This document shows, piece by piece, positions 1 through 64,000 of a DNA stretch of 64,000 nucleotides. This stretch comes from Nitrosopumilus sp. Its GTDB lineage: Archaea; Thermoproteota; Nitrososphaeria; Nitrososphaerales; Nitrosopumilaceae. Within the stretch, counting starts at the first letter, position 1; each line of letters starts with the position of its first letter. The stretch is taken from NCBI GenBank assembly GCA_965223425.1, contig OZ245003.1, positions 2,016,001 to 2,080,000 on the forward strand, read 5' to 3'. Under the pieces are notes generated by a model that worked only from the letters and a program-made list of their open reading frames with translations, searched no databases and had not been told where the DNA came from. The position numbers were made by a program, and so were the translations under genes.

Positions 1-1
1 A

Positions 2-352
2 CTAGACTATGGAGTAATAAAAAATCCAGAATCCGAGATTGAAAAACTAGTCGACATTGCAGGAAACTTTGCAGATGAATTTGACCCGCAAGAGAAGACA
101 CGGATTGATTTAGATGACTCTGCAAAAAAAGCGTTGAAAATACTCACAGATGCACTTGATGCAGACAAAGAACCAGAAGACATTCAAAATACAATATACC
201 AAATTGCAAAATCAAATGATGTACAGCCAAAAGACTTCTTTAAAATACTATATCAAATAATACTGGGAACATCCAGGGGCCCAAAGATAGGGCCTTTCAT
301 TTCAGACATTGGAAGAAAGCAAGTGGCAAAAACACTGTCAGAGTATACATGA
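2..352 (+). CDS. lysS: Lysine--tRNA ligase, class I (3' part, cut by window start)
   Basis: Frame open from base 2; C-terminal anticodon-binding motif FFKILYQIILGTSRGPKIGPFI. Confidence 0.9.
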   Translation, partial: LDYGVIKNPESEIEKLVDIAGNFADEFDPQEKTRIDLDDSAKKALKILTDALDADKEPEDIQNTIYQIAKSNDVQPKDFFKILYQIILGTSRGPKIGPFISDIGRKQVAKTLSEYT

Positions 353-555
353 TCATGGTTCACGGTGAACATAACAGGACAAGAAACAGCGGAGGATTTG
401 CACTGATAATTTTTGGAGCATTGTTGCTATTTCTTGCACCAAATATCTACCCAAGCATGCCAGAATTAGGCATAGTTTCCCTAGTTGGAGGAATGATTAT
501 TGGCAGCATTGGATTCTATCTAAAATTCATTAGAACGCGGGTTAAACAAGAGTGA
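349..555 (+). CDS. Small two-TM membrane protein
   Basis: 68-aa ORF with two hydrophobic segments, overlapping lysS stop. Confidence 0.6.
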   Translation: MIMVHGEHNRTRNSGGFALIIFGALLLFLAPNIYPSMPELGIVSLVGGMIIGSIGFYLKFIRTRVKQE

Positions 556-1328
556 AAGAGATGGGATTTTTTACAAAGAAAAAAGTTGAAGAGGCAATTT
601 CAGAAAAAAGTGAAGAATACGCACAAAAAGAGGAGCTTGAGGCAGAAATGGAAAATATTCAAAATGAATACAGGGCAAAACAAGAGGAGCTCAACGAGAT
701 TAGACAGAAAATTGAGATGGTAAAAGACGAATACGAGGCCACAGTCAGCAGCCTCATGTTAGTCAAAAAGGAACTCAACCAAAAAAAACTGGAGCTTGAT
801 GTAGCCGTACGGGAACATAAAGAGATTAGCGAAAAAATCAGAAAGTCAGAAAAGATTACAGATTCAGAATCAATTAGCAGATTTAGCAAAACAGAAGAGA
901 GTCTACTAAGGATCAAACAAGAATTAAAAAAGATCACAAAAGAGTACGATCAAACTAAAGAACAAATGACGCAGGAACAGGCCTTGCTTCGTAGCATCAG
1001 AAATCAAAACATGGAATACAAAAAGGAGCTAGAAGAAGCAACATCTAGGCTATATAACGCAAAAGAGGAATTGGCAAAAAAAGATCAGTTTCAAGACACC
1101 AGTGTTTTGACTCCTAAAGAAAAAGAATTCATTGGAGGCGATGATTTAGATCAAAAAACATCTGCAGGGGTAATTGAGGCAGCAAGTGCAGTAGTAGGAT
1201 CGTTAAAGTCAAAACTTAACATGACACAAAAAGAACTAGAAGCAATACAGTTACTTTTAGAACAGGAAAGAGACGCACACAATAAAACTAAACAAGAATT
1301 AGAGAAACTAAGGAGGACAAAATCATAA
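552..1328 (+). CDS. Coiled-coil hypothetical protein
   Basis: 258-aa E/K/Q-rich heptad pattern. Confidence 0.75.
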   Translation: MKEMGFFTKKKVEEAISEKSEEYAQKEELEAEMENIQNEYRAKQEELNEIRQKIEMVKDEYEATVSSLMLVKKELNQKKLELDVAVREHKEISEKIRKSEKITDSESISRFSKTEESLLRIKQELKKITKEYDQTKEQMTQEQALLRSIRNQNMEYKKELEEATSRLYNAKEELAKKDQFQDTSVLTPKEKEFIGGDDLDQKTSAGVIEAASAVVGSLKSKLNMTQKELEAIQLLLEQERDAHNKTKQELEKLRRTKS

Positions 1329-1775
1329 ATTTTCAAAGTGTTTTTTCCACTTTGCTTTAATTTCTTGCTCTGATATTCCCATGTCATATAATGGTGAAGT
1401 TACTTCAGACACATCTGAAACTTTAACTAACACAATTGAATTAATTGGACTTTTAATTCCTTTTTTTCTATAATGGTTTAAAATTTCCTCATACAGTGAA
1501 CTGTCACTAATTATTTGAGCCTGACCCTGAAACAGATAGCCCTTACGCAAAAGCGGATCAATTACATTAATTTCAACAAAAGAATTGCTTTGTAAATTCT
1601 TGATTGTGTCAGGTGAGCGAATGTCTGCAAAGGCCAATGTTTCTAAAGTCCAACCAATGATAGTTCCTTTTGGAGAAAGGTTTGGTTTGCCATCAGAAGT
1701 GACAGTTGCTACATAACCGAGCTTTTGTAGATTCAAAAAGTCTTTGATTTCTTGGGTAATCATACTAATTATCAC
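1323..1775 (-). CDS. Pyridoxamine 5'-phosphate oxidase-like FMN-binding protein
   Basis: GYVATVTSDGKPNLSPKG and T.KNL..N motifs. Confidence 0.85.
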   Translation of the reverse strand: MIISMITQEIKDFLNLQKLGYVATVTSDGKPNLSPKGTIIGWTLETLAFADIRSPDTIKNLQSNSFVEINVIDPLLRKGYLFQGQAQIISDSSLYEEILNHYRKKGIKSPINSIVLVKVSDVSEVTSPLYDMGISEQEIKAKWKKHFENL

Positions 1776-1808
1776 TACAAATAACTACAAGGTAATTAGT
1801 TTTCAAAA

Positions 1809-1907
1809 TCATCGCATGAATTCAGCCATCTCTATAGAAAAGAAGAAGAACCCAATTCCACCGCCAATAATTGCAATCCAAGCTAGAATTTGTTTGATTT
1901 TAGACAT
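1809..1907 (-). CDS. Putative 32-aa single-TM microprotein
   Basis: Manually translated MSKIKQILAWIAIIGGGIGFFFFSIEMAEFMR. Confidence 0.5.
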   Translation of the reverse strand: MSKIKQILAWIAIIGGGIGFFFFSIEMAEFMR

Positions 1908-1992
1908 TATGAAGAGAATTTGCTAACCTCACTATTGAATCTACTTGGATTTTTCCAGAAATTATAATTAGACTCGCGTGAACTAGCAACTA

Positions 1993-2142
1993 TTGGCAAG
2001 TATCAAAGATGTTGGTAAATTCTTTTTATTTATTGCCGGGGGAATTGTGGCAATAATTGTCGGTTCTTTTATGATTAGAGGAACTATGCATCTTTGGGAC
2101 AGAGCAGAAAAGAAAAAAACAGATGAAAAAGACAAGGACTAA
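1993..2142 (+). CDS. Putative 49-aa single-TM microprotein
   Basis: TTG start; MASIKDVGKFFLFIAGGIVAIIVGSFMIRGTMHLWDRAEKKKTDEKDKD. Confidence 0.55.
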   Translation: MASIKDVGKFFLFIAGGIVAIIVGSFMIRGTMHLWDRAEKKKTDEKDKD

Positions 2143-2168
2143 AAACAAGTATTGTGAAATTATAACAA

Positions 2169-2465
2169 TTGCTTCAGGATTCTACAATTAGAAAATCACT
2201 TGATCAGTACGTTAAAAGAAGAATTCAAGAGATACCAACAGAAATTAAACAAACATTTCCAAACATCAGACAAATTTGGAAGTGTGATGACGAATTAGAA
2301 TTTCTTTATGGATACTATGTTGGAAAAATTGAAGAGGGAGCTTTGCATTATTTACTCAAAGCAACTCGTGCATCAGCTGGAGGATATGTAGATACTTTTG
2401 AAATTAGAGGAATTATTGAAATGCACAAAAAGGAATTGCAAGACACAATAAAGTCTTCAATTTAG
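2169..2465 (+). CDS. Hypothetical protein
   Basis: 98-aa ORF with normal composition. Confidence 0.7.
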   Translation: MLQDSTIRKSLDQYVKRRIQEIPTEIKQTFPNIRQIWKCDDELEFLYGYYVGKIEEGALHYLLKATRASAGGYVDTFEIRGIIEMHKKELQDTIKSSI

Positions 2466-2499
2466 TGAAGTAGAAATACTACATCAATCATACAAAAAC

Positions 2500-2673
2500 A
2501 TGGTAGGACCACAAGACGGGGGCTTTGGGTTTGATCAATCTAAAAAATATACAAGCGTGGATAACATCGAGGAAGTTTGTGTACAGTGCCAAGCAGGCCA
2601 ACACAAAAAGTGTTTGAAAAAATCAAAGCAACAAGAAAATTGTGAATGTGAGCACTGCATGATTTATGGCTAA
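2500..2673 (+). CDS. Small Cys-rich (Zn-binding) protein
   Basis: Manually translated; CVQC..HKKC..CECEHC. Confidence 0.6.
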   Translation: MVGPQDGGFGFDQSKKYTSVDNIEEVCVQCQAGQHKKCLKKSKQQENCECEHCMIYG

Positions 2674-2725
2674 ATAAAAAGATAGATCAGAGATTATTAA
2701 TACCATAACACAGTATGAATTGATC

Positions 2726-2845
2726 GTGTCAAACCAATACACATTCCAATGCAAGTTTTGTGGAAAAGAATACGGTACAGATATTGTAGAATTAGCATTG
2801 CATATTGGCAGGGTTCATGACAAGCCAAGAAATTCATCAGTGTAA
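2726..2845 (+). CDS. C2H2 zinc-finger microprotein
   Basis: MSNQYTFQCKFCGKEYGTDIVELALHIGRVHDKPRNSSV; CxxC...HxxxxH. Confidence 0.65.
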   Translation: MSNQYTFQCKFCGKEYGTDIVELALHIGRVHDKPRNSSV

Positions 2846-2965
2846 TTAGAAATTAAAAAATGAAATGCAGTAACAAGAAAACATGCTGTTATCATGATAA
2901 TTCCATTCACATGATGGTAGCGGCAAATGCCTGGTTAGAGGCTGCAAATGTGAAAAATTTAAAAA

Positions 2966-3310
2966 CTAAAGGCCAGATAACTTGTTTTCAAGTTCCTGAA
3001 TCTCTTTTTGAGACAAATCAGAAACATTTTGGGCAAACTCTTTGTGTGCTGAAATAATACTAGTCAGTGTATCTTTGTAATCCGGATGGCCTTTTTTGAT
3101 CACATCACATGATTCAAGTGAGGTAATATGGCCAGTTACAGTTGCAATTGCACCTTTTTGGTTAAACTTTACAATCCCACCAAATGCTTCAATTAACATG
3201 TAAGCAGATTCTGCTTTACACTCGTAAGTAACTCTACCAGTTTCAGTGTTGAATAGTTGTGTTACACCGCCTGGTTTTCTTGTTACAATAACTGTCATGA
3301 AATAATTCAA
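2966..3310 (-). CDS. Hypothetical protein
   Basis: 114-aa ORF. Confidence 0.65.
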   Translation of the reverse strand: MNYFMTVIVTRKPGGVTQLFNTETGRVTYECKAESAYMLIEAFGGIVKFNQKGAIATVTGHITSLESCDVIKKGHPDYKDTLTSIISAHKEFAQNVSDLSQKEIQELENKLSGL

Positions 3311-3346
3311 AACAATGCAGTATTAATTATTTTAGAAAAAGAATTT

Positions 3347-3889
3347 CTAAGCGGCGGAGGCATCCTCAGCAGAAGCTGCTGCAGCATCTGCTGCAAGAAC
3401 TTTGTCGATCTCATTTATTGCTAGCTTATCCCGGCCGATTAGATCAAACTTTTGCAAGAGCGTTTCAAACTTTGTTTCTTCTTGAACTTGTTCGTTTACA
3501 AACCATTCCAGAAATGCATATGTTGAGTGATCTTTTTCTTTTTGTGCAATCTCCACCATTTTGTGAATTGCCTTTGTTACTAGCTGTTCATTCTTTAGTG
3601 CGGCCTTGACTAGCCCTTCAAGTGATTTGTACGAACCTGCAGGAGATTTGGTCGCAGGAATTGTTGCAGTAGCTCCCACATCATTTAGATAGTGAACAAC
3701 TTTTAGCATGTGAGCTCGCTCTTCATCTGATTGTGCGTAAAAATAATCTGCGCCGCCTTGATAGCCTGTTACTTCACACCATGATGCCATTGCAAGATAA
3801 CTGTTAGAAGCTGTAGCCTCTAGTGCGACTTGATCATTTAGTGCTTTTTTCATTTTTGCAGAAATTTTCATAGAAAACCATTGTTTCAA
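3347..3889 (-). CDS. ftnA: Non-heme ferritin
   Basis: Ferroxidase motifs ALNDQVALE, QSDEERAHMLK, FLEWFVNEQVQEE; true start probably a few codons downstream. Confidence 0.92.
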   Translation of the reverse strand: MKQWFSMKISAKMKKALNDQVALEATASNSYLAMASWCEVTGYQGGADYFYAQSDEERAHMLKVVHYLNDVGATATIPATKSPAGSYKSLEGLVKAALKNEQLVTKAIHKMVEIAQKEKDHSTYAFLEWFVNEQVQEETKFETLLQKFDLIGRDKLAINEIDKVLAADAAAASAEDASAA

Positions 3890-3904
3890 ATAGAATTTAA
3901 AGGA

Positions 3905-5170
3905 TCATGAAAAAAATCGCGTGACTATGAAAAATATTGCAAATCCGGTAAGGAAAACTATTCCTGAAAAACTCAGAATTTTAAGCGCCACAGAGGGATG
4001 AGAATCCTCATCGAGATGTTTGCCTGTGACTAGTCTAAAATTAAAGATTGCAATTATGGGTGCTATAAGAAATGATAAGACAGTGGCAAAATCAACTAGC
4101 TCTCTGAGATTATTTTCAAATTCAAAAATTATTACAATACCGCCAATAGCAATGACTAGCAAGAAAATAACATAAAATGTACGGAACTTTGTCCGTATTT
4201 TTGCCTCTCTTTTAGTAAAAATCAATTCGACTGTTCTGTGTAATGAACGTGAGTAACCATCCAAAACTGCAATGGTTGTTCCAAACATTACAGTAAAGGC
4301 AGACGCTGCTATGATGACGTAACTCCAATCACCAATAGTTTGTGTGTATAGCGTTACTATTTTGTGTGCAAAGTGTGCGTTGTTATTTGGTAGCTCTTCA
4401 CCAGAGCCAAAAAACATGAAAGAGCCAAGCGTGACAAACATTATTGCAAGAATTCCAGTTATCAAATACGTTAGCCTAAATTCAAAAAGGGTTTCTTTGA
4501 GTTTGGGTTTGAAATTAGTTTGTTTGGATCTCTCTAATGTCCACAAGCTATTCCAAGCAGAAAGATCAACTGGGGCTGGCATCCATCCCATTAATGCAAG
4601 CAGGAAAAAGATTCCAGTGATGTTCCATAGTTCCTTTGGCACAAATCCTTCTACTGGCTCTATTGGGCCATTGTACAATGCAAGCAAGAATGCAGATACG
4701 GTAGAAATCACTAGCACGACAACTATAATCTTGATCAGGCTGTCAAGTACGCTGTATTTTCCAACTGCCAGTATTCCAACACATGTTGCAAATAAGATCA
4801 CCAGAGTCCATCCTCCAAGAGATTCTATTCCAAAAAGATTTTCAAAAAAGCCTGCAGTTACAAACCCCACTGCACCTGTAACAAAAAACATGGAGCCAAC
4901 AGTTAACAGAAAATACAGCCACAATGCAGGTCTTCCAAGTTTCTTGTAACCATCAATGATGCTTGTTTGTGTAGAGTTTGCATAGCGAGAGCCAAACTCA
5001 AAGAAGGGGTATTTTAGCAAAGTAGCGACAATAACAAATCCCAGAATTAGCAAGCCAAAATCAGCGCCAGCTCTAGTTGATTGTATTAGATGAGATACGC
5101 CGATTGCAGTACTTGCAAATAATATTCCAGGACCAGCTGTTTTTGTAAAGCGAGATAGTTGCTCATGCAT
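3905..5170 (-). CDS. NRAMP-family divalent metal transporter
   Basis: GPGILFASTAIGVSHL motif, ~11 TM segments. Confidence 0.85.
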   Translation of the reverse strand: MHEQLSRFTKTAGPGILFASTAIGVSHLIQSTRAGADFGLLILGFVIVATLLKYPFFEFGSRYANSTQTSIIDGYKKLGRPALWLYFLLTVGSMFFVTGAVGFVTAGFFENLFGIESLGGWTLVILFATCVGILAVGKYSVLDSLIKIIVVVLVISTVSAFLLALYNGPIEPVEGFVPKELWNITGIFFLLALMGWMPAPVDLSAWNSLWTLERSKQTNFKPKLKETLFEFRLTYLITGILAIMFVTLGSFMFFGSGEELPNNNAHFAHKIVTLYTQTIGDWSYVIIAASAFTVMFGTTIAVLDGYSRSLHRTVELIFTKREAKIRTKFRTFYVIFLLVIAIGGIVIIFEFENNLRELVDFATVLSFLIAPIIAIFNFRLVTGKHLDEDSHPSVALKILSFSGIVFLTGFAIFFIVTRFFS

Positions 5171-5194
5171 AATTTACAAAAAACCTTCTAAAAC

Positions 5195-5617
5195 CTAAAC
5201 AATATTAACTTTCCAAGAGCCATCAACGTAAACGCCAACTACTTTGACACCCAAATTCCATGAAGAAATAGCTTCAACTCCTTTTTTGACAAACTCGGCA
5301 TGTTCCACATCAGAAACTGGGTTTGCTGCACAGTTATAATGCCCAGAAAAAACAATTAATTCTGATTTGTGAGCATGGATGGATATTCTAGCTTTGGCTT
5401 TGATTGATTCAAGCACAGAATCCTTTGTGAGGTTCTTATCTACGCCTGGCTCAGTGACTGTATCCACATAGTCAACAGAATAATTTTCTTTAATCCAATT
5501 TGCTATTGGAATTTGTATTCTGCCATCTATACATGAGATTGAAGTTGCAAATTTTCCTTCAGACACAAGTTCGGATAGTTGTTCTAGTTTAAAAATTATT
5601 TCTGATACAAAAAGCAT
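5195..5617 (-). CDS. Beta-class carbonic anhydrase-like protein
   Basis: CIDGR and HxxC zinc ligands. Confidence 0.75.
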   Translation of the reverse strand: MLFVSEIIFKLEQLSELVSEGKFATSISCIDGRIQIPIANWIKENYSVDYVDTVTEPGVDKNLTKDSVLESIKAKARISIHAHKSELIVFSGHYNCAANPVSDVEHAEFVKKGVEAISSWNLGVKVVGVYVDGSWKVNIV

Positions 5618-6150
5618 TCAGAGGTATGATCATTTACCATGCCTGTTGCCTGCATCAGCGCATAGCAAATTGTAGGGCCGACAAAGCTAAAGCCGCGTTT
5701 TTTTAGATCCTGGCTTAATTTCTCTGATATTTTAGTTGATGCGGGCAGATCAGATAATTTTTTAAACTTATTTTTGATCGGCTTGCGTTCTACAAATCCC
5801 CACAAATACCCATCAAACGAACCAAATTCGTCTTGAATTTTGAGAAACTGCTTTGCATTGTTGATAGCAGAAGTGACTTTGAGTTTATTTCGAATAATAG
5901 ATTCATCTTTGAGTAGTTTTTGGATATGTCTCTGAGTGTATTTTGAGACTAGCTGTGGATCAAAATTAGAAAAAGCCTTTCTGTATCCATCTCTTCGTTT
6001 GAGAATAGTAGTCCAGGAAAGACCGGCTTGGGCGCCCTCTAGTATTAAAAATTCAAATAATTTTTGATCGTTGTGCTGCGGTCTTCCCCATTCCTTATCA
6101 TGATAGGCAATGTTTGGTTCATCTTTTGCCCATTGGCATCGTTTTTTCAT
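5596..6150 (-). CDS. tag: DNA-3-methyladenine glycosylase I
   Basis: RC.W, YHDKEWG, LEGAQAGLSW, FVGPT, NDH..C motifs. Confidence 0.95.
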   Translation of the reverse strand: MKKRCQWAKDEPNIAYHDKEWGRPQHNDQKLFEFLILEGAQAGLSWTTILKRRDGYRKAFSNFDPQLVSKYTQRHIQKLLKDESIIRNKLKVTSAINNAKQFLKIQDEFGSFDGYLWGFVERKPIKNKFKKLSDLPASTKISEKLSQDLKKRGFSFVGPTICYALMQATGMVNDHTSECFLYQK

Positions 6151-6202
6151 AATTTGTCTATCAGGTGATACAAAATATTAGTTATCAAATATTAGAAAAA
6201 TT

Positions 6203-6628
6203 ATGAAGTCAAATCAGCAGTTATTGCAGATGAACAGAAATTTTCTGATCTGCTTTATTGTATCGGCCTTGTTATCGGCAATGGCTGCCCAGCTATTATC
6301 AGGTTATGAAAGTTATCTAAACACAACATTTACCATAATCATTGGATACGTAGCTTATTTTGGAATTTTTTCATGTTTGTTTTATTGGAACAATAAAGAA
6401 CGCTACAAGACTATGAAAGTAAATTTAATCAAGAGAGAACTGCTAGCCTTGATTTCATCATTTGGGATAGGAGAAATGGTATATCTTGGAATAAGGTGGC
6501 CAACTCTATATTATTTTCTTGAGATTGGAATAGAACCATACATTGCATCATTGGTTTCAGAAACTATTGCAACTGCATGCTATATGGTGACAGTTACATT
6601 ATTTCTTAGAAAAACAAAAACGTTTTAG
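6203..6628 (+). CDS. Membrane hypothetical protein
   Basis: 141 aa, ~4 TM. Confidence 0.7.
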   Translation: MKSNQQLLQMNRNFLICFIVSALLSAMAAQLLSGYESYLNTTFTIIIGYVAYFGIFSCLFYWNNKERYKTMKVNLIKRELLALISSFGIGEMVYLGIRWPTLYYFLEIGIEPYIASLVSETIATACYMVTVTLFLRKTKTF

Positions 6629-7036
6629 TTATTTTGCAAGTTGATTAACTAGATCAGTGGATGTTATAATTCCAACAATATTACCATTATCAGTCACTGC
6701 AAGTTTTCTAATTTTTTTGCTGCTCATCATTTCTGCTGCAGCAGAGATTGGTTCATCATGATTGATGGTGATTAATGGAGATGACATTATCTTTTCCACA
6801 GGAGTGTCAAATGGAAGGTTATTTGCAGCAATTTTTGTTGCAAAATCTCTATCTGTAACTATGCCAACAAGATTTTCATTCTTTTTTACAAGAATTGCGC
6901 CAATTCCTCCTTGTTCCATCATTTTTGCTATTTGATGTGCAGTAGTGGCAGTATTGACAGTGATCAAAGCTCTTGCCATGATGTCTTTGACTATAATGGA
7001 AGAGGAGTTGAAATCTTCACGACTCATTACAGACAT
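6629..7036 (-). CDS. CBS-domain pair protein
   Basis: LVGIVTDRD and VGIITSTD CBS motifs. Confidence 0.9.
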   Translation of the reverse strand: MSVMSREDFNSSSIIVKDIMARALITVNTATTAHQIAKMMEQGGIGAILVKKNENLVGIVTDRDFATKIAANNLPFDTPVEKIMSSPLITINHDEPISAAAEMMSSKKIRKLAVTDNGNIVGIITSTDLVNQLAK

Positions 7037-7079
7037 AGCAAATAATGATATTTAAGATCTTCATAAAAAATTTAGAAAA

Positions 7080-7154
7080 CGGGCTCGGTCGGATTCGAAC
7101 CGACGACCTAACGCTCCGCAAGCGTTCGCACTATCCATGCTGTGCAACGAGTCC
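7080..7154 (-). tRNA. tRNA-Arg (GCG)
   Basis: Cloverleaf GGACTCG...CGAGCCC, anticodon arm AACGC-TTGCGGA-GCGTT, T-loop GTTCGAATC. Confidence 0.93.
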
Positions 7155-7175
7155 GAAAAGTTTTGAAATTCACGC

Positions 7176-8045
7176 TTAATTTGGATTACTATTGTCAGAA
7201 ACTGTTTGTGCAAAGATATAAGGTGTTTCATCTGGCTCATGAAATGTCCAAACAGTTGGTAAAAAGATAGTCTTGATGGAATGAAGATTATTTTGTTCCA
7301 TTAGCGTACCCCATCCTGCCTCATTTTTTGGATCTGGTGGGTATTTTTGAGACAAAGTGCCAGCAAATACCCAACCGATATTATTCATCAGAGATGGAAT
7401 TGAAGTAACTTGATCTAAAACGCCAGAAGTCAGTGCAGTTCCTCCCATTTGTGCAAGACCCCCAATAAAAAATACAGGGCATCTAAGATCCAACGAAGAA
7501 TAATCAAATGTTGTAGCATTAGAACAGTACGGATGAAAGTCAAGAACAGTCAAAGTCTTTTGCAGATCAGCTAACATATCATCAATTTCTATGCTATAGG
7601 ATTCCAAACCTAAAACTTTGGCACAAAACGCTATCCTACCATCTCCAGATCCAACATCAATGATTTCAGAATATCCAATTTCTTTTGCAAGTAACGCACC
7701 AACATATGCAGACATCATCCATGTTGGGGAAAATGGCGCATGGCTTGAACCGTGCTGAATACTGTTTAACCAATATTTGTTAATGTCACCTTCATACACA
7801 ATACAAGATGTTCCTGCAATGGATTTCTCATAAGAATTGTAATAGATTGGATTCTTTGTTGCAAATTGATGCAACAAGTCTAAATCTTTTTGTCCTATTG
7901 GGAATGTTTCTGATTTTGAAATTGGCATTACCTCTTGAATCTGACTTTTACCATCATAGGTTTTTGTGAATTCTTTTTTTAAATTAATTAAATTGTTAGC
8001 AATTTCTTCAATCATGAGACAACCCTTTGTCATATTGTTCAACAA
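7176..8045 (-). CDS. Class I SAM-dependent methyltransferase-like protein
   Basis: IIDVGSGDGR motif and SIEID. Confidence 0.7.
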   Translation of the reverse strand: MLNNMTKGCLMIEEIANNLINLKKEFTKTYDGKSQIQEVMPISKSETFPIGQKDLDLLHQFATKNPIYYNSYEKSIAGTSCIVYEGDINKYWLNSIQHGSSHAPFSPTWMMSAYVGALLAKEIGYSEIIDVGSGDGRIAFCAKVLGLESYSIEIDDMLADLQKTLTVLDFHPYCSNATTFDYSSLDLRCPVFFIGGLAQMGGTALTSGVLDQVTSIPSLMNNIGWVFAGTLSQKYPPDPKNEAGWGTLMEQNNLHSIKTIFLPTVWTFHEPDETPYIFAQTVSDNSNPN

Positions 8046-8481
8046 ATTCCTTGGTACTCATTGTTTGACGCAATTTTTCATATAGTTGTGCTTCAGATTC
8101 AATTTCATCTTTAGATTTTTCTAATATGTTTATAGATCTTAATTGCTTTGTAGTTTCTGCTAATGAATTTGTGAGTTTGGACATAATTGATGGATGTAAG
8201 TTTATATCGAAATTTTCTGAAATGAGTTTTTGAGTTTCTTCGATTTTTCTAATCACTGAATTGTGTTCATCTGAGCCTACAGATTGCTGTTTTAGCACTG
8301 AAGCAAGAGAAGTGGTGTTCATTATCTGATAGTAAATCTGAATAATCTCAGAAAGTGGCAACTCAGGTTTTGTTAATGCAGAACTAATAGAAGATTCCAA
8401 TTTTTTTGTTTCATTATCAAATATTTCTAGAGAGTTGGCAACAGAAAATTTCTCATCAGAGGGCAATTCATAATACCTCAT
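8008..8481 (-). CDS. Hypothetical helical protein
   Basis: 157-aa ORF. Confidence 0.65.
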   Translation of the reverse strand: MRYYELPSDEKFSVANSLEIFDNETKKLESSISSALTKPELPLSEIIQIYYQIMNTTSLASVLKQQSVGSDEHNSVIRKIEETQKLISENFDINLHPSIMSKLTNSLAETTKQLRSINILEKSKDEIESEAQLYEKLRQTMSTKEFVEQYDKGLSHD

Positions 8482-8570
8482 AATGGCGGTTTAATTTGCA
8501 TTACTATAGCGAAAAGATAAAGTTCGTGAACTAAATTACTCCAAAACAAAAAACTTTTTGATCATATTGT

Positions 8571-9066
8571 ATGGTAAAACCCGATGAACAAATTAGAAGC
8601 ACTTGAAGCAGCATACAAAAAAGAAAATTCCAGGGCTGTAGCAAGAATGCCTGCAGCGTTGATGATTCTAAAGGATGGGAAGGAATACAATACACTACAA
8701 AAACATTACACCACTGCACAAACCGGATGAGAAGACGGGCGAGTCGTTTTGGGGAACACGGCCTTGATGGCCTCTACGACCTCCCAAGAAGCGGCAGACC
8801 AAAAACAGTCTCAAAGAAAAGAATGGACTGTATCATGTCAAAAGCAAAGCTAACTTTTTACTCCTGTAATGTTGCAGCAAAGTATCTTTTATTCCACAGG
8901 AACAAGATTTCACATAACCCACATCGGAAAAATAATGCATCAATTGGCATGTCTGCAAAAACTGCACAAGGATACCACACCAATCATGCAATGTATCTGC
9001 TGTGAAAAGTTGGCAGCAACGCATCAAAAAGAGAATTTCACCTAAAAGAGGACGGATTTGCCATTG
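8571..9066 (+). pseudogene. Degraded IS630-family transposase
   Basis: Frameshifted pieces incl. RFGEHGLDGLYDLPRSGRPK and ..AAYKKE, similar to the intact IS630 at 22574. Confidence 0.7.
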
Positions 9067-9135
9067 CAAGCTGAACTGCACTGCGTAGTCTGGCAGCTCC
9101 ATCATCTGTGCTGCTCTTTGGGTTCGTGGATTCAT
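9067..9135 (-). pseudogene. N-terminal fragment of IS6-like DDE transposase
   Basis: MNPRTQRAAQMMELPDYAVQF aligns with MNSRKQRAKQMMDSTGHASQF at 13587. Confidence 0.6.
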
Positions 9136-9378
9136 GCGTGATATACCTCGAAAATTAATATAGAACCAAGCAAGAGAAAAAATGACTGGCTCAGATTGTT
9201 AGAAGCAATTTCGTCATTCTCTATGACGAGTGAGAGCGTCACGGCCTCATCATCGCCAGTCATTTTTACTTGATTCATATCAGTATAATATATCCGTACT
9301 AATATAAAGCATTCAATATTAGTACGGTATAGTATTAGATCGAATAAGATTATATAGACACCTACATACAGAAAAACA

Positions 9379-9552
9379 TTGCCAAAATGGAAAAAGGATG
9401 AAACTGTCTTTTCAGTAAGCGTAAACAATGACGGCAATGGCGGTCATATATGCCGTATTCCAAAACCAATTATTGAAAGATTGGGCATAAGTAACTGTAT
9501 TAGCTTCTTGGTAAAAAACAAGAACATCATAGTAGAGGCTGGCGAAAAATGA
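9379..9552 (+). CDS. Small AbrB/SpoVT-like DNA-binding protein
   Basis: MPKWKKDETVFSVSV...CRIPKPIIERLG...; paralog of 13668-13835. Confidence 0.7.
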   Translation: MPKWKKDETVFSVSVNNDGNGGHICRIPKPIIERLGISNCISFLVKNKNIIVEAGEK

Positions 9553-9599
9553 CAAAACCATACAAGCTTCTCAATGCAGATTCCCTGAAAAAATCAACA

Positions 9600-9850
9600 T
9601 AAACTCCACACCATGTCACCCACACATACCAACGGCAGTCTTGAGAGATTCCAGTACAACAAAGGACGAGATATTCCGCTACGACAACTCAGAGCGTACG
9701 TCGACTGTTACAACAAGAGAAGACCGCTGCACTTTTCGCTGGGCATTGACAACTGTGAGACCCGTTGCTAGCTTTTAGAAACAAAAAAAAGCACCAGAAG
9801 CGATCAGAGAAACTTGTCCAAAACGGATGGGAAAAGATGCAGATGACTGG
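9600..9850 (+). pseudogene. IS481-like integrase-core transposase remnant
   Basis: Frameshifted HP.TNGSLERF ... YNKRRPLHFSL...ETP motifs. Confidence 0.55.
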
Positions 9851-9902
9851 CAAACCGACTTTCCATGCACAGCACATGAAATAAAAAATATTTGATTTTA
9901 AA

Positions 9903-10607
9903 TTATGCTTCCTTTTCTGCCTGCTTGACAAAAACATAGTTCATAATCAAACCGGCAATTATTCCGCCTAAGATTGGGGCTGCCCAATACAACCAATGGA
10001 ACTCCCAGAATCCAGAGATTAGTGCAGGACCAAATGTTCTTGCAGGGTTTACTGATGCGCCAGTTAATGGAACAGCAACCAAGTGAATAAGAAAAACCAT
10101 CCCACCAATTGTAAATCCATGCCATCCGGGAGATGCTTTCTTGTGAACAGCGCTCATGAAAATTACGGTTACCAAGAAGAATGTCAGAACCGCCTCAATT
10201 GCAAAACCAGAGCCAACACTGTTATTGATTAATTCGCTTGGACCACCTTGAGTTCCAAAGTTTACTTTGGCGCCAAGTTCTGGCAGAATTGCTTTAAGAG
10301 TAGCAGCAGCAGCTACTGCGCCGATTAGTTGTGAAATGATATATCCAATTCCATCTGCAATTCCAATCTTTCTTGTAATCATCATCGGAATAGTAACTGC
10401 AGGGTTAATGTGAGCGCCAGATACATGGCCAAACGCATAGATCATCAATGCAATAGCACCGCCATGTCCAAGCGAAATGAACAGTACAGACATTGTTGTT
10501 AATTCTTCACCAAATGATGCGATAGCTAAGATAACTGAGAGAGGGCCAAAGAAGACCAATCCATATGTGGATATTGCTTCAGCAAGATATGCTCTTGGAT
10601 TAACCAT
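9903..10607 (-). CDS. Aquaporin (MIP family)
   Basis: Two NPA motifs (GAHINPAVT, GASVNPART); start taken at MVNPRAY. Confidence 0.95.
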   Translation of the reverse strand: MVNPRAYLAEAISTYGLVFFGPLSVILAIASFGEELTTMSVLFISLGHGGAIALMIYAFGHVSGAHINPAVTIPMMITRKIGIADGIGYIISQLIGAVAAAATLKAILPELGAKVNFGTQGGPSELINNSVGSGFAIEAVLTFFLVTVIFMSAVHKKASPGWHGFTIGGMVFLIHLVAVPLTGASVNPARTFGPALISGFWEFHWLYWAAPILGGIIAGLIMNYVFVKQAEKEA

Positions 10608-10711
10608 CAGGCTAAAACCACTTTGATTTCCATATAAAAGATTCGGACTAGATTTGTGATCATGGCAGGTCAAAAAGTAATTAATTACAGTCAATTACAT
10701 TGTAAAATACA

Positions 10712-11176
10712 ATGATTTTGAAAGGAGATCCTGTTCCAAAATTTGAGATAAATGATGCCAATGGCAACAAAATAAAATCTACAGATTTCAAGGGCAAAAA
10801 ACATGCCATCTATTTTTATCCAAAAGATTTCACACCAGGATGCACTACAGAGGCTGATGAATTTTCAAAAGACTACAAGAAATTTCAAAAAGAAGGCATT
10901 GAAATCATAGGTATTAGTCCTGATGATGTGGATTCGCACAAAAAATTCTGTGACAAAATGGGAATCAGGTACCCACTTTTAGCAGACGTAGACAAAAAAG
11001 CATCAAAGATGTTTGGGGTCTGGGGCAAGAAAAAATTCATGGGACGAGAGTACATGGGAGTCATGAGAAGTACGTTTCTTGTAGATAAGAAAGGAAAAAT
11101 TTTCAAAATTTATCCAAAAGTAAAACCTGCAGGACATTCAAAACAAGTTCTGGAGGACTTTCTAGGTTCAAACTAA
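10712..11176 (+). CDS. bcp: Peroxiredoxin Bcp/PrxQ
   Basis: YFYPKDFTPGCTTEA motif. Confidence 0.95.
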   Translation: MILKGDPVPKFEINDANGNKIKSTDFKGKKHAIYFYPKDFTPGCTTEADEFSKDYKKFQKEGIEIIGISPDDVDSHKKFCDKMGIRYPLLADVDKKASKMFGVWGKKKFMGREYMGVMRSTFLVDKKGKIFKIYPKVKPAGHSKQVLEDFLGSN

Positions 11177-11206
11177 AAATAGGTAAAAGAAAAGGTTGTA
11201 GGAAGA

Positions 11207-12076
11207 CTAGAAACCTTTTGGTAGTGTGCCTTTAGAAGCTTTTGGTGCTTCTGCTGCAGGTTCTGGTTTTGGTTCAAAACCTTTTGGCAAAGTACCTTGC
11301 GTACTTGAAGCTCTATCTTCTGCTTCTGCTGCAAGTGCTTCTTCATAGGCTTTTTGTTGTGCTATTTTATCTTGTTCTATTCTCTGCAAGTAATCGTTTT
11401 CATATTCTTCTAGAAGCTGTTGTTTTGATTTTCCTTCATTACGTTGTACCACTTCAGTCTCTTTTGGAAGTTTACCTTCTGCTGTTTTTGGCGCTTCTTG
11501 TGGAGGTGGTGGAGGAGAAGATTGCGTTTCAGCTTTTATCTCTACTCCTTCAACGCTTAGATTTGCGCCACTAAAACTTCCAAATGTTTTGTCAGGCGGA
11601 TGATATGCAAGCCTTGCCCTTGTTGCAAAGTATTGGTCTGATGGCTGTGTGTAGCCGGTAACCTTTGCCTTTTGTTCGTTCCAGTTTGATGTTGGAACTT
11701 TTCCTACAGGAGCAGTTAATCTTACAAAGTATCTGTTAGGTGCCGGAGCATAGCCTGTAACCTTTGCTCTGTAATCATGAAAAGAGCTCGTCGGTGCAGT
11801 TCTGTATGCATTTTCTAGCGCCTCTTGAACTGTTGCCGGTGGTTGCGCTGTAGTTTCTGCCGGCTTTGGTGCCTCTTGTGGTTTTGGGGTTTCTGCGGGC
11901 TTTGTCTCAGCTGGCTTTGTCTCAGCTGGCTTTGTCTTAGATGGCTTTGGTGCTTCTTGTGGCTTTGGTGCAGGTTTAGATTCAAGTTGTGATGATAATT
12001 TTGATAATTTTGCTTCCAACTCTGCGATTTTTGATTCTAGATCTTTTTTCGTACTTGCCTTGCGTTTTACTGCCAT
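11207..12076 (-). CDS. Pro/Ala/Lys-rich hypothetical protein with N-terminal coiled coil and repeated AKVTGY / GTLPKGF motifs
   Basis: 289-aa ORF; paralog at 15821-17593. Confidence 0.8.
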   Translation of the reverse strand: MAVKRKASTKKDLESKIAELEAKLSKLSSQLESKPAPKPQEAPKPSKTKPAETKPAETKPAETPKPQEAPKPAETTAQPPATVQEALENAYRTAPTSSFHDYRAKVTGYAPAPNRYFVRLTAPVGKVPTSNWNEQKAKVTGYTQPSDQYFATRARLAYHPPDKTFGSFSGANLSVEGVEIKAETQSSPPPPPQEAPKTAEGKLPKETEVVQRNEGKSKQQLLEEYENDYLQRIEQDKIAQQKAYEEALAAEAEDRASSTQGTLPKGFEPKPEPAAEAPKASKGTLPKGF

Positions 12077-12204
12077 TCCTTAGTGTAAATATTGCACGGT
12101 TTATTTACATTTTGATCAGCCTAAATTTTACATTAAATTTATTCATGAAAATACGCAATAACTTGTAAAATTTTCATCAGATTAAACATGAATTTTCAAA
12201 TCAG

Positions 12205-12396
12205 TCAATCAGGCTCCCAAAACTGCATTACGTACATACAGTTATTGCATCGCCATAATCTGACATGGATGCCATTATCAATATCAGCAACATACTCCCC
12301 ATCCTCCATTTGACTAACTTTAGGAAGATAGTTCAATTGTGAATTTTCAAGCCATTCATTTTGTTGGCAGTTAGGACACTTGATTTTTGGAGGCAT
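12205..12396 (-). CDS. Small zinc-ribbon protein
   Basis: CPNC...CNNC. Confidence 0.7.
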   Translation of the reverse strand: MPPKIKCPNCQQNEWLENSQLNYLPKVSQMEDGEYVADIDNGIHVRLWRCNNCMYVMQFWEPD

Positions 12397-12485
12397 ACAC
12401 AGTATAAGATAGGATCAAAGAAGAATATTACTATTAAAAATAAGGTTATGTCGGGTTATCAAGACCTGAAAATTTAGATTGAATT

Positions 12486-13587
12486 TTACTTGTGTAAGCT
12501 GGCATTTTGAATTATGGTTTTCCATCTGTTCTTACCATCAATTTTGATCAATGCTTCCTCAGCTGGAGTTTTACCCTTGAGAGATCCATGCTTTTTTGTA
12601 AAGTTACAGTATCTTTCATTCCATCAAGAATAGGTGTTTTCATTTTCTTTAGTCCTCAGAACACTTTCTCTCTGTCTCTAATCTCACCATTCAAATGCTC
12701 CATTTTGTTGTTATTCATATCTTTTTGAATGTGAGTATGTCTGAGTGAGCAGTCTTTTTTCCAAATATTTTCTTTGAGGCTTTAGAATAGGCTGGTAATC
12801 CGTCTGCGATAAAATGAGTTGGATTCTTGTCTATTGATTCTTTTGTGAGTTTCAATAGATTGTCTGCATTATGCTGAAACTTTGTATCTGTCATGTCACT
12901 AGCCAACCAGTAGCGAGTGTCATCATCCATACTAGCAAATAGATACTTTTGCTTTCCTACAATCTTTATCCATACCTAGTCTGCTCTAACCCAATTTCCA
13001 GTCCTAGAAACAATTTCGTTAAGATATTTTGAAACCATTGTTGAATACTTGCAAATCCAACCACAGATGGAACTATGATTAACTTCAATCTACAACATCG
13101 CATAATTATTCTCAATGTCTCTGACTGACATTCCTGAATAATACATCTGCAAAGCAACTGTGATTGTAGTGTAATCATACCTCATTTTCTCAAATCCAAA
13201 GTTTGAAGAAAATCTCTTTTTGCAGTCAAGACATTTGTAAATCTGAATATTTCCTTTCTTGTTTTTTCTAATTCCTTTTTTGATTATCTTACCTGAATCA
13301 CAATACTTGCAGAGCTCAAGTTTTGATCTTTCCATGATTCTAAATGTGTTGTTTCTGTAACACTTATTTTTCATAATTATCTATAAAACAATTTTGATAT
13401 GTTTACAATCAGATTTTCTTCTGATATGATCCATATATTCACAAGTTAAACCATTATCTGTTTTTGATACAACATAGAATTTTTCTGGATCAGTTTATGA
13501 TCTAACTCTGAATTTGTTTGATTCAAACTGTGATGCATGACCTGTTGAGTCCATCATTTGTTTTGCTCTTTGTTTTCTTGAATTCAC
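12486..13587 (-). pseudogene. IS6-like DDE transposase with SWIM-like and Zn-ribbon N-terminus, multiply frameshifted
   Basis: DCKHI, CKYC...CLDC, MDDDTRYWLAS, FIADGLPAY, NNKMEHLNGE fragments. Confidence 0.85.
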
Positions 13588-13596
13588 ATATTATAT

Positions 13597-13639
13597 TATA
13601 CGTCCGTATATTTATAATTAATTAAACGCCCGTTTAATT
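13597..13639. promoter_or_regulatory. Two palindromic operator-like sites between divergent transposase and AbrB-like genes
   Basis: TATACG-TC-CGTATA (13597-13610) and AATTAAACG-CC-CGTTTAATT (13620-13639). Confidence 0.5.
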
Positions 13640-13667
13640 TTTATAGATAATAATAAGATATGAAATA

Positions 13668-13835
13668 TTGACAAGGTGGAAAAAAGATGAAACAGAGTTT
13701 CATGTTGCATTATCTTTTGATGGAACAAGTAGTAAGAGATGTCGTGTTCCAAAACCTATAATCGACATGTTAGGCGATCCAAATACCTTAAAATTTGTCA
13801 TTCGTGGTAATACAATTACTGTGACCTCAGATTAA
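13668..13835 (+). CDS. Small AbrB/SpoVT-like DNA-binding protein
   Basis: MTRWKKDETEFHVALSFDGTSSKRCRVPKPIIDMLGDPNTLKFVIRGNTITVTSD. Confidence 0.7.
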   Translation: MTRWKKDETEFHVALSFDGTSSKRCRVPKPIIDMLGDPNTLKFVIRGNTITVTSD

Positions 13836-13847
13836 TTGTGGCTAGGG

Positions 13848-14379
13848 ATTTCTAAAAATCCTGAAATTTCTAAAAATCCTGAAATTTCTAAAAATCCTGA
13901 AATTTCTAAAAATCCTGAAATTTCTAAAAATCCTGAAATTTCTAAAAATCCTGAAATTTCTAAAAATCCTGAAATTTCTAAAAATCCTGAAATTTCTAAA
14001 AATCCTGAAATTTCTAAAAATCCTGAAATTTCTAAAAATCCTGAAATTTCTAAAAATCCTGAAATTTCTAAAAATCCTGAAATTTCTAAAAATCCTGAAA
14101 TTTCTAAAAATCCTGAAATTTCTAAAAATCCTGAAATTTCTAAAAATCCTGAAATTTCTAAAAATCCTGAAATTTCTAAAAATCCTGAAATTTCTAAAAA
14201 TCCTGAAATTTCTAAAAATCCTGAAATTTCTAAAAATCCTGAAATTTCTAAAAATCCTGAAATTTCTAAAAATCCTGAAATTTCTAAAAATCCTGAAATT
14301 TCTAAAAATCCTGAAATTTCTAAAAATCCTGAAATTTCTAAAAATCCTGAAATTTCTAAAAATCCTGAAATTTCTAAAA
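13848..14379. repeat. Perfect 18-bp tandem repeat ATTTCTAAAAATCCTGAA, 29 full copies plus partial
   Basis: Directly visible; no spacers. Confidence 0.97.
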
Positions 14380-14380
14380 T

Positions 14381-15676
14381 TTATGAACTTGGGGCATTTT
14401 TCGTAAATCCGAGAGGTAGTTTCAAACCCTCTAAAAATTCATGATGATTATAATGCTTAACAAAAAAGAAGAAATTAGGATCAACGATACTTAGCTGTCG
14501 TAAATTGGTATCATAGTCAAAAATTGAGGGAGTAATGCCATGATTTTTTTGGTATGTACTAATTCTATTAAGAAAAATAGTTAAAGCACGATCAAATCTT
14601 TTATTATCACGATTTGGGTGAATTTCTTTTATTGCCTTTCTCAAATCATATACTGATAATCCATTTTTAATTTGCTGCACATCAAAATATGCTAAAACAA
14701 CACGTACAAAAAAATATGGCATCCCTAATCCTTGACTTCCATCTTGAGATTGTCTTGGTTTAGCATCTGCAAATGTTTCAAGTGCTCTGTGGAATCTACT
14801 TGCATATGAATTAGTGATTTTAGTAATAGCATTTTGTAGATTATCCTTTGTTAATTTTCTTGGATCTCCAGTTTCAATTATGTGGGCATCATAACAACAT
14901 TCCTTGCATAATTCTTGTAGCATTCCAACATTCCCAAATGATTCTTTGATGAGATCATTTTTAATCTTACTCATATCTATGTTAAGTGATTCCCCACCTA
15001 GCTTGATTATTTCCTGTAAATGTTCTTCTGTCCAAGGTTCTACAGGTAATTCAATTATCCTGTCTTGTAAATCTCCATTATACTGAATTAGTCTATTTCT
15101 TTCTCTCCAAATTCCTAGAATTACTACCCTGACATTAATATCTTGAAATGTTCTTAAATCAAAAGCAAATAATCTTTGTTCTTTCTCTTCTAAGTAATGA
15201 AAATTTTCAAGTATGATGACTTTTTCAGGAAAGTGTTTTTTTATTATCTCTGCTATGTCTTGTGCACCATTAACGTCTATTTGTAAATCAGAATTTGTCT
15301 CTCGTTCATCTGTGGATTTTTCAACCTCCATTCCTGCTTCGGCCAACATGGGAATTTTTACTTTAAAATTAAATTTAGCTTTGGTATTGTCTTCATTTTC
15401 AATTGAGCTACTAGATTGAATTGTAATCTCTAATTTTTTGAGAATGGTTTTGTAAATATCATGTAAATTTATTGTTGGAGAACATTGAACTATAACTTTA
15501 TTTTCCGATATTATATGGGCATTTAGAAGTGTGGTTTTTCCTTGTTTAGATGAGCCATAGACTACAAGTTGCCTTTTTTGGTCAAATGCTTTCTTAAAAC
15601 AGTCATCTATTTCTTGCCTTGACACATATGTTGATAGATCATCATTAATTACTCCAAAAACTTTTTCTAATCTCAC
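14381..15676 (-). CDS. P-loop ATPase (STAND/AAA-like), transposon cargo
   Basis: Walker A GSSKQGKT, Walker B IILENFHY, helical C-terminus. Confidence 0.8.
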   Translation of the reverse strand: MRLEKVFGVINDDLSTYVSRQEIDDCFKKAFDQKRQLVVYGSSKQGKTTLLNAHIISENKVIVQCSPTINLHDIYKTILKKLEITIQSSSSIENEDNTKAKFNFKVKIPMLAEAGMEVEKSTDERETNSDLQIDVNGAQDIAEIIKKHFPEKVIILENFHYLEEKEQRLFAFDLRTFQDINVRVVILGIWRERNRLIQYNGDLQDRIIELPVEPWTEEHLQEIIKLGGESLNIDMSKIKNDLIKESFGNVGMLQELCKECCYDAHIIETGDPRKLTKDNLQNAITKITNSYASRFHRALETFADAKPRQSQDGSQGLGMPYFFVRVVLAYFDVQQIKNGLSVYDLRKAIKEIHPNRDNKRFDRALTIFLNRISTYQKNHGITPSIFDYDTNLRQLSIVDPNFFFFVKHYNHHEFLEGLKLPLGFTKNAPSS

Positions 15677-15820
15677 ATGGGCTGTTCATAAAAATTGTAT
15701 TTAAATTAATCATTACTAGATTCATAACTTTGAAGAATTCAATCTAGGTCTCGATAACCTAACATAACCATCACTATAATCCAACAGAACCAAAAATAGA
15801 AAACAGGGGATGATGTTAAA

Positions 15821-17593
15821 TTAGAAACCTTTTGGCAGTGTGCCTTTGGCAAGTTTTGCCGGTTCTGGCGTTTTGGCTTTTATCTCTACTCCTTCAACGG
15901 GTGCTGTCCAAATTTTTCCCGGAAATTTCCAGAAAAGCTTATAGATCATGACGAAATCCTGCTGCAAGGCTTTTGGATCACGGGCTTGGCACCACGTCAA
16001 TGTCAAAACGACGAAAAAAGGGCAGGAAAAACGGACAGCATGACGCCCACGTCCGAAGGTACAGGATCCAGATGTGCCGGAACTATTCAGCATACGAGAA
16101 GAAGCGGAGGGGCGAGGGCAACAAGATAGTGACGAGGATCAAAAAACTCAAAGAAATGATCCCCGCCGTCTTGGAGGGCGCCTCCAAGGACGAGACATCG
16201 GCACTATTGTGCGTGCTGGACATGGTGTTCCGTAACCACTCGTACAGGGTTCACGTCACGTACATGGAACTGCACCCGGGTACGGTAAACGCCTACGGCC
16301 TAAAAAGGATTCCATCAAAATCGTCACTGCACAACATGGCAAAAGCGCTGTCAGGGAGGATCGAGCAGCTCGCAGGACTGCTTCTGGCACAGGCAGGAGA
16401 CGACGCGCGCGGCACCGTCATAGGCGACTCGTCTGGGTTCTCCATCATGAATTACGTGGACTGGGAGGACGCCAAGAAAGGACTCGTCTCAAGGCGCGAG
16501 TTTGACAAGCTGCACGTGCTGGTGGCCCCGCACGGCATGATATCTGCGTGCGAGGTGACGTGCGGCAGAAAGCACGACTCGCCGGTGTTCTGCGACATGT
16601 ACGGGAGGATCCCCCGCACGGCGACACCGGCGGCCACGTCCTGCTGGATGCGGCATGCCTCTCAAGGAAGAACTGCCGTATCATTGCAGACGGCGGAAGG
16701 GAGCCGGTCATATGTCCCAAGAAGAACTCCGTTCCCAGGGGGTTTAACCCCATGGGAAAAATGCTTCGCTGGCACAGGGACGACCCGTGCGGGTTTGCAA
16801 AGGCCTACGGCCAGCGCAGTTGGTGGAGAACACGTTTTCTGTCATGAAGGAGAGGTTCGGCGCAGTCGCCCGTGCAAGGACGGCATCCATGAGAAGGCTA
16901 CAGCTTGTCCTAAAGTGCATCTGCTACAACCTGGTCGCATAAGACTGCCGTAATGCGGAGAGGGCTTTCCCAGCGTAAGCTGTACTCCTGCTTGCCATTC
17001 TTTGGGACAAGGCACCTGATGACGGTGTCACCGGTATTCTTCTGGCATGGGCAGCACCGATGCTTGCCTGTTTTTGCGCAAAAATCACGAAACATGTGAT
17101 CGAAATCAGTCAATTTGGACAGCACCCCTTCAACGCTTAGATTTGCGCCACTAAAACTTCCAAATGTTTTGTCAGGCGGATGATATGCAAGTCTTGCCCT
17201 TGTTGCAAAGTATTGGTCTGATGGCTGTGTGTAGCCAGTAACCTTTGCCTTTTGGGCATTCCAATCAGAGGTGGAAACTTTTCCCACAGGGGCAGTTAAC
17301 CTTACAAAGTATCTGTTAGGTGCCGGAGCATAGCCTGTAACCTTTGCTCTGTAATCATGAAAAGAGCTCGTCGGTGCAGTTCTGTATGCATTTTCTAGCG
17401 CCTCTTGAACTGTTGCCGGTGGTTGCGCTGTAGTTTCTGCCGGCTTTGGTGCCTCTTGTGGTTTTGGGGTTTCTGCGGGCTTTGTCTCAGCTGGCTCTGA
17501 TTCTAGCTGAGTTGCAAGTTGGTTTATTTTTGCTTCTAATTTGGCAATCTTGTTTTCAAGATCTTTTTTAGTTTGCTTTTTAGCAGCTGCCAT
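15821..17593 (-). pseudogene. IS-interrupted paralog of the 11207-12076 protein
   Basis: N-part ends ...ANLSVEG at 17127; C-part VEGVEIKAKTPEPAKLAKGTLPKGF at 15899-15821. Confidence 0.9.
15900..17126 (+). mobile_element. IS5/IS4-superfamily element with frameshifted transposase (~16000-16942)
   Basis: TIR GGTGCTGTCCAAATT at both ends; 9-bp TSD CCTTCAACG (15891-15899, 17127-17135); GDSSG, KLH, HDSP, LLDAA, YGQRS motifs. Confidence 0.93.
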
Positions 17594-17761
17594 TAATCTG
17601 GATGAAGATTCTGGGGTTTATGTACATTTGGGTTTATTGGTTCTGCGAAGTTATCGGGAGTTATATGTCAATTCCCAAAATGTACAAGCCTCCAAACCGC
17701 AAGATATTCGCTGAAGGCGATAAAGCCAATATCACAGAAATATGCGCCGAACTCTGACCTA

Positions 17762-18907
17762 ATGGATATGGCGGCTACATTCACAAAGATGGCCAATCAT
17801 TGCATCAAGATAGGGTTGAAAGAAGACACTCACAATATGAAGAGGCTGTCCATGTTATGTTATCACGAATTGCGTAACTATGACATTTTATCGTCATACA
17901 AGATATGTGCAATATCAAGAGCTGCAGGCATATTATCAAACAGAAAACAATCAGTCAAACGAGGTGTCAGAATAAGGGACCCAATAGTCAAAAATCCCTT
18001 TATGACAAACTGTTACGGCATAAAACACAACGGTGCACTACTAACAATCCCATACAAGAAGCATAACCCAATCAACATTTTACTCAACGATCACGCCCAA
18101 AAAATCCTGTCTGATCCCGCCCTGACGGTGCGCTCGTTTTCACTGACTGCCCTCAACATCAGTCTTTGTGTTTCAAAAAAAGTACAAGAGATAGAGTGCA
18201 CCAAGAAAGTTGGAATAGACAGAAACCTAAGAAATGTGACGTGTGGGAGCGAGGAAGGGGTGACAGTCTACAAGACAAACAAACTGTTATCCATAAAGGA
18301 GAACACAATACACGCCAGGGCAGGCTTCCACAGAAATGACCGCAGGAAGAAAAATCAGTTCTGCAAGGAAAAACAGAGAAGACTGACTGACAGAGCAAGG
18401 CAGTACATCCACAGAATATCAAAGGATATTGTGGATAATGCCGTCAAAGAAAAGGCTGCAATCGTTCTAGAAAACCTGAAAGGAATTAGAAAACTCTACA
18501 AAAAAGGAAATGGTCAGGGCAACAAGTACAGGCGCAGATTGAACGGGTGGCAATTCTACGAGCTGCAACGCCAAATAGAATACAAAGCCCGATGGGTCGG
18601 GCTCCCGCCAGTCGAATATGTAGACCCAAGAAACACGAGCACGCAGTGTCCGCAATGCGGAAAGAGACTCCAAGAGGACATGCAACAGCATCGTAAACTG
18701 TCGTGTAATAATTGCGGTTTGTTTATGGACAGGGATATTGTCGCTGCCATGAACAACATATCACGCAAGCTGCCCCCCAGGTTTAGGGGCAGTAGAGATG
18801 ACATATGTGAAGCGCAGTCCGGCACTTTTGAGCCGGCGATGACGGAATCCGGCACACCATTGGCAATCCGAATAGTCGATATGTCAAAGTCGAGTTATAG
18901 GGGTTAA
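17762..18907 (+). CDS. tnpB: RNA-guided endonuclease TnpB
   Basis: RuvC-I GIDRN, RuvC-II VLENL, CPQC/CNNC zinc finger, RuvC-III DRD; frame also open upstream (possible CTG start at 17711). Confidence 0.92.
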   Translation: MDMAATFTKMANHCIKIGLKEDTHNMKRLSMLCYHELRNYDILSSYKICAISRAAGILSNRKQSVKRGVRIRDPIVKNPFMTNCYGIKHNGALLTIPYKKHNPINILLNDHAQKILSDPALTVRSFSLTALNISLCVSKKVQEIECTKKVGIDRNLRNVTCGSEEGVTVYKTNKLLSIKENTIHARAGFHRNDRRKKNQFCKEKQRRLTDRARQYIHRISKDIVDNAVKEKAAIVLENLKGIRKLYKKGNGQGNKYRRRLNGWQFYELQRQIEYKARWVGLPPVEYVDPRNTSTQCPQCGKRLQEDMQQHRKLSCNNCGLFMDRDIVAAMNNISRKLPPRFRGSRDDICEAQSGTFEPAMTESGTPLAIRIVDMSKSSYRG

Positions 18908-18929
18908 CTCCCGATAACTTCACAGAACC
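18765..18929 (+). ncRNA. Putative omega-RNA overlapping the tnpB 3' end
   Basis: GC-rich hairpins (CTGCCCC/GGGGCAG, CCGGC/GCCGG) after RuvC-III in the usual omega-RNA position; boundaries inferred. Confidence 0.5.
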
Positions 18930-18991
18930 GGTTTATTACCACGAACAAAACTTGATCAAGTTTTATATGCACAGATAACATAAGAGTTGTA

Positions 18992-19366
18992 ATGGATGAC
19001 TTTGAGAAGGAATTCCCAGAATTTGATTGGAAAAACACGCCAGCATACAAACATCCCGGAGGCAAAGACTGTCCATGTCCAAAACACGAATACATCAGGG
19101 AACAGATCAATTTTACAAAACAAGTAAACGAAAAAGGAAAAGAGCCAAGCAAAGTTACGCTAAGGTTTTGTCCTGATCACTACAGGGTTTACATGGAAGA
19201 GGTGATCCCTGCAATGCCATTAAAGTATAAAATTCTCACAAAGATTGCTCTAAAACTCGGGGCAATTCAAGTTGAACAACTAAAACACATGGAATCAGAA
19301 TTGTGTTTTTACTGCAAGTTTGGATCCGGCGGTTATGACAAAAAGACTGAACTTCCACCAATGTAG
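18992..19366 (+). CDS. Cys-containing hypothetical protein
   Basis: CPCPKH, CPDH, CFYC. Confidence 0.75.
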   Translation: MDDFEKEFPEFDWKNTPAYKHPGGKDCPCPKHEYIREQINFTKQVNEKGKEPSKVTLRFCPDHYRVYMEEVIPAMPLKYKILTKIALKLGAIQVEQLKHMESELCFYCKFGSGGYDKKTELPPM

Positions 19367-19367
19367 A

Positions 19368-19598
19368 TTATTCAGGGCTTAGCAAAATTTTTGGTTTGTT
19401 TGGGGTATCATGATGACATCTCTTGCCACATAACGGACATCTCTTTCTATCAAGAAATATGCATTGACATATGTGAGAATCAAGATATGATTTGGCAGGT
19501 TGGTTTGGCTCACCTGTTCCATTGCAGAAGGGACATTGGGAACCAAGTAATTCTATGGCCCCATTTCCCTTACATACCGCACATTTGTCATCAGCCAA
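19368..19598 (-). CDS. Small Cys-rich protein with DnaJ-like CxxCxGxG repeats
   Basis: CAVCKGNG, CPFCNGTG, CPLCGKRCHH. Confidence 0.7.
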   Translation of the reverse strand: MADDKCAVCKGNGAIELLGSQCPFCNGTGEPNQPAKSYLDSHICQCIFLDRKRCPLCGKRCHHDTPNKPKILLSPE

Positions 19599-19711
19599 TA
19601 CTGTTTTTCCTGAGAGCCAGAATTAAATACATTTGTTAAAAGAATTTTAAGAAAATACAATTTTGTGTTAAATCCAGTTAAGCTTATACTTGAATCAGCT
19701 TCAAAATCATT

Positions 19712-21157
19712 GTGCCAATAGAAGATATTCATGAGTTCGCTGCAGCGCTTGAAAAGAATGGGGAGCTGAAGAGAGTCAAAACTGAAGTTGACTCTGATTT
19801 GGAGATTGCAGAAATTTTGAGAAGAGAGATGTATTCTAATGGTTCTGCAATTCTTTTTGAAAATGTAAAAGGTTATGGCATGCCAGTTTTAGGAAACGCG
19901 TTTGGCTCAATGAAGAGATTAGAGATAGGACTGGAAATGACAGACTTTACTGAGATTGGCCAGCGCATTGCAGACATGACAAAGATGATGGATGTTCCAT
20001 CAGGCTTTCTAAGCAAAATAAGAAAGCTTCCAGAACTATCAAAGATGGCAGCATCATTTCCTAAAGCAGAAACAAGTGGTCCTGTAACGGAAATAGCATC
20101 AAGTGATGCATCTTTTGATGACCTGCCAATTTTAAAATCATGGCCAAGTGATGCAGGACGGTTTATCACTCTAGGATTAGTTGCCACAAAACATCCAGAA
20201 ACAAAAGTAAGAAATCTTGGAGTATATAGAATGCAGGTAATTGACAAAACTCATGCATTGATGCACTGGCAAAAACACAAGAGGGGAGCTAATCACGGGG
20301 ACATTTCAAAAGACAGGGGAGAAAAAATTCCAACTGCAGTAATTATTGGAGGAGAGCCTGCAACAATATTTTCATCAATTGCGCCAGTACCAGAGGGATT
20401 AGACAAGTACCTGTTTGCAGGAATTACAAGAAAAGAAGGAATTAAGACTGTAAAATGTAAGACAATTGATTTGGATGTTCCGGCAAACGCAGAGATTGTT
20501 TTAGAAGGATACGTTGATCCTGCAGACATTAGAGACGAGGGACCGTTTGGAGATCATACAGGCTACTATACCCCAGTTGAGCCGTACCCAACATTTACGC
20601 TGACAGGAGTTATGAGACGAAAAGATCCAATTTATGTTACGACAGTCGTAGGAAAACCAATTCTTGAGGATGCATATATTGGAAAAGTGATTGAGCGATC
20701 ATTTTTACCACTTGTTCGAATGTTTCATCCCGAAGTAGTCGATTTTAGCATGCCGGCAGCAGGATGGTTCCAGGGATTTGCCATCGTATCAATCAAGAAG
20801 AGATACCCAGGCCAGGCAAAGAAAGTGATGATGGGGCTATGGGGAATGGGACAGCTCTCGCTAACGAAGATGTTAGTGGTGGTAGATGAGGACATCAACG
20901 TTCACGAAATAAATGATGTCATCTGGGCAATAACTACAAGGGCAGATGCGGCAAGGGACACGACAATCATTAACAACACGCCTACTGACACCCTGGATCC
21001 CGCATCTCCACTTGTTAACTTGGGTTCCAAGTTGGGAATTGATGCGACGCAGAAAACAAAAGAAGAGGGGTATGACAGAGAGATCCAGCAACAAGTGCAA
21101 GTTGACGATAAAACAAAGGGGTTAGTGGATTCTAAATGGTCTGACTATGGGCTATGA
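19712..21157 (+). CDS. ubiD: UbiD-family (menaquinone biosynthesis) decarboxylase
   Basis: RNLGVYRMQ, EGPFGDHTGYY, VDEDI motifs; adjacent to mqnC. Confidence 0.92.
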   Translation: MPIEDIHEFAAALEKNGELKRVKTEVDSDLEIAEILRREMYSNGSAILFENVKGYGMPVLGNAFGSMKRLEIGLEMTDFTEIGQRIADMTKMMDVPSGFLSKIRKLPELSKMAASFPKAETSGPVTEIASSDASFDDLPILKSWPSDAGRFITLGLVATKHPETKVRNLGVYRMQVIDKTHALMHWQKHKRGANHGDISKDRGEKIPTAVIIGGEPATIFSSIAPVPEGLDKYLFAGITRKEGIKTVKCKTIDLDVPANAEIVLEGYVDPADIRDEGPFGDHTGYYTPVEPYPTFTLTGVMRRKDPIYVTTVVGKPILEDAYIGKVIERSFLPLVRMFHPEVVDFSMPAAGWFQGFAIVSIKKRYPGQAKKVMMGLWGMGQLSLTKMLVVVDEDINVHEINDVIWAITTRADAARDTTIINNTPTDTLDPASPLVNLGSKLGIDATQKTKEEGYDREIQQQVQVDDKTKGLVDSKWSDYGL

Positions 21158-22270
21158 TACTCTAACAGGATTGTAGAAGTTGTCTCGCTCTTCTACCTGA
21201 CAGCCAATTTGACGGATGGCATCTATGATTTTTTTATCAGTTAGTTCAGTTGAGCGCGCGCCAGTACACGAAACAACCTCTTCTCCAATGAGGGTTCCGC
21301 CAAAGTCATCAGCGCCATATTGTAAAGCAAGCTGAGCCATGCCAACGCCATTTGTCAACCAAGAAGACTGGATGTGCGGTATCAAGCCATCAAAGACTAG
21401 TCTGGATATTGCAATCATCTTCAAGAGTTGAACGCCGCCAGTCCCGTATTCAACCAAGCCTTCTTCATGCATCAGGGTATTGTTTGGCTCAAAATTCCAC
21501 GGGATAAATGCCATGAAGCCTTTTGTTTTTTCTTGTAGTTTTACAATTTTGAAAAAGTGATCAACAATATCTTGCTTGTTTTCAACATGGCCATACATCA
21601 TGGTTGCAGATGCTGAAAGTCCAAGCAAATGAGCCTCATCCATTATCCTAATCCAGTCATCACTGGATATTTTCTTTGGGCTAATAACATCTTTAACTGA
21701 ATCAACTAAGATTTCAGCGCCGGCACCAGGAATTGACTGCAACCCGGCGTCTTTTAGCCTAGACAAGATTTCTTTTGTTGAGGACTTTTCAACTTTTGCA
21801 ATCATGTCAAGCTCGGACGCAGATAGCCCGTGAACGCCAACTTTTGGGAATTTTTCCCGAATCATCCTAAATGCATCTTCATAGTATTCTATACTCAAGT
21901 TTGGATTATGGCCGCCTTGAATCAAAACTTGACGGATCTTAAACATGTCCCATGAGGCCTTTACTCTAGATTCGATTTGATCAAGAGTCAGCGTGTAAGA
22001 ATCATCAGCGCCAGGTGATCTATAAAACGCACAAAACTTACAATCAGTAATGCAGACATTGGTATAATTCAAGATAATATTATTTACAAAAGATGCTTTT
22101 TTGCCAAATCGTTTTCGTGTCAGGTGTCCAGAAACAAGCCCCATAAGATGAACATCATCAGACTCTAACAGTCTCAAGCAGTCCTCAGGTTCGGGCCTTT
22201 GGCCGTTAAGAGAATTCTCCAAAACGTCTTTGATATCGCTTTTTTGTATCTGTTCAGTAGTTTGGCTCAA
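21152..22270 (-). CDS. mqnC: Cyclic dehypoxanthinyl futalosine synthase (radical SAM, CofH/MqnC family)
   Basis: NYTNVCITDCKFCAF, PGAGAEIL, ATMMYGH, YGADDFGGT. Confidence 0.85.
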   Translation of the reverse strand: MSQTTEQIQKSDIKDVLENSLNGQRPEPEDCLRLLESDDVHLMGLVSGHLTRKRFGKKASFVNNIILNYTNVCITDCKFCAFYRSPGADDSYTLTLDQIESRVKASWDMFKIRQVLIQGGHNPNLSIEYYEDAFRMIREKFPKVGVHGLSASELDMIAKVEKSSTKEILSRLKDAGLQSIPGAGAEILVDSVKDVISPKKISSDDWIRIMDEAHLLGLSASATMMYGHVENKQDIVDHFFKIVKLQEKTKGFMAFIPWNFEPNNTLMHEEGLVEYGTGGVQLLKMIAISRLVFDGLIPHIQSSWLTNGVGMAQLALQYGADDFGGTLIGEEVVSCTGARSTELTDKKIIDAIRQIGCQVEERDNFYNPVRVS

Positions 22271-22339
22271 CTGTTCTTCATCTTTTTTAATTTCTATTTA
22301 ACCCTTGATAGAAAAAATGAGACCCTATTGTAACCACAT

Positions 22340-22369
22340 GTGGCCAGTAGAAAAAGGCATTCAGATAGT
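22340..22369 (+). pseudogene. 5' fragment of RelE-like gene continued at 31578
   Basis: GTG-ASRKRHSD-S joins in frame to STLFKNIQE... when 22370-31577 and one AGT are removed. Confidence 0.5.
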
Positions 22370-22544
22370 AGACTTTATGCATAATTGAATCATAAAAATT
22401 TTTCCGAAAGATTTAGATCCATTTTGATCGCCGCAACAGGTAATGGAATCTTCAGAACAGACTATACGCAGGCTGCAAAGGGAGCTCAAACAAAAGGACA
22501 CAGCAATCAGGCAAAAGGACACAGCAATCAGGCAAAAGGACACA

Positions 22545-23686
22545 TAGTAAGTACATAAAAAACCTGAACCATTTTGACAATTATTTTTGGCCAAAAGATC
22601 CAAGACAGGCCATACCGCACACACTGCATGTACAAACAAAAAAAGAGACAGGTTGCAAGGGGGGCAAAATTTCTGCCAAACACCAGCGTTGCAGACCTCA
22701 AAAGGGCATACAAAAAAGAGACCGATCCCAGAAGGCGCGACAGGCTGCTTGCGTACATGCAGCGCAAGGACGGCGTGCCGCTAGACAGGATTGGAAGGAT
22801 GCTGGGAAGGCCCAAGTCCACCATATCTGCATGGCTCAACCGCGCACAGGACGAGGGAATACGCGCAAGGTTCGAGCGCAGCGGCAGGGGACGAAAGCAC
22901 CTGATAGGCGGGCCGCAGGCAAGACAGCTTGCAGCAGACCTGGATGCGGGGCCAGAATCATGCGGCTTTGAGAGCAGCCTGTGGGATTCCAACCTGGTAA
23001 GGCTGCACATCAAGAGAAAGTTCGGCGTGCAGTACAGCAAGGCAGGCGCGCTGCAGCTGGTCAGGGAGATGGGCTTTTCGTGGAGCAAGGCGCGTCCAAA
23101 AAACCCAAGATCAGCCTCAAAAAGAAAGCAAAAAGAGTTTCAGGAGCGGGCAAAAAAACTCGTTGCAGAAAAGTCGGCGCAGGGATACGCCGTACTGGCC
23201 GGCGATGCATCCTCGATTCAAAAGGCATCAAACAGGCCCGGCTACGGGTGGAGAAGGCGCGGCAAGCGCGCCACATCCCCCTCTGTTTTGTCACGCGAAA
23301 GAAGATACATCTTTGGAGCCTTGGCGGCAAACGCATTTTACTTTATGTTTTATGAAAAGTCAAACAGCGACAGCTTTTGCAACTTTTTGGAACGGGTTCA
23401 CAAAAGATTCGGCAAGGTGCTGCTGTTTGTAGACAATGCGTCATATCACAAATCCAAAAAGGTAAAGGAGTTTCTGGAAAGATACAACGGCGAGATAGTT
23501 CTGGAGTACCTGCTGCCGTACACGCCGGAGCTTAATCCCATTGAGATGCAGTGGAGGGTGATAAAACGGGTACTGTCTGCAAAAGTGTTTGGCACGCTAG
23601 ATGAGATGGAGCAGTCAGTACGCAAGCTGTTTGCCAGAAAGGAGATCCTGCCTGTGAAAATGTTCAATTATTTAATGTGCTAACTA
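22545..23686 (+). mobile_element. IS630-family element nested in ISL2-like copy 1
   Basis: Imperfect TIRs TAGTAAGTACATAAAA / TAGTTAGCACATTAAA; flanked by CA on both sides. Confidence 0.9.
22574..23683 (+). CDS. IS630 transposase
   Basis: HTH region, GDAS, VDNASYH, LLPYTPELNPIEMQW motifs; open frame. Confidence 0.93.
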   Translation: MTIIFGQKIQDRPYRTHCMYKQKKRQVARGAKFLPNTSVADLKRAYKKETDPRRRDRLLAYMQRKDGVPLDRIGRMLGRPKSTISAWLNRAQDEGIRARFERSGRGRKHLIGGPQARQLAADLDAGPESCGFESSLWDSNLVRLHIKRKFGVQYSKAGALQLVREMGFSWSKARPKNPRSASKRKQKEFQERAKKLVAEKSAQGYAVLAGDASSIQKASNRPGYGWRRRGKRATSPSVLSRERRYIFGALAANAFYFMFYEKSNSDSFCNFLERVHKRFGKVLLFVDNASYHKSKKVKEFLERYNGEIVLEYLLPYTPELNPIEMQWRVIKRVLSAKVFGTLDEMEQSVRKLFARKEILPVKMFNYLMC

Positions 23687-25039
23687 CAGCAATCAAGCAG
23701 AACAACAGAGCAATCAAGCAGAACAACAGAGCAATCAAGCAGAACAACAGAGCAATCAAGCAAAAGGACGCAGCAATCAGCAGGCGCGAGAAGACGATTG
23801 GCCTGCTGCACGAGCAGCAGCTGCTGCGCGAGGACAGCCTGTGGGCCGTTACAGATGCAGGCCGCCCTGATACGGACACGTCGCTGCTGCACATCAGGGA
23901 GGTGATCCACGGCATACTGCACAACAGCGCAAAGCTTGCGGGAATTACCTCGTATGACCTTGACCAGTTTGACTACATCTACAATGACTTTGTGGTAGAG
24001 TCAAAGAGGCACAACAAAGACGCGCCGCTCTTTTCAGAGGACGAAACACCGGATCCCGGAAACCGCTGCCTGCTTGACCGCAGGTCCGTCCTGCTGCTTG
24101 CGCTGTTCCGCAAGCGCTCAAACGTGACGCAGGATGCCCTGGGAGTGCTGTTTGATGTGGATCAGTCCACCGTGTGCAGGTACCTCAAGTTCGCAGATTC
24201 CGTGCTGGCAGGGATCCTGCCTACTGCAGACAGGATGACCCGTCTGGTAAAAAAGGCCGAGACATCAGAGCAGCTAGAGCAGCTAATGCCGGACAGAACC
24301 ATCATAATTGACGGCACCGAGGTGGTGCCAAGGCAGCGTCCGCAGGACAAGGATAAAAGAAAAAACACGTACTCTGACAAAAAGAAGCGCTTTACGATTA
24401 ACACCACCATAACAACAAACAGGGCAGGCCTGATACTTGCAGCAGGCAGGTCCTTTGAGGGCGGGACGCACGACCTTACCATGATAAGAGAGGATCCGAC
24501 AGACTGGCAGGTGGTCTAAATCCATGTACAAAAAAGACACTCCGGAAAAGGACAGGATACGGGTGCTTGTAGACAAGGGGTACCGGGGATGCCAATCACT
24601 ACACGGGAATGGCACTTGAGATGCCGGAAAAAAAGAGGCCGCGGACGGAGCTGACGCAGCAGCAAAAGGACTCCAACAAAAGGATCAGCGCCAAGAGGGT
24701 AAAGGTGGAGCACGCCATCGGAAGAATAAAGCAGTGGGCGAGGATGACAGACCCGTACGACGGCACGGTAGAGGGGTTTCGCGAGGAGCTGGCTGTGTGT
24801 ACCGGCCTTGCGAACTTTCAACTGCTGTGGGATGCAAAGAAAAAGCGGCCGTCACTTGGTTATTGACGGCACAGCACAGGGTGCATGAGGCACTGCAAGA
24901 GTGCGCACGGATTTCTAATTTCTGCGAATTTACAATGATCTTTTGCATCAAAATTAAATAATTTCCTGGACTGGCTTTGTGTGTCTTGGTAATGTATGCT
25001 GCAGAAAAAATTTGACGGGTCAATTATGCATAAAGTCTA

Positions 25040-26014
25040 TTGTTTGTGGGTTTAATCGCTGCAATGATTTTGCCATTTAGTAGTATGGATTTTGTACAAG
25101 CTGCAAATTCAAAAGATTCTACATCTGACGATGAATTGTTAGATAGAGAGTTTTCTAATTGGGAAAGTCAATACAAAAATGCAGAAGATTTTGATGCAAA
25201 AACTAAATCAATCAAAGCATATACATCTATGGTCGATCGTGCTAATGGATGGAACAAAGTTATGATAAAAGAGCAAATCGTTCTTAATAACTTTGACACT
25301 AGAATGAATGAAGTGGGTGCATCGATGCAGACAATGTTAGTAGACATTGAACAACAAAAACGAAATGGCACATACCAGCCAACAGATGCCGAAAGGAGAT
25401 ATCATGATTGGGCTGCTACAAAGTATCCAAATCCAATAGCATCAGATGTCAATCCTGAAGTTGTTACAAAAATTGTAGACTCGCACAACAACATAGCTAA
25501 TCATGGAAATGTACCAATTGAGTTACATTTACAAGATGACTCTTTTTGGACTGAAACAAACCATAATGCAGCTTGCAATTACATGAGTTGTGAAGAATCC
25601 CAAAACACAGATGTTGTAAATAAAGCCATTAACTATGTTATACCAGAAGCCTTTGCAGCTAATCCATATCATACAATGAATGGACACATCTATGCATGGG
25701 CTTGTGAGGGAAGTACTGGTGGTTGCGCATGGACTGTTTCAGACTCTGGTTATGGAGCACTAAATGATTCAGTATCAAATACTAGTACGACTCATGGAAT
25801 AGGTAAAAATGCATACATATATGGTTCTGACTGTTCTTCTTCATCAAGTTATACGCATGATGTTGAGGGAGTGTTAGAGATTGGCATTAATTCTTGGAGT
25901 GATTCTGATACATGGACAGGTACCTGTGCAGCATTTAGCTCAACACATCAAGTAGCTAATAGCCCAAGTGCAACTTGGTTGTTCACATACACCGTAGATT
26001 CAAATGCCCAATAG
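25040..26014 (+). CDS. Secreted/surface protein, probably 5'-clipped by the IS
   Basis: Signal peptide LFVGLIAAMILPFSSM starts at the TIR; Ser/Thr/Cys-rich C-terminal domain. Confidence 0.7.
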   Translation: MFVGLIAAMILPFSSMDFVQAANSKDSTSDDELLDREFSNWESQYKNAEDFDAKTKSIKAYTSMVDRANGWNKVMIKEQIVLNNFDTRMNEVGASMQTMLVDIEQQKRNGTYQPTDAERRYHDWAATKYPNPIASDVNPEVVTKIVDSHNNIANHGNVPIELHLQDDSFWTETNHNAACNYMSCEESQNTDVVNKAINYVIPEAFAANPYHTMNGHIYAWACEGSTGGCAWTVSDSGYGALNDSVSNTSTTHGIGKNAYIYGSDCSSSSSYTHDVEGVLEIGINSWSDSDTWTGTCAAFSSTHQVANSPSATWLFTYTVDSNAQ

Positions 26015-26053
26015 GCATTAATCTTTTTTTATTACTAAATTTGGTGAATTGAC

Positions 26054-26647
26054 ATGAACAAATGGTTCTTTATCGTTTTTCCAATAGTGATTGGTTTTTT
26101 ACTAATTGTCCTAAATTTTAATTCGATGTATAATTATGTCACATATGTTGTGCCAATGCAAAATGCAGTTTTTTTAGATAAAGGAATTGGCCATTATGAT
26201 TATTTGTTAAATGGTGGAAATATAACATCAATAGAAAAAGCAGTGTTGCAACCAGACAACTCAATTAATGTTATTTTTGGTCAAAATGACTACAAATGGT
26301 CCACAGGGTATGAGCCAATTCCTAAATTTAATTATGGGATGAATTTACAGAGAAATGACACTTTGATCCTACTTTGTACAAATATTGGCAAAGATGGTTA
26401 TGCAGATCAGCACCCAGATTTGTCAGAGCCGTATTTTCCAGGTCTTGGAATTTTCAAATATTTAGGACCAATAGTAGTTGAAAATAAAACAGTTTTATTA
26501 TTTTGGCATGAATCAGCTTCTCTCCAAGCAGACATGCCATGTAACTATCCTGAAGTAATTCATAATTCCATTAATTTATGGGAGTTGCAAGAACATGGAG
26601 AACCTGATAATAATTTAGAGAAAATGTTTGGTTCAGATTATCAATAA
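26054..26647 (+). CDS. Membrane-anchored hypothetical protein
   Basis: N-terminal TM helix, 197 aa. Confidence 0.75.
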   Translation: MNKWFFIVFPIVIGFLLIVLNFNSMYNYVTYVVPMQNAVFLDKGIGHYDYLLNGGNITSIEKAVLQPDNSINVIFGQNDYKWSTGYEPIPKFNYGMNLQRNDTLILLCTNIGKDGYADQHPDLSEPYFPGLGIFKYLGPIVVENKTVLLFWHESASLQADMPCNYPEVIHNSINLWELQEHGEPDNNLEKMFGSDYQ

Positions 26648-26719
26648 ATTTCAAATCTTATCAAGAAAAAACAAAACAATTATTATTAAAAGTTCTAGAA
26701 AGTTCTGGCGGTTCTGGTA

Positions 26720-27240
26720 ACCATATGTGAATACAGAGAAAAGGAAATCAGACAGCATAAGAGATGAACCTAATTCCAGGATTCGCAGTCTGTCACCTCC
26801 AAAGAAACAGATTAGGGGCAAATTAAGCAACAGCATGTATGTGGGCATTGACCTGCACAAGAAACCTCTTCAAGTAGCAATAATGGACAATGACGGAAAG
26901 GTATTACAAAACAGCAATTGACAACACTCACCAGACAATCAAGAAACATTTTGCAAGCATACCGCCTTATGCCAGCATAGCCATGAATCCTCATCTGTCT
27001 GGTTGATACATGTCGATTTCTGACAGATACGCTTGGATACAAAAACCCTGTCAAACCCATACCTGACAAAGGCAATAGCTGCATCCAAGAAGAAGACAGA
27101 CAAGGTTGATGCCAAGATCCTTACAGCTCTGCTGAGGATGGATCCGTGGAGCGAGCTCCTGCCAGATCACAGTACTGTTGCCAAGTTCATGCAGAAGATT
27201 CCAACTGCATGGCTTTGACATGGATGCAATGCATATGAAC
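26720..27240 (+). pseudogene. Degraded IS110/IS1111 element fused to an IS5-like fragment
   Basis: Left end ACCATATGTGA as at 30250; MYVGIDLHKK, KKTDKVDA fragments; then LPDHSTVAKF. Confidence 0.8.
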
Positions 27241-27370
27241 CACTTGGCGAGCTAGCCAGACATGTATGGAAAAGTGATTTGGGAAAAGCTGTTGTTATTG
27301 GTAGCAGTTTAGCATTACTCGGTTTAGCAATAATGAAAGCTAGAAATTAATCTGAAATCGATCACCATGA

Positions 27371-28360
27371 CTAAGTGTCTGGGCTGAAATATTTCCCTGC
27401 ATTGTATTCTTCTGCACACATTTCAAAAAGACGCAGGTATGACTTTTCATTATATTGCGAGTTTACAGTATTTAGATAATCAGTAATTTCTCTGTTCCTC
27501 TCTATGATGTTATTGAACAAATCCTTATGTGGCAGCATGTCAGATTTTGTGCAGTTGCATTGCTGGCAGGCCAATGTACAGTTGTACGGATCAGTTGAAA
27601 AAACATAGTTGAATGGTATGACATGATCCACATGTGGTCGCTGAAATTTTTGCTCACAATAAAAACATCTAGAGTCTTGCTGTTGATTCATCCAAAGCTG
27701 TATCTCCGCTTTCAAAGAAATCCTACTCTTTAGTTCATTGTCTATCTTGTTTGCAATTTGAGGAGTCATACGATTTAATTTTTCAAGATATTTTGCAAGC
27801 GAGCTGTTTATTCCTTTTTTTAAAAGTATCTTATGCGTATGCAGAAATTCAATAACATCTTCATCTAATGCTATTATTTTTGAATCGGTTTTTTTATAAA
27901 ATCCTTTCATATCTGTAAGCAGATGTACTAAAACCTCTGGCTTGATACTCTTAGTAATTACCTTTGCTCGAAATTGCTCCATTTTATCTGATGATAGTTC
28001 ATCTATGGTGGGTGGTTTTTTTTGAGGATCATGAATGCTTTTTATCAATCTGGTTATGTTTGCATCCTGCGGATCCTGGGACTGTCTGAGACGAAAACTA
28101 TACTCCATATCCCAATAATATTTTGCAAATCGAACAGCAACAAAATTTAGATCCACAAAAACTTTCCCGTCTTTGCGTTCAAGCCATTGATTGCCTACCA
28201 ATTTTTGTGCAGTTCTAGAATCATACAGATCTCCAATATCCAAAATGGCCCGTAAGAATACGGGTTTATACGTGCTGGCCATTCTTCCTTCCTTACTGAA
28301 GAATCGATTGAACATTTGTAGATAGTCTTTGGACATTATAATCAAACATGGATCGTACAA
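27371..28360 (-). CDS. HNH endonuclease with N-terminal TYK-motif domain (putative restriction nuclease)
   Basis: CFYC...HVDHVIP...NCTLACQQCN..K; ASTYKPVFL. Confidence 0.85.
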   Translation of the reverse strand: MYDPCLIIMSKDYLQMFNRFFSKEGRMASTYKPVFLRAILDIGDLYDSRTAQKLVGNQWLERKDGKVFVDLNFVAVRFAKYYWDMEYSFRLRQSQDPQDANITRLIKSIHDPQKKPPTIDELSSDKMEQFRAKVITKSIKPEVLVHLLTDMKGFYKKTDSKIIALDEDVIEFLHTHKILLKKGINSSLAKYLEKLNRMTPQIANKIDNELKSRISLKAEIQLWMNQQQDSRCFYCEQKFQRPHVDHVIPFNYVFSTDPYNCTLACQQCNCTKSDMLPHKDLFNNIIERNREITDYLNTVNSQYNEKSYLRLFEMCAEEYNAGKYFSPDT

Positions 28361-28554
28361 TAATAATATGATCTCATTCGGGATTCAGATTGTTTCATGA
28401 TGCCAGATTAGAATTCTAAAATTATTCGCACCACGTCCCAACAAAAATTCTAAGCAGCAAAAGTTACTTGACAAACACATATTCAAACCCAAAATTTCCA
28501 AGACAAGTTCTCATCTATTGGACAAATCCAAAGGTAACACGATGAAAATTTGGA

Positions 28555-28609
28555 AATAACTTCAGAGAGAATAACTTCAGAGAGAATAACTTCAGAGAGA
28601 ATAACTTCA
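28555..28609. repeat. 15-bp tandem repeat AATAACTTCAGAGAG, 3 copies plus partial
   Basis: Directly visible. Confidence 0.9.
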
Positions 28610-30256
28610 ATAATTCAATAAGACAAAAATAGTTCAATGTCTAACTTTTTTATTTTATAATATGATAGAATCTGATGATTTGAAAATATTTGATAATCAG
28701 GCCCCCTTGATAATAGACTTTATGCATAATTGAATCATAAAAAATTTTTCCGAAAGATTTAGATCCATTTTGATCGCCGCAACAGGTAATGGAATCTTCA
28801 GAACAGACTATACGCAGGCTGCAAAGGGAGCTCAAACAAAAGGACACAGCAATCAAGCAAAAGGACACAGCAATCAAGCAAAAGGACACAGCAATCAAGC
28901 AAAAGGACACAGCAATCAAGCAGAACAACAGAGCAATCAAGCAGAACAACAGAGCAATCAAGCAGAACAACAGAGCAATCAAGCAAAAGGACGCAGCAAT
29001 CAGCAGGCGCGAGAAGACGATTGGCCTGCTGCGCGAGCAGCTGCTGCTGCGCGAGGACAGCCTGTGGGCCGTTACAGATGCAGGCCGCTCTGATACGGAC
29101 ACGTCGCTGCTGCACAGCAGGGAGGTGATCCACGGCATACTGCACAACAGCGCAAAGCTTGCGGGAATTACCTCGTATGACCTTGACCAGTTTGACTACA
29201 TCTGCAACGACTTTGTGGTAGAGTCAAAGAGGCACAACAAAGACGCGCCGCTCTTTTCAGAGGACGAAACACCGGATCCCGGAAACCGCTGCCTGCCTGG
29301 CCGCAGGTCCGTCCTGCTGCTTGCGCTGTTCCGCAGGCGCTCAAACGTGACGCAGGATGCCCTGGGTGTGCTGTTTGATGTTGACCAGTCCACCGTGTGC
29401 AGGTACCTCAAGTTTGCAGATTCCGTGCTGGCAAAGATTCTGCCTACTGCAGACAGGATGGCCCGTCTGGTAAAAAGGGCCGAGACATCAGGGCAGCTAG
29501 AGCAGCTAATGCCGGACAGAACCATCATAATTGACGGCACCGAGGCGGTGCCAAGGCAGCGTCCGCAGGACAAGGATAAAAGAAAAAACACGTACTCTGG
29601 CAAAAAGAAGCGCTTTACGATTAACACCACCATAACAACAAACAGGGCAGGCCTGATACTTGCAGCAGGCAGGTCCTTTGAGGGCGGGACGCACGACCTT
29701 ACCATGATAAGAGAGGATCCGATAGACTGGCAGGTGGTCTAAATCCATGTACAAAAAGGACACGCCCGAAAAGGACAGGATACGGGTACTTGCAGACAAG
29801 GGGTACCAGGGATGCCAATCACTACACGGGAATAGCACTTGAGATGCCGGAAAAAAAGAGGCCGCGGACGGAGCTGACGCAGCAGCAAAAGGACTCGAAC
29901 AAAAGGATCAGCGCCAAGAGGGTAAAGGCGGGGCACGCCATCGGAAGAATAAAGCAGTGGGCGAGGATGACAGACCCGTATGACGGCACGGTAGAGGAGT
30001 TTCACGAGGAGCTGGCTGTGTGTACCGGCCTTGCAAACTTTCAACTGCTGTGGGATGCAAAGAAAAAGCGGCCGTCACTTGGTTATTGACGGCACAGCAC
30101 AGGGTGCATGAGGCACTGCAAGAGTGCGCACGGATTTCTAATTTCTGCGAATTTACAATGATCTTTTGCATCAAAATTAAATAATTTCCTGGACTGGCTT
30201 TGTGTGTCTTGGTAGTGTATGCTGCAGAAAAAATTTGACGGGTCAATTAACCATAT

Positions 30257-31345
30257 GTGAAGGCTCGGAGAAAAGGAATTTTAGATGACACTGGCATCAA
30301 GTCCTTTAAAAAGAAAAAAACAAAGAAACAGATTACCCATGGTTCTGACAAGATCATGTATGTTGGACTAGACGTACACAAGGAGACGATTCAAGTTGCA
30401 GTACTGGATGGCGGCGGGACACTGCAGTCCAACATGAAGATAAAGAACAATCATGCGGAGATCAGGAAAACATTTGCCATGATCCCAAGGGACTCAAAAT
30501 ACGTGCTGGAATCATCATCTGTCTGGTACGGCCTATACCGGTTTCTCACAGATACGCTGGGATTAAATGTAATCGTATCCAATCCGTTTAGCACCAAGGT
30601 AATTGCAACGTCGCTCAAAAAAACAGACAAGGTGGACGCGCAGGCGCTGGCAAATCTATTGAGAGGGGGCTACATTGCACAGTGCCACGTGCCCGACAAT
30701 GACATAGTAGAGCTAAGACACCTTGCAAGACACAGAAACAAACTGGTCAAGACAAGAACAGTCATGAAGAATTCCATACATGGGATACTCTTGCAAAACG
30801 GAATCAAGACAAAATCCGGCGGATTCGGATCCGGCCACGTAAGGGAATTGAGAAAACTGAGGAACTATCGCATAGATTCGTTCCTTGATTCCATAGCGTT
30901 TCTAGACGGGCAGATCTACAAAATGGATGTAAAAACCCGCCGGATAGTCAAAAGGGATCAGAACATCAGTCTGCTGACCACCGTTCCTGGAATAGGGTAT
31001 TATTCTGCGCTTGCAATATATTCGGAGATTGGCAATATCGAAAGATTTTCAGACTCACACAAACTGTGTGCATACGCGGGCATTGTTCCGTCCGTGAGAA
31101 ACTCTGCTGAGACGGTACACCACGGCAGGATAACAAAGAGGGGAAGCCGTATGCTGCGATGGATAGCAGTGGAGGCAATCCAGACCCATACAAGACACGC
31201 GCCTGACAGCGACATTACAAGATTCTACAACCGTCTTGCAAAAAAGAGAGGAAGATCAAAGGCAAAGGTTGCAGCGGCATCAAAGCTGATACGTGTAATA
31301 TATTGGATGCTAAAGGAGAAAAAAGAGTATGTTGCCCAAAAATAA
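30257..31345 (+). CDS. IS110-family DEDD recombinase
   Basis: GLDVH, VLES, KTDKVDA, VPGIG, AYAGIVPSVRNS motifs. Confidence 0.95.
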   Translation: MKARRKGILDDTGIKSFKKKKTKKQITHGSDKIMYVGLDVHKETIQVAVLDGGGTLQSNMKIKNNHAEIRKTFAMIPRDSKYVLESSSVWYGLYRFLTDTLGLNVIVSNPFSTKVIATSLKKTDKVDAQALANLLRGGYIAQCHVPDNDIVELRHLARHRNKLVKTRTVMKNSIHGILLQNGIKTKSGGFGSGHVRELRKLRNYRIDSFLDSIAFLDGQIYKMDVKTRRIVKRDQNISLLTTVPGIGYYSALAIYSEIGNIERFSDSHKLCAYAGIVPSVRNSAETVHHGRITKRGSRMLRWIAVEAIQTHTRHAPDSDITRFYNRLAKKRGRSKAKVAAASKLIRVIYWMLKEKKEYVAQK

Positions 31346-31349
31346 TTTA

Positions 31350-31485
31350 TCACGGTTAGAGTCTGTCTGCGTTTTATGCGTTGAGGTTACACCTCGGGCA
31401 ATTAACTGCGGTTCAATCTAACAAATGGATGAAGAATGGCACTGGGAGTAAGATCCCGAATGGATACTTGTCCGCTCATCTTTTG
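31350..31485 (+). ncRNA. Putative bridge/seek RNA
   Basis: Two stem-capped loops with words matching target (TTTATGCGT, CAATTA) and donor (ATGGATA). Confidence 0.7.
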
Positions 31486-31577
31486 GAATTTGGATCAACC
31501 CTAACGTGAGCCATTCAACACTGTGACAGTTTGCAAGGAATGTTTATAAAGAATTCACATGGATATGCATAAAGTCT

Positions 31578-31829
31578 AGTACACTCTTTAAAAATATTCA
31601 GGAAATAATCGACAAGTTAAAAAAAGATATCATGGTAGGCAAACGAATTAAATTCAAAACTATTCCCAAATACTACAAAAAGAGACATGGGATTGACAAT
31701 GCGTTTCATGTATATTTGCCAAAAGGCATGAGACTAGTCTATTCTATTACTATTTACAATGGTGAAAAGACTGCATTTCTAATGGAATTAGCGGATCATC
31801 ATGCTTATGAGAAAAGATTCAATTATTGA
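31578..31829 (+). pseudogene. RelE/ParE-like toxin, 3' part
   Basis: IPKYYKKRHGIDNAFHVYLPKGMRLVYSI...DHHAYEKRFNY; frame open to the IS end. Confidence 0.6.
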
Positions 31830-31888
31830 TACATAAATGTACATACATATAAATATCATTTGTCTGCATAAGCAGTTGGGAATCACGC

Positions 31889-32185
31889 ATGGCTAAATCA
31901 ATGACTGTTTTGGATTATATTTTGGAGAAAAGTAAAAAATACAATCCTACACTGAGAAGTTTTATTCAGGTCGAAAAATTAGTATTTGAGACTAAAGAAT
32001 TTGAGACCAAACGGGAACTATACAATCTATTGCCCAAAGGAATGCAGTATCCGTCATTTAACTTTATTTTAGATGTTTTGGAAAAACAAAACAAAATCGT
32101 ATTTGATAAAGACGGTTCTTTTTTCTGGATTGGCAATGCAAGCCAAAAGCTAGAAAAGAGTATTAAAAACGCAAAGGAATACTAG
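31889..32185 (+). CDS. Winged-helix protein, putative antitoxin
   Basis: PTL..VEK..KRELYNLLPKGMQY..ILDVLE..NKI. Confidence 0.6.
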   Translation: MAKSMTVLDYILEKSKKYNPTLRSFIQVEKLVFETKEFETKRELYNLLPKGMQYPSFNFILDVLEKQNKIVFDKDGSFFWIGNASQKLEKSIKNAKEY

Positions 32186-32339
32186 ATTCTTTAAAAGAGC
32201 AAAATGAGCAAAGAAAAGTTATCTGGCTTTCAAGATTTGGGTTGATCAAGCCCAACGAGTAATTGTACTCAATTCCGCATGAACCTGAGTTCAATGGTTC
32301 ACGTTATTTTTAAGTAGGGCGCAAAACGGAGATCAACGC

Positions 32340-33122
32340 ATGGTATCAGGCAACCAAATCAGACTCAACCGAATTCTCAAAAAAGGGAAAATGCTTTGCA
32401 TTCCAATGGACCACGGCATTTCAAATGGGCCCATCGAGGGTCTTGAAAATCCCGCCGATACAATCTACAAATGTGAGGGACATGGCCTCACCAGTGTAAT
32501 TATCAACAAAGGGATTCTCAAAACACTGCCTAAACCAACTAGGGTTGGCATTTTAGTTCATTTTTCAAGTAGTACTGCATTATCATTATCACCTAATCGC
32601 AAGATGTTGACTGGAACCGTAAAAGAAGCTGCGGCGATGGGAGCAGATGGCGTTTCATTACACATCAACGTTGGAGGTAAAGAAGAACCAGAGATGTTAG
32701 AGCAGCTTGGCATGACTGCAGATCAATGCCACAAGTGGGGAATGCCGCTTTTGGCGATGATGTATCCGAGGGGGGAGAACATAAAAGATCCTCATGATCC
32801 TGAGATTGTCGGACATGTCGCAAGGATTGGTGCAGAGTGTGGTGCAGATATTGTTAAAACATTATACACTGGCGATGTAGATTCCTTTGCAAGAATTGTA
32901 AAGAGCACACCAGTTCCAATTGTCATTGCCGGCGGACCTAAAGCAAAAACAGATTTAGATATTCTTCAAATGACTGAAGATGCTATGACTGCAGGAGCTA
33001 AAGGTGTCACATACGGCAGAAACATCTTTGCACACAAAAATCCTGAAAAAATGGTAGAGGCACTAGCTGAAATAATTTTCAGAAATAAAACTGCAAAGGA
33101 AGCATTGAAGAAAATTGAGTAA
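32340..33122 (+). CDS. aroA': 2-amino-3,7-dideoxy-D-threo-hept-6-ulosonate synthase (DhnA-type aldolase)
   Basis: PMDHG, MMYPRG, GADIVKT, GRNIF; first gene of archaeal shikimate operon. Confidence 0.9.
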   Translation: MVSGNQIRLNRILKKGKMLCIPMDHGISNGPIEGLENPADTIYKCEGHGLTSVIINKGILKTLPKPTRVGILVHFSSSTALSLSPNRKMLTGTVKEAAAMGADGVSLHINVGGKEEPEMLEQLGMTADQCHKWGMPLLAMMYPRGENIKDPHDPEIVGHVARIGAECGADIVKTLYTGDVDSFARIVKSTPVPIVIAGGPKAKTDLDILQMTEDAMTAGAKGVTYGRNIFAHKNPEKMVEALAEIIFRNKTAKEALKKIE

Positions 33123-34176
33123 GACAAGAGAGCTGATAATTGCACCCAAAATGTCTCAGGCACAACTAGCTAAATTTCTTCCTCAATTAGAAGACGAGGG
33201 AATCAAAATGGTATATCTTGATCCTAGAAAAATAGGCAAGAAAAAGACAAAACTAGAGACAGTTTTCCCCTCAAATGCTGCAAAATACGTAGTACTTGAA
33301 AAAGAGGCAGCATCAAAGCCCAAAGGAAGAAAATCTGGAAGAAAATTCCAGGTATTATCAAATTCAGATATTGAAGATATTCTTTCTGTCGCTAGGAAGG
33401 GGTTAGACTTTGTCATAGTAGAAGTAAAAGACTGGAAGATTATTCCCCTAGAGAACATTATTGCCAAACTTCACAAAGTCCATACCAAAATTTTTGCAAT
33501 TGCAAGAACTCCTGAAGAAGTAAGAAAGATGTTCTCAATTTTAGAGGTCGGAGTAGATGGGGTAATTTTCAGTACATCGTCAATTAATGAGGTAAGGGAG
33601 GCCATGGTGTATCTGGGTACCAGGAGTTTTGACATGAAACCTGCAAGGATCATCGACATTAAGGAAGTGGGGGATGGAGAACGGGTTTGTGTAGATACAG
33701 CTTCGATGCTTCACAAGGGGGAAGGAATGCTAATTGGAAGCAGATCAAATTTTTTGTTTTTAGTCCATAATGAATCAGTGGGATCATCATTTACATCCCC
33801 AAGGCCATTTCGAGTAAACGCAGGTGCTGTTCATTGTTACACGCTTTCACCAGATGGCACAACTAGTTATCTCTCAGAAGTCGAAACAGGCTCTGAGGTA
33901 TTGATTCTTAATTCTAAAGGAAAGGCAAGAAGGGCAACGGTTGGAAGATCAAAGATAGAACGGAGACCGATGTTAATGATTAAAGCATCCGCAGGAGGGG
34001 AGGTAGGAGGAATAATCGCACAGGATGCAGAAACGATTCGTTTTGTAAAACCAAACGGACAGCTAGTATCAGTCACCCACTTGAAGAAAGGGGATACAGT
34101 AATGGTTCATGCAAAGCCTGCTGCCGGAAGACATTTTGGAATGGAAGTTTCAGACGAATACATATTAGAAAAATAA
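33115..34176 (+). CDS. aroB': 3-dehydroquinate synthase II
   Basis: DWKIIPLEN, GERVCVD, RPFRVNAG, GRHFG. Confidence 0.93.
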   Translation: MSKTRELIIAPKMSQAQLAKFLPQLEDEGIKMVYLDPRKIGKKKTKLETVFPSNAAKYVVLEKEAASKPKGRKSGRKFQVLSNSDIEDILSVARKGLDFVIVEVKDWKIIPLENIIAKLHKVHTKIFAIARTPEEVRKMFSILEVGVDGVIFSTSSINEVREAMVYLGTRSFDMKPARIIDIKEVGDGERVCVDTASMLHKGEGMLIGSRSNFLFLVHNESVGSSFTSPRPFRVNAGAVHCYTLSPDGTTSYLSEVETGSEVLILNSKGKARRATVGRSKIERRPMLMIKASAGGEVGGIIAQDAETIRFVKPNGQLVSVTHLKKGDTVMVHAKPAAGRHFGMEVSDEYILEK

Positions 34177-34177
34177 A

Positions 34178-34849
34178 ATGAAATACAAAACTTGCGTATC
34201 GATTGCAGAAAAAACACCGTCCAAAATAAAAAAAGTGCTAAAAATTGCGTTAAAGAAATCAGACTATGTCGAAGTCAGGTTTGATTTTTTAAAGATTGAG
34301 CACATTCCTGAAGCATTAGAGTTAGTCAAAAAAGATCTAAACAAAACTGTCTGTACACTAAGACCAAAAACAGAAGGAGGAAAATTTCCAGGGACTGAAA
34401 AAGAACGAATTGCAGTTCTAAAGTTGATTGCAGAGTATAATCCGTTTTTACTAGATGTGGAATATAACACGTTAAAGAAGAGCACAGCGTTGAGAAAATA
34501 TCTAAGATCAACAAAGACGAAACTGCTAGTATCATGGCATGACTTTAAAAAAACACCAGATTCAGCAGGCCTAAAAAAGAAGCTGAACCAGATGAGCAAA
34601 TTCTCATCAAACGTAAAAATTGTAGGTACTGCAAAGACAGCAAATGATTCAAACAGAATGCTAGAGTTGTACAGCAAAAAAGGGAAGAATAACCTGATAT
34701 CATTTGCAATGGGGGATTTGGGCAGGATTTCAAGGATTTTGTGCCTGTATTTGGGCAGCCCATACACCTATGTCTCATTAGGAAAGGCAGTTGCTCCAGG
34801 CCAATTCAGTGTCGATGAAGTAAAGAAAATTACAAGTCTGAAAAAATAA
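34178..34849 (+). CDS. aroD: 3-dehydroquinate dehydratase type I
   Basis: EVRFD, TLRPKTEGG, SWHDF, AMG, APGQ. Confidence 0.92.
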   Translation: MKYKTCVSIAEKTPSKIKKVLKIALKKSDYVEVRFDFLKIEHIPEALELVKKDLNKTVCTLRPKTEGGKFPGTEKERIAVLKLIAEYNPFLLDVEYNTLKKSTALRKYLRSTKTKLLVSWHDFKKTPDSAGLKKKLNQMSKFSSNVKIVGTAKTANDSNRMLELYSKKGKNNLISFAMGDLGRISRILCLYLGSPYTYVSLGKAVAPGQFSVDEVKKITSLKK

Positions 34850-34892
34850 ACAGTTGAGAGTTTAAATCAATCATATAGCTCAGAAAAATAAG

Positions 34893-35714
34893 ATGGGAAG
34901 AACATTTGCAGTTATAGGAGATCCAATTGATCATTCACTGTCTCCAAATATCCATAGTGCAGTGTTTAGAGAACTGGATTTGGATTGCTCATACATCGCT
35001 TATAGAATTCCAAAAGGGGAATTGAAAGAAGGAATCGAGGGGTTAAAGAAAATCAATATCGACGGATTCAACATAACAATACCTCATAAAGTTGAGATGA
35101 TGAAATATTTGGATAAAATTGACGAATCATGTAGTTTGATTGGCGCAGTCAACACAGTTGTGAACAAAGAAGGGACACTCAAGGGATACAACACAGACAT
35201 GGACGGTTTTCTAGAGCCGTTTAAGAAAAGGGAATTAAACATCGGAAATTCCAGAGTTCTACTGCTTGGGGCAGGGGGGGCTGCAAGGGCAATAGTTGCA
35301 GGACTGGCAAAAGAAAAAGCAAAGAGCATAACTGTTGCAAACAGAACACTAGAAAACGCAAACAGTCTTGCAGAGTTTGCAAAAAAAATTGGGCTAGGTT
35401 GCAACACGATGAAAATTGAAGATGTGGGGGGTTCTGCCAAAGACTATGACATCATTGTCAATGCAACATCAGTGGGGTTAAAGAACGAGTCAAGCCCAAT
35501 TTCTTTAGAAGGGATTAGTGAAAAAACAGTCGCTTATGACATCATATACATGCCAATGAACACGGATTTTGTCAAACAGGCAAAGGATAAAGGAGCAACT
35601 GTCATTTTCGGTTATGAGATGCTTTTAGGTCAGGCCGTCAGGGCATTTGAGATCTGGCACGGTATGGAAGCACCTTATAATGTAATGAAAAAAGCATTGC
35701 TAGGGGGATTTTGA
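34893..35714 (+). CDS. aroE: Shikimate dehydrogenase
   Basis: GDPIDHSLSP, NITIPHK, NTD, GAGGAA. Confidence 0.95.
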   Translation: MGRTFAVIGDPIDHSLSPNIHSAVFRELDLDCSYIAYRIPKGELKEGIEGLKKINIDGFNITIPHKVEMMKYLDKIDESCSLIGAVNTVVNKEGTLKGYNTDMDGFLEPFKKRELNIGNSRVLLLGAGGAARAIVAGLAKEKAKSITVANRTLENANSLAEFAKKIGLGCNTMKIEDVGGSAKDYDIIVNATSVGLKNESSPISLEGISEKTVAYDIIYMPMNTDFVKQAKDKGATVIFGYEMLLGQAVRAFEIWHGMEAPYNVMKKALLGGF

Positions 35715-36568
35715 TGGCAAAAGCAAAGGCTACAGTGCACGGGGCAATCTCTCTTGTAAATGCGATTGCAAACCAGAAAGGCGCCACATTAGGAATTTCA
35801 TTAAAGGTGGAGGCAGTAGTCAAAACGGCCCCAGGAAGAGGGATTGTACTTCAATCCAAAAACAAAAGCCTCAGTTCCCGCTTGATCAACAAAACCGTAG
35901 AGAAGATTGCTCTAAAAAAAGGCTTGGAGCAGAACAAAATAACAGTTACGCTTGATTCAGAAATTCCAACAGGGTTCGGACTAAAAAGTTCAAGTTCAAT
36001 TTCATCAGCAGTGGCGCTGGCATGTGCAAAAATATTCAAGCCAAAGCTAACTGATCAGCAAATTTTACTTGCGGGGGTTGATGCATCAATTGAATCAAGA
36101 GTGAGCATTACAGGGGCATACGATGATGCGTGCTCCTGTTATTATGGAGGATTCAATGTAACAGATAATGCAAGAAGAAAAAGAGTTCACTTTGAAAAAG
36201 GCCCAACTAATTTAATCGCAGTAATATTTATCCCTAAGAACAGAAAAAGAGGCAACCTGAAGGAACTCAAAATTCTTTCATCCGTATTTGAAAACGCATG
36301 GGAGTTGGCAAGAAAAGCAAACTATTGGGAGGCAATGAACATTAATGGATTGGCCACTGCTTCAATTTTAAACTCAGATTCTAAAATAATTACAAGTTTG
36401 ATCGACAAAGGTGCACTTGGAGCATCAGTTTCTGGAAATGGGCCTGCAGTTGCAGCAATAACAAAAAAAGGAAATGAATCAAGCATCAAAAGGGTGTTCT
36501 CAACGCTAGAAGGAAACGTTATTGTCTCTAAAGTAAGTAACAAAAAGGCTGAAGTTCATGAATTGTAA
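35711..36568 (+). CDS. aroK: Archaeal (GHMP) shikimate kinase
   Basis: IPTGFGLKSSS, TGAYDD, SGNGPA. Confidence 0.93.
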   Translation: MMAKAKATVHGAISLVNAIANQKGATLGISLKVEAVVKTAPGRGIVLQSKNKSLSSRLINKTVEKIALKKGLEQNKITVTLDSEIPTGFGLKSSSSISSAVALACAKIFKPKLTDQQILLAGVDASIESRVSITGAYDDACSCYYGGFNVTDNARRKRVHFEKGPTNLIAVIFIPKNRKRGNLKELKILSSVFENAWELARKANYWEAMNINGLATASILNSDSKIITSLIDKGALGASVSGNGPAVAAITKKGNESSIKRVFSTLEGNVIVSKVSNKKAEVHEL

Positions 36569-37832
36569 AGTTGAAAAATCAAAAATTTCCGGACAAATAG
36601 TTTGCCCTCCAAACAAGAGTTACACGCACAGAGCAATTTTTCTTGCATCACTTGCAGGAAATAACAGCAGGGTGGATAACGTATTGCTGTCAGCTGATAC
36701 TATGGCAACAATTGATGCTTGCAGGAAATTTGGCGCAGGGATAGAAATCAGGGATTCATCAATTATTGTCAAAAATCCCATAAAACTAGGCACAAATGTG
36801 CCTGAAATTAACACAGAAAACTCTGGAACTACAATTAGAATTGCATCAGGAATTGCAAGCCTATTTTCTGAAGAGATTACTCTAACGGGGGATAAAAGCC
36901 TACAAAAAAGACCGATGCAGCCTCTCCTAGACGCGCTATCAAGCATGGGTGCGCAATGCAGCTCATCAGGCGGGAGTCCACCAATAAAAATCAAGGGGAA
37001 AATTTCAGGGGGCAGCGTAACAATTCCAGGAAGTTTCTCCAGTCAATTTATTTCTGCATTATTAATCAGCGCACCACTGACAGAAAACGGAATCAATCTT
37101 ACCATAGAGGGAAGTTTGGTGTCAAAACCATATCTTGATGCAACGATTGCAACAATGAGAAAGTTTGGGGTGTCTGTACAGACGTTAATCCCTTACAAAA
37201 AATACAACATACCACCACAAGTTTACAAAAATGCCGTATTTACAGTTCCAATTGATTTTTCAAGTCTGGCACTACTTCTCTCAGCTGCAGTGCTTAACGG
37301 AGAAGAAGTTATCATCAAAGGAAACATTGGGAACTTGCCACAAGGTGATGAAGCCTTTATTGATATTTTAGAACGGTTGGGAGTAAGTGTTAGTGTCAAT
37401 GATGATGATGATGAAGTCAAAATCAAATCGCCTGAAAAATTGAAAGGTGGGAAATTTGATTTAAGTAATTCGCCAGACTTGCTTCCACCTCTTGCAATTT
37501 TGGCATTAAATACATCAAATCCAATTGAGATAGTTAACGTAAAACATGCAAGATTAAAGGAAACAGATAGAATTGCAATCACAGCTAGAGAAATGGCAAA
37601 ACTTGGAATAAAAGTTGAAGAAAAAGACGACGGATTAATTTTAGAATCATCAGAAAGTCTAAAGGGGGCAGAACTAAACTCTGAAAATGATCATAGATTG
37701 TTTATGGCATTTTGTATAGCTGGAATGTATGTAGGGGATTGCACCATAACAGATCCAGAATCAGTAAGAGTTTCGTATCCAAACTTTGTAGATGAGATGA
37801 ACAGTCTTGGAGCTAAAATTCAAAACCAATAG
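36558..37832 (+). CDS. aroA: EPSP synthase
   Basis: KSYTHR, NSGTT.R, SSQF, RLKETDRI, DHR. Confidence 0.95.
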   Translation: MNCKVEKSKISGQIVCPPNKSYTHRAIFLASLAGNNSRVDNVLLSADTMATIDACRKFGAGIEIRDSSIIVKNPIKLGTNVPEINTENSGTTIRIASGIASLFSEEITLTGDKSLQKRPMQPLLDALSSMGAQCSSSGGSPPIKIKGKISGGSVTIPGSFSSQFISALLISAPLTENGINLTIEGSLVSKPYLDATIATMRKFGVSVQTLIPYKKYNIPPQVYKNAVFTVPIDFSSLALLLSAAVLNGEEVIIKGNIGNLPQGDEAFIDILERLGVSVSVNDDDDEVKIKSPEKLKGGKFDLSNSPDLLPPLAILALNTSNPIEIVNVKHARLKETDRIAITAREMAKLGIKVEEKDDGLILESSESLKGAELNSENDHRLFMAFCIAGMYVGDCTITDPESVRVSYPNFVDEMNSLGAKIQNQ

Positions 37833-38162
37833 AATTATTTTCAAAAAAAATCAACTAGAGAGGCTAATGGCGCGACCCTGTATAGAGTGAAAAGCATTCT
37901 CCTCACCCACAACGCTTTGGCGCAGATAACATGTATTTTTCGCAGGGCCGCACAAATTATGCGTTAAAATTTGCATGTTTTTCCATATAATGTATACATT
38001 ATTATGATATTTAATAAGATATTGTAATTATTTCATATAATTATCGATAACGGTATAATTTTCATCTGTTCGTAGTCTGTTCCCCAAAACGAGTCACAAA
38101 GACAATGGAATTTTTTCCAAAAACAGAATGAGGAATTATAAGCACCGCTTAGCTTTGATATT

Positions 38163-39260
38163 GTGTTGCCGGGAAGTTCTATTGGTCAGCGTCTTGTTTT
38201 AACAAGTTTTGGTGAAAGTCATGGAAAAGCCATTGGTGCAGTCCTAGACGGCTGTCCTGCAGGATTGGAGATTGATGAAAAAGAGATACAAAAGATGATG
38301 GATCTAAGAAAGCCAGGACAAAGCCTTATTTCAACCCAAAGAAAAGAAGGAGACGCAGTAGAAATTGTGTCAGGAGTTTTCAGAGGACATACAACCGGCG
38401 CGCCAATCACAATGATAGTTTGGAACAGCAATCAAAAATCAAAAGATTATGATAATTTAAGGACAAAACTAAGACCGGGGCATTCAGATTATACTGCCAT
38501 GATAAAGTACAGTCACTATAATGATTATAGGGGGGGCGGAAGATTCTCCGGCAGGTTAACTGCAACGCATGTCATGGGTGGCGCTATTGCAAGAAAATTA
38601 CTCAAAGTAACACTAGGGGTTGAAACAAACTCGTACACCTCACAGATTGGAAAGATAAAGATGGAGAGGGGGTTTAGTGAAAAGATGGTTGGCTCAATTT
38701 ATAAAAATGAGGTAAGGTGTCCTGAAAATAAAACTGCAAAAATGATGAGGGCAAGTATTTTGAATGCAAGAAAGAAAGGGGATTCTCTTGGAGGAATAAT
38801 TGAGTCAGTTACAACAAAGGTTCCAGTAGGATTAGGTGAACCAATCTTTAGTTCGCTAGAATCAGAGCTGAGCAAGGCAATTTTTTCAATACCATCAGTA
38901 AAGGGAATAGAGTTTGGTTCAGGGTTTGGAGGTTCAGAACTTCATGGCTCTGAAAATAACGACTTGTACACAATTAAGAAAGGAAGGATAGTAACAAAAA
39001 CAAACAATTCTGGAGGAATTTTAGGAGGCATCTCAAACGGAATGCCAGTTACCATTAGAATTGCATTCAAGCCAGCATCGTCAATTGCGCAGAAGCAAAG
39101 CACTGTAGATATTAAGACTAAAAAAGAAACGACTCTTCAAGTTAAGGGAAGGCACGACCCATGTGTTGTGCCCAGGGCGCCTCCTGTAGTAGATTCACTT
39201 GTAGCCTTGACTCTTGCAGATCATGCACTTCTTGCAGGGGCCATCAAGCCTGTTTTGTAA
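38163..39260 (+). CDS. aroC: Chorismate synthase
   Basis: FGESHG, RPGHSD, GGGRFSGR, GRHDPC. Confidence 0.96.
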   Translation: MLPGSSIGQRLVLTSFGESHGKAIGAVLDGCPAGLEIDEKEIQKMMDLRKPGQSLISTQRKEGDAVEIVSGVFRGHTTGAPITMIVWNSNQKSKDYDNLRTKLRPGHSDYTAMIKYSHYNDYRGGGRFSGRLTATHVMGGAIARKLLKVTLGVETNSYTSQIGKIKMERGFSEKMVGSIYKNEVRCPENKTAKMMRASILNARKKGDSLGGIIESVTTKVPVGLGEPIFSSLESELSKAIFSIPSVKGIEFGSGFGGSELHGSENNDLYTIKKGRIVTKTNNSGGILGGISNGMPVTIRIAFKPASSIAQKQSTVDIKTKKETTLQVKGRHDPCVVPRAPPVVDSLVALTLADHALLAGAIKPVL

Positions 39261-39264
39261 GAAA

Positions 39265-40635
39265 ATGTCAGATATCAATGATCTTCGGAATAGGATGAAC
39301 GAAGTCACTTTAGAGATGATAAGGCTTCTAAAAACTAGAACAGATATTGCAAAAGAAATCGGTAACGTCAAAAAAAATATCGGCATGGGAGTAACTGATG
39401 AAACACGCGAAGACAACCTACGCGAAAAAGTGATTTCACTATGCGAGGAAATAGGGTTGGACAAAACAATTGCAACAAAATATTTGAATTTTCTCTTAAA
39501 CGAATCAATAAAAGTTCAATCAGCAAACAAACAGACACATCTCTCAATTTTTCTAAAGGCCAAGTCGCTTGAACAGCAAGGAAAGAAAATTATTCATATG
39601 GAGGTAGGAGAACCAGATTTTCTTCCGCCAACTGTTGTAAAAAATGCATTAGAAGAAGTGTTTGACAAAGGATTTCTAAAATACGGTCAGGCAAAAGGAA
39701 TGCCAGCATTTAGAGAAGCACTTGCAAAATACGTCTCCAGCAAGTTTAGCACAGATGTTTCAGAGGATAACATAATAGTTAGTCCGGGTGCAAGATTCTC
39801 AGTTTTTACAGCAATTACAACACTTCTCAATCCAGGTGACGAAATGGTTGCAATAGAGCCGGCATGGCCTGCATACAAAGAATGCGCATTAAATTCCGGA
39901 ATCAAAGTTAGAACGATTAATACAACTTTGGAAAACAAGTGGGAGCCATCAATGGAACAGATTGAAAATACAATCAATTCAAACACAAAAATGATTGTGC
40001 TAAACTATCCAAATAACCCAACAGGAAAAATTCTTTCCGAAAAATTACAAGACAGCATAATGGAAACAGCTAAAAGAAATGATCTCTATGTGCTAAGTGA
40101 TGAGATTTATTCACAGTATGCAAAAACTCGTTGGAAAAGCGCTCTAAGCTACAGTTACGAGAAAAGTGTTGTCACTCAATCATTCTCAAAATCTCATGCA
40201 ATGACAGGATTTAGAATTGGGTATGGAATAGCAGATGCAAAGATTGTTGAAAAAATGGCAAAATTAGAGGCATTATGCCTAACAAATGTCCCAGAGCCAA
40301 TCCAATACATTGCCATGAAGGCACTTGAGGCAGATACGTCTGATAATACTAATACAGTACAACACAGACTGTATGTATTGACACAGAAAGCAAACGAGAT
40401 GGGGTTAGATTTTGTGATTCCAGATGGGGCAATGTACATTTTTGCACGAATCAACCAAGAAGGTTTTGACGGGGTTCAGTTTGCAAACAAAGCACTCGAG
40501 AAAGGCTTGGCAGTGGCACCAGGGGAGGGGTTTGGAGATTACAAAAATTTCATTAGAATTTCTGCGTGTCAGGACGAAAAAATACTAATTGACGGGATGA
40601 ATATATTGAGTGATATCATGAGGGATAAACAATGA
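39265..40635 (+). CDS. Chorismate mutase / class I-II aminotransferase fusion
   Basis: N-terminal AroQ-like LR..R..IA..IG..K..RE; GEPDF, NYPNNPTG, SDEIY, SFSKSHAMTGFRIG. Confidence 0.88.
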   Translation: MSDINDLRNRMNEVTLEMIRLLKTRTDIAKEIGNVKKNIGMGVTDETREDNLREKVISLCEEIGLDKTIATKYLNFLLNESIKVQSANKQTHLSIFLKAKSLEQQGKKIIHMEVGEPDFLPPTVVKNALEEVFDKGFLKYGQAKGMPAFREALAKYVSSKFSTDVSEDNIIVSPGARFSVFTAITTLLNPGDEMVAIEPAWPAYKECALNSGIKVRTINTTLENKWEPSMEQIENTINSNTKMIVLNYPNNPTGKILSEKLQDSIMETAKRNDLYVLSDEIYSQYAKTRWKSALSYSYEKSVVTQSFSKSHAMTGFRIGYGIADAKIVEKMAKLEALCLTNVPEPIQYIAMKALEADTSDNTNTVQHRLYVLTQKANEMGLDFVIPDGAMYIFARINQEGFDGVQFANKALEKGLAVAPGEGFGDYKNFIRISACQDEKILIDGMNILSDIMRDKQ

Positions 40636-41486
40636 AGAAGAAAATAACAGTTGTTGGTGCCGGGGGTCAAATGGGACAATGGTTTACAAAATATTTTGCA
40701 GATAAGAATTACGAGGTGACAGGCTATGATACAGAAAATAAAGTTTCAGGAAAAGGCGTCATAGAATCAGATTCGCTGGTAGGGGCAATTTTGAAGGCAG
40801 ACTATGTTGTTTTGTGTACTCCAACTAGAAGAACACCTGAGATCATCAGACTGATTGCAAAGGAAATGAAGCGCGGGACATATCTTATTGAAATTTCATC
40901 TGAAAAATCCAAAGTTGCATCGTCGTTAGCAAAGATGCCATCTAAAATTAATCCAATCTGCATCCATCCAATGTTTGGACCAGGGGTAAAAACAATTAAA
41001 GGCCAAAATATAATTTCAGTTCCAATCAAAGATGCCAAAAAAGAATTAACTGTTGCAAAATCATTATTTGAAGGTGCAAATTTTGTAACAATTGATGCCG
41101 TTGAGCATGATAAAAAAATAGCAGTGATTTTAGGATTAACTCATTTGATGAATCTTGTTTTTGCAAAGATTATCTCAAAGGATGAAAAGATGGTGTTGAC
41201 AGAAAAAATGTCAGGAACTACCTTTAGAGTGCAAAAAACATTAGCAGAGAGCATATTGACAGAATCCCCAGAATTAATTGAAACCATTATTGCAAATCCA
41301 GAGATTCGAAGAGTTGCCGAAGAGCTTTGGAAAGATATTGGAAGACTGCTCACTGCTGTTCAGGAATCAAAGACAGAAGAGGTGGTCAACTACATCAAAG
41401 AATGCCAAGACAGACTTGCAAAACACACAGACATCAATGAATCCTACAAAAAACTGACAAAAATGGTCAAAGCCGTTGAAAAATAA
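40632..41486 (+). CDS. tyrA: Prephenate dehydrogenase
   Basis: VGAGGQMG, HPMFGP, EHD. Confidence 0.9.
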   Translation: MKKKITVVGAGGQMGQWFTKYFADKNYEVTGYDTENKVSGKGVIESDSLVGAILKADYVVLCTPTRRTPEIIRLIAKEMKRGTYLIEISSEKSKVASSLAKMPSKINPICIHPMFGPGVKTIKGQNIISVPIKDAKKELTVAKSLFEGANFVTIDAVEHDKKIAVILGLTHLMNLVFAKIISKDEKMVLTEKMSGTTFRVQKTLAESILTESPELIETIIANPEIRRVAEELWKDIGRLLTAVQESKTEEVVNYIKECQDRLAKHTDINESYKKLTKMVKAVEK

Positions 41487-41491
41487 CGGAT

Positions 41492-41896
41492 ATGCGCTCG
41501 ACTAAGATAGTTACGTCGTTTATTAGAGATAATGAGAAAATATTGATTCTAAAGAGAAGTGACAAAGTAAAATCAATGAAGGGGTTGTGGGCAGGGATTA
41601 GCGGAATCATTGAAAAAGATGAAGAGCCCCTAAAAAGAGCAAAAATTGAAATTTTTGAAGAAGCCGGGATTGCAGAAGACAGGATCACACTTGTCAAATC
41701 TTCAGGGGAGATGAGAATCAACTCGCCCCAATACGAAAATCATGAATGGAATGTATTCCCGTTTTTGTTTGAAGCAAAAAACCCAGAAATCAAACTCAAT
41801 TGGGAAAACTCGGAGTTTAAATGGGTAAGCGTAGGCGATCTAGAAAACTATGAAACAGTTCCCAGTCTTCAAAAAGTCTTACTCAACCTGTTGTAG
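41492..41896 (+). CDS. NUDIX hydrolase
   Basis: GIIEKDEEPLKRAKIEIFEEAG Nudix box. Confidence 0.85.
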   Translation: MRSTKIVTSFIRDNEKILILKRSDKVKSMKGLWAGISGIIEKDEEPLKRAKIEIFEEAGIAEDRITLVKSSGEMRINSPQYENHEWNVFPFLFEAKNPEIKLNWENSEFKWVSVGDLENYETVPSLQKVLLNLL

Positions 41897-43240
41897 GTTC
41901 TCATTCTTATTTTCATAATTTTTTTGTTGCGGCAGCATCATGTAGACACATGCGCCTCCACACATAGTACATGGAACGTTGTTTCCAGGGTGCTGTCCAG
42001 TACGGCTATGAATTTTAGCTGCCTCTTCAGGATCAATAGATAACGCCAACTGTTTTTCCCAATCCAATGTACGCCTAGCTTCAGTCATTTCCATGTCCCA
42101 TTTGATCACTTTGTCACGAATCTTTACAAGATCGCCTGCATGAGCTGCGATTCTATAAGCAATCAATCCTGCCTTTACTTCTTCAGCATTTGGCAAAGCC
42201 AGATGTTCAGATGGGGTAAGATAGCATAAAAGATCAACGCCTTCACTTGCTGAAACTGCAGCGCCTATGGCACTTGCAATATGATCATGTCCAGAAGCAA
42301 TATCAGTTACCAAAGGACCTAAAACATAGTATGGCACATCGCCAATTAGTGATTTTGCCAACCGAACATTTGCTGCAACCTCGTTGAGTGGAACGTGTCC
42401 CGGACCTTCCACCATAACTTGAACATCTTGCTCATGCGCGCGTTTAGTTAACTGGGAAATGTTGATCATCTCTTGAACTTGTAATTCATCATGGGAATCC
42501 AAAATGGAGCCCGGTCTAAGTGCGTCTCCGAGGCTAAATGTGACATCGTATTTTTTGGCAATTTCAACAAGATAGTCATAATGAGTCAAGTATGGGTTTT
42601 CTTTGTCATGCTTTAGCATCCATGCAGCAGTGATTGTTCCTCCCTTACTTACGACTCCGCCATATCTCTGAACTTTGAGAATTCTTTTTGCAATGTCTTT
42701 GGTAATGCCACAATGAATTGTTGTATAATCAACCCCATCTTTTGCATTGTTTTCAAATGCGTTGAGATAGTCATCTTCAGTCAGATTCAAAGGATTTTTA
42801 TGAACTTCAACACCATAGTTGTACGCTTCATAAATTGGAACTGTTCCAAAAGTAATTGGTGCAGCATCTAAGAGGGTTTGCCTTATTTTTTTAACATCCC
42901 CACCATCACTTAGATCCATCATTGTATCGGCATGGTACTTTACGGCAACCTTAGCTTTCTCAATTTCTGCTTCCAAGTCTACATTTAATGTGGAGGTTCC
43001 AATGTTGACATTTACTTTAGTTTTAAGGCCCTTACCAATTCCAACATTGTGAATTTTCTGGGGCCTAGCATTGTTACTTGGAATTATTATAGAGCCATGT
43101 GCAATTTTCGGAATTAACCAATCAAGAGAAACATCCTCATCTTTTGCTACTTGTTTCATTTCATCAGTAGCAACACCGCGTCGTGCAACAGTCATTTGAG
43201 TTGCCATAAAGTAATCTATGTTATTACCTGATTTAAACAA
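41879..43240 (-). CDS. thiC: Phosphomethylpyrimidine synthase
   Basis: KVNVNIGTS, SLGDALRPG, EGPGHVP, CTMCG. Confidence 0.96.
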   Translation of the reverse strand: MFKSGNNIDYFMATQMTVARRGVATDEMKQVAKDEDVSLDWLIPKIAHGSIIIPSNNARPQKIHNVGIGKGLKTKVNVNIGTSTLNVDLEAEIEKAKVAVKYHADTMMDLSDGGDVKKIRQTLLDAAPITFGTVPIYEAYNYGVEVHKNPLNLTEDDYLNAFENNAKDGVDYTTIHCGITKDIAKRILKVQRYGGVVSKGGTITAAWMLKHDKENPYLTHYDYLVEIAKKYDVTFSLGDALRPGSILDSHDELQVQEMINISQLTKRAHEQDVQVMVEGPGHVPLNEVAANVRLAKSLIGDVPYYVLGPLVTDIASGHDHIASAIGAAVSASEGVDLLCYLTPSEHLALPNAEEVKAGLIAYRIAAHAGDLVKIRDKVIKWDMEMTEARRTLDWEKQLALSIDPEEAAKIHSRTGQHPGNNVPCTMCGGACVYMMLPQQKNYENKNENLQQVE

Positions 43241-43341
43241 TCATGAAAATCACAAAAAATTCTTGATCGCTTGAAAATTTCATAGCGCCGCATTAAGAAA
43301 ATAGATCGATCTTATATGTCAGAATCAGCATATGGATCATT

Positions 43342-43440
43342 ATGAGAGCCATCAGGGAATGCAGACATTGTGGGAGGGAGTTTTACAGCATGAGAGACGA
43401 ATTTTGTTCTTTTGATTGTGTATCCCAAGCATCTTCCTAG
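43342..43440 (+). CDS. Putative 32-aa Zn-binding microprotein
   Basis: MRAIRECRHCGREFYSMRDEFCSFDCVSQASS; CxxC...FCSxxC. Confidence 0.55.
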   Translation: MRAIRECRHCGREFYSMRDEFCSFDCVSQASS

Positions 43441-43666
43441 CATTCTAAATTAACTCAAATCCGGTTCTTTGTGCAAAGGTAATTTTTCTGATTGAATTTG
43501 AGATCCCGTTCAAAATAGGCGTGACTAGCAGTTTAGAGCCGGGAGAATTTGAAACATTTTGTTTAATCTCAGTTACTTGTTGTGTTAATTCAATTTCAGC
43601 TGGAACTAGCAAAATATAATTTCAAAGTTTTTGGTTTTCAGATTTGAGGCTACCTCAGACATTTTG

Positions 43667-43858
43667 TCATCTAGGCGGGCTCCAACTCTCTTCAACATGA
43701 TCATCAGAATTGTTTGAAATAAGATATTGCTTCCCACATTTGAAACATTGCCACAGAAATTTACCATCTTTTTTTGTTTGATATTGCATAGGTAACAAAC
43801 AAGTTGTACATCGTAGTTCTTCAGCAGGGGAGTCATCTACAAGAGGAATTTTAGCCAT
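43667..43858 (-). CDS. Small zinc-ribbon protein
   Basis: CTTC...WQCFKCG. Confidence 0.6.
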   Translation of the reverse strand: MAKIPLVDDSPAEELRCTTCLLPMQYQTKKDGKFLWQCFKCGKQYLISNNSDDHVEESWSPPR

Positions 43859-43975
43859 TAAAATAAAATGGGTGTCTAACTATAAAACAGCTATCAGAAA
43901 AATTCACTGCCCATGTGAAAAGGTTTGAGACTTAAAGGAAAAATAGATTAGGACTAACAACAACAACAAAACAGT

Positions 43976-45271
43976 GTGAATTTACTTTCTATTGGTGGTT
44001 CAGATCCTTCATCAGGGGCAGGCATTCAAAGTGATGTCAAAACATTTTCTATGCTTGATGCACATTGCTTAACTGTAATTACTGCAATTACTAGCCAAAA
44101 CACTACAAAGTTTGGTAAGAGTGAGCCAGTCTCACAAAATGCCCTAAAAAACCAACTAGATTCAGTATTGTCAGATTTTAAAATTGATGGAATAAAAATT
44201 GGGATGGTGTATGATTCACAAATCATCAAAACATTACATCATAAATTAAAAAAATTAAAAATTCCCATAGTTGTTGATCCTGTAATAAAATCAACAACAG
44301 GCGGGTCACTAATCAAAAATTCAGCCATCAAAGATTTTCAAAAATTCATCATTCCCCTTGCTGCGGTAATTACGCCAAACAAATTTGAGGCCGAAACTCT
44401 ATCAAAAACCAAAAATAATACAAAAAATTCGCCAAAAAAAATTGCAAAAATAATTCAGAAAATGGGGGCAAAAAACGTAGTAATTACCGGAGTTGATCAA
44501 AAAAATAACCAGATATCAGATTTTGTATTAGAGAAAAACAAAGAATACGTTATTTCCGGAGACAGAGTTCCTAAAACGAACCATGGAAGTGGATGCAACT
44601 ACTCTGCGGCCATACTTTTTGCACTTGTAAAAAAGAAAAACATGCTAGAGTCGATGAAATTTGCAAAACAATTCACTTACAATTCCATAAAAAACGCAAA
44701 AAAGATTGGAAAAGGGGTTGCCATAACAGGTATTCAAGGAGACAGTATCAATTCACACCTATCAGATGCAGTTAACAAATTTGTCGAGATTAAAAATATC
44801 TATAAAAATATTCCAGAATGTCAAACAAATTTTGTAAATTCCAAACAAAAACCAAAATCAATAAAAGACGTTTTAGGTATTTCTGGAAGAATTGTAAAAG
44901 CTGGAAAACAAGTAATGGTTGCAGGCGATTTAAGATATGGAGGCTCAAAACATGTTGCAACAGCATTACTTGCAGTTAATAAAAAATTTCCACAAGTATG
45001 CTCAGCAATAAACCTCAAGTATCAAAATTCCACCATATCAAAAATTAAAAAAACAAAATTAGTTGTTTCGAGTTATGATAGAAGTCAAGAACCCAAAAGT
45101 GTGAAAGGCAAACGTTCCACCATAAAATGGGGAATGAAAAATTCAATTAAAAATTTAAACAAAGCACCTGACATTGTGTTTCACAAAGGAGATTTTGGAA
45201 AGGAGCCCATGATCATAGTTTTCGGCGAGACTCCAAATAGTGTAATCAAAAAAATTTTAAAGATTGTTTGA
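43976..45271 (+). CDS. thiDN: HMP/HMP-P kinase fused to ThiN thiamine-phosphate synthase
   Basis: GGSDPSSGAGIQ, TPNKFEA, HGSGC; C-terminal IPECQTN, GGSKHVA, GKEPM. Confidence 0.93.
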   Translation: MNLLSIGGSDPSSGAGIQSDVKTFSMLDAHCLTVITAITSQNTTKFGKSEPVSQNALKNQLDSVLSDFKIDGIKIGMVYDSQIIKTLHHKLKKLKIPIVVDPVIKSTTGGSLIKNSAIKDFQKFIIPLAAVITPNKFEAETLSKTKNNTKNSPKKIAKIIQKMGAKNVVITGVDQKNNQISDFVLEKNKEYVISGDRVPKTNHGSGCNYSAAILFALVKKKNMLESMKFAKQFTYNSIKNAKKIGKGVAITGIQGDSINSHLSDAVNKFVEIKNIYKNIPECQTNFVNSKQKPKSIKDVLGISGRIVKAGKQVMVAGDLRYGGSKHVATALLAVNKKFPQVCSAINLKYQNSTISKIKKTKLVVSSYDRSQEPKSVKGKRSTIKWGMKNSIKNLNKAPDIVFHKGDFGKEPMIIVFGETPNSVIKKILKIV

Positions 45272-45274
45272 TTC

Positions 45275-46652
45275 CAGTCACCCAGAACAGCATATGCAGT
45301 TAAACTCATGTAAGCCTTGGGTTCTCCCATACGAAATCACCCCTTATCCTACTGCGGACCATTCTCAGTGTGCTTTGCTGAATCAGGATGTTTCTGATTT
45401 GTCTTGCATCTTCTTATACTTTCTTTGCGTCAACTCATGATTCTGTGTGCGGTATTCCTCCATGTTTGTTAGCATGTGCCAGATTATCTCAAGCATCATC
45501 TGCCTTGCAGCTGCTATTCTTGCCTTTTGTTTTCTTCTTCTCTTTGCGATTCTTGAATAAAATGATTCCATCCTTGGATCAAATCGTATCGTGGTGTTTG
45601 CAGCCTCCACCTGCATTGCGCAGCCATGCAGAACCACGTTTTGTTATTCCGCCGCCTCCTTTTTGCGTCTCTCCGCTGTCCCTGTGCGATGGTGCAAGTC
45701 CCGCATATGAGACGAGTTTCTCTGCTGTTGCAAATCTGTTAATGTCAACTATCTCGGATATTATTGTCAGTGCCGTGACATAGCTTATTCCAGGCATTGT
45801 CATGACTAGTCTTGCCCTTTCATCCTCGTTGCTAATTGCAGCAATCTTTGTCTCAAATGTGTCAATCTGTTTTTGATTCATCTCAATGTTTTCAAGATAT
45901 GCGTCCATTGCCATCCTGTCAACTTCTGTCAGACTGATTTCATGCAGCCATCTGATTCCCTTCTGTGAGAATGTCTTTATTGTCGGTTGGGTGTAGTCGT
46001 ATTTTGCAAGTATTGCATAAATCATGTTTTTGTGTTTTGAGACACTGTGTACGCGATTCAGTCTTGTTCTTACCAGACTGCGCAGGTCCCGATAGTATTT
46101 TTCTGGTACAAATGACTCGTACACCATGTCAGATCTTAGCAGGTCTGCCAACACGTCTGAATCGAGCTTGTCGTTTTTGAGTTTTGCCTGTGCTATTATC
46201 TTGGTCTTTGCAGGGTGTGCAAGAACAGTATCAATGCCGTTATCCTCCAGTGTGTCATGCAGTCTAATCCAGTAGTTGGCAGTTGATTCGCACACTGCTT
46301 GCATGTCTTTGCCGTATGTCTTTTTGACGTGTCTGATAAAACCCGTTATTCCACGTGTGGTGTTCTCAAAGCTTGACTGTTCCAGCTTTTTTCTGGTATC
46401 TTTTTTTACTGTTGCAACGCACCTGTTTTTGTGAACGTCAATTCCTATGCTGATCATATTATCACCTCCTTTCTGATCAAATTGCCTGATTCTGCGGAAT
46501 GCTCCCATTCACCATCATCTGTGTGGTATTTTGTTTTCCGCTCACTTTGAGTTAGTCTGTGAAACGCCCTTGTACATGGCAGTAACCCTTCAACTCTCAG
46601 GCCCAACAGTAACGATACATCACAGGATATAGAAAAGATTTCGTATAACGTC
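45275..46652 (-). mobile_element. IS110-family element type B, transposase 46457-45383 with one frameshift near 45605
   Basis: IGIDVH, CEST, KNDKLDS, YAGLAPSHRDSG; TC at both junctions (45273-74, 46651-52). Confidence 0.88.
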
Positions 46653-46776
46653 TGTCAAGTTATCGGGCGTTTAGTCTAAATCTTTTACCTGTAAAGGGTC
46701 GGGACATGGGTTCTGTAACAAATTGGGGACATGAATACGGATCTTCTCTGAATTGAAAATTTTCTCTTTCTCCACG

Positions 46777-46893
46777 TTAACTGTCGGGTGTTTTTGAGGC
46801 TATGATTCCTATTTTGATCAGTTTTGCCTTTAGTTCAGTTGTTGTCATTTTATTTCCCTTCATGGAATTACATGATTGGCATAATAGTTGTTT
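46777..46893 (-). pseudogene. C-terminal fragment of HNH nuclease truncated by IS66
   Basis: KQLLCQSCNSMKGNK. Confidence 0.6.
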
Positions 46894-46894
46894 G

Positions 46895-47367
46895 GTACGT
46901 GTTCACCTGATTTAGCTCAGTTTTACATATATTTTACAATCTCGGCCACATAGCCAATATTCTTGTTCTTCCAAGTGGTGACACACGAGAATAGATTCCC
47001 CATCCATTCCATGGTATCCACAGATCTCAGCCCGCCACGGATCTTTCTGTGCACTACAATCTCGCGCAATCCGCGCTCGGCGGCATTGTTGGTAGGCGGG
47101 ATGCCGGGGTCTGATACGAACCGGAACATGTCAGGCGCCGCCCTGCTCAGCTTTTTCATGAAACGCTCCAATATGGGATTATCCGAATATTTCATGATCA
47201 GCTGCCTTATCCGCCGCAACAGTCTGCAGCAGAGATCCGTTCTGTTTCCGGCCGCACCGCATCCGTCCCTGTACATTCTTTTTAGCACATCCCGTACGCA
47301 CCTGCATTGCGGGTCGTCATATTTGACGCACAGGTCACGTGCCTCGCGCAGTATGTGCGACCAGCAC
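46895..47367 (-). mobile_element. IS66-family remnant (3' end of tnpC)
   Basis: CWSHILRE and PPTNNAAERGLR..RKI motifs; end GTACGTGTTCACC. Confidence 0.8.
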
Positions 47368-48774
47368 TAGCTTGAACACATGATAACCACCTCGTCGTAG
47401 ATGTAGTGATGAATCGACCCCTGTATGCATATGGGCCTTGCGCCCTTGAGCTTGAATGGGGCAGTCCGAGCTGCTGTGTGACTGGGCCTTGCGCCCTGAT
47501 AGGTGTATGCAGCTTCCGATCCGTCAAAGATCCGAAAGGAGGTGATAGAAAGGATGAGCAAAGGAACAATCAGCATAGGAATAGACATTGGAAAGAGAAA
47601 ATGTGACGTATGCGTCATGGACTGGAAGGGAAAGGTTTTGCATACTGGCCAGTATCAAAACACCGTCTCAGATGCAGACAGATTCGCAGAACAGACGGCA
47701 CTCAGGTATTCTGCCAGAAGATGTCAGGCAGCATGCGAGACGACGGGCAACATGTGGAACATCACATACGGCGCCTTTGAGAGACATGGAATCGACATAA
47801 AGCTTGCCAACACCTACAAGATGGCAATAATTGCAAAGACGGGAAAGAAGACAGACAAGATTGACGCACAAAAGATAGCAAGCGTATTGAGGATGGATTC
47901 AATACCAGAGTGTTATGTGCCGTCAGCTGACACAAGAGGAGTCCGGGCCATGGTCAGACAGAGGATCAGGACCGTACAGGACAGGACACGCGTGATAAAC
48001 CGCGTCCACAGCCTGCTTGACAGATACGATGTGAAAATCGATGCCTCTGAGATGTATGCCATAAAGGCCGTAGAACAGATGGAGTCTGCAAGCCTGGGAT
48101 CCGTACATGACGAAATAGTACCGAGTCAGTGTGCCCGGCAGATAAGGAGCCTTACCGAGGAGATAAGACACATGGATGAACACCTGGAAAAGGAGGCATC
48201 GCTAAACGAGGATGCAAAACTTCTTGCCAGCATGACTGGCATGGGAATCTACTCTGCACTGCTGCTTGCCGTCAAGATAGCCGACATTGTCAGATTCGAG
48301 ACCCCAAAGAATCTCGTCTCATGGGCAGGCCTGTGTCCGGCGATACGCCAGTCAGGCGACAAAATCTACATGGGCAGAATCAAAAAGCTTGACACCAACA
48401 GTCTGGTCAACTGGGTCATGTGCGAGGCTGCAAACACGGCGGTAATTCATGATACTAGAATGAAGGCAGTTTACGAGTCTTCCAAGAGAAGACATGCAGG
48501 CAAGCATGCACTTGCCATAGTGACTGTCGCCAACAAGATGATAACCATAGCGTGGCACATACTCAAGACCAGGACACCATACGAGTCCCGAAACGAGGGA
48601 CTGTACAAACGCAAGCTTGCCAAGATGGAAAAGGCACGCCAGAGGTGATTGGTATGTGTCATCCCACCAAATTATCTCTCCAGCGTTAGCTATAAATCTT
48701 GTACCGTACAAGTAGGCACGGATCGGAAATACAACTGGGATGCGTTGCCGCAACACGTCCGGTGGTTAACATAG
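47368..48774 (+). mobile_element. IS110-family element type C
   Basis: TAG at both junctions (47368-70, 48772-74); long structured left end. Confidence 0.8.
47554..48648 (+). CDS. IS110-family DEDD recombinase
   Basis: GIDIG, CETT, KTDKIDA, WAGLCPAIRQSG. Confidence 0.92.
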   Translation: MSKGTISIGIDIGKRKCDVCVMDWKGKVLHTGQYQNTVSDADRFAEQTALRYSARRCQAACETTGNMWNITYGAFERHGIDIKLANTYKMAIIAKTGKKTDKIDAQKIASVLRMDSIPECYVPSADTRGVRAMVRQRIRTVQDRTRVINRVHSLLDRYDVKIDASEMYAIKAVEQMESASLGSVHDEIVPSQCARQIRSLTEEIRHMDEHLEKEASLNEDAKLLASMTGMGIYSALLLAVKIADIVRFETPKNLVSWAGLCPAIRQSGDKIYMGRIKKLDTNSLVNWVMCEAANTAVIHDTRMKAVYESSKRRHAGKHALAIVTVANKMITIAWHILKTRTPYESRNEGLYKRKLAKMEKARQR

Positions 48775-49989
48775 GTGTTGCATAACACGCCTAAAATCTA
48801 CCACGCAGTTTAAACTGACCAACAAACACACATGTTTCTGACCGAAAAAGCTTTAGATCATGACAGCATGCTCAAAGTGTTGACCGACAATGCAAAGTAC
48901 GTCCGGCGGGGTGCAGAGCTGGCAGTACAGTACAACCCTGACTGGAACTGCGAGGTAAGGCAGGCCAACTGCGGCAAGGAGGAGGGGGCACCGTTCCAGT
49001 ATGCAGACACCATGATCATATGACAGCCGCACTGAGAACCGCCCTCGGCGTTCCATTCAGGCAGCTGTCCGGGATGGCAGATAAGATGCTTGAGGGACAC
49101 GACTCGCCGCACCATACCACGCTGTGCAGAAGAATGGAGAAATTTGACATTAGCATTCACGGCAACACCATACACGTTCATGACGCATCCCGGCACGTAA
49201 CCCTGATGGCCGATGCCACCGGACTCAGACAGTGGAACCGCGGAGAATGGATACGCGACAAGTGGAAGGCGGTGGTGTTGCGCAAGGGATATGTCAAGAT
49301 GCACCTGCTGGCAGATGCGGACACCGGCATGATACTTGCTGCAGTAGTCACAGACGACAGAACCGGCGACTCGCCGGTACCGCAGGATCTGCTGGATCAG
49401 GCAGTGGCAGAGCCGTTTGCCAAGGCCGGGAAGGACGATGCGAGAAAGAGGCCAAACATGCTTGCAGACGGAGTCTCTCCGCTTGCCGGTTCGGCAGGCG
49501 GCAAGGAGGAGGAAGAAGAAGAAGAAGTGCCAAGTGCCAGCCTGCTTGCAGACGGCGCATATGCATCCAAGAAAAACATGAATGCGTGCAGGAAGAAGGG
49601 CATCAAGCCGCTTGTGCCACTCAAACCATGCTTTGCTGAGAGCGGCAGGGGCGATGACGGCAAGGAGTGGAACCTGGCCGTGAAAGAGCAGCTTGGGGGC
49701 AGCGCAGACATGCACGTCAAGGGACTGACAGTGGAACAGAAAAAGGAGAACAGAAGATACTGGAAGTCTACTGTAGGGTACGACAAAAGGTGGAGAATAG
49801 AGGTAATCATCTCCGCATTCAAGCGAATGTTCGGAGAGCATCTGTTCTCACGCAAGTGGGAGAGCATGGTAAGAGAGGTAAGGATGAGGATTGCCATGTA
49901 CAACCGGTGGGTGGCAGCAACAATGTAGGGGAGCAGGTGCATGGATCCTGGAATGAACGGGATGTGGTCAGGCCGAGTTATGCAACACA
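48774..49989 (+). mobile_element. IS5-family element, transposase split 48832-49023 / 49020-49928
   Basis: TIRs GTGTTGCATAAC / GTTATGCAACAC; DATG, KMHL, DSP, ADGAY, Y.KRWRIE; CTA flanks after removing IS110 type C. Confidence 0.85.
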
Positions 49990-50004
49990 CTACCGGCTAA
50001 CGGA

Positions 50005-51351
50005 TTAGTCTGTCAGTGACGGATCAGACACCCTTCCCATGAACAGGATGGTGCCGCTCTCGTCGTCCTGTATGATAAAGATGAATGGGTGGTCTGCGGT
50101 AAATTTTGGTGGTGGTGGAGGCATCGACTCCATTCCTATTACTATTGTAGTCACGGCTGCAGCCTCTGTCCCCTCTTCGTTTACGTTCACATATGCGTCC
50201 TGAACCGCCTTTGAGACAAACAGGTTTCTTCCAGATACGTCTGCAATGCCTGAGAGGTCTGCTATTTTTTTCTTAAAAGCATCTGTCATTCCAAGGCTTG
50301 TCAAGCTGGGTTCTAGATCATAATGTGTCTTCATCTCAAACTTTGGAATAGACACTATCACCTCAGATTCTGTCATACCTTGCTGCCATTTCTGCAAGAG
50401 TTTGGTCGAAAGCATCTCCTGTAATCGTTTTATGCCGTCCCTCTCAGAGGGCAGTACCACCAGCATGGAGAGTCTGTCGCCCTTGTAGGGCATCTTTAAC
50501 ACCTGCACGCCATCGCCTTCGGCATAGTTGAATGTTCCACGCACGTTCATAAAGTCAGTCCTGATGCTGTTACTGTTTGTCCAAAAATCCGACTCGCGTG
50601 TATCCTCTGCCGGGAACTGCGTCACCCAAGTTCCCTTAAAGTATATGGCATTTGCCAGAACCATCGCAGTAAGGTAACTTACAGCATCAGGTGCTAACAC
50701 CTTCTTTATCTTGCCGTGCGTTTTCTCAGACGCCCATGCGTTTATCTTCCCTACACCATCGCCCAAAAAATTGACGCGTTCGGCTTTGGCAAGGTACGTC
50801 TTGCGTATTATGTCCATGTATGAGTCATACGGAGAAAACCAGTCGGCAATCCAGACGGAGTTTGCAAGCTCCAGTGTGGCGTGCGGATCATCACGGTTCA
50901 AGGACGGCATAATGTGGGCAGTGGCGTTGTGACGCAGGGCCACGTCTGAGTCAAACCCGAAGACCTGCTGAATCTGCTGTGCCGTGTTTTCACGCGCCCC
51001 CTCGTACAGCATGGAGAATGCCACATACATGCTAAGAGGCGAGAAGAAGATGTTGTCATCATCATTGCCTGATACCTGTCCGTAAAAGTCCATGGCAAAG
51101 TCGTTGTTTGCCATGGCTATGCTTTGCGGGATCTCTGAGGGCTCCCCCTGAAGGCTGAAAGATATGTTATTTGGGATGTCAATGAGTGTTGAAACAAGAG
51201 GGGCCATGTATGTCCCAAAGTCAGACACGTAGACCTGTACAATATGGAGAGAAGGAATGATAATCTTAACTAAGAATTCATTATCAAGCATCATCACAAA
51301 AAAGGCCACTATGGCTACAAATATCAGGATTGTAACATATCTTTTCTTCAT
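50005..51351 (-). CDS. Serpin (serine protease inhibitor) with N-terminal membrane anchor
   Basis: NIFFSPLS, NAIYFKGTW, IPKF, hinge EEGTEAAAVT, FTADHPFIF. Confidence 0.95.
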   Translation of the reverse strand: MKKRYVTILIFVAIVAFFVMMLDNEFLVKIIIPSLHIVQVYVSDFGTYMAPLVSTLIDIPNNISFSLQGEPSEIPQSIAMANNDFAMDFYGQVSGNDDDNIFFSPLSMYVAFSMLYEGARENTAQQIQQVFGFDSDVALRHNATAHIMPSLNRDDPHATLELANSVWIADWFSPYDSYMDIIRKTYLAKAERVNFLGDGVGKINAWASEKTHGKIKKVLAPDAVSYLTAMVLANAIYFKGTWVTQFPAEDTRESDFWTNSNSIRTDFMNVRGTFNYAEGDGVQVLKMPYKGDRLSMLVVLPSERDGIKRLQEMLSTKLLQKWQQGMTESEVIVSIPKFEMKTHYDLEPSLTSLGMTDAFKKKIADLSGIADVSGRNLFVSKAVQDAYVNVNEEGTEAAAVTTIVIGMESMPPPPPKFTADHPFIFIIQDDESGTILFMGRVSDPSLTD

Positions 51352-51364
51352 GAGACTTTATGCG

Positions 51365-52680
51365 TATCCATGTGAATTCTTTATAAACATTCCTTGCAAA
51401 CTGTCACAGTGTTGAATGGCTCACGCTGGGGTTGATCCAAATTCCAAAAGATGAGCGGACAAGTATCCATTCGGGATCTTACTCCCAGTGCCATTCTTCA
51501 TCCATTTGTTAGATTGAACCGCAGTTAATTGCCCGAGGTGTAACCTCAACGCATAAAACGCAGACAGACTCTAACCGTAATAAATTATTTTTGGGCAACA
51601 TACTCTTTTTTCTCCTTTAGCATCCAATATATTACACGTATCAGCTTTGATGCCGCTGCAACCTTTGCCTTTGATCTTCCTCTCTTTTTTGCAAGACGGT
51701 TGCAGAATCTTGTAATGTCGCTGTCAGGCGCGTGTCTTGTATGGGTCTGGATTGCCTCCACTGCTATCCATCGCAGCATACGGCTTCCCCTCTTTGTTAT
51801 CCTGCCGTGGTGTACCGTCTCAGCAGAGTTTCTCACGGACGGAACAATGCCCGCGTATGCACACAGTTTGTGCGAGTCTGAAAATCTTTTGACATTGCCA
51901 ATCTCCGAATATATTGCAAGCGCAGAATAATACCCTATTCCAGGAACGGTGGTCAGCAGACTGATGTTCTGATCCCTTTTGACTATCCGGCGGGTTTTTA
52001 CATCCATTTTGTAGATCTGCCCGTCTAGAAACGCTATGGAATCAAGGAACGAATCTATGCGATAGTTCCTCAGTTTTCTCAATTCCCTTACGTGGCCGGA
52101 TCCGAATCCGCCGGATTTTGTCTTGATTCCGTTTTGCAAGAGTATCCCATGTATGGAATTCTTCATGACTGTTCTTGTCTTGACCAGTTTGTTTCTGTGT
52201 CTTGCAAGGTGTCTTAGCTCTACTATGTCATTGTCGGGCACGTGGCACTGTGCAATGTAGCCCCCTCTCAATAGATTTGCCAGCGCCTGCGCGTCCACCT
52301 TGTCTGTTTTTTTGAGCGACGTTGCAATTACCTTGGTGCTAAACGGATTGGATACGATTACATTTAATCCCAGCGTATCTGTGAGAAACCGGTATAGGCC
52401 GTACCAGACAGATGATGATTCCAGCACGTATTTTGAGTCCCTTGGGATCATGGCAAATGTTTTCCTGATCTCCGCATGATTGTTCTTTATCTTCATGTTG
52501 GACTGCAGTGTCCCGCCGCCATCCAGTACTGCAACTTGAATCGTCTCCTTGTGCACGTCTAGTCCAACATACATGATCTTGTCAGAACCACGGGTAATCT
52601 GTTTCTTTGTTTTTTTCTTTTTAAAGGACTTGATGCCAGTGTCATCTAAAATTCCTTTTCTCCGAGCCTTCACATATGGT
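51365..52680 (-). mobile_element. IS110 (IS1111-type) type A copy 2
   Basis: Near-identical inverted copy of 30250-31565; TA core. Confidence 0.92.
51585..52673 (-). CDS. IS110-family DEDD recombinase
   Basis: Differs from 30257-31345 at only a few residues. Confidence 0.95.
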   Translation of the reverse strand: MKARRKGILDDTGIKSFKKKKTKKQITRGSDKIMYVGLDVHKETIQVAVLDGGGTLQSNMKIKNNHAEIRKTFAMIPRDSKYVLESSSVWYGLYRFLTDTLGLNVIVSNPFSTKVIATSLKKTDKVDAQALANLLRGGYIAQCHVPDNDIVELRHLARHRNKLVKTRTVMKNSIHGILLQNGIKTKSGGFGSGHVRELRKLRNYRIDSFLDSIAFLDGQIYKMDVKTRRIVKRDQNISLLTTVPGIGYYSALAIYSEIGNVKRFSDSHKLCAYAGIVPSVRNSAETVHHGRITKRGSRMLRWIAVEAIQTHTRHAPDSDITRFCNRLAKKRGRSKAKVAAASKLIRVIYWMLKEKKEYVAQK

Positions 52681-54173
52681 TAATTGAATCATAAAAATTT
52701 TTCCGAAAGATTTAGATCCATTTTGATCGCCGCAACAGGTAATGGAATCTTCAGAACAGACTATACGCAGGCTGCAAAGGGAGCTCAAGCAGAAGGACAC
52801 AGCAATCAAGCAAAAGGACACAGCAATCAAGCAAAAGGACACAGCAATCAAGCAGAACAACAGAGCAATCAAGCAGAACAACAGAGCAATCAGGCAAAAG
52901 GACGCAGCAATCAGCAGGCGCGAGAAGACAATTGGCCTGCTGCGCGAGCAGCTGCTGCTGCGCGAGGACGGCCTGTGGGCCGTTACAGATGCAGGCCGCT
53001 CTGATACGGACACGTCGCTGCTGCACATCAGGGAGGTGATCCACGGCATACTGCACAACAGCGCAAAGCTTGCGGGAATTACCTCGTATGACCTTGACCA
53101 GTTTGACTACATCTGCAATGACTTTGTGGCAGAGTCAAAGAGGCACAACAAAGACGCGCCGCTCTTTTCAGAGGACGAAACACCGGATCCCGGAAACCGC
53201 TGCCTGCCTGGCCGCAGATCTGTTCTGCTCATGGCGCTGTTCCGCAAGCGCTCAAACGTGACGCAGGATGCACTGGGAGTGCTGTTTGATGTTGACCAGT
53301 CCACCGTGTGCAGGTACCTCAAGTTCGCAGATTCCGTGCTGGCAGGGATCCTGCCTACTGCAGACAGGATGACCCGTCTGGTAAAAAAGGCCGAGACATC
53401 AGAGCAGCTAGAGCAGCTAATGCCGGACAGAACCATCATAATTGACGGCACCGAGGCGGTGCCAAGGCAGCGTCCGCAGGACAGGGATAAAAGAAAAAAC
53501 ACGTACTCTGGCAAAAAGAAGCGCTTTACGATTAACACCGCCATAACAACAAACAGGGCAGGGCCTGATACCTGCAGCAGGCAGGTCCTTTGAGGGCGGG
53601 ACGCATGACCTTACCATGATAAGAGAGGATCCGACAGACTGGCAGGCGGTCTAAATCCATGTACAAAAAGGACACTCCGGAAAAGGACAGGATACGGGTA
53701 CTTGCAGACAAGGGGTACCAGGGATGCCAATCACTACACGGGAATAGCACTTGAGATGCCGGAAAAAAAGAGGCCGCGGACGGAGCTGACGCAGCAGCAA
53801 AAGGACTCGAACAAAAGGATCAGCGCCAAGAGGGTAAAGGCGGGGCACGCCATCGGAAGAATAAAGCAGTGGGCGAGGATGACAGACCCGTACGACGGCA
53901 CGGTAGAGGAGTTTCGCGAGGAGCTGGCTGTGTGTACCGGCCTTGCGAACTTTCAACTGCTGTGGGATGCAAAGAAAAAGCGGCCGTCACTTGGTTATTG
54001 ACGGCACAGCACAGGGTGCATGAGGCACTGCAAGAGTGCGCACGGGTTTTGAATTTCTGCGAATTTACAATGATCTTTTGCATCAAAATTAAATAATTTT
54101 CTGGACTGGCTTTGTGTGTCTTGGTAGTGTGTGCTGCAGAAAAAATTTGACGGGTCAATTATGCATAAAGTCT

Positions 54174-54415
54174 ACAGTATCAAATGGTTCACTTTTAATT
54201 ATGGCTTGAATTTGTTGTCCCTTCTCTGAAAAATTTAATGTGTAATAAGGAACAGGATTATTTCTGTATTCTTCAATGATCTTATCTGCTCTCAATTCTT
54301 CATAAGCAGTTTGAGTATTTCTTTCAAAATTACTGGCAAATGTTTTGAACACTTCTTCCTCATTCCTAATTCTATAATGTGTACCTGCCATCTTTCTATA
54401 CATGAAAAATTTCAC
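54174..54415 (-). pseudogene. Hypothetical gene 3'-truncated by ISL2-like copy 3
   Basis: ORF runs into the TIR, which supplies its stop. Confidence 0.5.
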
Positions 54416-54480
54416 AATTCTTCGTTTTCATTCTTCAACAGTAATCATAGATTTAAGCTTCATAATATGGTATATATAAA

Positions 54481-54540
54481 TTGCCAATTTTGGCAATATA
54501 CAACGCCATTTTACGAAGCTTAAACTGCCAGTTTTGGCAA
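54481..54540. promoter_or_regulatory. Repeated palindromic operator-like sites TGCCAnTTTTGGCA
   Basis: TTGCCAATTTTGGCAA (54481-54496), CTGCCAGTTTTGGCAA (54525-54540). Confidence 0.55.
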
Positions 54541-54557
54541 ATTATATATAACTCCAA

Positions 54558-54902
54558 GTGTTATACAATAACATGGAAATATTAGAAAAGGAAGATAACA
54601 TACAACTTCCACTAACTCGTTTATTTCCTACTGCAAATGCAAAAGTTTTGGATTTTCTTTTGACAAATGAAGGACTGCAATATACAGAAGATGAAATTTC
54701 AGATCTAACTACAATCCCTTCAAGGACACTTCAAAGAAGTATCCAAAGTCTTCTTTCGGAAAAAGTAATAAAACGTGTGAAAAAAACTGGGCGTACATAT
54801 TACTACACAGCAAATCTTTCAGCACCACGAGTTAGCAGTTTGTTAAGTTACATCAATTCAACAATGATGGACAATTTGAATGAAGCATTACAAAACAAAT
54901 AA
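54558..54902 (+). CDS. Winged-helix transcriptional regulator
   Basis: KVLDFLL..YTEDEISDLTTIPSRTLQRSIQSL..GRTYYY. Confidence 0.8.
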   Translation: MLYNNMEILEKEDNIQLPLTRLFPTANAKVLDFLLTNEGLQYTEDEISDLTTIPSRTLQRSIQSLLSEKVIKRVKKTGRTYYYTANLSAPRVSSLLSYINSTMMDNLNEALQNK

Positions 54903-55124
54903 TCAACGAAACTGCTTGAGCTCCTTTTCAACTTCTGTAACTTTCTCAACAATATTCTTTTTTTGTTCTTTCAGGTAAGAAACTTCCAATTCAAGTGCTT
55001 TTTGTTTTGATTCTTTTTTTGTGGCTAATCCACAATACAACTCTTTCTTTTTTGAAATTTTTTGATCATAATATGTAAAATACAGATATTCTCTTCCCTT
55101 GACTTTTTTAGTTGTAATTGCCAA
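54903..55124 (-). CDS. Small basic protein (KGREYLY...LYCG), divergent from transposase stub
   Basis: 73-aa ORF. Confidence 0.6.
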   Translation of the reverse strand: MAITTKKVKGREYLYFTYYDQKISKKKELYCGLATKKESKQKALELEVSYLKEQKKNIVEKVTEVEKELKQFR

Positions 55125-55208
55125 TAATTTAAAATATTTTCAATACTCATAAACTTATCTCTTAAAGGGTATAACTTTATAATGTGGTTATACCATAGAA
55201 GGTATAAC

Positions 55209-55301
55209 ATGACGCCAAGAGGAGAAAAAGGAAAACAAATATCACTAAAATCAGATTTAATCAGAGTTTCAGATATTCAATACAGGGTACCTGTATCTTG
55301 A
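55209..55301 (+). pseudogene. IS6-like transposase N-terminal stub
   Basis: MTPRGEKGKQISLKSDLIRVSDIQYRV resembles N-termini at 9135 and 13587 and runs into the TIR. Confidence 0.45.
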
Positions 55302-55524
55302 CAGAATCAAGTCCTGGTCGCTTTTGATGATCTAGATAGCTAGTTGTCCAAAAGTGGGCAACACCAGATCCCAGACAGCCCTGCTGTTTGATTTTGGTGA
55401 TCTGGATCGCCTAAATCAACCAGAGCCCGTGCAAAAATCACGGAACATTCAATTGAAATCAGTCAATTTGAACAGCACCGAGTAATATCCTTGAACATAA
55501 ATAATCATCAATCAAATCGGATTT

Positions 55525-56226
55525 GTGAAGGCAGTAATTCTTGCTGGAGGATTAGGTACAAGGCTCCAGCCCTACACCACATTTCTTCCAAAGCCAATGC
55601 TACCGTTAGGTGAAAAACCAATATTAGAACATTTAATTGATTGGACAAGAAAAAACGGCGTAAAGTCAGTTGTTTTGTGTGTTAGTTATCTCAGAAAGAC
55701 AATTGAAGATTACTTTGAAGACGGAAAAAGATTTGGAGTAAATATCGAATACGCAGTTTCAAACAAGCCGCTAGCAACGGCAGGTCAACTTAAAACTGCA
55801 GAGGATTTCATAGATGGCACTTTTGTGTGCGTGTATGGGGATTCGGTTTTTGATTTTAGTCTTAGAAACATGATAAAGCAGCACCAAAAGAAAAAAGCAT
55901 TTGTCACAATGGGTCTTGATGAATACAAAACAAATTTGCCATATGGAGTGATTGAAACTTCTAAAACTGGAAAGGTTTTGAGTTGGAATGAAAAGCCAGA
56001 GATCAAAGTTGATGTAAACATGGGTTGTTATGTCATGGAGCCTAAAGTTTTGAGTTTTATTCCAAAAAACAAGCCATATGGAATGGATGATGTTATCAAG
56101 AAAGCAGTGAATAGAAAAAAATTAGTTAGTAGTTTTAAAACAAAGAAGGGGTTTACAGATATTGGTAACAAATCATCTTACAAAAAAGCATATCAAGACT
56201 ATATTCAAAAACTTGGAAAGATCTGA
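55525..56226 (+). CDS. Sugar-phosphate nucleotidyltransferase
   Basis: LAGGLGTRL..PKPM, YGD, EKP. Confidence 0.92.
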   Translation: MKAVILAGGLGTRLQPYTTFLPKPMLPLGEKPILEHLIDWTRKNGVKSVVLCVSYLRKTIEDYFEDGKRFGVNIEYAVSNKPLATAGQLKTAEDFIDGTFVCVYGDSVFDFSLRNMIKQHQKKKAFVTMGLDEYKTNLPYGVIETSKTGKVLSWNEKPEIKVDVNMGCYVMEPKVLSFIPKNKPYGMDDVIKKAVNRKKLVSSFKTKKGFTDIGNKSSYKKAYQDYIQKLGKI

Positions 56227-56234
56227 AAATAAAA

Positions 56235-56675
56235 ATGAGTGAACTAATTATCAGAAAATTAAAAAACGAGGATCTTCAAAATGGTTTCCTAACAACGCTT
56301 GATTCACTAAGACAGACAAGCGACGATATTGATAAAAACAAGGCAGGTAAAATTTTTAAAAAGATTAACGCAAATCCAGATCATGTTATAGCAGTTGCAG
56401 AATCAGATGGAAAGATAGTAGGCGCTGCGACGCTGATAATTGAACAAAAATTCATTCATAACGGAGGACTGGTAGGCCATATCGAAGATGTTGTGGTGGA
56501 CAAGCGATTCCAAGGACAAAAAATTGGAGAAAAAATTATGAAGTATCTTCTTGAAATTGCAAAAAAACGAGGCTGCTACAAGACAATTTTAGATTGCACG
56601 GAGGATGTAAAATCATTTTATGAAAAACTCGGCTTCAAACATGTTGCAAGCGAGTTAAGATACGATTACGTCTAG
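56235..56675 (+). CDS. GNAT, glucosamine-6-phosphate N-acetyltransferase-like
   Basis: EQKFIH, GHIEDVVV, GCYKTILDC, FYEKLGF. Confidence 0.88.
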   Translation: MSELIIRKLKNEDLQNGFLTTLDSLRQTSDDIDKNKAGKIFKKINANPDHVIAVAESDGKIVGAATLIIEQKFIHNGGLVGHIEDVVVDKRFQGQKIGEKIMKYLLEIAKKRGCYKTILDCTEDVKSFYEKLGFKHVASELRYDYV

Positions 56676-57112
56676 AAAAATTCTTTTTTGGGACGCTTCT
56701 TTTTCTCCTTGAACAGATATGCGCCAACAGCAATTACAGGAGCAGAGAGGGCCATAAACAAAATCGGCACATGCTGGACTGCATCTGTAAGGTATGTTTC
56801 GTCAATTTTGTCTAGCAATGAATGACAAACAAACATTCCTACTAACAAAATTATTCCGCCTGCAACAATCATTCCGCCAATTGGTTTTGAACCGTATTGT
56901 CTTGACATAATGAAGGCCACAGCAGCTAAAATTCCAGCAGGTGCAACACCAATTGAAATGAATTGAAGTATTTTTGGATCTGCTGAGAAGGATCCTAGAA
57001 ACTCAAAATCTTCTGGAACGTTGATCATAAAATTATAGACTGAAATCATTTCGCCTGCAAACATTGCAAACAAACCGACGCAGGTAATTGCAAGCCATTT
57101 CTCAACTGCCAT
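56672..57112 (-). CDS. Membrane hypothetical protein
   Basis: ~4 TM segments. Confidence 0.75.
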   Translation of the reverse strand: MAVEKWLAITCVGLFAMFAGEMISVYNFMINVPEDFEFLGSFSADPKILQFISIGVAPAGILAAVAFIMSRQYGSKPIGGMIVAGGIILLVGMFVCHSLLDKIDETYLTDAVQHVPILFMALSAPVIAVGAYLFKEKKKRPKKEFF

Positions 57113-57154
57113 AATTCTAACAAATTTTAGTTGATAAATAAACCATTCAAAAAA

Positions 57155-58171
57155 TCAAACAATGCCAACAAGATTTGCTAATTCTTTTCTGCACGCTGCT
57201 CCAAGTTTTTCAGCGGCCTGTTCAGGGGACACGTCATTTAAGAAAATGCCATATCCACGTTCTAGCCCAGACCAAGCCTTGGTAATTGGGTAAATTTCAA
57301 TATGCCAATGAATTTGTCTGCTGTTTTTCTTTTCAGGGGAAAGATGGAATACCAGATTATACGAAACATTTTTGATTGTTTTGGAAAGACCGCCCAAAGT
57401 AGACCTTAGAATTAGGGACAAGTCATTAATTTCTTTTTGAGTAATTTTTGAGAAACTTGTGGTGTGCTTCTTTGGGGAAATCCAAAACTCGTAAGGATAT
57501 GAAGGGGACCACGGACAAAATGCAATAAATCCTTCTGTTTGAAGTACCTGTCTTTTACCGCCGGTCTCTTCATTTACTATTTGACACATGGGGCAAACGC
57601 CCTTTTCATTCAGAATTTTGTGCGAAGCCTCGGCCTCTTCTTCAATTATTGGTGGGATCGTAGAAAATGTAAGAATGTGAAGGTGCGGATGGGGGTTTTC
57701 ATTGCCAGCCAGTTGGCCTTGATCAGCATAAATTGAAACGTATGTAACCCCTTTTTGGGTATAAAGCCATCTTAATCTATCCTGAACAACTACAAGAACA
57801 TTTGACCATTGCTCAGCGTCAATTGTTGCAAACGTGTCTGTTTTGTTAGGAGATGCAACCACAATGTAGTGATATCCATATGCAGGTTCGCTATAGAAAG
57901 GTCGATCGCTGTAGGAGTTTTCAGTCTCTGTTGACACTATAGGATTTTTACTTTCAAAAACCCTAATTGACCATCCTTCCACATACTCGTCTTCATTGTC
58001 TTGAAGGCGCTGTAGCATCCCATCTTTTGCAACAAGAGACAAAACAGAAGGATTTGTCATAGATTCATTCCCAGGGGCATAGGGGGATTTTTTTGGGTCA
58101 GTGACTTTATCATGTTTTTTTGAAACTATCATAAAACGCTCAGAAACATAATCTTTGCGCATATCCCCCAT
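57155..58171 (-). CDS. galT: Galactose-1-phosphate uridylyltransferase family protein
   Basis: HPHPHLH HIT-like motif, CPMC, HWHIEI.P, GLERG. Confidence 0.85.
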   Translation of the reverse strand: MGDMRKDYVSERFMIVSKKHDKVTDPKKSPYAPGNESMTNPSVLSLVAKDGMLQRLQDNEDEYVEGWSIRVFESKNPIVSTETENSYSDRPFYSEPAYGYHYIVVASPNKTDTFATIDAEQWSNVLVVVQDRLRWLYTQKGVTYVSIYADQGQLAGNENPHPHLHILTFSTIPPIIEEEAEASHKILNEKGVCPMCQIVNEETGGKRQVLQTEGFIAFCPWSPSYPYEFWISPKKHTTSFSKITQKEINDLSLILRSTLGGLSKTIKNVSYNLVFHLSPEKKNSRQIHWHIEIYPITKAWSGLERGYGIFLNDVSPEQAAEKLGAACRKELANLVGIV

Positions 58172-58411
58172 GATTGTTATTTGAAGTAAGCGTCTGTTAA
58201 AATGTTTACTAAGATCTGATTAAAACCAAAATAAAAAAAATTCCAGCAAAATTTTCATAAAGTTAGGACAATATTGCTTTCATCAATACATTATGTTTTA
58301 AAAAAATAAAATAACGAAGAAAAATTTCCCAAATACTGTATTTTGTTTTGATCGCATGTTTTGATGTAAGCTTTAAAGGAAAGCATCAGATCTTGGATAA
58401 GCAGGGGTATT

Positions 58412-59698
58412 TTGGATAATTCAGATGTTCATATGATTTACGTACTTTTAGATGGTGTTGGGGACTTGCCACATCCAGATTTGGATGGGAAAACACCATT
58501 AGAGGCCGCAAACACTTCAATTTTAGACAAAATTGCAAGCAACGGCGCAATTGGAGAAGTAATTTCTGTTGGAAAAGGAATAGCACCTGAATCAGATATT
58601 GCCGTGTTCAATATGTTGGGATACAAATTCAGTCATAGAGATTATGCCGGAAGAGGAGTGATTGAGGCCATAGGGATTGGCATTGATTTTAAAGATGGTG
58701 ATCTGGCTTTGCGAGGAAATTATTCCACACTAGATGATGAAGGCGTGATTACAGATCGAAGAGCTGGAAGACATATTGAAAAAGAAGATGCAGTTGGAGT
58801 GGCAAAAGAAATTGAACAAAAGATCAAATTCTCACATCCAGACACATCAGTTGTGGTGTCTCCAACAGTTGGACACAGGGTGACAGTCAGAATCAGAACA
58901 AACTCCAAAAAATTATCATCAAAAATCACCAATACGGATCCAGCATACAGTAACATTGGAGGCATGGGAGTGGCAAAAGCAGTCGGTGACTACTTGAAAA
59001 TTGAAAAATGTTTGCCGCTAGAAGAGACCGAAGATTCAAAGCTTACTGCAAACTTGGTAAACGAGTTTTCAGAGCAGTCAATTAGCATCATGAAGGAAGC
59101 AGAGATTAACAAAAGACGAAAAGAACAAAATAAAAAACAGCTTAGCTGTATTTTACTAAGAGACGCAGGCAACAAATATCCGGATGTCACTTCAATTAAT
59201 GAGAAATACGCAATGAATTTTTCGTGTATAGTAGATATGCCTGTTGAGCTTGGCATTTCAAAAGTTCTAGAAATGAAAGCATTCGAGGCGGGAGGGTTGA
59301 CAGATTATGAAGAAAAAGCGAGAGTGGCCGCAAAGGCCATGGAGACACAAAATGCAATATACGTTCACCTTAAAGGACCAGATGAATTTGGCCATGATGG
59401 AGATGCAATCGGCAAAATGAAAAACATAGAGGAAATTGATCAAAGATTCTTCAAAACTCTTGTTGAAAATATTGATTCAAGCAGAGTTGCAATTATCATA
59501 TCAGCTGATCATTCTACGCCTTGTATTAACAAAGGACATAGTGATGATCCTGTTCCGGTTTTAGTTTCAGGAGATTTTATTAAAAATGACGGAACAACAA
59601 GAATGACTGAGGAACAGGCCAAGAAAGGAAATATTGGTTTGCTTCAAGGCGCAGAAGTAGTTTCAAAATCCCTAGAATTAATTAAATCTCAAATCTAG
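58412..59698 (+). CDS. apgM: 2,3-bisphosphoglycerate-independent phosphoglycerate mutase (archaeal)
   Basis: DGVGD, TPLEAA, PESD, KGPDEFGHDG, ADHSTP. Confidence 0.93.
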   Translation: MDNSDVHMIYVLLDGVGDLPHPDLDGKTPLEAANTSILDKIASNGAIGEVISVGKGIAPESDIAVFNMLGYKFSHRDYAGRGVIEAIGIGIDFKDGDLALRGNYSTLDDEGVITDRRAGRHIEKEDAVGVAKEIEQKIKFSHPDTSVVVSPTVGHRVTVRIRTNSKKLSSKITNTDPAYSNIGGMGVAKAVGDYLKIEKCLPLEETEDSKLTANLVNEFSEQSISIMKEAEINKRRKEQNKKQLSCILLRDAGNKYPDVTSINEKYAMNFSCIVDMPVELGISKVLEMKAFEAGGLTDYEEKARVAAKAMETQNAIYVHLKGPDEFGHDGDAIGKMKNIEEIDQRFFKTLVENIDSSRVAIIISADHSTPCINKGHSDDPVPVLVSGDFIKNDGTTRMTEEQAKKGNIGLLQGAEVVSKSLELIKSQI

Positions 59699-60287
59699 TC
59701 AATTTGTTTGCTTGTTGCATTTCAATCGATTTATTTCTAATTCTATCAACGTCGATTGAATGATACTCAGAAGGAGAAGATCCCAGTTTCTCTAAAGCCC
59801 TACTTAACATCCCAATTCCAATACTTTCTTCATTTTCTTGTTCATGAGCAAATGCGACAGCTACCAGAATAATACCCTGAACCAGCTCTTTTTCTCGCCC
59901 ATAACACTGATTCCACACTCCTTCAAATGCCTCATGGCATTCCCAAAATCTCTCGTTGTTAAAGTAAAATATCCCGTCATTGATTCCCTGTTCTTTCTCT
60001 ATATGCTCCTCAACAACATGTCTGACATTGTCAATAGTCCCAATTGGGGCCAAGGTGTCAACAAGTGTGTCTAGATCTTCTTTTTGAGCAGCTACATCAA
60101 ATTCAATAAATTTAGTGGCCACTCTGGCAAGCCTTATTGATACATTCATGGCAGACACAAGATCTCTTGCTTTGTATGCCAATTCTCTGCATTGTTGAGG
60201 GACGTATCCTTCATTTTTAAAATGAAGCAAATATCGTTCCATGGAGTTATTTGACATGAATTTCTTAAATTTCTTCGCTAATTTCAA
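59682..60287 (-). CDS. DUF309-domain protein
   Basis: FNNERFWECHEAFEGVW. Confidence 0.85.
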   Translation of the reverse strand: MKLAKKFKKFMSNNSMERYLLHFKNEGYVPQQCRELAYKARDLVSAMNVSIRLARVATKFIEFDVAAQKEDLDTLVDTLAPIGTIDNVRHVVEEHIEKEQGINDGIFYFNNERFWECHEAFEGVWNQCYGREKELVQGIILVAVAFAHEQENEESIGIGMLSRALEKLGSSPSEYHSIDVDRIRNKSIEMQQANKLTRFEI

Positions 60288-60298
60288 TCAAGGTTTAT

Positions 60299-60781
60299 AT
60301 GAAATATCCAAAGGATTTGGGATACATGTCTATTATCGAGACCATCACAGATGTGGATAATACTTTCTTATCTAGAAGAGAGCTGACGTGCAATTTTGCA
60401 GGATTAGCCGGCAAACTCAAAAAGACTGAAGCAGTAGATATGATTACTAAGGAATTCAAACTAGATGGCAAAGTGATAATTCCAATGAGATTAAAAACAC
60501 ATGTAGGAAAACCAACAATTACAGGTACTTTCTATGTTTATGATGATGAAGGACTGGCAAAAAAACATGTAGACCCAACAATTTTCTCAAGATTAGAAAA
60601 GGCCAAAGCTAAACTTGCAGAAGCCGAAGCAGTAACAAAGGAAGCTGCTGCTGCTGAAGAGAAGCCAGCTGAAGGGGCAGAGGATGCAACAAAAGAAGTT
60701 CCTGCAGAAGAGAAACCAGCTGAAGCGGCAGGGGTAAAAACAGATGATGTGGCAGATAAAAAAGAGGAGAAACCTGAGTAA
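60299..60781 (+). CDS. rps24e: Ribosomal protein eS24 with acidic C-terminal extension
   Basis: [20 protein letters not shown]; upstream of S27ae. Confidence 0.85.
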
Positions 60782-60957
60782 TGGCAGGCAAAAAAGGTTC
60801 TAGCCCAAATGTTTATGCATACTACAAAGTCGACGGAGACAAAGTATCAAGAATTAGAAAGATTTGTTCTAGATGCGGAAAGGGTGTGTTTATGTCAGAA
60901 CACAAAGATAGACACACGTGCGGAAAATGTGGGTTAACTGAATTTAATCAACAATAA
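60781..60957 (+). CDS. rps27ae: Ribosomal protein S27ae (eS31)
   Basis: [34 protein letters not shown]. Confidence 0.95.
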
Positions 60958-60967
60958 ATTAATTAAT

Positions 60968-61675
60968 TTAATATAACCTTTTTTTACGAATTTTAGAACT
61001 CTTTTCTTCTAATTGTTCAATTTTCGAAATAAATTTAGGCTCTAATTTAATTTTAGAAAGAGATTCTGCAGATAGTTTTACAGTATTGCTATCTAAAGAT
61101 ATGTTCGTTTTAGGAAGATTTTTGTCAGCCCAAAATTTCATGACTTTGTCCTCAAGTTTGTAATCACGAAAACCCGCAGGAAATTTTTTTGTGATATGGT
61201 TTAGCAAAGTGCGGTCTTTAAAGACAACTCTGGGTTCGAACAATCGAGTTTCATCGCTGTAAACGTTTTCAAATAAATTGCCAGAGATTTCATCAGACAG
61301 TAGTTCCATTTTTGAAATTTTTCTTATTAATTCTAGAAAATGTAAAAATTCATGTGCTAGAATTGCATGAACTGTTCCTTTGAGCCCATAAGCAACCAAG
61401 GGAGCTGAAATCTGAATTACAACCTGAAATTGCTCTTCAAACATCACAGGAATTGTTCTTGCAAACAAGATTCCATATTCATAAGAGTTTGGATTTGGGG
61501 AAGAAAGTACAAGGGATGGTTCAACGTATGCAACAGGATATTGAATTCCAGATGCTTTTTCAATTCGGTTTATCCCCTCAACAGTAATAGGAAAACGCTT
61601 TATGGCAAGATCATACACGCTGTCGGGAATTATTCCTTTAGTGTGTGCATCTTTGAGACGTATTAGCGGATTCAA
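60968..61675 (-). CDS. Hypothetical protein with HExxH motif
   Basis: ILAHEFLH. Confidence 0.75.
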   Translation of the reverse strand: MNPLIRLKDAHTKGIIPDSVYDLAIKRFPITVEGINRIEKASGIQYPVAYVEPSLVLSSPNPNSYEYGILFARTIPVMFEEQFQVVIQISAPLVAYGLKGTVHAILAHEFLHFLELIRKISKMELLSDEISGNLFENVYSDETRLFEPRVVFKDRTLLNHITKKFPAGFRDYKLEDKVMKFWADKNLPKTNISLDSNTVKLSAESLSKIKLEPKFISKIEQLEEKSSKIRKKRLY

Positions 61676-61717
61676 TGGTCTTCCTCGACAATTATGAATG
61701 TAAAAAGGTTGATTTAA

Positions 61718-61810
61718 TTAAGATCTTGGTTTTCCAGATTTCTTTTTTTTGCGAGTTTCAGCCCTTTGATCAGCATGTCTTTGATGCTTACCTTTCTTTC
61801 TCATTGGCAT
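61718..61810 (-). CDS. Putative 30-aa highly basic peptide
   Basis: MPMRKKGKHQRHADQRAETRKKKKSGKPRS. Confidence 0.45.
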   Translation of the reverse strand: MPMRKKGKHQRHADQRAETRKKKKSGKPRS

Positions 61811-61845
61811 GCTGGTCTTGAGTATTCAGCGATAGTTAATTGTTA

Positions 61846-62991
61846 TCATTTTGTCTCAATATCAAGAAAATCAAACTCTTGACACTTGCAAGGAACATTA
61901 AGGATCTGAGAAACCCCTGGTGATACATCATCACTGTTCACAAATCGCTTTATGGGAAGACCTCCTTCAGTTTCGATAAACATGGTAAATTTATTATCAG
62001 AATTCCTTTTGTATTTTATAGAAAAAATTTTCTTTTCAGAACGCTTTCCAGACTTTTCATATACTACAATAGGGCATTTATGAAGATCTTTTAATTTTTT
62101 TAGGTTTTTTGAATAAACTTTAGATTCTGTAGATATTTTTACCTCTATTGACGAATTAAATTTGAGAGGTTTTTTTGGAGATTCTAAAACTAGCTTAGGA
62201 CTAATAATTTTTAGAAAGTCAAATTTTTTAGAAGTCAGTTTTGAATTTCTTCTTAGTGGGTTTTGAATCTTGACAAAAAACGGTCTTCCCTTGCCTAAAA
62301 CTAGACTGGATTTATCTTCACCGCCAATCCATGTGAATTTAGCAGTTGTTCCACCAAATTTTTCAAAAAGAAATTGAGAGATAGTCCCTTCAACACTATC
62401 AAATTCTGATATTCCATGGAAATTGCAAACTCTGCATCCTTTTCCAGAACAGTTGGAGCAAGATTTTTGTTTTTGTGGCATTCCCCTCAAAGTTTTGATA
62501 TATCGTCCAGAAAGAGTTATTGATTTTGAACGTAATTCGCAAGATTCATCTTTTAGATTTACGGTAAAAGTCAAATCCGGATCCAAAAAATCAACTGTCC
62601 GTTTTGTTTTTCTGGAAAATAGTTTTCCCAATTCTCTTGTTATATCGGTCTTCACACTGTCAGTTCCTTTTAATTTGTATTTTGAGCGGATATAATCATC
62701 CCTATCAACAATGGAGGGTTTGATGATAGCACCTACGCTAAATGATGAAAAAGAATAGTTTGACGAAACATCGAGCATTAGTTTCAAAAAATGGTTTAGA
62801 TTATCAAACAGGTTTTTACATATATGACATTTCTGGGCTGAGTTTAGGTTTTTCCCAAGTTTTTTACCAAGAATCTTATTTGATGAAAGATGTAATTGTT
62901 TTGAAAATAATCTGCCTAAACATTGCTCACACAATTCATGGTTTTGTAAGATTTGGTTTGCAATAACAAGAATTTTTTGATAATCAGACAT
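61846..62991 (-). CDS. pus10: tRNA pseudouridine(54/55) synthase Pus10
   Basis: CEQCLGR/CHIC, GRYIK..R..PQ, GGED, GRPF, EGGL.IK. Confidence 0.88.
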   Translation of the reverse strand: MSDYQKILVIANQILQNHELCEQCLGRLFSKQLHLSSNKILGKKLGKNLNSAQKCHICKNLFDNLNHFLKLMLDVSSNYSFSSFSVGAIIKPSIVDRDDYIRSKYKLKGTDSVKTDITRELGKLFSRKTKRTVDFLDPDLTFTVNLKDESCELRSKSITLSGRYIKTLRGMPQKQKSCSNCSGKGCRVCNFHGISEFDSVEGTISQFLFEKFGGTTAKFTWIGGEDKSSLVLGKGRPFFVKIQNPLRRNSKLTSKKFDFLKIISPKLVLESPKKPLKFNSSIEVKISTESKVYSKNLKKLKDLHKCPIVVYEKSGKRSEKKIFSIKYKRNSDNKFTMFIETEGGLPIKRFVNSDDVSPGVSQILNVPCKCQEFDFLDIETK

Positions 62992-63015
62992 GTTAGAAAA
63001 TAATTGTGTGTAAGA

Positions 63016-63999
63016 TTATCCCAAACCCATTCTTCTAAGCGTGCCCTGCATTTGGCGGCCTTTGGAGGCCTTCATCATATTCTTAGAATTCTTGTAATTT
63101 TTGAGCAGTTCTTTAACTTCACCTTCCGACCAACCAGAACCTCGAGCAATTCTTTTGATTCGTGAGGGATTAAGTAACTCAGGACTTGCTTTTTCATCTT
63201 TGGTCATACTCTGAATGATATAGCGCCATTTCTCTACTCTACCTTCCATTTGATCTAGCTGATCATCTTTTACCATTCCTGAAAGACCAGGCATACTTTC
63301 AAGAAAACCTTTCAATGAACCAACTTTAGTGACTTCTTCTAATTGATAAAAGAAATCATCCATATTCATTTTTCCACTAGAGATTCTTTTCATTCTTACA
63401 TCATCCCCTACATCTTCCAATCGTTTGGCCAAATCTAGCACTGCTTGAACATCACCCATTCCAAGTAATCGTCCAACGAATCGCGTTGGAGAAAATTTTT
63501 CTAAATCATCAATTCGTTCGCCAGTACCAATGTACATTATTTGTGCACCAGTAGCTGCAGATGCAGCAAGCGCACCACCACCTTTTGCAGAACTATCCAA
63601 TTTTGTAATGACAACACCACCAACGGGAATGGTTTTATGAAACGCCTCTGCTTGATTGTAGCATTGTTGTCCTATAGTTCCATCAATAACAAGTAATGCC
63701 AAATCTGGCTCTGCAACTATGTTTATTCGAGACATTTCTTCTAATAGATCGTGTTCTTCTTTGTGACGACCGGCTGTATCAATTAAAATTATATCCAGAG
63801 GCTGGCCGCCAAAATGTTTCAGTCCATTTTTAACAATACTGGGAGAATCTTTGTTGTTTTCTTCGCCGTACACTTCAACGTTTGATTTTTCACACATAGT
63901 TTTGAGTTGAACTAATGCACCAGGTCTGTAGGTATCAGCACCTACAACTCCAACTGCATATCCTTGCCTTGTCAAAAACTTGGCAAGTTTTGATGTAAC
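63016..63999 (-). CDS. srp54: Signal recognition particle protein SRP54 (5' end outside window)
   Basis: DTYRPGA, DTAGRH, TKLD, AKGGGA, M-domain RIARGSG. Confidence 0.96.
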   Translation of the reverse strand, partial: VTSKLAKFLTRQGYAVGVVGADTYRPGALVQLKTMCEKSNVEVYGEENNKDSPSIVKNGLKHFGGQPLDIILIDTAGRHKEEHDLLEEMSRINIVAEPDLALLVIDGTIGQQCYNQAEAFHKTIPVGGVVITKLDSSAKGGGALAASAATGAQIMYIGTGERIDDLEKFSPTRFVGRLLGMGDVQAVLDLAKRLEDVGDDVRMKRISSGKMNMDDFFYQLEEVTKVGSLKGFLESMPGLSGMVKDDQLDQMEGRVEKWRYIIQSMTKDEKASPELLNPSRIKRIARGSGWSEGEVKELLKNYKNSKNMMKASKGRQMQGTLRRMGLG

Positions 64000-64000
64000 A

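What the first reader, a model, noticed from the sequence alone, without database searches (positions are those of the whole stretch)
17639..52680. Window-wide pattern: RNA-guided elements all aim at DDE transposon ends
All four full-length IS110 insertions (three types) hit TIRs of three different DDE families (ISL2-like twice, IS6-like, IS5); the remnant at 26720 follows a TIR-like GGTTCTGG; and the TnpB guide is predicted to be TIR-derived. Inference: a layer of programmable transposon-versus-transposon parasitism that uses proliferating IS ends as safe harbours and may dampen an IS bloom in a host-associated archaeon.
Basis: inference. Interest (0 to 1): 0.75.

Follow-up and report, generated by a model that had tools for sequence, protein, structure and literature searches.

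The report
RNA-guided IS110 elements target transposon ends
In this transposon-crowded archaeal genome every lineage of IS110-type jumping gene sits at one fixed spot inside the terminal repeats of other jumping genes, apparently steered there by its own small guide RNA; the behaviour is already known from bacteria but is unusually systematic here.

Summary
The core observation holds. All four full-length IS110-family elements in the window split a terminal inverted repeat (TIR) of another insertion sequence at a fixed base. IS110_A does so twice, 12 nt from the tip of a DDE_Tnp_4 IS. IS110_B sits 3-5 nt from the tip of an IS6-type TIR. IS110_C sits 5-7 nt from the tip of an IS5.

Genome-wide the pattern repeats. 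A fourth lineage (IS110_D, outside the window) sits at nt 2-3 of the TIR of an IS66-type MITE. A second genome of the genus has its own IS1111-type element 9-11 nt from the tip of an abundant MITE.

The non-coding ends carry short blocks that match the split TIR and the element's own ends. Three related elements share one scaffold whose guide blocks change with the target.

Two sub-claims fail or stay open. The TnpB guide is not TIR-derived on current evidence: 13 of 14 right-end flanks are unique DNA. The remnant's GGTTCTGG flank is sequence-specific but not shown to be a TIR.

TIR and MITE targeting by this family is already published (IS4321/IS5075, IS1111/QMITE2). These are new members of a known kind. 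"Dampening an IS bloom" remains speculation.

The parts
17639..18929 (+). TnpB-only element (1291 bp). It has 25-bp IS6-type TIRs (17639-17663 and 18905-18929) and an 8-bp target duplication GGTTTATT (17631-17638 and 18930-18937). It is a target family of IS110_B elsewhere in the genome, not an element that aims at TIRs.
22370..25038 (+). ISA#1 (DDE_Tnp_4 IS) with both TIRs intact. It is interrupted internally by an IS630-like element (22545-23687). It serves as an unoccupied IS110_A target.
26720..27232 (+). Degenerate IS1111-type remnant (PF01548 match with 2 TGA stops). Its LE is ACCATATGTGAA and its left flank is GGCGGTTCTGG[TA].
28715..31577 (+). ISA#2. Its right TIR is split by IS110_A#1. 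The last 12 nt of the TIR (TGCATAAAGTCT) lie at 31566-31577.
30250..31565 (+). IS110_A#1 (IS1111 type, 1316 bp, core TA). The predicted seekRNA lies in the 3' non-coding end: R block TTTATGC at 31373-31379, L block CAATTA at 31399-31404, donor block ATGGATA at 31460-31466.
45320..45322 (+). Tip (GGT) of the IS6-type TIR that is split by IS110_B.
45323..46650 (-). IS110_B (IS110 type, 1328 bp, core GA on its own strand; ORF truncated at 309 aa). L block TTCACAGA at 46556-46563 and donor block ATGGGAG at 46502-46508, both on the minus strand.
46651..46676 (+). Inner part of the split IS6-type TIR (TCTGTCAAGTTATCGGGCGTTTAGTC). A second IS6-type end fragment follows at 46709-46757.
46893..47367 (-). 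3' fragment of an IS66-family transposase gene into which the IS5 had inserted. The homologous intact copy is at C1:1798603-1799985.
47368..47374 (+). Outer tip of the IS5 left end (TAGCT plus core TG), left outside IS110_C.
47375..48775 (+). IS110_C (IS110 type, 1401 bp, core TG). It is the only copy in which both transposase domains lie in one open frame (381 aa). The 5' non-coding end carries a variable block TATGCA (47424-47429), L block AGCTTG (47449-47454) and donor block ATAGGTG (47499-47505).
48776..49992 (+). Remainder of the IS5 (DDE_Tnp_1), beginning with core TG and then TTGCATAACACGCC.
51353..51364 (+). Outer 12 nt of the left TIR of ISA#3 (AGACTTTATGCG).
51365..52680 (-). IS110_A#2. 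It lies in the left TIR of ISA#3, at the same site and the same orientation relative to the TIR as copy #1.
52681..54173 (+). Rest of ISA#3.

Best explanation
Each IS110/IS1111-family lineage in this genome is a site-specific mobile element. Its DEDD recombinase is steered by a bridge/seek RNA encoded in its own non-coding end. In every lineage that RNA is programmed for a 10-15-nt site inside the terminal inverted repeat of another IS or MITE family:
- IS110_A: the DDE_Tnp_4 IS.
- IS110_B: IS6-type ends, including a TnpB-only element.
- IS110_C: the IS5 and its 80-bp MITE.
- IS110_D: an IS66-type MITE.

Insertion exchanges strands at a 2-nt core. This leaves a few TIR bases on one side of the insert and the rest on the other.

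Why TIRs are favoured is inferred, not shown. They are the most numerous, most conserved, continually renewed and host-neutral short sequences in an IS-rich genome: two per element, and shared with MITEs. Loss of mobility of the hit copy would then be a side effect.
For: SHOWN BY SEQUENCE.
- Split TIRs occur at identical positions across copies that have different outer flanks: A in 4 of 4 RE junctions, B in 5 of 5 LE junctions, C in 6 of 11 LE junctions, and D in 5 of 8 RE junctions plus 1 near-cognate site.
- Intact sites exist elsewhere: 31 exact for A, 28-47 for B, 23 for C, 8 for D.
- One occupied/empty pair has the same outer flank (C1:276299 versus C1:814386).
- IS110_A lies in a right TIR once and in left TIRs twice.
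- TSDs flank the MITE-plus-IS110_D unit (TCATCTAA) and the solo MITE (AATAAATT).

GUIDES (in silico).
- A: TTTATGC (complement of GCATAAA), a hairpin, then CAATTA (left target plus core), then ATGGATA (left donor plus core).
- B: TTCACAGA and ATGGGAG.
- C: AGCTTG and ATAGGTG, each just after a repeated hairpin GGGCCTTGCGCCC.
- A, D and the G051 element share one scaffold, GCG-[R]-GAGG..CCTCG-NN-[L]-A(C/T)TGC. Its R and L blocks change with the target: TTTATGC/CAATTA, TGAACTCG/TTGTA, TATGAATCA/TTGCTA.
- The order, top-strand complement 5' of bottom-strand complement, is the one reported for IS1111 seekRNAs (PMC11187229, passages read).
- IS110_C copies carry L-block variants AGCTTG, AGTTTG and ATCTTG. 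These equal the three left-flank classes seen: IS5, MITE and rve-type IS. Variable columns are 5 of 12 in the guide blocks against 20 of 153 elsewhere (Fisher p = 0.02).

CHANCE. Repeats make up 19% of the genome in 483 intervals. The terminal 12-25 nt of those intervals come to roughly 0.4-0.9% of the genome, or 2-5% of the repeated DNA. Yet 4 of 4 lineages sit there.

INDEPENDENT GENOME. In G051, 12 of 13 examined copies are followed by (T)GAT(T/A)CATAC, the MITE tip. 27 of 30 fetched MITE loci are empty and 2 are occupied.
Against: - No RNA or activity data: no run on record as RNA was listed, and Rfam has no matching family.
- Single-block matches are weak against shuffles: p = 0.29 (A target), 0.15 (C target), 0.0125 (B target), 0.04-0.09 (donor blocks). 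No left-target block is visible for D by that test.
- For the IS110-type elements B and C, my tentative right-guide blocks lie 5' of the left-guide block. The papers describe the opposite order for ISEc21 and IS621, so those blocks are unsure.
- Only 4 of 8 IS110_C copies sit in a site that matches their own L block exactly. I explain this by RNA acting in trans, which is untested.
- Not all insertions are in TIRs. Two IS110_C copies lie about 90 nt inside an rve-type IS, within its transposase coding end. One sits in unidentified DNA. Two older D-like right ends and both A-like remnants have flanks that I could not assign to a TIR.
- IS110_B appears to have a broken gene.
Confidence: 0.8

Rival explanations
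1. TIR targeting is an evolved transposon-against-transposon (or host-beneficial) system that disables proliferating DDE elements and dampens the IS bloom.
For: - Every hit splits a TIR, which a DDE transposase needs, so hit copies are probably immobile (inference).
- Roughly 10-20% of cognate ends are occupied.
- IS110 copies are more alike (about 98-100% identity) than the copies of their target families (ISA 87-97%, IS5 88-96%). They therefore arrived after those families had spread.
Against: - The most numerous families (IS630-like and ISX) are not targeted by any lineage.
- Most cognate ends remain intact.
- DDE elements insert into IS110 genes too, so damage runs both ways.
- The genome is still 19% repeats.
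- Other IS110/IS1111 members target REP, attC and MITE sites where no 'dampening' is invoked (PMC11208160, PMC11187229, PMC5896051; passages read).
Confidence: 0.12
2. Co-mobilisation or reverse order. The IS110 is a passenger carried when the DDE element or MITE transposes, or the DDE elements inserted next to pre-existing IS110 ends. Either would give apparent TIR association without IS110 targeting.
For: - MITE-plus-IS110_D units are flanked by 8-bp duplications.
- Only 1 solo MITE of that exact type exists, against 4 occupied MITEs (5 occupied arms).
- The two left-TIR IS110_A copies share identical ISA sequence next to the insert.
Against: - The TIR is split, with tip bases on the far side of the IS110 in all four lineages.
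- IS110_A occurs in both right and left TIRs.
- In G051, 27 of 30 fetched MITE loci are empty and only 2 are occupied, which fits MITEs spreading first.
- An empty paralogous site exists for one IS110_C copy.
- With only 3-5 nt of tip left outside the insert (B, C, D), the DDE transposase would lack its binding site.
Confidence: 0.05
3. Chance nesting in a genome that is one-fifth repeats.
For: Nested insertions of many kinds are common here.
Against: The base position and orientation are identical in independent copies of each lineage. The guide-like blocks are complementary to those sites. TIR tips make up under 1% of the genome.
Confidence: 0.02

Closest known systems
IS4321 / IS5075 (IS1111 group), which target the 38-bp TIRs of Tn21-family transposons. 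Source: Partridge & Hall 2003, seen only as a title in the reference lists of PMC11187229 and PMC11208160; the IS4321 target logo is mentioned in a PMC11187229 passage.
   Same: An IS1111-type DEDD element inserts at one fixed position and orientation inside the terminal inverted repeat of another transposon. It has sub-terminal inverted repeats and a long 3' non-coding end.
   Different: - The hosts here are an archaeal genome and its genus, and the targets are IS and MITE ends (DDE_Tnp_4 IS, IS66-type MITE), not Tn3-family transposons.
- Four co-resident lineages, two of them IS110-type with 5' non-coding RNAs, all do it.
IS1111 of Coxiella burnetii inserting into the MITE QMITE2. 20 of 21 copies do so (PMC5896051, passages read).
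   Same: An IS1111-type element uses an abundant MITE as its target. Most MITE copies stay empty, and 10-20 nt of the MITE are left on one side of the insert.
   Different: There the site is described as a REP palindrome within the MITE. Here the sites are the TIRs themselves, 2-12 nt from the tip, and the full-length parent IS ends are hit too (ISA, IS5, TnpB element).
IS621 bridge RNA and ISEc11/ISPa11/ISKpn4 seekRNAs (PMC11208160 and PMC11187229, passages read).
   Same: - A DEDD recombinase with PF01548 and PF02371.
- A non-coding end carrying short blocks complementary to the bottom strand left of the core and the top strand right of it, plus blocks matching the element's own ends.
- A 2-nt core.
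- Natural reprogramming between relatives.
   Different: - The guides here are only predicted.
- The targets are TIRs rather than REP elements.
- Guide variants occur among near-identical copies within one genome.
- In IS110_B and IS110_C the tentative right-guide block lies 5' of the left-guide block.

Membership tests
IS110 family (DEDD transposase elements) | Transposase with DEDD_Tnp_IS110 (PF01548) followed by Transposase_20 (PF02371) | tested here: met
   A, B, C and D all score above the cut-offs. B matches only positions 2-67 of 87 of PF02371 and its ORF stops at 309 aa.
IS110 family (DEDD transposase elements) | No long terminal inverted repeats and no multi-base target duplication; a 2-nt core shared by donor and target | tested here: met
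   Comparing junctions with intact sites gives overlaps of 2 nt: TA (A, D), GA (B), TG (C). The G051 element shows only a 1-nt overlap, i.e. a core mismatch.
IS1111 group | Sub-terminal inverted repeats with about 7-nt left and 3-nt right extensions; long right non-coding end holding the RNA | tested here: met
   - A: TAACCAT|ATGTGAA ... TTCACAT|GGA, with 220 nt 3' of the ORF.
- D: TAATCTT|ATGTGCC ... GGCACAT|GGA, with 213 nt 3' of the ORF.
Sources. The 7/3 rule is taken from a PMC11187229 passage.
IS110 group | Long left non-coding end upstream of the transposase gene holding the RNA | tested here: met
   B has about 200 nt and C about 178 nt between the left end and the likely start codon.
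Bridge RNA / seekRNA-guided recombination | The non-coding RNA carries blocks complementary to both strands of the target and blocks matching the donor ends | tested here: inconclusive
   Blocks are present at homologous scaffold positions and co-vary with the target in A, D and G051. Variants occur among C copies. Single-block shuffle tests are weak.
Bridge RNA / seekRNA-guided recombination | The RNA is expressed and bound by the recombinase; a circular intermediate forms | not testable with these tools
   No run on record as RNA was listed. Contigs cannot show it.
IS6 family (the target TIR of IS110_B) | TIRs beginning GG, 8-bp target duplication, DDE_Tnp_IS240 transposase | tested here: met
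   - 25-bp TIR GGTTCTGTGAAGTTATCGGGAGTTA, with exact 8-bp duplications in 4 copies.
- C1:915422-918405 has such TIRs plus a PF13610 ORF.
- The TnpB-only element itself has no transposase gene.
IS200/IS605 (usual home of TnpB) | No TIRs, no target duplication, sub-terminal hairpins, TnpA Y1 partner | tested here: not met
   The TnpB element has 25-bp TIRs and 8-bp duplications. I did not search for a TnpA partner.

The most novel reading that the evidence does not exclude
Aiming at TIRs is a convergent, evolved hyperparasitic strategy of RNA-guided IS110/IS1111 elements in IS-rich archaea.
- Co-resident lineages partition the resident IS and MITE families between them.
- One lineage (IS110_C) diversifies its guides in situ to follow three target classes.
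- One lineage (IS110_B) cripples the IS6-type elements that carry the RNA-guided nuclease TnpB.
Taken together, these insertions would measurably limit the spread of the hit families.
Probability: 0.2. Interest if true: 0.7.

Novelty: new member of a known kind. Interest (0 to 1): 0.42.

Why it matters
- It gives five natural recombinase, guide and target sets: four in this genome and one in a relative. Their empty and occupied sites are known to the base, which makes them ready material for testing bridge/seekRNA rules outside bacteria.
- It shows that when a genome fills with insertion sequences, the RNA-guided IS110 elements settle on the terminal repeats of the others. That choice is predictable and testable, and it bears on how transposon communities structure themselves.
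- It corrects the idea that the TnpB element takes part in this aiming. The TnpB element is a victim, and an unusual one: TnpB inside IS6-type TIRs.

Tried and rejected
- Rfam, at gathering score over the whole window and at E up to 1 over 17000-54500: only a tRNA and one chance ribozyme hit. There is no family for these RNAs.
- Sequencing runs: no RNA holder was listed. Contigs of four runs were laid on 29900-31900. They break at the repeats. The one joint (30248 to 31547, with 10 other letters between) looks like another ISA end, and the loose ends are flanks of other ISA or IS110_A copies. This gave nothing on activity or expression.
- For IS110_D I first took GTTCGCCT, next to the donor block, for a target match. 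The alignment with A and G051 shows it is conserved scaffold. The real R block lies in the end of the ORF.
- I first placed the IS110_D boundary at TG or at the end of the 65-nt tail. I rejected this after finding the solo MITE with its duplication and from homology with IS110_A.
- I searched for a target fitting the IS110_C variant block TGTACG (A[GT][CT]TTG, 0-2 spacer bases, CGTACA). There were 0 hits.
- Reconstructed empty site for the 26720 remnant: no convincing match (2 weak hits at up to 3 mismatches).
- PMC3718332 (Sulfolobus islandicus) was read for IS110. It contains nothing on target sites.
- In searches I saw no paper describing IS110-family insertion into TIRs in archaea. Supplements were not consulted (closed), and target tables in the supplements of PMC11187229 may hold such cases.

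Full report
SETTING. The window is G000:C1:2016001-2080000 of a 2.64-Mb, two-contig genome. The genome is very rich in repeats: 509,715 of 2,637,967 bases lie in 483 intervals present in three or more copies. In a sample of 41 genomes of the genus it is the largest. It has 25 PF01548 places, against 0-5 in all the others but one (G051, also 25). I did not test what the organism is or whether it is host-associated.

WHAT IS IN THE WINDOW. Pfam finds four full IS110-family genes and one remnant. I defined element ends by comparing copies with each other and with uninterrupted copies of the flanking repeats.

IS110_A.
- It is 1316 bp and occurs at 30250-31565 (+) and 51365-52680 (-).
- Both copies interrupt a ~1.54-kb IS ('ISA': DDE_Tnp_4 plus HTH_Tnp_4) whose ends are AGACTTTATGCATAATTGA.
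- Intact ends read ...CAATTATGCATAAAGTCT. The occupied ones read ...CAATTA|IS|..GGATA|TGCATAAAGTCT.
- One copy is in a right TIR. The other window copy and the third genomic copy are in left TIRs, always in the same orientation relative to the TIR.

IS110_C.
- It is 1401 bp, at 47375-48775.
- It interrupts the left end of an IS5 (DDE_Tnp_1). Intact ends read TAGCTTGTTGCATAACACGCC.
- Here TAGCTTG lies left of the insert and TGTTGCATAAC lies right of it, so the core is TG.
- The IS5 itself had landed in an IS66-family gene.

IS110_B.
- It is 1328 bp, at 45323-46650, on the minus strand.
- It interrupts GGT[TC]TGTCAAGTTATCGGGCG.

THE IS6-TYPE TIR AND THE TnpB ELEMENT.
- The GGTTCTGT... repeat is the 25-bp TIR of the TnpB-only element at 17639-18929. 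That element has about 14 copies.
- Exact 8-bp target duplications are seen in 4 copies, including the window's GGTTTATT.
- 65 sites in the genome match this TIR with up to 4 mismatches. They include short MITE-like pairs.
- One 2984-bp element with such TIRs (C1:915422-918405) carries a DDE_Tnp_IS240 transposase and a methylase-HNH passenger.
- 'IS6-like' is therefore a fair label.
- Genome-wide, 5 of 5 IS110_B left junctions are in ...GATAA(C/G)TT(C/G)ACA[GA], except one degenerate end that reads ...CTTTACA[GA]. Two of these five are in the left TIR of TnpB elements. 5 of 7 right junctions are followed by ACC, the TIR tip.

THE REST OF THE GENOME.
- IS110_A: 4 of 4 right junctions and 3 of 3 left junctions are in the ISA TIR.
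- IS110_C, 11 left junctions: 4 carry TAGCTTG (the IS5 tip, each with a different outer flank). 2 carry (T/C)AGTTTG, the tip of an ~80-bp IS5-type MITE with about 17 intact ends. 3 carry CATCTTG. 2 carry something else.
- Two of the CATCTTG copies lie in GCATCT[TG]CGCACAAAGG, in the 3' coding end of an rve-type transposase about 90 nt from that element's end. Three empty copies of that site exist. These two insertions are a real exception to 'TIR only'.
- One MITE-borne copy (C1:276299) has an empty paralogue with the same outer flank (C1:814386).
- IS110_D is a fourth lineage, absent from the window. Its ends are homologous to those of IS110_A (TAATCTT|ATGTGCC ... GGCACAT|GGA).
- IS110_D sits in G[TA](T/C)GAGTTCACCTAC, which is nt 2-3 of the TIR of a 78-bp MITE. 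That MITE exists solo at C1:2012427-2012506 with the duplication AATAAATT. Its TIR is that of an IS66-family element (PF03050, 8-bp duplication).
- Of 8 D-type right junctions, 5 are in that MITE, and one MITE is hit in both arms. One is at a near-cognate site 6 nt outside the tip of another IS. Two older relatives lie elsewhere.
- 17 of 18 D-type left ends are preceded by GTA.

A SECOND GENOME.
- G051 (same genus, 2.4 Mb) has 25 PF01548 places. I examined 13 of them.
- 12 of 13 are followed by (T)GAT(T/A)CATAC. 9 of 13 are preceded by a 70-nt sequence starting GTATGTATCAACC.
- Together these two pieces make an 82-bp MITE with 8-bp duplications.
- Of the 30 MITE loci fetched (42 matches; 40 of 305 candidates scored), 27 are uninterrupted, 2 hold the IS and 1 is otherwise disrupted.
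- Insertion is at ...TTTGC|T|TGATTCATAC, 9-11 nt from the tip.
- This is an independent repeat of the pattern. It also shows that the MITEs spread first.

GUIDES.
- Published rule (passages read in PMC11208160 and PMC11187229). One block pairs with the bottom strand left of the core, so it reads like the left target plus core. One block pairs with the top strand right of the core. Further blocks match the element's own ends. In IS1111-type RNAs the top-strand complement comes first.
- IS110_A: its 3' non-coding end reads GCG-TTTTATGC-GTTGAGGTTACACCTCG-GG-CAATTA-ACTGCGG, followed by ATGGATA. TTTATGC is complementary to GCATAAA, at positions +2 to +8 right of the core. CAATTA equals CAAT plus TA. 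ATGGATA equals the right end plus core.
- The G051 element has the same scaffold with TATGAATCA (complement of TGATTCATA) and TTGCTA.
- IS110_D has the same scaffold with TGAACTCG (complement of CGAGTTCA), lying in the last codons of its gene, and TTGTA.
- Three relatives with three targets, whose two blocks change in step with the target, is the best evidence here for RNA guidance.
- IS110_B carries TTCACAGA (left target plus core) and ATGGGAG.
- IS110_C carries AGCTTG and ATAGGTG, each just after a repeated hairpin.
- Among seven IS110_C copies the L block reads AGCTTG, AGTTTG or ATCTTG. These are the three left-flank classes found in the genome. A second block reads TATGCA or TGTACG. Variable columns are 5 of 12 in these blocks against 20 of 153 elsewhere (p = 0.02).

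WEAKNESSES.
- Single blocks are short. Against 2000 shuffles the longest same-sense match gives p = 0.29 (A target), 0.15 (C target), 0.0125 (B target) and 0.04-0.09 (donor blocks). D shows none by that test.
- Only 4 of 8 IS110_C copies sit in a site that matches their own L block exactly.
- The right-guide blocks of B and C are tentative.
- There are no RNA data.

HOW UNLIKELY IS THE PATTERN. The last 12-25 nt of 483 repeat intervals amount to about 0.4-0.9% of the genome and 2-5% of repeated DNA (my arithmetic). All four lineages have their main target there. A fairer null weights by copy number, because TIRs occur twice per element and are shared with MITEs: 23 intact IS5-type ends, of which 17 are MITE ends, and 65 IS6-type TIR matches against about 14 TnpB elements. 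That raises the prior perhaps two- to three-fold, which is still far from giving four of four. I infer that conservation of TIRs across subfamilies, their constant renewal and their neutrality for the host make them the best long-term targets.

- (a) TnpB. Under the established model the guide is the DNA just beyond the right end (PMC13565253, passages read). Here 13 of 14 such flanks are unique sequence, and one abuts another IS. Nothing supports a TIR-derived guide. The element's TIR is instead a target of IS110_B.
- (b) The remnant at 26720. A second remnant shares the flank GGTTCTGG[TA], so the site was specific. The flank is otherwise unique. Small palindromic elements beginning GGTTCTGG(T/A)A exist (e.g. 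C1:770705-770751), but I did not link them to the remnant.
- (c) Dampening. Occupancy is about 10-20% of cognate ends. IS110 copies are about 98-100% identical to each other, whereas ISA copies are 87-97% and IS5 copies 88-96% identical, so the IS110s came later. The IS630-like and ISX families are untouched. ISX and IS630-like elements have themselves inserted into IS110_C and IS110_D. The idea is not excluded, but nothing speaks for it.

NOVELTY.
- Targeting of transposon TIRs by IS1111-type elements is known for IS4321/IS5075 (title seen in reference lists).
- Targeting of a MITE by IS1111 is known too: 20 of 21 copies in Coxiella (PMC5896051, passages read).
- RNA guidance and natural reprogramming are established (PMC11208160, PMC11187229).
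- What is added here:
  - New elements and targets in an archaeal genus.
  - All co-resident lineages of both subgroups do the same thing.
  - Guide variants exist among near-identical copies.
  - An IS110 hits a TnpB-bearing IS6-type element.
- I rate this as new members of a known kind, of moderate interest.

Noticed in passing
window 17639-18929 (and about 13 other copies, e.g. C1:134372-135666): TnpB (381 aa, Cas12f1-like_TNB domain) is the only gene of a 1291-bp element that has 25-bp IS6-type TIRs and 8-bp target duplications. It lacks the hairpin ends of IS200/IS605. A 2026 review lists TnpB with ISL2, IS630 and IS1031 DDE transposases inside TIRs (PMC13565253 passage) but does not list IS6. 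The element is probably moved in trans by an IS6-family transposase.
   Followed up: partly
L074 = G000:C1:915350-918450 (element at C1:915422-918405): An IS6-type element (GGTTCTGT TIRs, PF13610 transposase of 345 aa) carries a 446-aa passenger that fuses an N6/N4 DNA methylase to an HNH endonuclease.
   Followed up: partly
C1:850532-853072 and C1:2133301-2135839: Two IS110_C copies carry an ISX (IS630-like, DDE_3) at the same internal position. They sit in two rve-type IS copies that are only ~78% alike. This suggests that the 2.5-kb IS110_C::ISX composite was moved in trans by the IS110 machinery. ISX flanks in IS110_C and IS110_D both read GTCCTGTCCTGT.
   Followed up: no
C1:1500511-1503328: Two IS110_D copies lie tail to tail, one in each arm of a single 78-bp IS66-type MITE, with 54 nt of MITE between them.
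   Followed up: partly
C1:367318 onward: A truncated IS110_C consists of its left end up to just past the L block (AGTTTGAATG), fused directly to the MITE sequence CATAACACG. It is a deletion with its break next to the guide-encoding DNA.
   Followed up: no
C1:1325308-1326598 and C1:1451399-1452689: Two TnpB-element copies have swapped flanking duplications (TAGAAACT and TTATGTTA). This is the signature of an inversion by recombination between the two copies.
   Followed up: no
window 13704-14444: A long, perfect 18-nt tandem array. It reads as (PEISKN)n in one frame and lies next to a 431-aa ORF on the other strand.
   Followed up: no
G051 (L036-L065): An 82-bp MITE (GTATGTATCAACC...TGATTCATAC, 8-bp duplications) is very abundant. 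The search had 305 first-look candidates, scored 40 and returned 42 matches.
   Followed up: partly
window 22574-24519, 28789-29742, 52742-53593: All three ISA copies in the window have transposase frames that stop after about 60 of the 158 positions of the DDE_Tnp_4 domain. Either a frameshift is needed for expression or the family is largely dead.
   Followed up: no

Follow-up and report, generated by a model that had tools for sequence, protein, structure and literature searches.

An IS1111-type element inserted at one position in the terminal inverted repeats of an ISL2-like insertion sequence in a Nitrosopumilus genome, with apparent RNA-programmed targeting

Two copies of one element in interrupted ISL2-like ends

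The window, a stretch of 64,000 nucleotides from Nitrosopumilus sp., contains one 1316-bp IS1111-type (IS110-family) element twice, at 30248-31563 on the plus strand and at 51367-52682 on the minus strand. With short flanks, the two copies form a 99% inverted repeat of 1351 nt (30227-31577 with 51353-52703). The inverted copies enclose 19.7 kb of housekeeping genes. The features at the two insertions are as follows.

25020-25038, plus strand: empty target site TCAATTATGCATAAAGTCT in the right terminal inverted repeat (TIR) of ISL2-like copy 1, the in-window reference for an empty site
28715-30247, plus strand: body of ISL2-like copy 2 (IS5-family, HTH_Tnp_4 + DDE_Tnp_4), longest frame 322 amino acids
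30248-31563, plus strand: IS1111-type copy 1, 1316 bp, TAACCAT-ATGTGAA...TTCACAT-GGA, within the right TIR of ISL2-like copy 2
31564-31577, plus strand: right-TIR tip of ISL2-like copy 2, severed by the insertion, 14 nt, TATGCATAAAGTCT, from the junction reads
51353-51366, minus strand: left-TIR tip of ISL2-like copy 3, severed by the insertion, 14 nt, reading TACGCATAAAGTCT on the minus strand, from the junction read
51367-52682, minus strand: IS1111-type copy 2, nine differences from copy 1, within the left TIR of ISL2-like copy 3
52683-54173, plus strand: body of ISL2-like copy 3, longest frame 288 amino acids

Read directly, and with a slash marking each boundary, the junctions of copy 1 are ...GACGGGTCAAT/TAACCATATGTGAA...TTCACATGGA/TATGCATAAAGTCT/agtaca, and those of copy 2, on the minus strand, are ...TATGATTCAAT/TAACCAT...CATGGA/TACGCATAAAGTCT/catgaa. 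The uninterrupted right TIR of the adjacent ISL2-like copy is GGGTCAATTATGCATAAAGTCT (25017-25038). Both copies share the insertion point TCAAT/IS/TATGCATAAAGTCT, which lies between TCAAT and TATGCAT or, equivalently, at the shared TA, and in both the left end of the element points to the interior of the host IS and the right end to the 14-nt TIR tip. The tip beside copy 2 carries C for T (TACGCAT). The interior flanks, GACGGG for copy 1 and TATGAT for copy 2, differ as right and left TIRs do, and copy 1 is therefore assigned to a right TIR and copy 2 to a left TIR. These reads confirmed the initial annotation, which had described the same IS1111-type element inserted twice at an identical TIR base in the same orientation.

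The transposase of the host IS scored over the Pfam cut-offs for HTH_Tnp_4 and DDE_Tnp_4, and the label "ISL2-like" rests on these IS5-family-type domains; the NCBIfam IS5 model NF033581 gave 25.8 bits against a cut-off of 140. The longest frames in the three interrupted host copies span 322, 288 and 292 amino acids, and a frame of at least 430 amino acids was present in 2 of 14 uninterrupted full-length copies. By eye, a 3-bp target-site duplication was seen in ∼3 of 8 pairs of ISL2-like flanks, inconsistently. MITE-like ends derived from the targeted IS also occur in the genome.

Site specificity across the genome

A blastn search of the genome (two contigs) returned three full copies of the element and one 40-nt 3' remnant. 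Tabulation of the flanks of all genomic copies, the check put forward in the initial annotation, placed 4 of 4 insertions beside the TIR tip, all at one base and in one orientation, with the remnant retaining the tip-side junction only. The 19-nt target is present as 31 exact empty copies genome-wide, in 17 left-type and 14 right-type TIRs, and a search of the whole genome (two contigs) found no exact copy outside ISL2-like TIRs. Given that all four insertions lie at the TIR tip and that the 31 exact targets are confined to ISL2-like TIRs, chance is excluded. Four of the 35 exact-type sites are now, or were formerly, occupied; the 31 that stand empty imply either low activity or recent arrival of the element.

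There was no target duplication, the TA that flanks both sides being explained by an IS that starts with TA. The copy at position 323144 of contig C1 is without this TA at its right junction (GGA/TGCAT), a 2-bp loss. Contigs of four public runs (X1, X2, X5, and X6) over 30000-31800 contained the known copies, empty TIRs and a 2-nt-shorter junction only. This material consists of assembled contigs, which are unable to reveal circle junctions; seven rows contain the stretch wholly or partly, those listed being without an RNA record.

The full copies are distributed as one in a right TIR and two in left TIRs, with matching interior sequences. Between the two left-TIR composites there are 4 differences over the 1316 IS positions, as against 74 alignment columns of the 1491-nt host IS, and none in the 109 nt of host IS nearest the junction. 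This disparity supports the view, already taken in the initial annotation, that the left-TIR and right-TIR insertions were independent events.

Anatomy of the element and its predicted guide RNA

The features within the element are as follows.

30255-30261, plus strand: left sub-terminal inverted repeat ATGTGAA; the 7-nt extension TAACCAT before it occupies 30248-30254
30257-31345, plus strand: DEDD transposase/recombinase ORF, 362 amino acids from GTG; alignment to the family model begins at residue 35 and to relatives at about residue 16
31354-31473, plus strand: predicted bridge/seekRNA of two stem/internal-loop/hairpin modules
31354-60/31417-22, 31367-71/31407-11, 31427-31/31469-73 and 31443-47/31454-58, plus strand: predicted RNA stems
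31373-31381, plus strand: T guide TTTATGCGT, complementary to the top strand of the right target flank
31399-31406, plus strand: B guide CAATTAAC, identical to the left junction CAAT-TA-AC and predicted to pair with the bottom strand
31436-31439, plus strand: donor-loop 5' side ATGG, complementary to CCAT of the left end
31460-31466, plus strand: donor-loop 3' side ATGGATA, identical to the final 5 nt of the IS plus TA
31554-31560, plus strand: right sub-terminal inverted repeat TTCACAT; the 3-nt extension GGA after it occupies 31561-31563
51457-51576, minus strand: predicted RNA of copy 2
51585-52673, minus strand: transposase ORF of copy 2

The transposase matched Pfam PF01548 (E = 3.8e-24) and PF02371 (E = 3.2e-22), corresponding to a DEDD/RuvC-like N-terminal domain and a Transposase_20 C-terminal domain, and aligned end to end with the NCBIfam model NF033542, "IS110 family RNA-guided transposase," at 241 bits against a cut-off of 140. 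Its matches in the PDB were the ISCro4 and IS621 transposases only. The C-terminal motif reads G-I-V-P-S-V-R-N-S-A as against GL-P----S(T)G; the Ser aligns with the Ser of the ISCro4 SG, and Ala stands for Gly. Occasional TA variants of this motif are described for the IS1111 group in PMC11187229.

The sub-terminal inverted repeat ATGTGAA/TTCACAT is perfect over 7 bp (6-9 bp in relatives), the lower limit of the range of 7-17 bp reported for the IS1111 group (PMC11208160), in which 11-13 bp is the rule (PMC11187229). With the ambiguous TA assigned to the left end, the left extension is 7 nt long and the right one 3 nt, a layout shared by 28 of 33 related loci with called ends; the group is described as having asymmetric extensions, with 7 (or 6) nt at the left end and 3 nt at the right (PMC11187229). 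Downstream of the transposase gene lie 218 nt of non-coding sequence (31346-31563), as against an upstream stretch of 9 nt with the GTG as start codon or 108 nt with the ATG at 30356, and IS1111 members carry their guide RNA in a longer non-coding region downstream of the transposase gene (PMC11187229, PMC11208160). Domains, family model, sub-terminal repeats, extensions and 3' non-coding region together support membership of the IS110 family with anatomy of the IS1111 type, so that the label given in the initial annotation was borne out.

An alignment of 20 related non-coding regions gave a consensus fold of 21 pairs, 13 of which showed compensatory changes. Paired cells amounted to 95.7% in this alignment, 86.0% in shuffles and 31-46% when partners were slid, and its covariation score was reached by none of 500 shuffles. 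The predicted two-loop, bridge/seekRNA-like structure of the 3' non-coding region is thus conserved among 20 relatives. The single-sequence fold of the predicted RNA was unexceptional (z = -1.61), and a scan of 30000-31800 against Rfam with E up to 10 gave no match.

Within this structure the T guide comes first and the B guide 3' of it, as in relatives; this is the IS1111 order, in which the top-strand guide precedes the bottom-strand guide in the RNA (PMC11187229). The T guide matches 7 contiguous nt (GCATAAA) of the common TIR and 9 nt (ACGCATAAA) in the flank of window copy 2. Among 18 elements, the longest exact match of the T guide was 6.6 nt to an element's own flanks and 4.7 nt to those of other elements, and the B guide gave 7.3 and 4.9 nt, respectively; the guide-flank means were reached by 0 of 20000 random pairings (14 elements, one per distinct IS). 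In 12 of the 14 elements with ends called without reference to the donor loop, its 3' side repeats the terminal 5 nt of the IS together with 2 nt of flank; the right end of four relatives was placed by a loop-derived motif, which makes those rows circular for this test. Among relatives the donor loop follows the end variants GGA, AGA and GAG. Natural retargeting was evident in genome G059, where two sub-variants one guide base apart, TTAGACTTT and TTAGAGTTT, have the targets ...CGGTCTAA and ...AAACTCTAA, respectively. TIR variants were unoccupied both where the crossover TA is changed (TCAATTGTGCAT, 0 of 6 copies) and where the B-guide match is altered (TCGATTA, 0 of 39 MITE ends). Because the guide segments of the predicted 3' RNA correspond to the TIR and, across relatives, change in step with the flanks, targeting looks sequence-programmed, which supports the use of that term in the initial annotation.

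The relatives were gathered by a family-level genome search; a contig-based search for related loci yielded just two distant loci. Related elements, with transposases 46-62% identical, split the same type of TIR in three other genomes (G084, G059, and G041), and relatives use two TIR registers, TCAA/TATGCATA..GTCT and TGCA/TACGGTCT, the latter six bases closer to the tip. Some targets of same-clade relatives are not ISs. The opposite host-IS TIR was sought in the relatives' loci and mostly not found within flanks of only ∼1.4 kb. A tree of 37 transposases, from which eight rows with internal stops or short frames were left out (L003, L024, L043, L059, L060, L062, L063, and L064), had an unresolved backbone and placed the TIR-targeting elements in at least 2-3 places, ancestral and repeated origin being indistinguishable. 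One-base guide changes match one-base TIR changes among these elements. The clade may conceivably have long parasitized a single IS5-type family in different genera of ammonia-oxidising archaea, re-writing its guides to follow the end-repeats, a reading that we regard as rather doubtful. If it were true, the unoccupied TIR variants (TCAATTG... and the MITE ends TCGATTA...) would be escape alleles that alter the crossover TA or the guide match, and two transposons would be engaged in an RNA-programmed arms race.

Proposed mechanism, alternatives and known systems

It is very probable that this IS1111-type element of an ammonia-oxidising archaeon moves as a circle by RNA-guided site-specific recombination. 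The DEDD/Ser recombinase would bind an RNA of ∼120 nt, presumed to be transcribed from the 3' non-coding region. One internal loop would hold both guides, TTTATGCGT pairing on the right side of the crossover with the top strand and CAATTAAC on the left side with the bottom strand, and the two would jointly spell the TIR of the IS5-family (ISL2-like) IS; the second loop would match both ends of the element itself. Crossing over at the shared TA would then leave the IS flanked by TCAAT and TATGCAT, at 14 nt from the tip of the TIR and in a single orientation, and both left and right TIRs would be targeted since they are identical in sequence. In the putative circular intermediate ...CACATGGA would abut TAACCATATG..., and a junction promoter may be supplied by a TTTATAAA box at a distance of 14 nt from the right end. 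The element would probably gain a harmless landing site that is present in many copies and renewed by transposition of the host IS; splitting of the TIR should, as a by-product, disable that host-IS end.

A single original insertion might instead have spread passively, carried by ISL2-like transposition or by homologous recombination or gene conversion between ISL2-like copies, which are numerous and able to recombine. The identity of the left-TIR composites over the 109 nt of host IS at the junction is in keeping with such spread. It is nonetheless highly improbable, given one right-TIR and two left-TIR insertions with matching interiors, host bodies that are >10-fold more divergent than the inserts (74 of 1491 columns as against 4 of 1316 positions), a tip-side homology of just 14 nt, which is insufficient for conversion, and the occupation of the same TIR type in other genomes by relatives with transposases only 52-54% identical. 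It is just as improbable that the target is chosen by protein only, with the TIR recognized by the recombinase or through contact with end-bound ISL2-like transposase and the 3' complementarity incidental. The guide matches are indeed short, at 7-9 nt, but guides at homologous positions of a conserved structure co-vary with their own flanks (0 of 20000 random pairings), natural single-base retargetings exist, and the IS110/IS1111 family is RNA-guided by experiment (PMC11187229, PMC11208160).

The element may immobilize its host IS, as the initial annotation inferred. A different question is whether the element has been selected to silence or immobilize the ISL2-like family, as a hyperparasite resembling genome defence, rather than simply using it as a safe landing site. 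The TIR is split 14 nt from its tip, and the variants in which the crossover TA or the B-guide match is changed are all unoccupied, as might be expected of such a role. Against this, only 4 of 35 exact-type sites hold or once held the element, the interrupted hosts lack a long frame just as 12 of 14 uninterrupted full-length copies do, and same-clade relatives use non-IS targets too, so that a selected silencing role seems unlikely. RNA-guided use of the TIR as a landing site remains the preferred reading.

Partridge and Hall are said to have described, in 2003, the insertion of IS4321/IS5075 in the 38-bp repeats of Tn21. The present element is apparently a new archaeal example of this targeting system already known in bacteria. 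As in IS4321/IS5075, an IS1111-type element with sub-terminal repeats occupies a fixed position and orientation in the TIR of another transposon, the IS4321/IS5075 side of this comparison being drawn from a title in the reference list of PMC11208160; an IS4321 target logo is mentioned in PMC11187229. The host here is an archaeon, and the target is an IS5-family IS rather than a Tn3-family transposon. The transposase is distant from bacterial members, all plasmid matches being <60% identical and the best bacterial match ∼34% among the matches listed. Our literature search found no paper pairing IS110 with hyperparasitism and, among the matches listed, none that combined Thaumarchaeota with bridge RNA or IS1111; the supplementary target tables of PMC11187229 and PMC11208160 may list IS-end targets.

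The element would offer a clean natural archaeal case of transposition programmed by a guide RNA, here a predicted one, onto the ends of another transposon. The ∼20 related elements, with naturally varying guides and targets that include single-base retargeting and a register shift, are material for deriving the rules by which IS1111-type bridge/seekRNAs pair, these RNAs having received less study than those of IS621. The case also shows that, in these IS-rich archaea, the nesting of one IS within another is a specific event and not a random pile-up, which bears on the annotation of nested ISs and on the interpretation of genome rearrangements.

ISEc11, ISKpn4, ISPa11, and ISPst6 (Siddiquee et al. 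2024, PMC11187229) share with this element the downstream non-coding region, the 7-nt left and 3-nt right extensions, a top-strand guide 5' of the bottom-strand guide around a small hairpin, and natural reprogramming in relatives. These elements are directed to a linear site, attC sites and REP sequences, whereas IS ends are targeted here; their function is experimental, whereas it is inferred here, and their sub-terminal repeats are usually 11-13 bp in contrast to 7 bp (PMC11187229). IS621 (Durrant et al. 2024, PMC11208160; 8wt6 and related) likewise has two RNA loops, one matching the target and one the donor ends, and a dinucleotide common to donor and target, TA in the present case. Its recombinase belongs to the same fold family (E = 1e-8 to the PDB). 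By contrast, IS621 is of the IS110 group, with its RNA in the left end and sub-terminal repeats of 2-3 bp, whereas the RNA lies in the right end here, as in IS1111 members (PMC11208160). The closest named transposase is archaeal, that of ISHvo10 from Haloferax volcanii, at 36.7% identity over 91% of the protein (E = 2e-55). ISHvo10 is one of the more diverged IS1111-type relatives and differs in having long non-coding regions on both sides (PMC11187229).

Insertion site and identity of the element

A repeat search of the window revealed a single long inverted repeat, pairing 30227-31577 with 51353-52703 (1351 nt, 99%), and the junctions of an IS1111-type element were read in both arms.

30248-31563, plus strand: IS1111-type element, copy 1 (1316 bp; junctions read)
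51367-52682, minus strand: IS1111-type element, copy 2 (1316 bp; junctions read)
30257-31345, plus strand: transposase ORF of copy 1 (PF01548 and PF02371)

Copy 1 reads ...GACGGGTCAAT, then the IS as TAACCATATGTGAA...TTCACATGGA, then TATGCATAAAGTCT; for copy 2, the minus-strand sequence is ...TATGATTCAAT, then the IS as TAACCAT...CATGGA, then TACGCATAAAGTCT. Comparison with the end of the adjoining uninterrupted copy of the targeted host IS, termed ISL2-like (...GACGGGTCAATTATGCATAAAGTCT), delimited the element as 1316 bp between TCAAT and TATGCAT. The insertion point lies 14 nt from the tip of the host end-repeat (TIR), with TCAAT on one side and TATGCAT on the other, and the left end of the element faces the host-IS interior in both copies. 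Because the interior flanks differ by TIR, the one that was struck can be told: that of copy 1, TTTGACGGG, is of the right-TIR type, and that of copy 2, TTTTTATGAT, of the left-TIR type. The initial annotation, which had placed the same element twice at the same base of ISL2-like TIRs, one right and one left, was correct, including its coordinates.

The ORF aligned end to end with NCBIfam NF033542 (“IS110 family RNA-guided transposase”, 241 bits); its PDB relatives were the ISCro4 and IS621 transposases only, and the nearest named relative in plasmid records was ISHvo10 of Haloferax (36.7% identity). Its C-terminal motif GIVPSVRNSA retains the Ser, followed by Ala. The 7-nt left (TAACCAT) and 3-nt right (GGA) extensions, the perfect 7-bp sub-terminal repeat (ATGTGAA/TTCACAT), and the 218-nt non-coding region downstream of the transposase gene fit the IS1111 pattern described in PMC11187229 (sections 4 and 6) and likewise in PMC11208160.

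A TTTATAAA-like box is present at 31543-31550, separated by 3 nt from the right sub-terminal repeat that follows it and by 14 nt from the right end of the IS, and relatives carry similar boxes (TTATAAA, TATAAAA, and TTATATAA) at about the equivalent place. In a circle, the GVG start (IS position 10) would lie ∼20-25 nt downstream of this box, which suggests a candidate junction promoter that might give a leaderless mRNA.

Target sites in the genome and independence of the insertions

In the source genome (two contigs, 2.64 Mb), which encodes an archaeal AmoA, blastn located three full copies, the third at 323144-324462 of contig C1, and a 40-nt 3′ remnant (C1:66866-66905) cut off by another IS. 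Tabulation of the flanks, as the initial annotation had proposed, placed the TIR tip directly after the element in 4 of 4 occurrences, and TCAAT plus ISL2-like interior sequence before all three full copies. The third copy again occupies a left TIR; its right junction reads GGA|TGCAT, with the TA missing.

When the intact 19-nt target was counted genome-wide with ≤3 mismatches, 90 matches were obtained. Of these, 31 were exact, all in ISL2-like TIRs (17 of left and 14 of right type); 16 more ISL2-like TIRs deviated by 1-2 mismatches, 39 matches were the ends of a MITE-like unit of 80 bp (TCGATTAYGCATAAGGTCT), and 4 fell in other sequences. Across the whole genome, no exact 19-nt site was found outside ISL2-like TIRs. 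Exact sites are mostly empty, with 4 of 35 exact-type sites occupied now or formerly. The insertion of the element into these TIRs is real, specific, and mechanistically explicable.

Passive spread of one original insertion is unlikely, given that one right and two left TIRs were struck by full copies and that host and insert have diverged so unequally. Between the two composites in left TIRs, 4 of 1316 insert positions differ versus 74 alignment columns across the 1491 nt of host IS (a count that takes in a 21-nt indel), with host differences beginning 110 nt from the junction; identity is 87-97% among ISL2-like copies and 99.3-99.6% among inserts. The tip side offers only 14 nt in common, too little for gene conversion. 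These data uphold the earlier proposal of independent insertions.

Outside the window, the ISL2-like right TIR at C1:31730-31748 reads TCAATTAACCATAAAGTCT, with TAACCAT, the first 7 nt of the element, in place of TATGCAT. This may be a footprint of imprecise element loss between two CAT triplets or may reflect two chance substitutions in a diverged ISL2-like copy.

Predicted guide RNA and related elements

Related transposases were collected by a family-level genome search (E <= 1e-60; 21 of 301 genomes), and the 3′ regions of their elements have a scaffold in common. The consensus of 20 aligned regions comprises four helices and 21 pairs, with compensatory changes in 13; 95.7% of alignment cells are paired, compared with 86.0% after shuffling and 31-46% when partners were slid, and 0 of 500 shuffles reached the observed covariation score. 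The single-sequence fold of the element is unremarkable (z = −1.61), and Rfam returned no match to its region.

The first predicted module, the target loop, consists of a stem, an internal loop, and a hairpin, and carries segments for the top (T) and bottom (B) target strands.

31373-81, plus strand: T guide, loop 5′ strand (TTTATGCGT), complementary to right-flank GCATAAA
31399-406, plus strand: B guide, loop 3′ strand (CAATTAAC), identical to the left junction CAAT-TA-AC

With the variant flank of copy 2, complementarity of the T guide extends over 9 nt (ACGCATAAA). The T guide lies 5′ of the B guide, the order given for IS1111 members in PMC11187229. In relatives, the equivalent positions match the flanks of their own element: among 18 elements, the longest exact match averaged 6.6 nt for own flanks versus 4.7 nt for those of other elements with the T guide, and 7.3 versus 4.9 nt with the B guide. 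The observed means were reached by 0 of 20000 random guide/flank pairings of 14 elements, one per distinct IS (loci L042 and L045 retained in place of sister copies L023 and L027; right ends of L029 and L030 re-called via a loop-derived motif), in keeping with the sequence-programmed targeting initially proposed.

The second module, the donor loop, matches the element's own ends. In 12 of 14 elements, counting only those with independently called ends, its 3′ side (ATGGATA in the present element) reproduces the last 5 IS nt and the 2 nt beyond; this side tracks the end variants GGA, AGA, and GAG; its 5′ side is complementary to the left-end CCAT or CTAT in most elements. The predicted RNA thus shares the two-loop logic of bridge RNAs, with one loop for the target and one for the IS ends. 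From the published biology of the family (PMC11187229, PMC11208160), we infer that the element produces this RNA, that the recombinase binds it, and that movement requires it.

After in silico removal of the IS from 36 related loci, GCATA-NNN-TCT was restored across the junction in seven, from three other genomes.

G084, two loci (one left and one right TIR): TCAA|TATGCATA(A/C)GGTCT
G059, four loci: ATGCA|TACGGTCT or ATGCA|TAAACTCT
G041, one locus: ACGCA|TACGGTCT

In G059 and G041, the cut is six bases closer to the tip than for the elements of the source genome and G084, and G059 holds two sub-variants one guide base apart that change in step with their targets. In G084, the tip motif occurs in 62 copies, versus 11 for a control pattern, paired ∼1.3-1.4 kb and ∼85 nt apart. 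Of the 36 loci, 8 have an ISL2-like transposase gene no more than 700 nt from the junction; the motif is absent from three of these 8 (in G216, G054, and G120). Target sites of the remaining relatives are not visibly IS ends, and the transposase tree is compatible with both ancestral and non-ancestral TIR targeting. IS4321/IS5075 are described as targeting the TIR of another transposon; the present element does likewise in an archaeon and, judged from sequence, is a new archaeal case of known IS1111-type TIR targeting, with predicted guide-RNA programming. The clade-wide tie to one IS type, together with natural retargeting, is the part worth pursuing.

Locus L030 (G079:C20) is bracketed by the two copies of a 27-nt direct repeat (TATTATTCGTTTTGAAATTTCAGGTAT); the other elements have no target duplication. 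Locus L003 (G015:C116) sits within the reading frame of another transposase-like gene (restored target GGAATTGATACTGATGCAATTTGGATG, translation GIDTDAIWM), with TG in place of TA at its right junction.

Host IS, surroundings, and other mobile elements

With its TIR split, the host IS should lose the use of that end. The three interrupted hosts retain reading frames of at most 322, 288, and 292 aa, and a frame of at least 430 aa occurs in only 2 of 14 uninterrupted full-length ISL2-like copies. As a rationale, it seems more economical that the host TIRs offer a landing site that is safe, present in many copies, and self-renewing. Where the ISL2-like gene codes for the N-terminal part of its transposase, 21-nt tandem repeats (28719-29002, 22394-22614, and 52672-52913) encode the heptad KQKDTAI/KQNNRAI and vary in number among copies.

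The inverted copies enclose 19.7 kb with shikimate-pathway and thiamine genes, a further IS110-family gene, and a serpin gene. This segment belongs to the chromosomal core and is no composite transposon; homologous recombination between the copies could invert it.

50005-51351, minus strand: serpin gene (PF00079, E = 3.7e-116), adjoining the severed TIR tip of copy 2
47503-48648, plus strand, and about 45513-46475, minus strand: two further, distant IS110-family genes inside the enclosed segment, with 27% and 35% identity to the present element; the 35% one has an in-frame TGA

A second IS1111-like family in the source genome (transposase ∼50% identical; ends TAATCTT-ATGTGCC...GGCACAT-GGA) was found outside the window at C1:1158746-1160123, 1500504-1503332, 1202767-1204074, 2373637-2375014, and 1804144-1804994. 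TA plus YG(A/T)GTTCA comes next in the five copies read; this sequence is the tip of a ∼75-nt MITE-like unit (five copies, one with this IS on both sides), which a sixth, truncated copy also abuts. One case adjoins a multi-copy DDE_Tnp_1-type IS, and left flanks are not conserved. Since this family also adjoins a MITE-like tip, TIR-tip targeting seems a wider habit in this genome.

Another IS (∼0.97 kb, ending ...AATGTGCTAACTA; >30 copies) splits ISL2-like copy 1 at 22545-23686 and, at C1:66054-66869, cuts off the IS1111-type remnant at C1:66866; with the IS1111-type element and ISL2-like, nesting is three levels deep. The window also contains a long tandem array at 13704-14500 (9/18-nt period; 53 register-shifted 270-nt matches).

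Follow-up and report, generated by a model that had tools for sequence, protein, structure and literature searches.

Work on bacterial elements established in 2024 that recombination by IS110/IS1111 elements is guided by RNA (PMC11208160, PMC11187229). Bridge RNAs are predicted in 93% of the ISfinder IS1111 elements in the survey of Durrant et al. (PMC11208160), whose Supplementary Table 5, with its predictions for ISfinder entries, may already include archaeal elements, and Siddiquee et al. (PMC11187229) attribute the use of such RNAs to bacterial and archaeal IS1111 elements alike. The catalogue described by Vaysset et al. lists 662 archaeal recombinases. A search pairing "bridge RNA" with "Nitrososphaer*" found no publication in the literature library that was searched.

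The locus described here lies in the window, i.e. the whole 64-kb stretch of DNA that was analysed. An initial annotation made from the nucleotide sequence had proposed that the region downstream of a recombinase gene has the target-loop/donor-loop architecture of the IS110 bridge RNAs. This architecture is supported by the IS110 domains of the recombinase, the order of the guides, the covariation of the fold, and the manner in which the guides follow the flanks and ends of each element. On the strength of sequence comparisons, positions 31355-31485 very probably encode the bridge (seek) RNA of an active IS1111-type element of the IS110 family in an ammonia-oxidising archaeon. The mechanism is not new and the finding is unsurprising in kind, but it is a well-documented new archaeal example of bridge/seek RNA recombination.

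The element, its recombinase and its insertion site

The genome of 2.64 Mb encodes an AmoA of archaeal type (392 bits) and an archaeal SSU rRNA, identifying the host as an ammonia-oxidising archaeon, in keeping with the archaeal origin that had been assigned to the element. The recombinase contains both Pfam domains of the IS110 family, PF01548 and PF02371 (E-values 3.8e-24 and 3.2e-22; both above the curated cut-offs), and aligns with the IS621 and ISCro4 recombinases in a comparison with solved structures, the match to IS621 amounting to 37 bits. Its residues D6, E52, D91, D94 and S250, as numbered from the ATG at 30356 (the numbering of the PDB chain is offset by 2), align with D11, E60, D102, D105 and S241, the catalytic residues of IS621 (Hiraizumi 2024, PMC11208158). 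The open reading frame is intact in all three copies of the element, which upholds the earlier description of the recombinase as intact. Its signature, G-I-V-P-S-V-R-N-S-A (pattern G-x-x-P-x-x-x-x-S-A), ends in SA, as against the motif GL-P----S(T)G reported for IS1111-group transposases, with SG, TG and occasionally TA (Siddiquee et al. 2024, PMC11187229). The nearest named recombinase belongs to the haloarchaeal ISHvo10 family (37% identity over 99% of the query), and the bacterial plasmid-borne IS110-family proteins among the matches listed are at most 31% identical.

A DNA search of the genome recovered three copies of the element that are about 99% identical, and their common sequence in an alignment including the flanks extends from ACCATATGTG to CACATGGATA (Table 1). 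Each copy is inserted at CAATTA^YGCATAAAGTCT in a terminal inverted repeat of a DDE_Tnp_4 insertion sequence; for the host of copy 1, the left tip, AGACTTTATGCATAATTGA, is found at 28715 and the last 12 bp at 31566-31577. Approximately 20 uninterrupted copies of the end of this host insertion sequence define the empty site as ...GACGGGTCAATTA|TGCATAAAGTCT, and the filled site reads CAATTA|ACCATATGTG...CACATGGATA|TGCATAAAGTCT with a core of TA. The insertion can therefore be written as CAAT-TA-(element)-TA-TGCATAAAGTCT, at a distance of 12 bp from the repeat tip. Both junctions carry TA, which occurs only once in the empty site; this is the short core expected of IS110 elements, with no longer duplication. 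Copies 2 and 3 occupy the same position in the other inverted repeat of the host, their upstream flank being the reverse complement of the 5' end of the host ORF, which implies that the orientation of the element relative to the repeat is fixed. The right flank of copy 3 reads TA|CGCATAAAG. As against three filled sites and one right-end remnant, the genome contains 34 empty sites, 31 of the TG-type and 3 of the CG-type; sorted by repeat, the empty sites comprise 17 of left type, 17 of right type with GGGT and 1 with AGGT.

The subterminal inverted repeats of the element, CCAT(AT)GTGAA at 30251-61 and TTCACATGG at 31554-62, are imperfect and conserved across the family; IS1111 elements are reported to have inset repeats of 7-17 bp (Durrant et al. 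2024, PMC11208160). The non-coding DNA extends over 220 nt from the stop codon at 31345 to the right end at 31565, and over at most 106 nt upstream of the gene, or none if translation starts at the GTG at 30257. The element thus displays both the longer non-coding region downstream of the recombinase gene and the inset repeats by which the IS1111 group is recognised. Logan contigs of four DNA runs over 29900-31900 end at the repeat borders (30249 and 31565/31578) and report no circle junction, although contigs cannot show rare forms. One contig joint, 30248>31547 with 10 other letters between, was considered as a possible excision product and rejected, its source being the truncated right-end remnant at C1:66866-66916.

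Table 1. Coordinates of the element, its RNA region and its insertion site (window numbering unless a contig is given)
Feature	Position	Strand	Description and basis
Host element, DDE_Tnp_4/HTH_Tnp_4 insertion sequence, body and inner right inverted repeat	28715..30249	+	Pfam
Left target GGGTCAAT and left core TA (30248-49)	30240..30249	+	Empty-site comparison, three-copy alignment
IS110-family, IS1111-type element, copy 1	30250..31565	+	1316 bp with one TA core; three-copy alignment and empty sites
Left subterminal inverted repeat CCATATGTGAA	30251..30261	+	Contains the GTG at 30257 that opens the recombinase frame
DEDD recombinase ORF	30257..31345	+	362 aa from GTG; conserved core from ATG 30356; PF01548 and PF02371
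Target-binding domain	31355..31422	+	Outer stem 31355-60/31417-22; inner stem 31367-71/31407-11; hairpin 31383-95; RNAalifold, pair counts
Loop 1, 5' strand UUUUAUGCGU	31372..31381	+	Pairs with top strand A+YGCATAAAG (second core base and right target)
Loop 1, 3' strand CAAUUA+AC	31399..31406	+	Same sense as left target, core and first 2 nt of left end
Donor-binding domain	31427..31480	+	GGAUG(A) 31427-32 with UGUCC 31469-73 or UCAUC 31476-80; hairpin 31443-58
5' donor guide AUGG	31436..31439	+	Pairs with CCAT of left end (30251-54)
3' donor guide AUGGAUA	31460..31467	+	Equals right end and core; followed by C, the first base of CG-type right targets
U-run after distal stem	31481..31484	+	Possible RNA 3' end; T-rich in most homologues
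TATA-like box TTTATAAA in right end	31543..31550	+	Centre 26.5 nt upstream of GTG 30257 once ends are joined; putative function
Right subterminal repeat TTCACATGG and right core TA (31564-65)	31554..31565	+	Copy alignment, relatives
Right target, outer 12 bp of host inverted repeat (TGCATAAAGTCT)	31566..31577	+	Uninterrupted host ends
Copy 3 of element	51365..52680	-	In left inverted repeat of another host copy; right flank CGCATAAAGTCT (51364-51353)
Copy 2 of element	C1:323132-324481	-	Genome DNA search

Fold of the RNA region and co-variation of its guides

All of the words picked out in the initial annotation are found where it had placed them, namely GTTAGA (31355-31360) pairing with TCTAAC (31417-31422), TTTATGCGT (31373-31381), CAATTA (31399-31404), the hairpins GAGGT/TAC/ACCTC (31383-87 and 31391-95) and GGGA/TCCC (31444-47 and 31454-57), and ATGGATA (31460-31466). 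The alignments of empty sites and copies bear out its proposal that the loop 1 words represent the two strands of the host repeat at the TA core. The exact match that it had noted between TTTATGCGT and the copy-3 target likewise stands, this word being the reverse complement of A+CGCATAAA at the right junction of that copy, whereas its pairing with the commoner TGCATAAA involves a G.T wobble. Over its full length the 5' strand of loop 1 forms nine Watson-Crick pairs and one G.U pair with the CG-type sites, and eight and two, respectively, with the TG-type sites. The list of guides was correct in its words but incomplete. The left guide is longer and continues to CAATTAAC, which at 10 of 11 positions agrees with the left junction extended by two bases into the element, and both the 5' donor guide AUGG and an inner stem of 4-5 bp, CUGC(G)/(U)GCGG (31367-71 and 31407-11), which closes loop 1, had been missed. 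The 3' strand of this loop pairs with the bottom strand of the target, with AC as a handshake-like extension.

Taken singly, the locus offers limited statistical support. TTTATGCGT occurs three times in the 64 kb against 0.46 expected, these being the two guide copies and the copy-3 target, whereas CAATTAAC and ATGGATAC each occur six times against 3.9 and 1.6 expected. The minimum free energy fold recovers stem 1 and hairpin 1, and the stability of single-sequence folds is indistinguishable from that of shuffled sequences (z-scores of -0.7 and -0.5). Given that the guide words are only mildly over-represented and the fold scores are unremarkable, the proof rests on comparison rather than on this single locus. 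An Rfam scan of 29000-33000 with E-values up to 10 returned only two chance-level matches (E 6-8), both outside the RNA region. Inspection by eye of the DNA upstream of the RNA, inside the element, found no evident archaeal promoter, and we assume that the RNA is co-transcribed with the recombinase.

The comparison draws on 401 genomes from the class of the host, searched at the protein level; 56 of them contain homologues at E<=1e-40, with the best non-self match being 62% identical; this tally includes one genome flagged as unpublished (G283), from which no locus or claim was drawn. The 62 further loci that were fetched represent 41 DNA families, and 32 of these, corresponding to 32 distinct elements with 41-62% protein identity, were aligned. 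The nine unaligned families include L072, L112, L034, L077 and L082, in which long hairpin insertions shift the 5' part outside the fixed range of the alignment, as well as L080 (5' guide lost), L088 (no anchor), and L089 and L084_423 (spurious anchors). Four of the aligned elements, L081, L083, L084 and L087, received no junction call by motif, leaving 28 of the 32 for the tests of guides, donor words and handshake bases. The multi-copy families all share one end structure, namely T|A-AC(C/T)ATATGTG on the left and CACAT(G/A)GATA on the right, with a TA core.

The RNAalifold consensus of the 32 elements consists of an outer stem GGUUAGA/UCUAAC, an inner stem CYGC/GCRG, hairpin 1, a GGAUG/UGUCC stem and hairpin 2, with compensatory changes in 18 of the 24 pairs predicted over the full alignment. 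In a trimmed alignment, 95.4% of the cells pair as against 85.1% in shuffled alignments and 33-44% with the pairing partner slid, and none of 500 shuffles attains any of the measures; both-sided changes are seen in 15 of 21 pairs, so that the folding and covariation analysis suggested in the initial annotation comes out in its favour. The presence of many G.U pairs, including an invariant U.G, which fit on the plus strand only, indicates that the RNA has the same sense as the recombinase gene. The closing stem of loop 2 is less clear-cut. The stem GATGA/TCATC (31428-32 and 31476-80) that had been proposed is present, whereas the consensus fold uses GGAUG (31427-31) with UGUCC (31469-73), and both partners form helices of 4-9 bp in nearly all 32 sequences. 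In a permutation of own versus other partners, 6489 and 2628 of 20000 permutations reach the observed scores, the 5' strand being nearly invariant. By eye, L106, L107, L081 and L083 combine U>C changes in this strand with A>G in the distal partner, and L076 retains the distal helix only, which together lend the proposed stem some compensatory support. The proximal UGUCC and distal UCAUC pairings may be alternatives. No consensus structure was found for a third conserved block at 31492-31509 (CYCTAGCGnnnGCYATGC in relatives). Of the 12 matches that a covariance model of the RNA yields in the genome, 11 immediately follow the 3' end of an IS110-type ORF or ORF fragment; among 151 genomes sampled across the phylum the model matched only 4, all belonging to the family of the genome from which the window comes.

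The variable positions of the alignment are exactly the strands of the loops, and these track the DNA next to each element. Among the 28 elements, the Watson-Crick run of the right-target guide (loop 1, 5' strand) averages 6.0 against its own flank and 3.3 against the flanks of others, and the left-target guide (3' strand) matches over 7.1 as against 4.2. For each guide the observed own-flank sum is reached in none of 20000 permutations, a count that overstates independence because the compared sequences are related. The initial annotation had named a lack of covariation between these words and their target sites as grounds for abandoning its reading; such covariation is what the 28 elements display. 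Individual relatives illustrate the re-programming: L070, from another genome, is inserted at GTCAATA^TGCATAAGGTCT in a related repeat and has guides altered to fit, and in L095 and L073, which carry TGCATAAC, the insertion point in a similar repeat lies six bases further on (...TTATGCATA^CGGTCT). The genome that contains the window also has a paralogue with 50% identity and five RNA matches, which combines the reverse complement of ACGAGTTCAT with TTGTAAT as guides and occupies sites of the form ...TTTTGTA^YGAGTTCAC, its guide being perfect for the C variant of the site and pairing by wobble with the T variant. Poor matches to the right flank, with Watson-Crick runs of 3 in the right guide, are found in the single-copy elements L071, L073 and L074.

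The donor words bear on whether the second domain takes part in guiding. It is conceivable, if unlikely, that the target domain alone acts as the guide (the "short seekRNA"), with the ends being recognised by the protein and the donor words reflecting common ancestry or a protein-binding motif. For bacterial ISEc11, a seekRNA of 70-100 nt with target matches is reported to be sufficient for transposition, the role of the long form being left open (PMC11187229), and the long subterminal repeats of the IS1111 group could be protein sites. The 5' donor guide, moreover, is only 4 nt long and fails to match in 7 of 28 elements, of which five have ATGA, one AAGG and one ACGG beside a CCAT end; L086, the eighth element with a different word, combines ACGG with a CTAT end. 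Against this, the 7-mer following hairpin 2 equals the right end of the same element in 25 of 28 cases (ATGGATA in 12, ATAGATA in 11, and ATGGGTA and ATGGATT in 1 each), which extends to the relatives the earlier reading of ATGGATA as the right end of the element plus its core. The 5' word follows the left end independently: the 15 elements with ATGG all have CCAT, and the 5 with ATAG all have CTAT. Each of the four ways of combining a CCAT or CTAT left end with an ATGG or ATAG right end is represented by elements with matching guides. The donor hairpin and stem are also conserved with compensatory changes.

In loop 1 the two bases that follow the core (AC) correspond to the first bases of the left end, the first in 28/28 elements and the second in 22/28, and they change together with the left ends in L106 and, by eye, in L034 and L112. 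In loop 2 the first post-core base equals the first base of the right target in 13 of 25 elements as against 6.9 under permutation (120 of 20000 permutations reach this value), and the second shows no signal. This modest handshake-like signal in the donor loop suggests a tendency to match the right target that a protein site would not explain. As the post-core base of loop 2 is C in the element described here, its RNA is tuned on both loops to the rarer CG-type site.

Two further readings dispense with guide function in the RNA altogether. The region could serve the recombinase mRNA as a structured 3' UTR or as its terminator, or it could be an antisense regulator, with the flank matches arising by chance or as carried-along leftovers of the target. 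The unremarkable z-scores of the single-sequence folds, the U-run after the second domain and the modest significance of the short words in one window would all be compatible with this, yet we consider it very improbable: the guides differ from element to element and match the unrelated flanks of their own element to a degree that none of the 20000 permutations reproduces, the matches lie in the unpaired loop strands of a covarying fold, and the pattern holds in 28 elements with many different targets. That the words act as DNA, as internal transposase-binding sites mimicking the ends without any RNA, would account for their identity with the DNA sequences of ends and flanks but is hardly credible, given that the compensatory changes and the G.U pairs fitting one strand only indicate that an RNA fold is under selection and that one guide is a reverse complement and the other same-sense, which is the two-strand RNA pairing pattern of the family.

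Proposed mechanism and the circle junction

The bridge RNA reading brings together the ends and the target as defined above, a fold backed by covariation, and guides that co-vary with flanks and ends. In this scheme the 5' loop strand of the target domain would pair with the top strand of the right half-site, comprising the second core base and YGCATAAAG, and the 3' loop strand with the bottom strand of the left half and core (CAAT-TA), its two extra bases matching the left end of the element. The 3' strand of the donor domain would correspond to the right end and core (ATGGA-TA), with the 5' strand pairing with the CCAT of the left end. [quoted passage not shown] The predicted outcome is insertion that is specific in position and orientation, at a constant distance of 12 bp from the repeat tip whichever of the two repeats is used. 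Transcription would probably produce the RNA as the 3' part of the recombinase mRNA, and binding and catalysis by the protein are presumed.

The arrangement of the ends raises the possibility of a promoter that is assembled at the circle junction. Among 34 elements, 26 have a TTAWW word whose first base lies exactly 22 nt from the right end, and in 29 this distance is 20-23 nt; L072, the right end of which was mis-called, was left out of these counts and of those for the reading frame. At base 8 of the left end a GTG opens the recombinase frame, in which no stop codon precedes the conserved Met in 33 of 34 elements, as against 3 of 34 for each of the other frames, and the resulting N-terminal extension carries a recurring (R/K)-x-(S/L)-D-(G/S/D) motif. 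The usual distance from TATA box to start in archaea is approximately 26 nt. The box and the GTG come to lie about 26-27 nt apart only in the excised circle, which might thus carry an archaeal junction promoter from which a leaderless transcript containing the recombinase and the bridge RNA would be made only after excision. This would amount to a self-limiting expression switch attached to at least 28 differently programmed guides, a proposal that we offer tentatively, as one that could well be right but that we would not yet favour. Junction promoters are described for bacterial elements by Siddiquee et al. (PMC11187229) and Hiraizumi et al. (PMC11208158), and a search of the literature library for junction promoters of archaeal insertion sequences or TATA boxes in circular intermediates returned one paper, which was unrelated.

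On the whole, the locus represents an archaeal system that has been active recently, has three intact copies and still offers 34 free targets, and in which the registers of target, donor, core and guides can be read directly. Its approximately 30 naturally re-programmed relatives, including pairs in different registers of the same repeat, should be useful for working out the guide rules of IS1111-type elements. The element is also a candidate for a native site-specific insertion tool in ammonia-oxidising archaea, for which we know of no genetic tools. By documenting an archaeal IS110 RNA, it further bears on the proposed descent of the archaeal Nop5/box C/D RNPs from IS110-like RNPs.

Comparison with known systems

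The ISHvo10 family of haloarchaea (annotation of NC_013966.1) resembles the present element in being archaeal and in having the nearest named recombinase. ISHvo10 is placed near the IS1111 cluster by Siddiquee et al. (PMC11187229), who report long non-coding regions on both of its sides, a point of difference from the element described here, and our RNA covariance model detected no RNA beside it. Given this and the lack of an Rfam family, homology to the characterised bridge RNAs rests on architecture rather than on sequence. With respect to the choice of site, one system described earlier reportedly inserts in a site- and orientation-specific manner at a fixed position within the inverted repeat of another transposon, in either repeat; in the present case the host element is an insertion sequence of the DDE_Tnp_4 type, about 1.55 kb long, from an archaeon.

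The bacterial IS1111 elements with seekRNAs, namely ISEc11, ISPa11 and ISKpn4 (PMC11187229, PMC11208160), are described as sharing the DEDD recombinase, the long 3' non-coding region and the subterminal repeats, and in their RNAs too the segment that pairs with the top strand lies 5' of the one that pairs with the bottom strand, the two overlapping at the insertion point. The target domain would be approximately 68 nt long and the two domains together about 130 nt, plausible size classes that compare with 70-100 and 145-170 nt in published IS1111 seekRNAs. The present element differs from these bacterial systems in its archaeal host, in a recombinase with at most 31% identity among the matches listed and an SA motif in place of S/T-G, in an RNA with no Rfam family and no detectable sequence similarity, and in a putative TATA-like box in place of a -35/-10 junction promoter.

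Compared with IS621, the RNA is encoded 3' of the gene, in the right end, and its polarity is inverted relative to the geometry of recombination; the core is TA rather than CT, the subterminal repeats are long, and the protein match is only 37 bits. The general plan, as described for IS621 (PMC11208160, PMC11208158), is nevertheless similar, with two pseudo-symmetric internal loops in the order stem, guide, stem-loop, guide; one guide for the bottom strand of the left half and another for the top strand of the right half and the core; a common core dinucleotide; and one or two post-core bases ("handshake guides") that match the partner DNA. When the target loop is read on the opposite strand, its order becomes that of IS621, namely left guide, stem-loop, right guide with core, and handshake bases.

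Junction variation and traces of the element at host-IS ends

IS110-family element copies that are otherwise identical differ by 1–2 bases in the right junction, exactly at the core, as exemplified by CATGGAT-GCATAAAG versus CATGGATATGCATAAAG. Such variants are seen at copy 2 (locus L002) and in comparisons of further loci, namely L063 with L094, and L103/L104 with L067; the left junctions of the same copies are invariant. Variation of the target, or alternatively slippage during strand exchange, may be the cause of these right-junction differences.

One right end of the host DDE_Tnp_4 insertion sequence (L018) reads CAATTAACCATAAAGTCT in place of CAATTATGCATAAAGTCT, with AC rather than TG as the two post-core bases, AC being the left-end bases of the IS110-family element. 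This end could be an excision scar, left by a crossover that took place within the shared CATA and not at TA. Another locus (L024) retains 51 bp of the right end of the element, at 100% identity and still attached to TGCATAAAG, and it is this remnant that accounts for an odd "joint" in the assembled DNA contigs.

Right-end region of the element

Between the donor domain of the predicted bridge/seek RNA and the TATA-like box lies a conserved block, which takes the form CYCTAGCGnnnGCYATGC in relatives; a search for a consensus structure in this block found none. In the copy in the window, its segment GCCATTC is complementary to GAATGGC, the 5' strand of the donor loop. The spacing between the TATA-like box and the right end is fixed, and the GTG start is located within the left subterminal repeat.

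Surrounding mobile elements

The transposase of the host insertion sequence is split into two ORFs, which may reflect either a frameshift site or decay, and starts with tandem heptad repeats, KQKDTAI four times followed by KQNNRAI three times. A further pair of host-IS tips is 2669 bp apart, about 1.1 kb above the ~1.55-kb copies, and this copy probably carries an insertion. A 329-aa ORF with a C-terminal HNH endonuclease domain (Pfam) is flanked by IS fragments. Elsewhere in the genome, a partial match to the covariance model of the RNA (43.5 bits), beside which no recombinase match is found among the matches listed, may represent a solo RNA fragment. Within the window there are additional IS110-family recombinase genes or fragments (28–41% identity), some with in-frame stops; the region is an IS graveyard.

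Coordinates of the features discussed (C1, contig of the source genome G000)
Feature	Coordinates	Strand
Conserved block	window 31492-31509	
GCCATTC segment	window 31503-31509	
TATA-like box	window 31543-31550	
GTG start	window 30257	
Host transposase, two ORFs	window 28789-30089 (28789-29742, 29790-30089)	
Host-IS tip pair	window 22370-25038	
ORF with HNH domain	window 27371-28360	-
IS110-family recombinase gene/fragment	window 26835-27152	
IS110-family recombinase gene/fragment	window 45513-46448	-
IS110-family recombinase gene/fragment	window 47575-48585	+
Host-IS right end, L018	G000:C1:31590-31742	
Right-end remnant, L024	G000:C1:66866-66916	
Right-junction variant, copy 2 (L002)	G000:C1:323136 region	
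Partial RNA-model match	G000:C1:2302004-2302085	-

Follow-up and report, generated by a model that had tools for sequence, protein, structure and literature searches.

An IS110/IS1111-family element of Nitrosopumilus with a predicted two-loop guide RNA matching IS6-type repeat ends

In a 64,000-nucleotide stretch of Nitrosopumilus sp. DNA (contig OZ245003.1; the whole stretch is called the window below), positions 45326-46653 on the minus strand very probably (about 0.85) constitute an insertion sequence of the IS110/IS1111 family, of which a two-loop guide RNA reads the ends of IS6-type repeats together with the element's own joined ends. The boundaries of the element, its target, the structure of the RNA, and the covariation of the guides with both the flanks and the element ends were established by the comparisons given below. 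According to the available text of PMC11208160 and PMC11187229, RNA-guided site choice has been shown by experiment for the IS110-type protein family. The original prediction for this locus, a bridge RNA programmed against IS6-like ends and possibly including those of a TnpB element, was supported by the flank survey and by guide covariation.

The ends were placed by comparing the window copy (W1) with the second full copy in the genome (W2) and with relatives. Among 16 relatives, conservation dropped sharply outside the left boundary, ..AG|ACGTTATACG.., while at the right boundary, ..GTATGGG|AG, conservation among relatives stopped exactly, the right end being kept as ..GATTTCGTATGGG. The right end (45326..45338, minus strand) is composed of a 3-nt extension (GGG on the transposase strand) and a 10-bp subterminal inverted repeat (45329-45338), which matches perfectly its counterpart at 46637-46646; the left end (46637..46653, minus strand) is composed of this counterpart, a 5-nt extension (46647-46651), and the core CT (46652-46653), so that by the IS1111 convention, with the 2-nt core counted, the left extension is 7 nt and the right one 3 nt. 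The core dinucleotide CT, that is AG on the transposase strand, also lies at the right-end junction (45324..45325, plus strand), and the same dinucleotide was found at both junctions in W1, W2, and the relatives. Adjoining it are the outer bases (G)GGTT of an interrupted IS6-type terminal inverted repeat (45319..45323, plus strand), in which W1 and W2 are alike before diverging, and which read as the right target, AACCC, on the transposase strand. On the other side, the W1/W2 comparison and a repeat survey identified the inner remainder of the interrupted repeat, GTCAAGTTATCGGGCGTT (46654..46671, plus strand), which is the left target on the transposase strand. Further out, 46709..46761 (plus strand) is the end of a different GGTTCTGT-type element with at least five copies in the genome, which truncates the body of the interrupted one and lies outside the IS110 element. 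The non-coding parts of the element measure 194 nt ahead of the transposase gene and 57 nt behind it.

The insertion point was thereby located between bases 4 and 7 of the IS6-type terminal inverted repeat (GGTT|CT|GTCAAG), with a CT core on each side. W2 occupies the same repeat position, in the right repeat of a 1.29-kb TnpB element, and the 8-bp target duplication CAAATCTC of this TnpB host is intact around the composite. W1, W2, and the partial copies all sit in GGTT|CT|GT.AA in one orientation, and no duplication beyond the core was found. As the original prediction would have it, other copies lie in GGTTCTGT-type ends: besides W2, 5/6 left-end junctions in the genome abutted a ..CTGTNAA.. 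repeat remainder and 7/9 right ends were followed by AACC. Copies of the same lineage in two other Nitrosopumilus assemblies were likewise found in GGTTCTGT-type ends. In the contigs of four public runs, no joint across the element, i.e., no empty site, was seen.

IS6 ends typically carry GGTTCTGT. In this genome, the word occurs 233 times against about 81 expected, indicating a repeat family, and the longer words GGTTCTGTGAAG and GGTTCTGTCAAG occur 29 and 13 times, respectively, against 0.3 expected; in the genome repeat survey, unoccupied repeats read GGTTCTGTGAAG.. uninterrupted. The window itself contains an unoccupied TnpB element of 1,291 bp (17639..18929, plus strand; TnpB identified by PF07282 and NF040570 matches) with 24-bp IS6-type repeats, the right one of which matches the target loop perfectly. 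A DDE_Tnp_IS240 / IS6-like transposase is encoded by one element whose ends are of this type; it scored 44.8 bits with PF13610 (cut-off 27), and its best NCBIfam match was NF033587 (IS6) at 111.2 bits, below the cut-off of 125. Adjacent repeat pairs had identical 8-bp flanks in 5/10 cases and 7/8 identity in one more, and the TnpB elements carry 8-bp duplications. The label "IS6-like" for the target repeats is thus supported.

The transposase gene of the element is interrupted. The N-terminal 292 codons of an IS110-family DEDD transposase (45579..46457, minus strand; PF01548, PF02371, NF033542) run into an out-of-frame stop, and the C-terminal 84 codons follow in another frame (45383..45637, minus strand). 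A 2-nt (AT) loss between 45611 and 45612 is common to both full copies and appears again in contigs from runs X1 and X3. The reading frame ends after residue 292, the last 10 residues being out of frame, so the true protein is cut after 282 of about 358 residues. The translation matched PF01548 (N-terminal DEDD/RuvC-like) at E = 6.4e-24 and PF02371 (C-terminal Transposase_20) at E = 3.9e-21, scored 200.4 bits with NF033542, "IS110 family RNA-guided transposase" (cut-off 140; 249 bits for the intact relative L016), and contains an SG motif (GLAPSHRDSG, ..RDSGE..). Its best solved structure in the PDB was the IS621 transposase (E = 6.6e-17), and its best plasmid relatives, annotated as "IS110 family transposase", were at most 38% identical. 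Intact relatives (L015, L016, L017, and L019) are 355-365 aa long. Since both full copies are frameshifted and no intact transposase gene of the window lineage was found in the genome, the element has most likely lost its mobility by now or relies on help in trans.

The 194-nt left non-coding end, just upstream of the DEDD transposase gene, would encode a structured guide RNA (bridge RNA or seekRNA). RNAalifold, the covariance model R1, and pair counts predicted a 131-nt RNA at 46484..46614 (minus strand), upstream of the transposase ATG at 46457, in which one closing stem (46597-46602 with 46484-46489) surrounds a target arm and a donor arm, each with an internal loop. R1 scored 143.4 bits at this place, and RNAalifold gave 28 pairs, 8 of them compensatory, from 15 sequences. 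In 46 matches (39 distinct), aligned by fitting to the model's structure, 95.9% of cells were paired and both sides changed in 19/28 pairs; the observed pairing was reached by 0/500 shuffles, and slid controls were 33-46% paired. The left-end fold emerged from this comparison over relatives; the single sequence of the 214-nt left end folded no better than its shuffles (z = 0.71). A CTCA/TGAG hairpin, part of the original prediction, is possible in the closest relatives only and is broken in the L016 and L019 types; instead, its CUC and a GAG form a stem that covaries. No support was found for a TATA-like box ahead of the RNA, other lineages having a GC-stem hairpin with an A/T loop there. Searching the whole window with Rfam at gathering thresholds returned tRNA only, and searching the RNA region at E up to 10 returned chance-level matches only. 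R1 located the RNA in 20 of 151 family genomes; on the closest relatives carried by plasmids (two Rhizobium, one Salinigranum), it yielded no match with E below 0.6. Flanks were read at 27 loci out of 80 covariance-model matches, with right ends taken only within the 1.5-kb flanks.

The words of the two loops correspond to target and element ends on either side of the core. The 5′ side of the target loop, GGGUUACU (46581..46588, minus strand), complements the core and right target (AG AACCC), fitting AACCC only if one A is bulged out as a 1-nt bulge. The 3′ side, UUUCAC-AG (46555..46564, minus strand), reads in the sense of the left target and core, and is followed by AC, which matches the first two left-end bases, as a handshake-like extension. 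It holds TTCACAGA (46563-46556), which was noticed originally as a guide-like word; it proved to be the real left-target guide, covarying with the flank in relatives, and its reported 8/8 match to the TnpB-element repeat was confirmed. Its partner, which the original prediction left to be found, is the guide at 46581-46588. The window copy's left target differs from the guide by one mismatch (GAC vs. CAC). In the donor loop, the first 5 nt of the 5′ side, AAACAAAAU (46528..46536, minus strand), face left-end bases 2-6. A core-contiguous guide on this side was sought in the window lineage and none was found; the pairing is offset, with 3/5 bases paired in this lineage and 5/5 in several others. 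The 3′ side, GAAUGGG-AG (46502..46510, minus strand), reads in the sense of the right end and core (GTATGGG-AG), with GAATGGGAG (46510-46502) matching the real GTATGGGAG at 8/9 positions.

Covariation was then quantified across relatives in the Nitrosopumilaceae. Over 35 element/flank combinations, the left target was identical to the 3′ side of the target loop at 161/210 positions, a value reached by 0/20,000 shuffles (mean 68.2, maximum 97). The right target agreed with the 5′ side of the same loop at 71/90 positions in 18 elements (shuffled mean 38.6, 0/20,000). Left-end bases 2-6 agreed with the 5′ side of the donor loop at 78/105 positions in 21 elements (shuffled mean 59.3, 0/20,000) and the 2-nt target-guide extension with the first two left-end bases at 47/56 (against 36.9), but these two comparisons are between parts of one element, so shared ancestry inflates their shuffle tests; about seven distinct compensatory states were seen. 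The donor 3′ word is nearly invariant in relatives and hence shows no covariation. Lineages with differing loop words occupied matching flanks (GTAAG, GTATG, CCGGC, TTGAT, GTAGC, TAAGT, TTACC, and others), and the agreement was present on either side of the core. Poor fits were found to the left target in L086 and L089 (2/6 each) and in L034 and L066 (3/6 each), and to the right target in L023 (1/5).

Two other placements of the mobile unit were weighed. In the original anatomy, the element spans 45275-46650 in the site GATTC|TGTCAAG, with GGTGACTGG (45275-45283) as donor end and GGTGAATGG (46513-46505, minus strand) as donor guide. The letters quoted for it do exist (GATTC|CAGTCACC at 45270-45282, ATAACG|TC-TGTCAAG at 46645-46659, and CTTGACAGAATC at 55297-55308), and the joined 12-mer is mirrored at 55297-55308, but W2 and eight partial copies share nothing with 45275-45316, which is flank outside the IS6-type repeat, and every right end stops at ..GTATGGG-AG. 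The copy comparison thus already refutes this anatomy, to which we give next to no weight. Its right junction, cut after 46650, was correct to within 1-2 nt of the core at 46652-46653; at 45274|45275 there is no junction, the element ending at 45326 with its core at 45324-45325. Because the end lies there, the proposed reconstruction GATTCTGTCAAG joins unrelated bases, and the true one is GGTTCTGTCAAG. As GGTGACTGG is not a donor end, its 8/9 match with GGTGAATGG is coincidental, although GGTGAATGG overlaps the real guide GAATGGGAG. The supposed mirror end at 55297..55308 (minus strand) matches GGTTCTGTCAAG at 11/12 bases, which is not chance because GGTTCTGT-type ends form a genome repeat family; it is, on comparison with G000:C1:2010030, an unoccupied end of another such family that begins with GATT, differs after base 12, and is no partner of 45319. 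Nearly as improbable is a mobile unit comprising the whole shared stretch 45317-46671, i.e., the IS110 part with both repeat pieces, and a TT/AA core. W1 and W2 are alike over exactly that span with TT flanks in both, but the outer pieces in W2 belong to the repeat of the TnpB element itself, run on into its interior, and lie within an intact 8-bp duplication; further, conservation among relatives is far lower in the 20 nt outside AG|ACGTT than inside, and the unoccupied repeats are unbroken.

With the 45326-46653 element kept, the left-end fold could still be a mere 5′ leader of the transposase mRNA, serving for example translational control, while the protein picks the site and the word matches arise as by-products of repeated insertion into one repeat family. 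The RNA end lies about 26 nt ahead of the start codon, adjoining a conserved GGAGGTG, and the invariant donor 3′ word offers no covariation test, both of which would suit such a leader. A protein-only reader, however, would not be expected to have differing loop words that track differing flanks on both sides of the core, and the available text of PMC11208160 and PMC11187229 describes experimental proof of RNA-guided site choice for this protein family. We therefore regard the leader explanation as improbable, and prefer the guide RNA.

The element was further compared with IS1111 members. According to the accessible text, their subterminal inverted repeats are 7-17 bp (PMC11208160), usually 11-13 bp (PMC11187229), and almost all members have a non-coding region downstream of the transposase gene, with few exceptions such as ISMtsp17 (PMC11187229). 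Similar to the seekRNA elements ISEc11, ISKpn4, and ISPa11, as far as described in the same text of PMC11187229, the window element has a DEDD transposase with the GL-P----SG motif, perfect subterminal repeats with a 7-nt left extension (one core copy counted) and a 3-nt right extension, a top-strand-complementary guide 5′ of a top-strand-matching guide, and no target duplication. In contrast to these three, it has an archaeal host and a 10-bp repeat instead of the usual 11-13 bp, and unlike most IS1111 members its RNA region lies upstream of the transposase gene (PMC11187229, available text). Judged by guide order, the 10-bp subterminal repeats, and the 7/3-nt extensions, the element would be IS1111-like, yet with its RNA upstream of the transposase gene.

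It shares with IS621, in the portions available of PMC11208160 and PMC11208158, an RNA that lies ahead of the recombinase gene in the left end, two internal loops for target and donor with the CT core read in both, and a 2-nt target-guide extension matching the donor, as in handshake guides. It differs from IS621 in that, with respect to the transposase strand, each loop carries its sense- and antisense-type guides in the opposite order, that the core is AG on this strand, that the subterminal repeat is 10 bp vs. 2-3 bp (PMC11208160, in the portions available), and that one closing stem encloses both arms (PMC11208160, PMC11208158, likewise). In the accessible literature, IS1111-type seekRNAs are reported to have this guide order; in geometric terms, it results from rotating both DNAs of the IS621 arrangement by 180 degrees. 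Among the matches listed in a literature search, none treated archaeal or Nitrosopumilus IS110 bridge-RNA elements, which is no proof of absence in print, and the supplements of PMC11208160 and PMC11187229 may cover archaeal or upstream-RNA IS1111 members.

Taken as a mechanism, the target loop would read GGTT|CT|GTGAA, which makes up the opening 11-12 bases of IS6-type terminal inverted repeats; its 5′ side would pair with the transposase-sense strand of core and right target and its 3′ side with the opposite strand of left target and core. The donor loop would read the element's own joined ends in the same manner. Recombination at the CT core would then place the element between bases 4 and 7 of the repeat in one orientation, with the core as the sole duplication; the RNA is presumably made and bound by the transposase, and the recombination probably proceeds via a circle. 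IS110/IS1111-family elements in bacteria reportedly insert inside the 38-bp terminal inverted repeat of Tn3-family transposons. Like this precedent, the present element is inserted into the terminal inverted repeat of a different transposon family, at one position and in one orientation. In contrast to it, the host is an ammonia-oxidising archaeon, and the target comprises the first 12 bases of IS6-type repeats, among them the repeats of TnpB-only elements.

A wider reading, tentative and rather doubtful as a whole, is that the Nitrosopumilaceae elements represent a distinct archaeal branch of RNA-guided recombinases, in which ends and guide polarity of the IS1111 type go together with a two-loop RNA that is enclosed by a stem and lies upstream. 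One lineage in this genome, that of the window element, would have specialised as a hyperparasite of IS6-type ends, including those mobilising TnpB-only cargo. As two frameshifted copies lie at different sites after the deletion, insertion in this lineage would still be driven by the truncated protein, by recoding, or by a helper in trans.

The element would thus offer a natural example of bridge/seek-RNA targeting in ammonia-oxidising archaea, in which comparative data alone suffice to read all four guide segments, together with the core and an extension of handshake type. The element would combine IS1111-like guide polarity with an upstream RNA gene, a layout that the available literature names merely as an exception, and in it one family of mobile elements would target another at its ends, namely IS6-type repeats, some of them around TnpB-only elements. 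The known mechanism is left unchanged; the worth of the finding lies in cataloguing and comparison, and the covariance model may be used for annotation.

The IS110-family transposase gene on the minus strand (ATG at 46457) encodes a protein with PF01548 and PF02371, which scored 200.4 bits against NF033542, 'IS110 family RNA-guided transposase'. The window corresponds to C1:2016001-2080000 of a genome of 2.64 Mb in two contigs. Searching this genome revealed one further full-length copy, W2 (C1:785183-786537, on the same contig), which differs from the window copy, W1, at 12 of 1,355 positions, together with about ten partial copies. The closest named relatives of the W1 element are in Nitrosopumilus and Nitrosopumilaceae assemblies, and the adjoining ThiDN-type gene is consistent with an archaeal host. 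Insertion sequences are dense across the window. Another IS110-family element with a 362-aa gene is present as two inverted, 99% alike copies of 1,351 bp (30227-31577 and 51353-52703) that lie 19.8 kb apart, and a third IS110-family lineage (381 aa) occupies 47503-48648. The stretch 46000-54000 has a G+C content of 46-53% vs. about 36% in the rest of the window, and contains IS fragments (IS66-like, DDE_Tnp_1, DDE_Tnp_4) and a serpin gene at 50005-51351. Further, a long tandem array at 13704-14440 (period 9/18 nt, 53 register copies) was found within the ORF 13836-14444.

Every sequence string quoted in the original prediction was found in the window, and the element boundaries were then redrawn. 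The likeness between W1 and W2 extends over 45317-46671, and 45275-45316 resembles no other sequence in the genome, indicating that 45274|45275, the predicted left junction, is not a junction; this also removes the basis for GGTGACTGG as donor end and for the reconstructed 12-mer GATTCTGTCAAG. When the left ends of sixteen relatives (loci L013-L038) were aligned, strong conservation was observed from ..ACGTTATACGAAATC.. inward, while the 20 nt outside were poorly conserved, with a constant AG between the two zones; the relatives' right ends were conserved to ..GATTTCGTATGGG, beyond which an AG precedes variable sequence. These conservation limits and the AG at both ends place the core CT at 45324-45325 and 46652-46653 (plus strand). 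The element thus spans 45326-46651, or 45326-46653 counting one core copy; near its ends, 45329-45338 and 46637-46646 form a perfect subterminal inverted repeat of 10 bp. The W1/W2 likeness continues beyond the element ends because both copies occupy the same kind of sequence. Two related loci, L038 and L063, have lost the outermost left-end sequence and carry in its place a right end in reverse complement (GGTTCTCCC ahead of the subterminal repeat), which suggests recombination between subterminal repeats. A miniature derivative (C1:1142832-1143057), with neither RNA nor gene, fuses a left-end segment of about 67 nt to 160 nt from the right end; the same miniature form, with the joint 45476 to 46599, was found on a contig of the public sequencing run X7, labelled as another organism.

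Joining the flanks produced a repeat beginning GGTTCTGT. This word occurs 233 times in the genome vs. about 81 expected, GGTTCTGTGAAG 29 times and GGTTCTGTCAAG 13 times vs. 0.3 expected for each. Most GGTTCTGTGAAG copies belong to elements of 1,291 bp, as their 24-bp terminal inverted repeats; one such element lies at 17639-18929. The sole gene of these elements encodes a 381-aa TnpB (PF07282; NF040570, 119.4 bits). Identical 8-bp flanks were found in five of ten adjacent repeat pairs, and in one more the flanks agreed at 7/8 positions. These TnpB-only elements (about 29 repeat copies on C1) have 8-bp target duplications and ends of IS6 type, not of IS200/IS605 type, and resemble cargo that an IS6-like transposase would mobilise in trans. 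The label 'IS6-like' is fair, since a 3-kb element (C1:915423-918405) whose ends are of this type encodes a DDE_Tnp_IS240/IS6-like transposase. Beside this transposase lies a 446-aa ORF which, judged by eye, resembles a DNA methyltransferase extended by an HNH-like tail.

W2 lies in the right repeat of the TnpB element starting at C1:783913. The 8-bp duplication CAAATCTC of this host element is intact around the composite, indicating insertion between repeat bases 4 and 7 with only CT added. W1 occupies the same repeat position in a variant repeat (..CT|GTCAAG..), and the body of the repeat element it interrupts is cut at 46709 by another GGTTCTGT-type element. Throughout the genome, five of six left-end junctions adjoin the ..CTGTNAA.. 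repeat remainder, and of nine right ends that carry the full end word, seven continue with AACC. Four of five occupied AACCC sites continue with AA (TTGGGTT on the other strand; C1 right-end junctions 2061326, 786528, 1143048, and 1926091); this stretch is flank outside the IS6-type repeat, and no identifiable guide explains it. The mirror end originally proposed at 55297-55308 does resemble the true reconstruction (11/12), but it diverges after base 12 and so is not a partner end; it is the unoccupied end of another repeat family and resembles C1:2010030.

The guide RNA was predicted at 46484-46614 on the minus strand. RNAalifold folding of 15 left ends gave two arms of one design, each with a basal stem leading through an internal loop to a hairpin, inside a closing stem (46484-46489 paired with 46597-46602); 8 of 28 pairs had compensatory changes. 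A covariance model built from this alignment, R1, matched in 20 of 151 family genomes, a total that includes the window's genome and one unpublished genome that enters this count only, and found no match in the 9 other genomes searched of the window's own genus. Among the 46 matches (39 distinct), 95.9% of cells were paired and 19/28 pairs showed both-side changes, in an alignment that was fitted to R1 itself and thus favours the predicted structure; none of 500 shuffles reached these values, and slid controls were 33-46% paired. Related elements of the L016 and L019 types break the CTCA/TGAG hairpin of the original prediction, and its CUC instead pairs with GAG in the covarying basal stem. 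No Rfam family matched the predicted RNA.

The guides were read in the 46 R1 matches, 39 of which had a locatable left end (L013, L015, L022, L038, L063, L080, and the second hit in L068 were dropped for lacking one). When the 6 nt of flank adjoining the core were set against the 6 nt that precede AG on the 3′ side of the target loop, which is the first of the two loops, 161/210 positions agreed over 35 distinct element/flank combinations, whereas shuffled pairings averaged 68.2 with a maximum of 97, and 0/20,000 reached the observed value. The words vary widely by lineage (TTCAC, TTGAC, TTGAT, GTAAG, GTATG, CCGGC, GTAGC, TAAGT, TTACC, and others), and the guide-like word TTCACAGA singled out earlier proved to be the left-target guide. 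In the left flank of L016 (1230-1500), a partial copy of its own left end stops exactly at the guide-coding word ..ACCGGC-AG, which looks like an insertion into the guide-coding DNA of another copy, a half-site self-match. On its 5′ side, the target loop reads as the reverse complement of the core plus right flank, agreeing at 71/90 positions in the 18 elements with a right end inside the locus, when a 1-nt bulge was allowed and the ambiguous L068 dropped (shuffles 38.6, 0/20,000). In W1, this right-target guide, GGGUUACU (46581-46588), faces AG-AACCC with the A bulged.

In the second, donor loop, the guide GAAUGGGAG on the 3′ side (46502-46510) is a repeat of the right end together with the core (GTATGGGAG); since it hardly varies among relatives, the result is a sequence match and not covariation. 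On the 5′ side of this loop, nucleotides 1-5 pair with left-end bases 2-6 at 78/105 positions over 21 combinations, vs. 59.3 in shuffles (0/20,000), with about seven distinct compensatory states. Beyond its core, the target guide continues for two bases that agree with left-end bases 1 and 2 (47/56 vs. 36.9). Both of these results are inflated by common descent because each test compares parts of one element. In the W1 lineage the donor left-end pairing is 3/5 only.

The transposases of intact relatives are 355-365 aa long. By comparison, an ATG codon in both W1 and W2 has lost its AT (between 45611 and 45612), and their reading frame stops ten codons later. The AT is kept in all four partial genome copies that cover the site and in 7 of 10 copies from relatives; in the remaining three (L014, L028, and L029, from a further named Nitrosopumilus assembly), different indels affect this very position. 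Possible explanations for the coinciding indels are a hot spot of mutation, recoding, or an artefact of assembly. Contigs of the public runs X1 and X3, which may be the source sample, reproduced the deleted form without difference. As the deletion is common to copies at two sites, it would either predate the last move or have spread through gene conversion. No other gene of the W1 lineage was found in the genome, and the IS110-family proteins outside the lineage reach at most 37% identity.

In IS621, the 3′ side of the bridge RNA loops complements the core plus right target or right donor (PMC11208160). The guide order in the W1 element is the reverse of this and exactly that of the IS1111-type seekRNAs, for which Siddiquee et al. 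report a reversed order (PMC11187229). The same authors describe a GL-P----SG motif for IS1111, along with subterminal repeats whose extensions are 7 and 3 nt long. W1 has all of these features, in the form of the 10-bp repeat, the extensions of 5+2 nt and 3 nt, and GLAPSHRDSG. However, the W1 RNA lies upstream of the gene, a position which that paper lists for IS1111 members only as an exception (PMC11187229). Geometrically, the arrangement equals that of IS621 with both DNAs rotated, the core then reading CT, and, viewed this way, the 2-nt extension is the counterpart of the handshake guide described by Hiraizumi et al. (PMC11208158). The best plasmid relatives of the W1 transposase are unnamed elements with 38% identity or less, and R1 found no match on the best plasmid-borne relatives.

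On sequence grounds, W1 is an RNA-guided IS110/IS1111-family element with a predicted RNA, and belongs to a known kind. The original interpretation, a bridge RNA programmed against IS6-like ends, is supported, with a corrected anatomy. What is uncommon is the layout, which combines IS1111-like ends and polarity with an upstream RNA; the host is an archaeon, and the target is the end of another transposon family.
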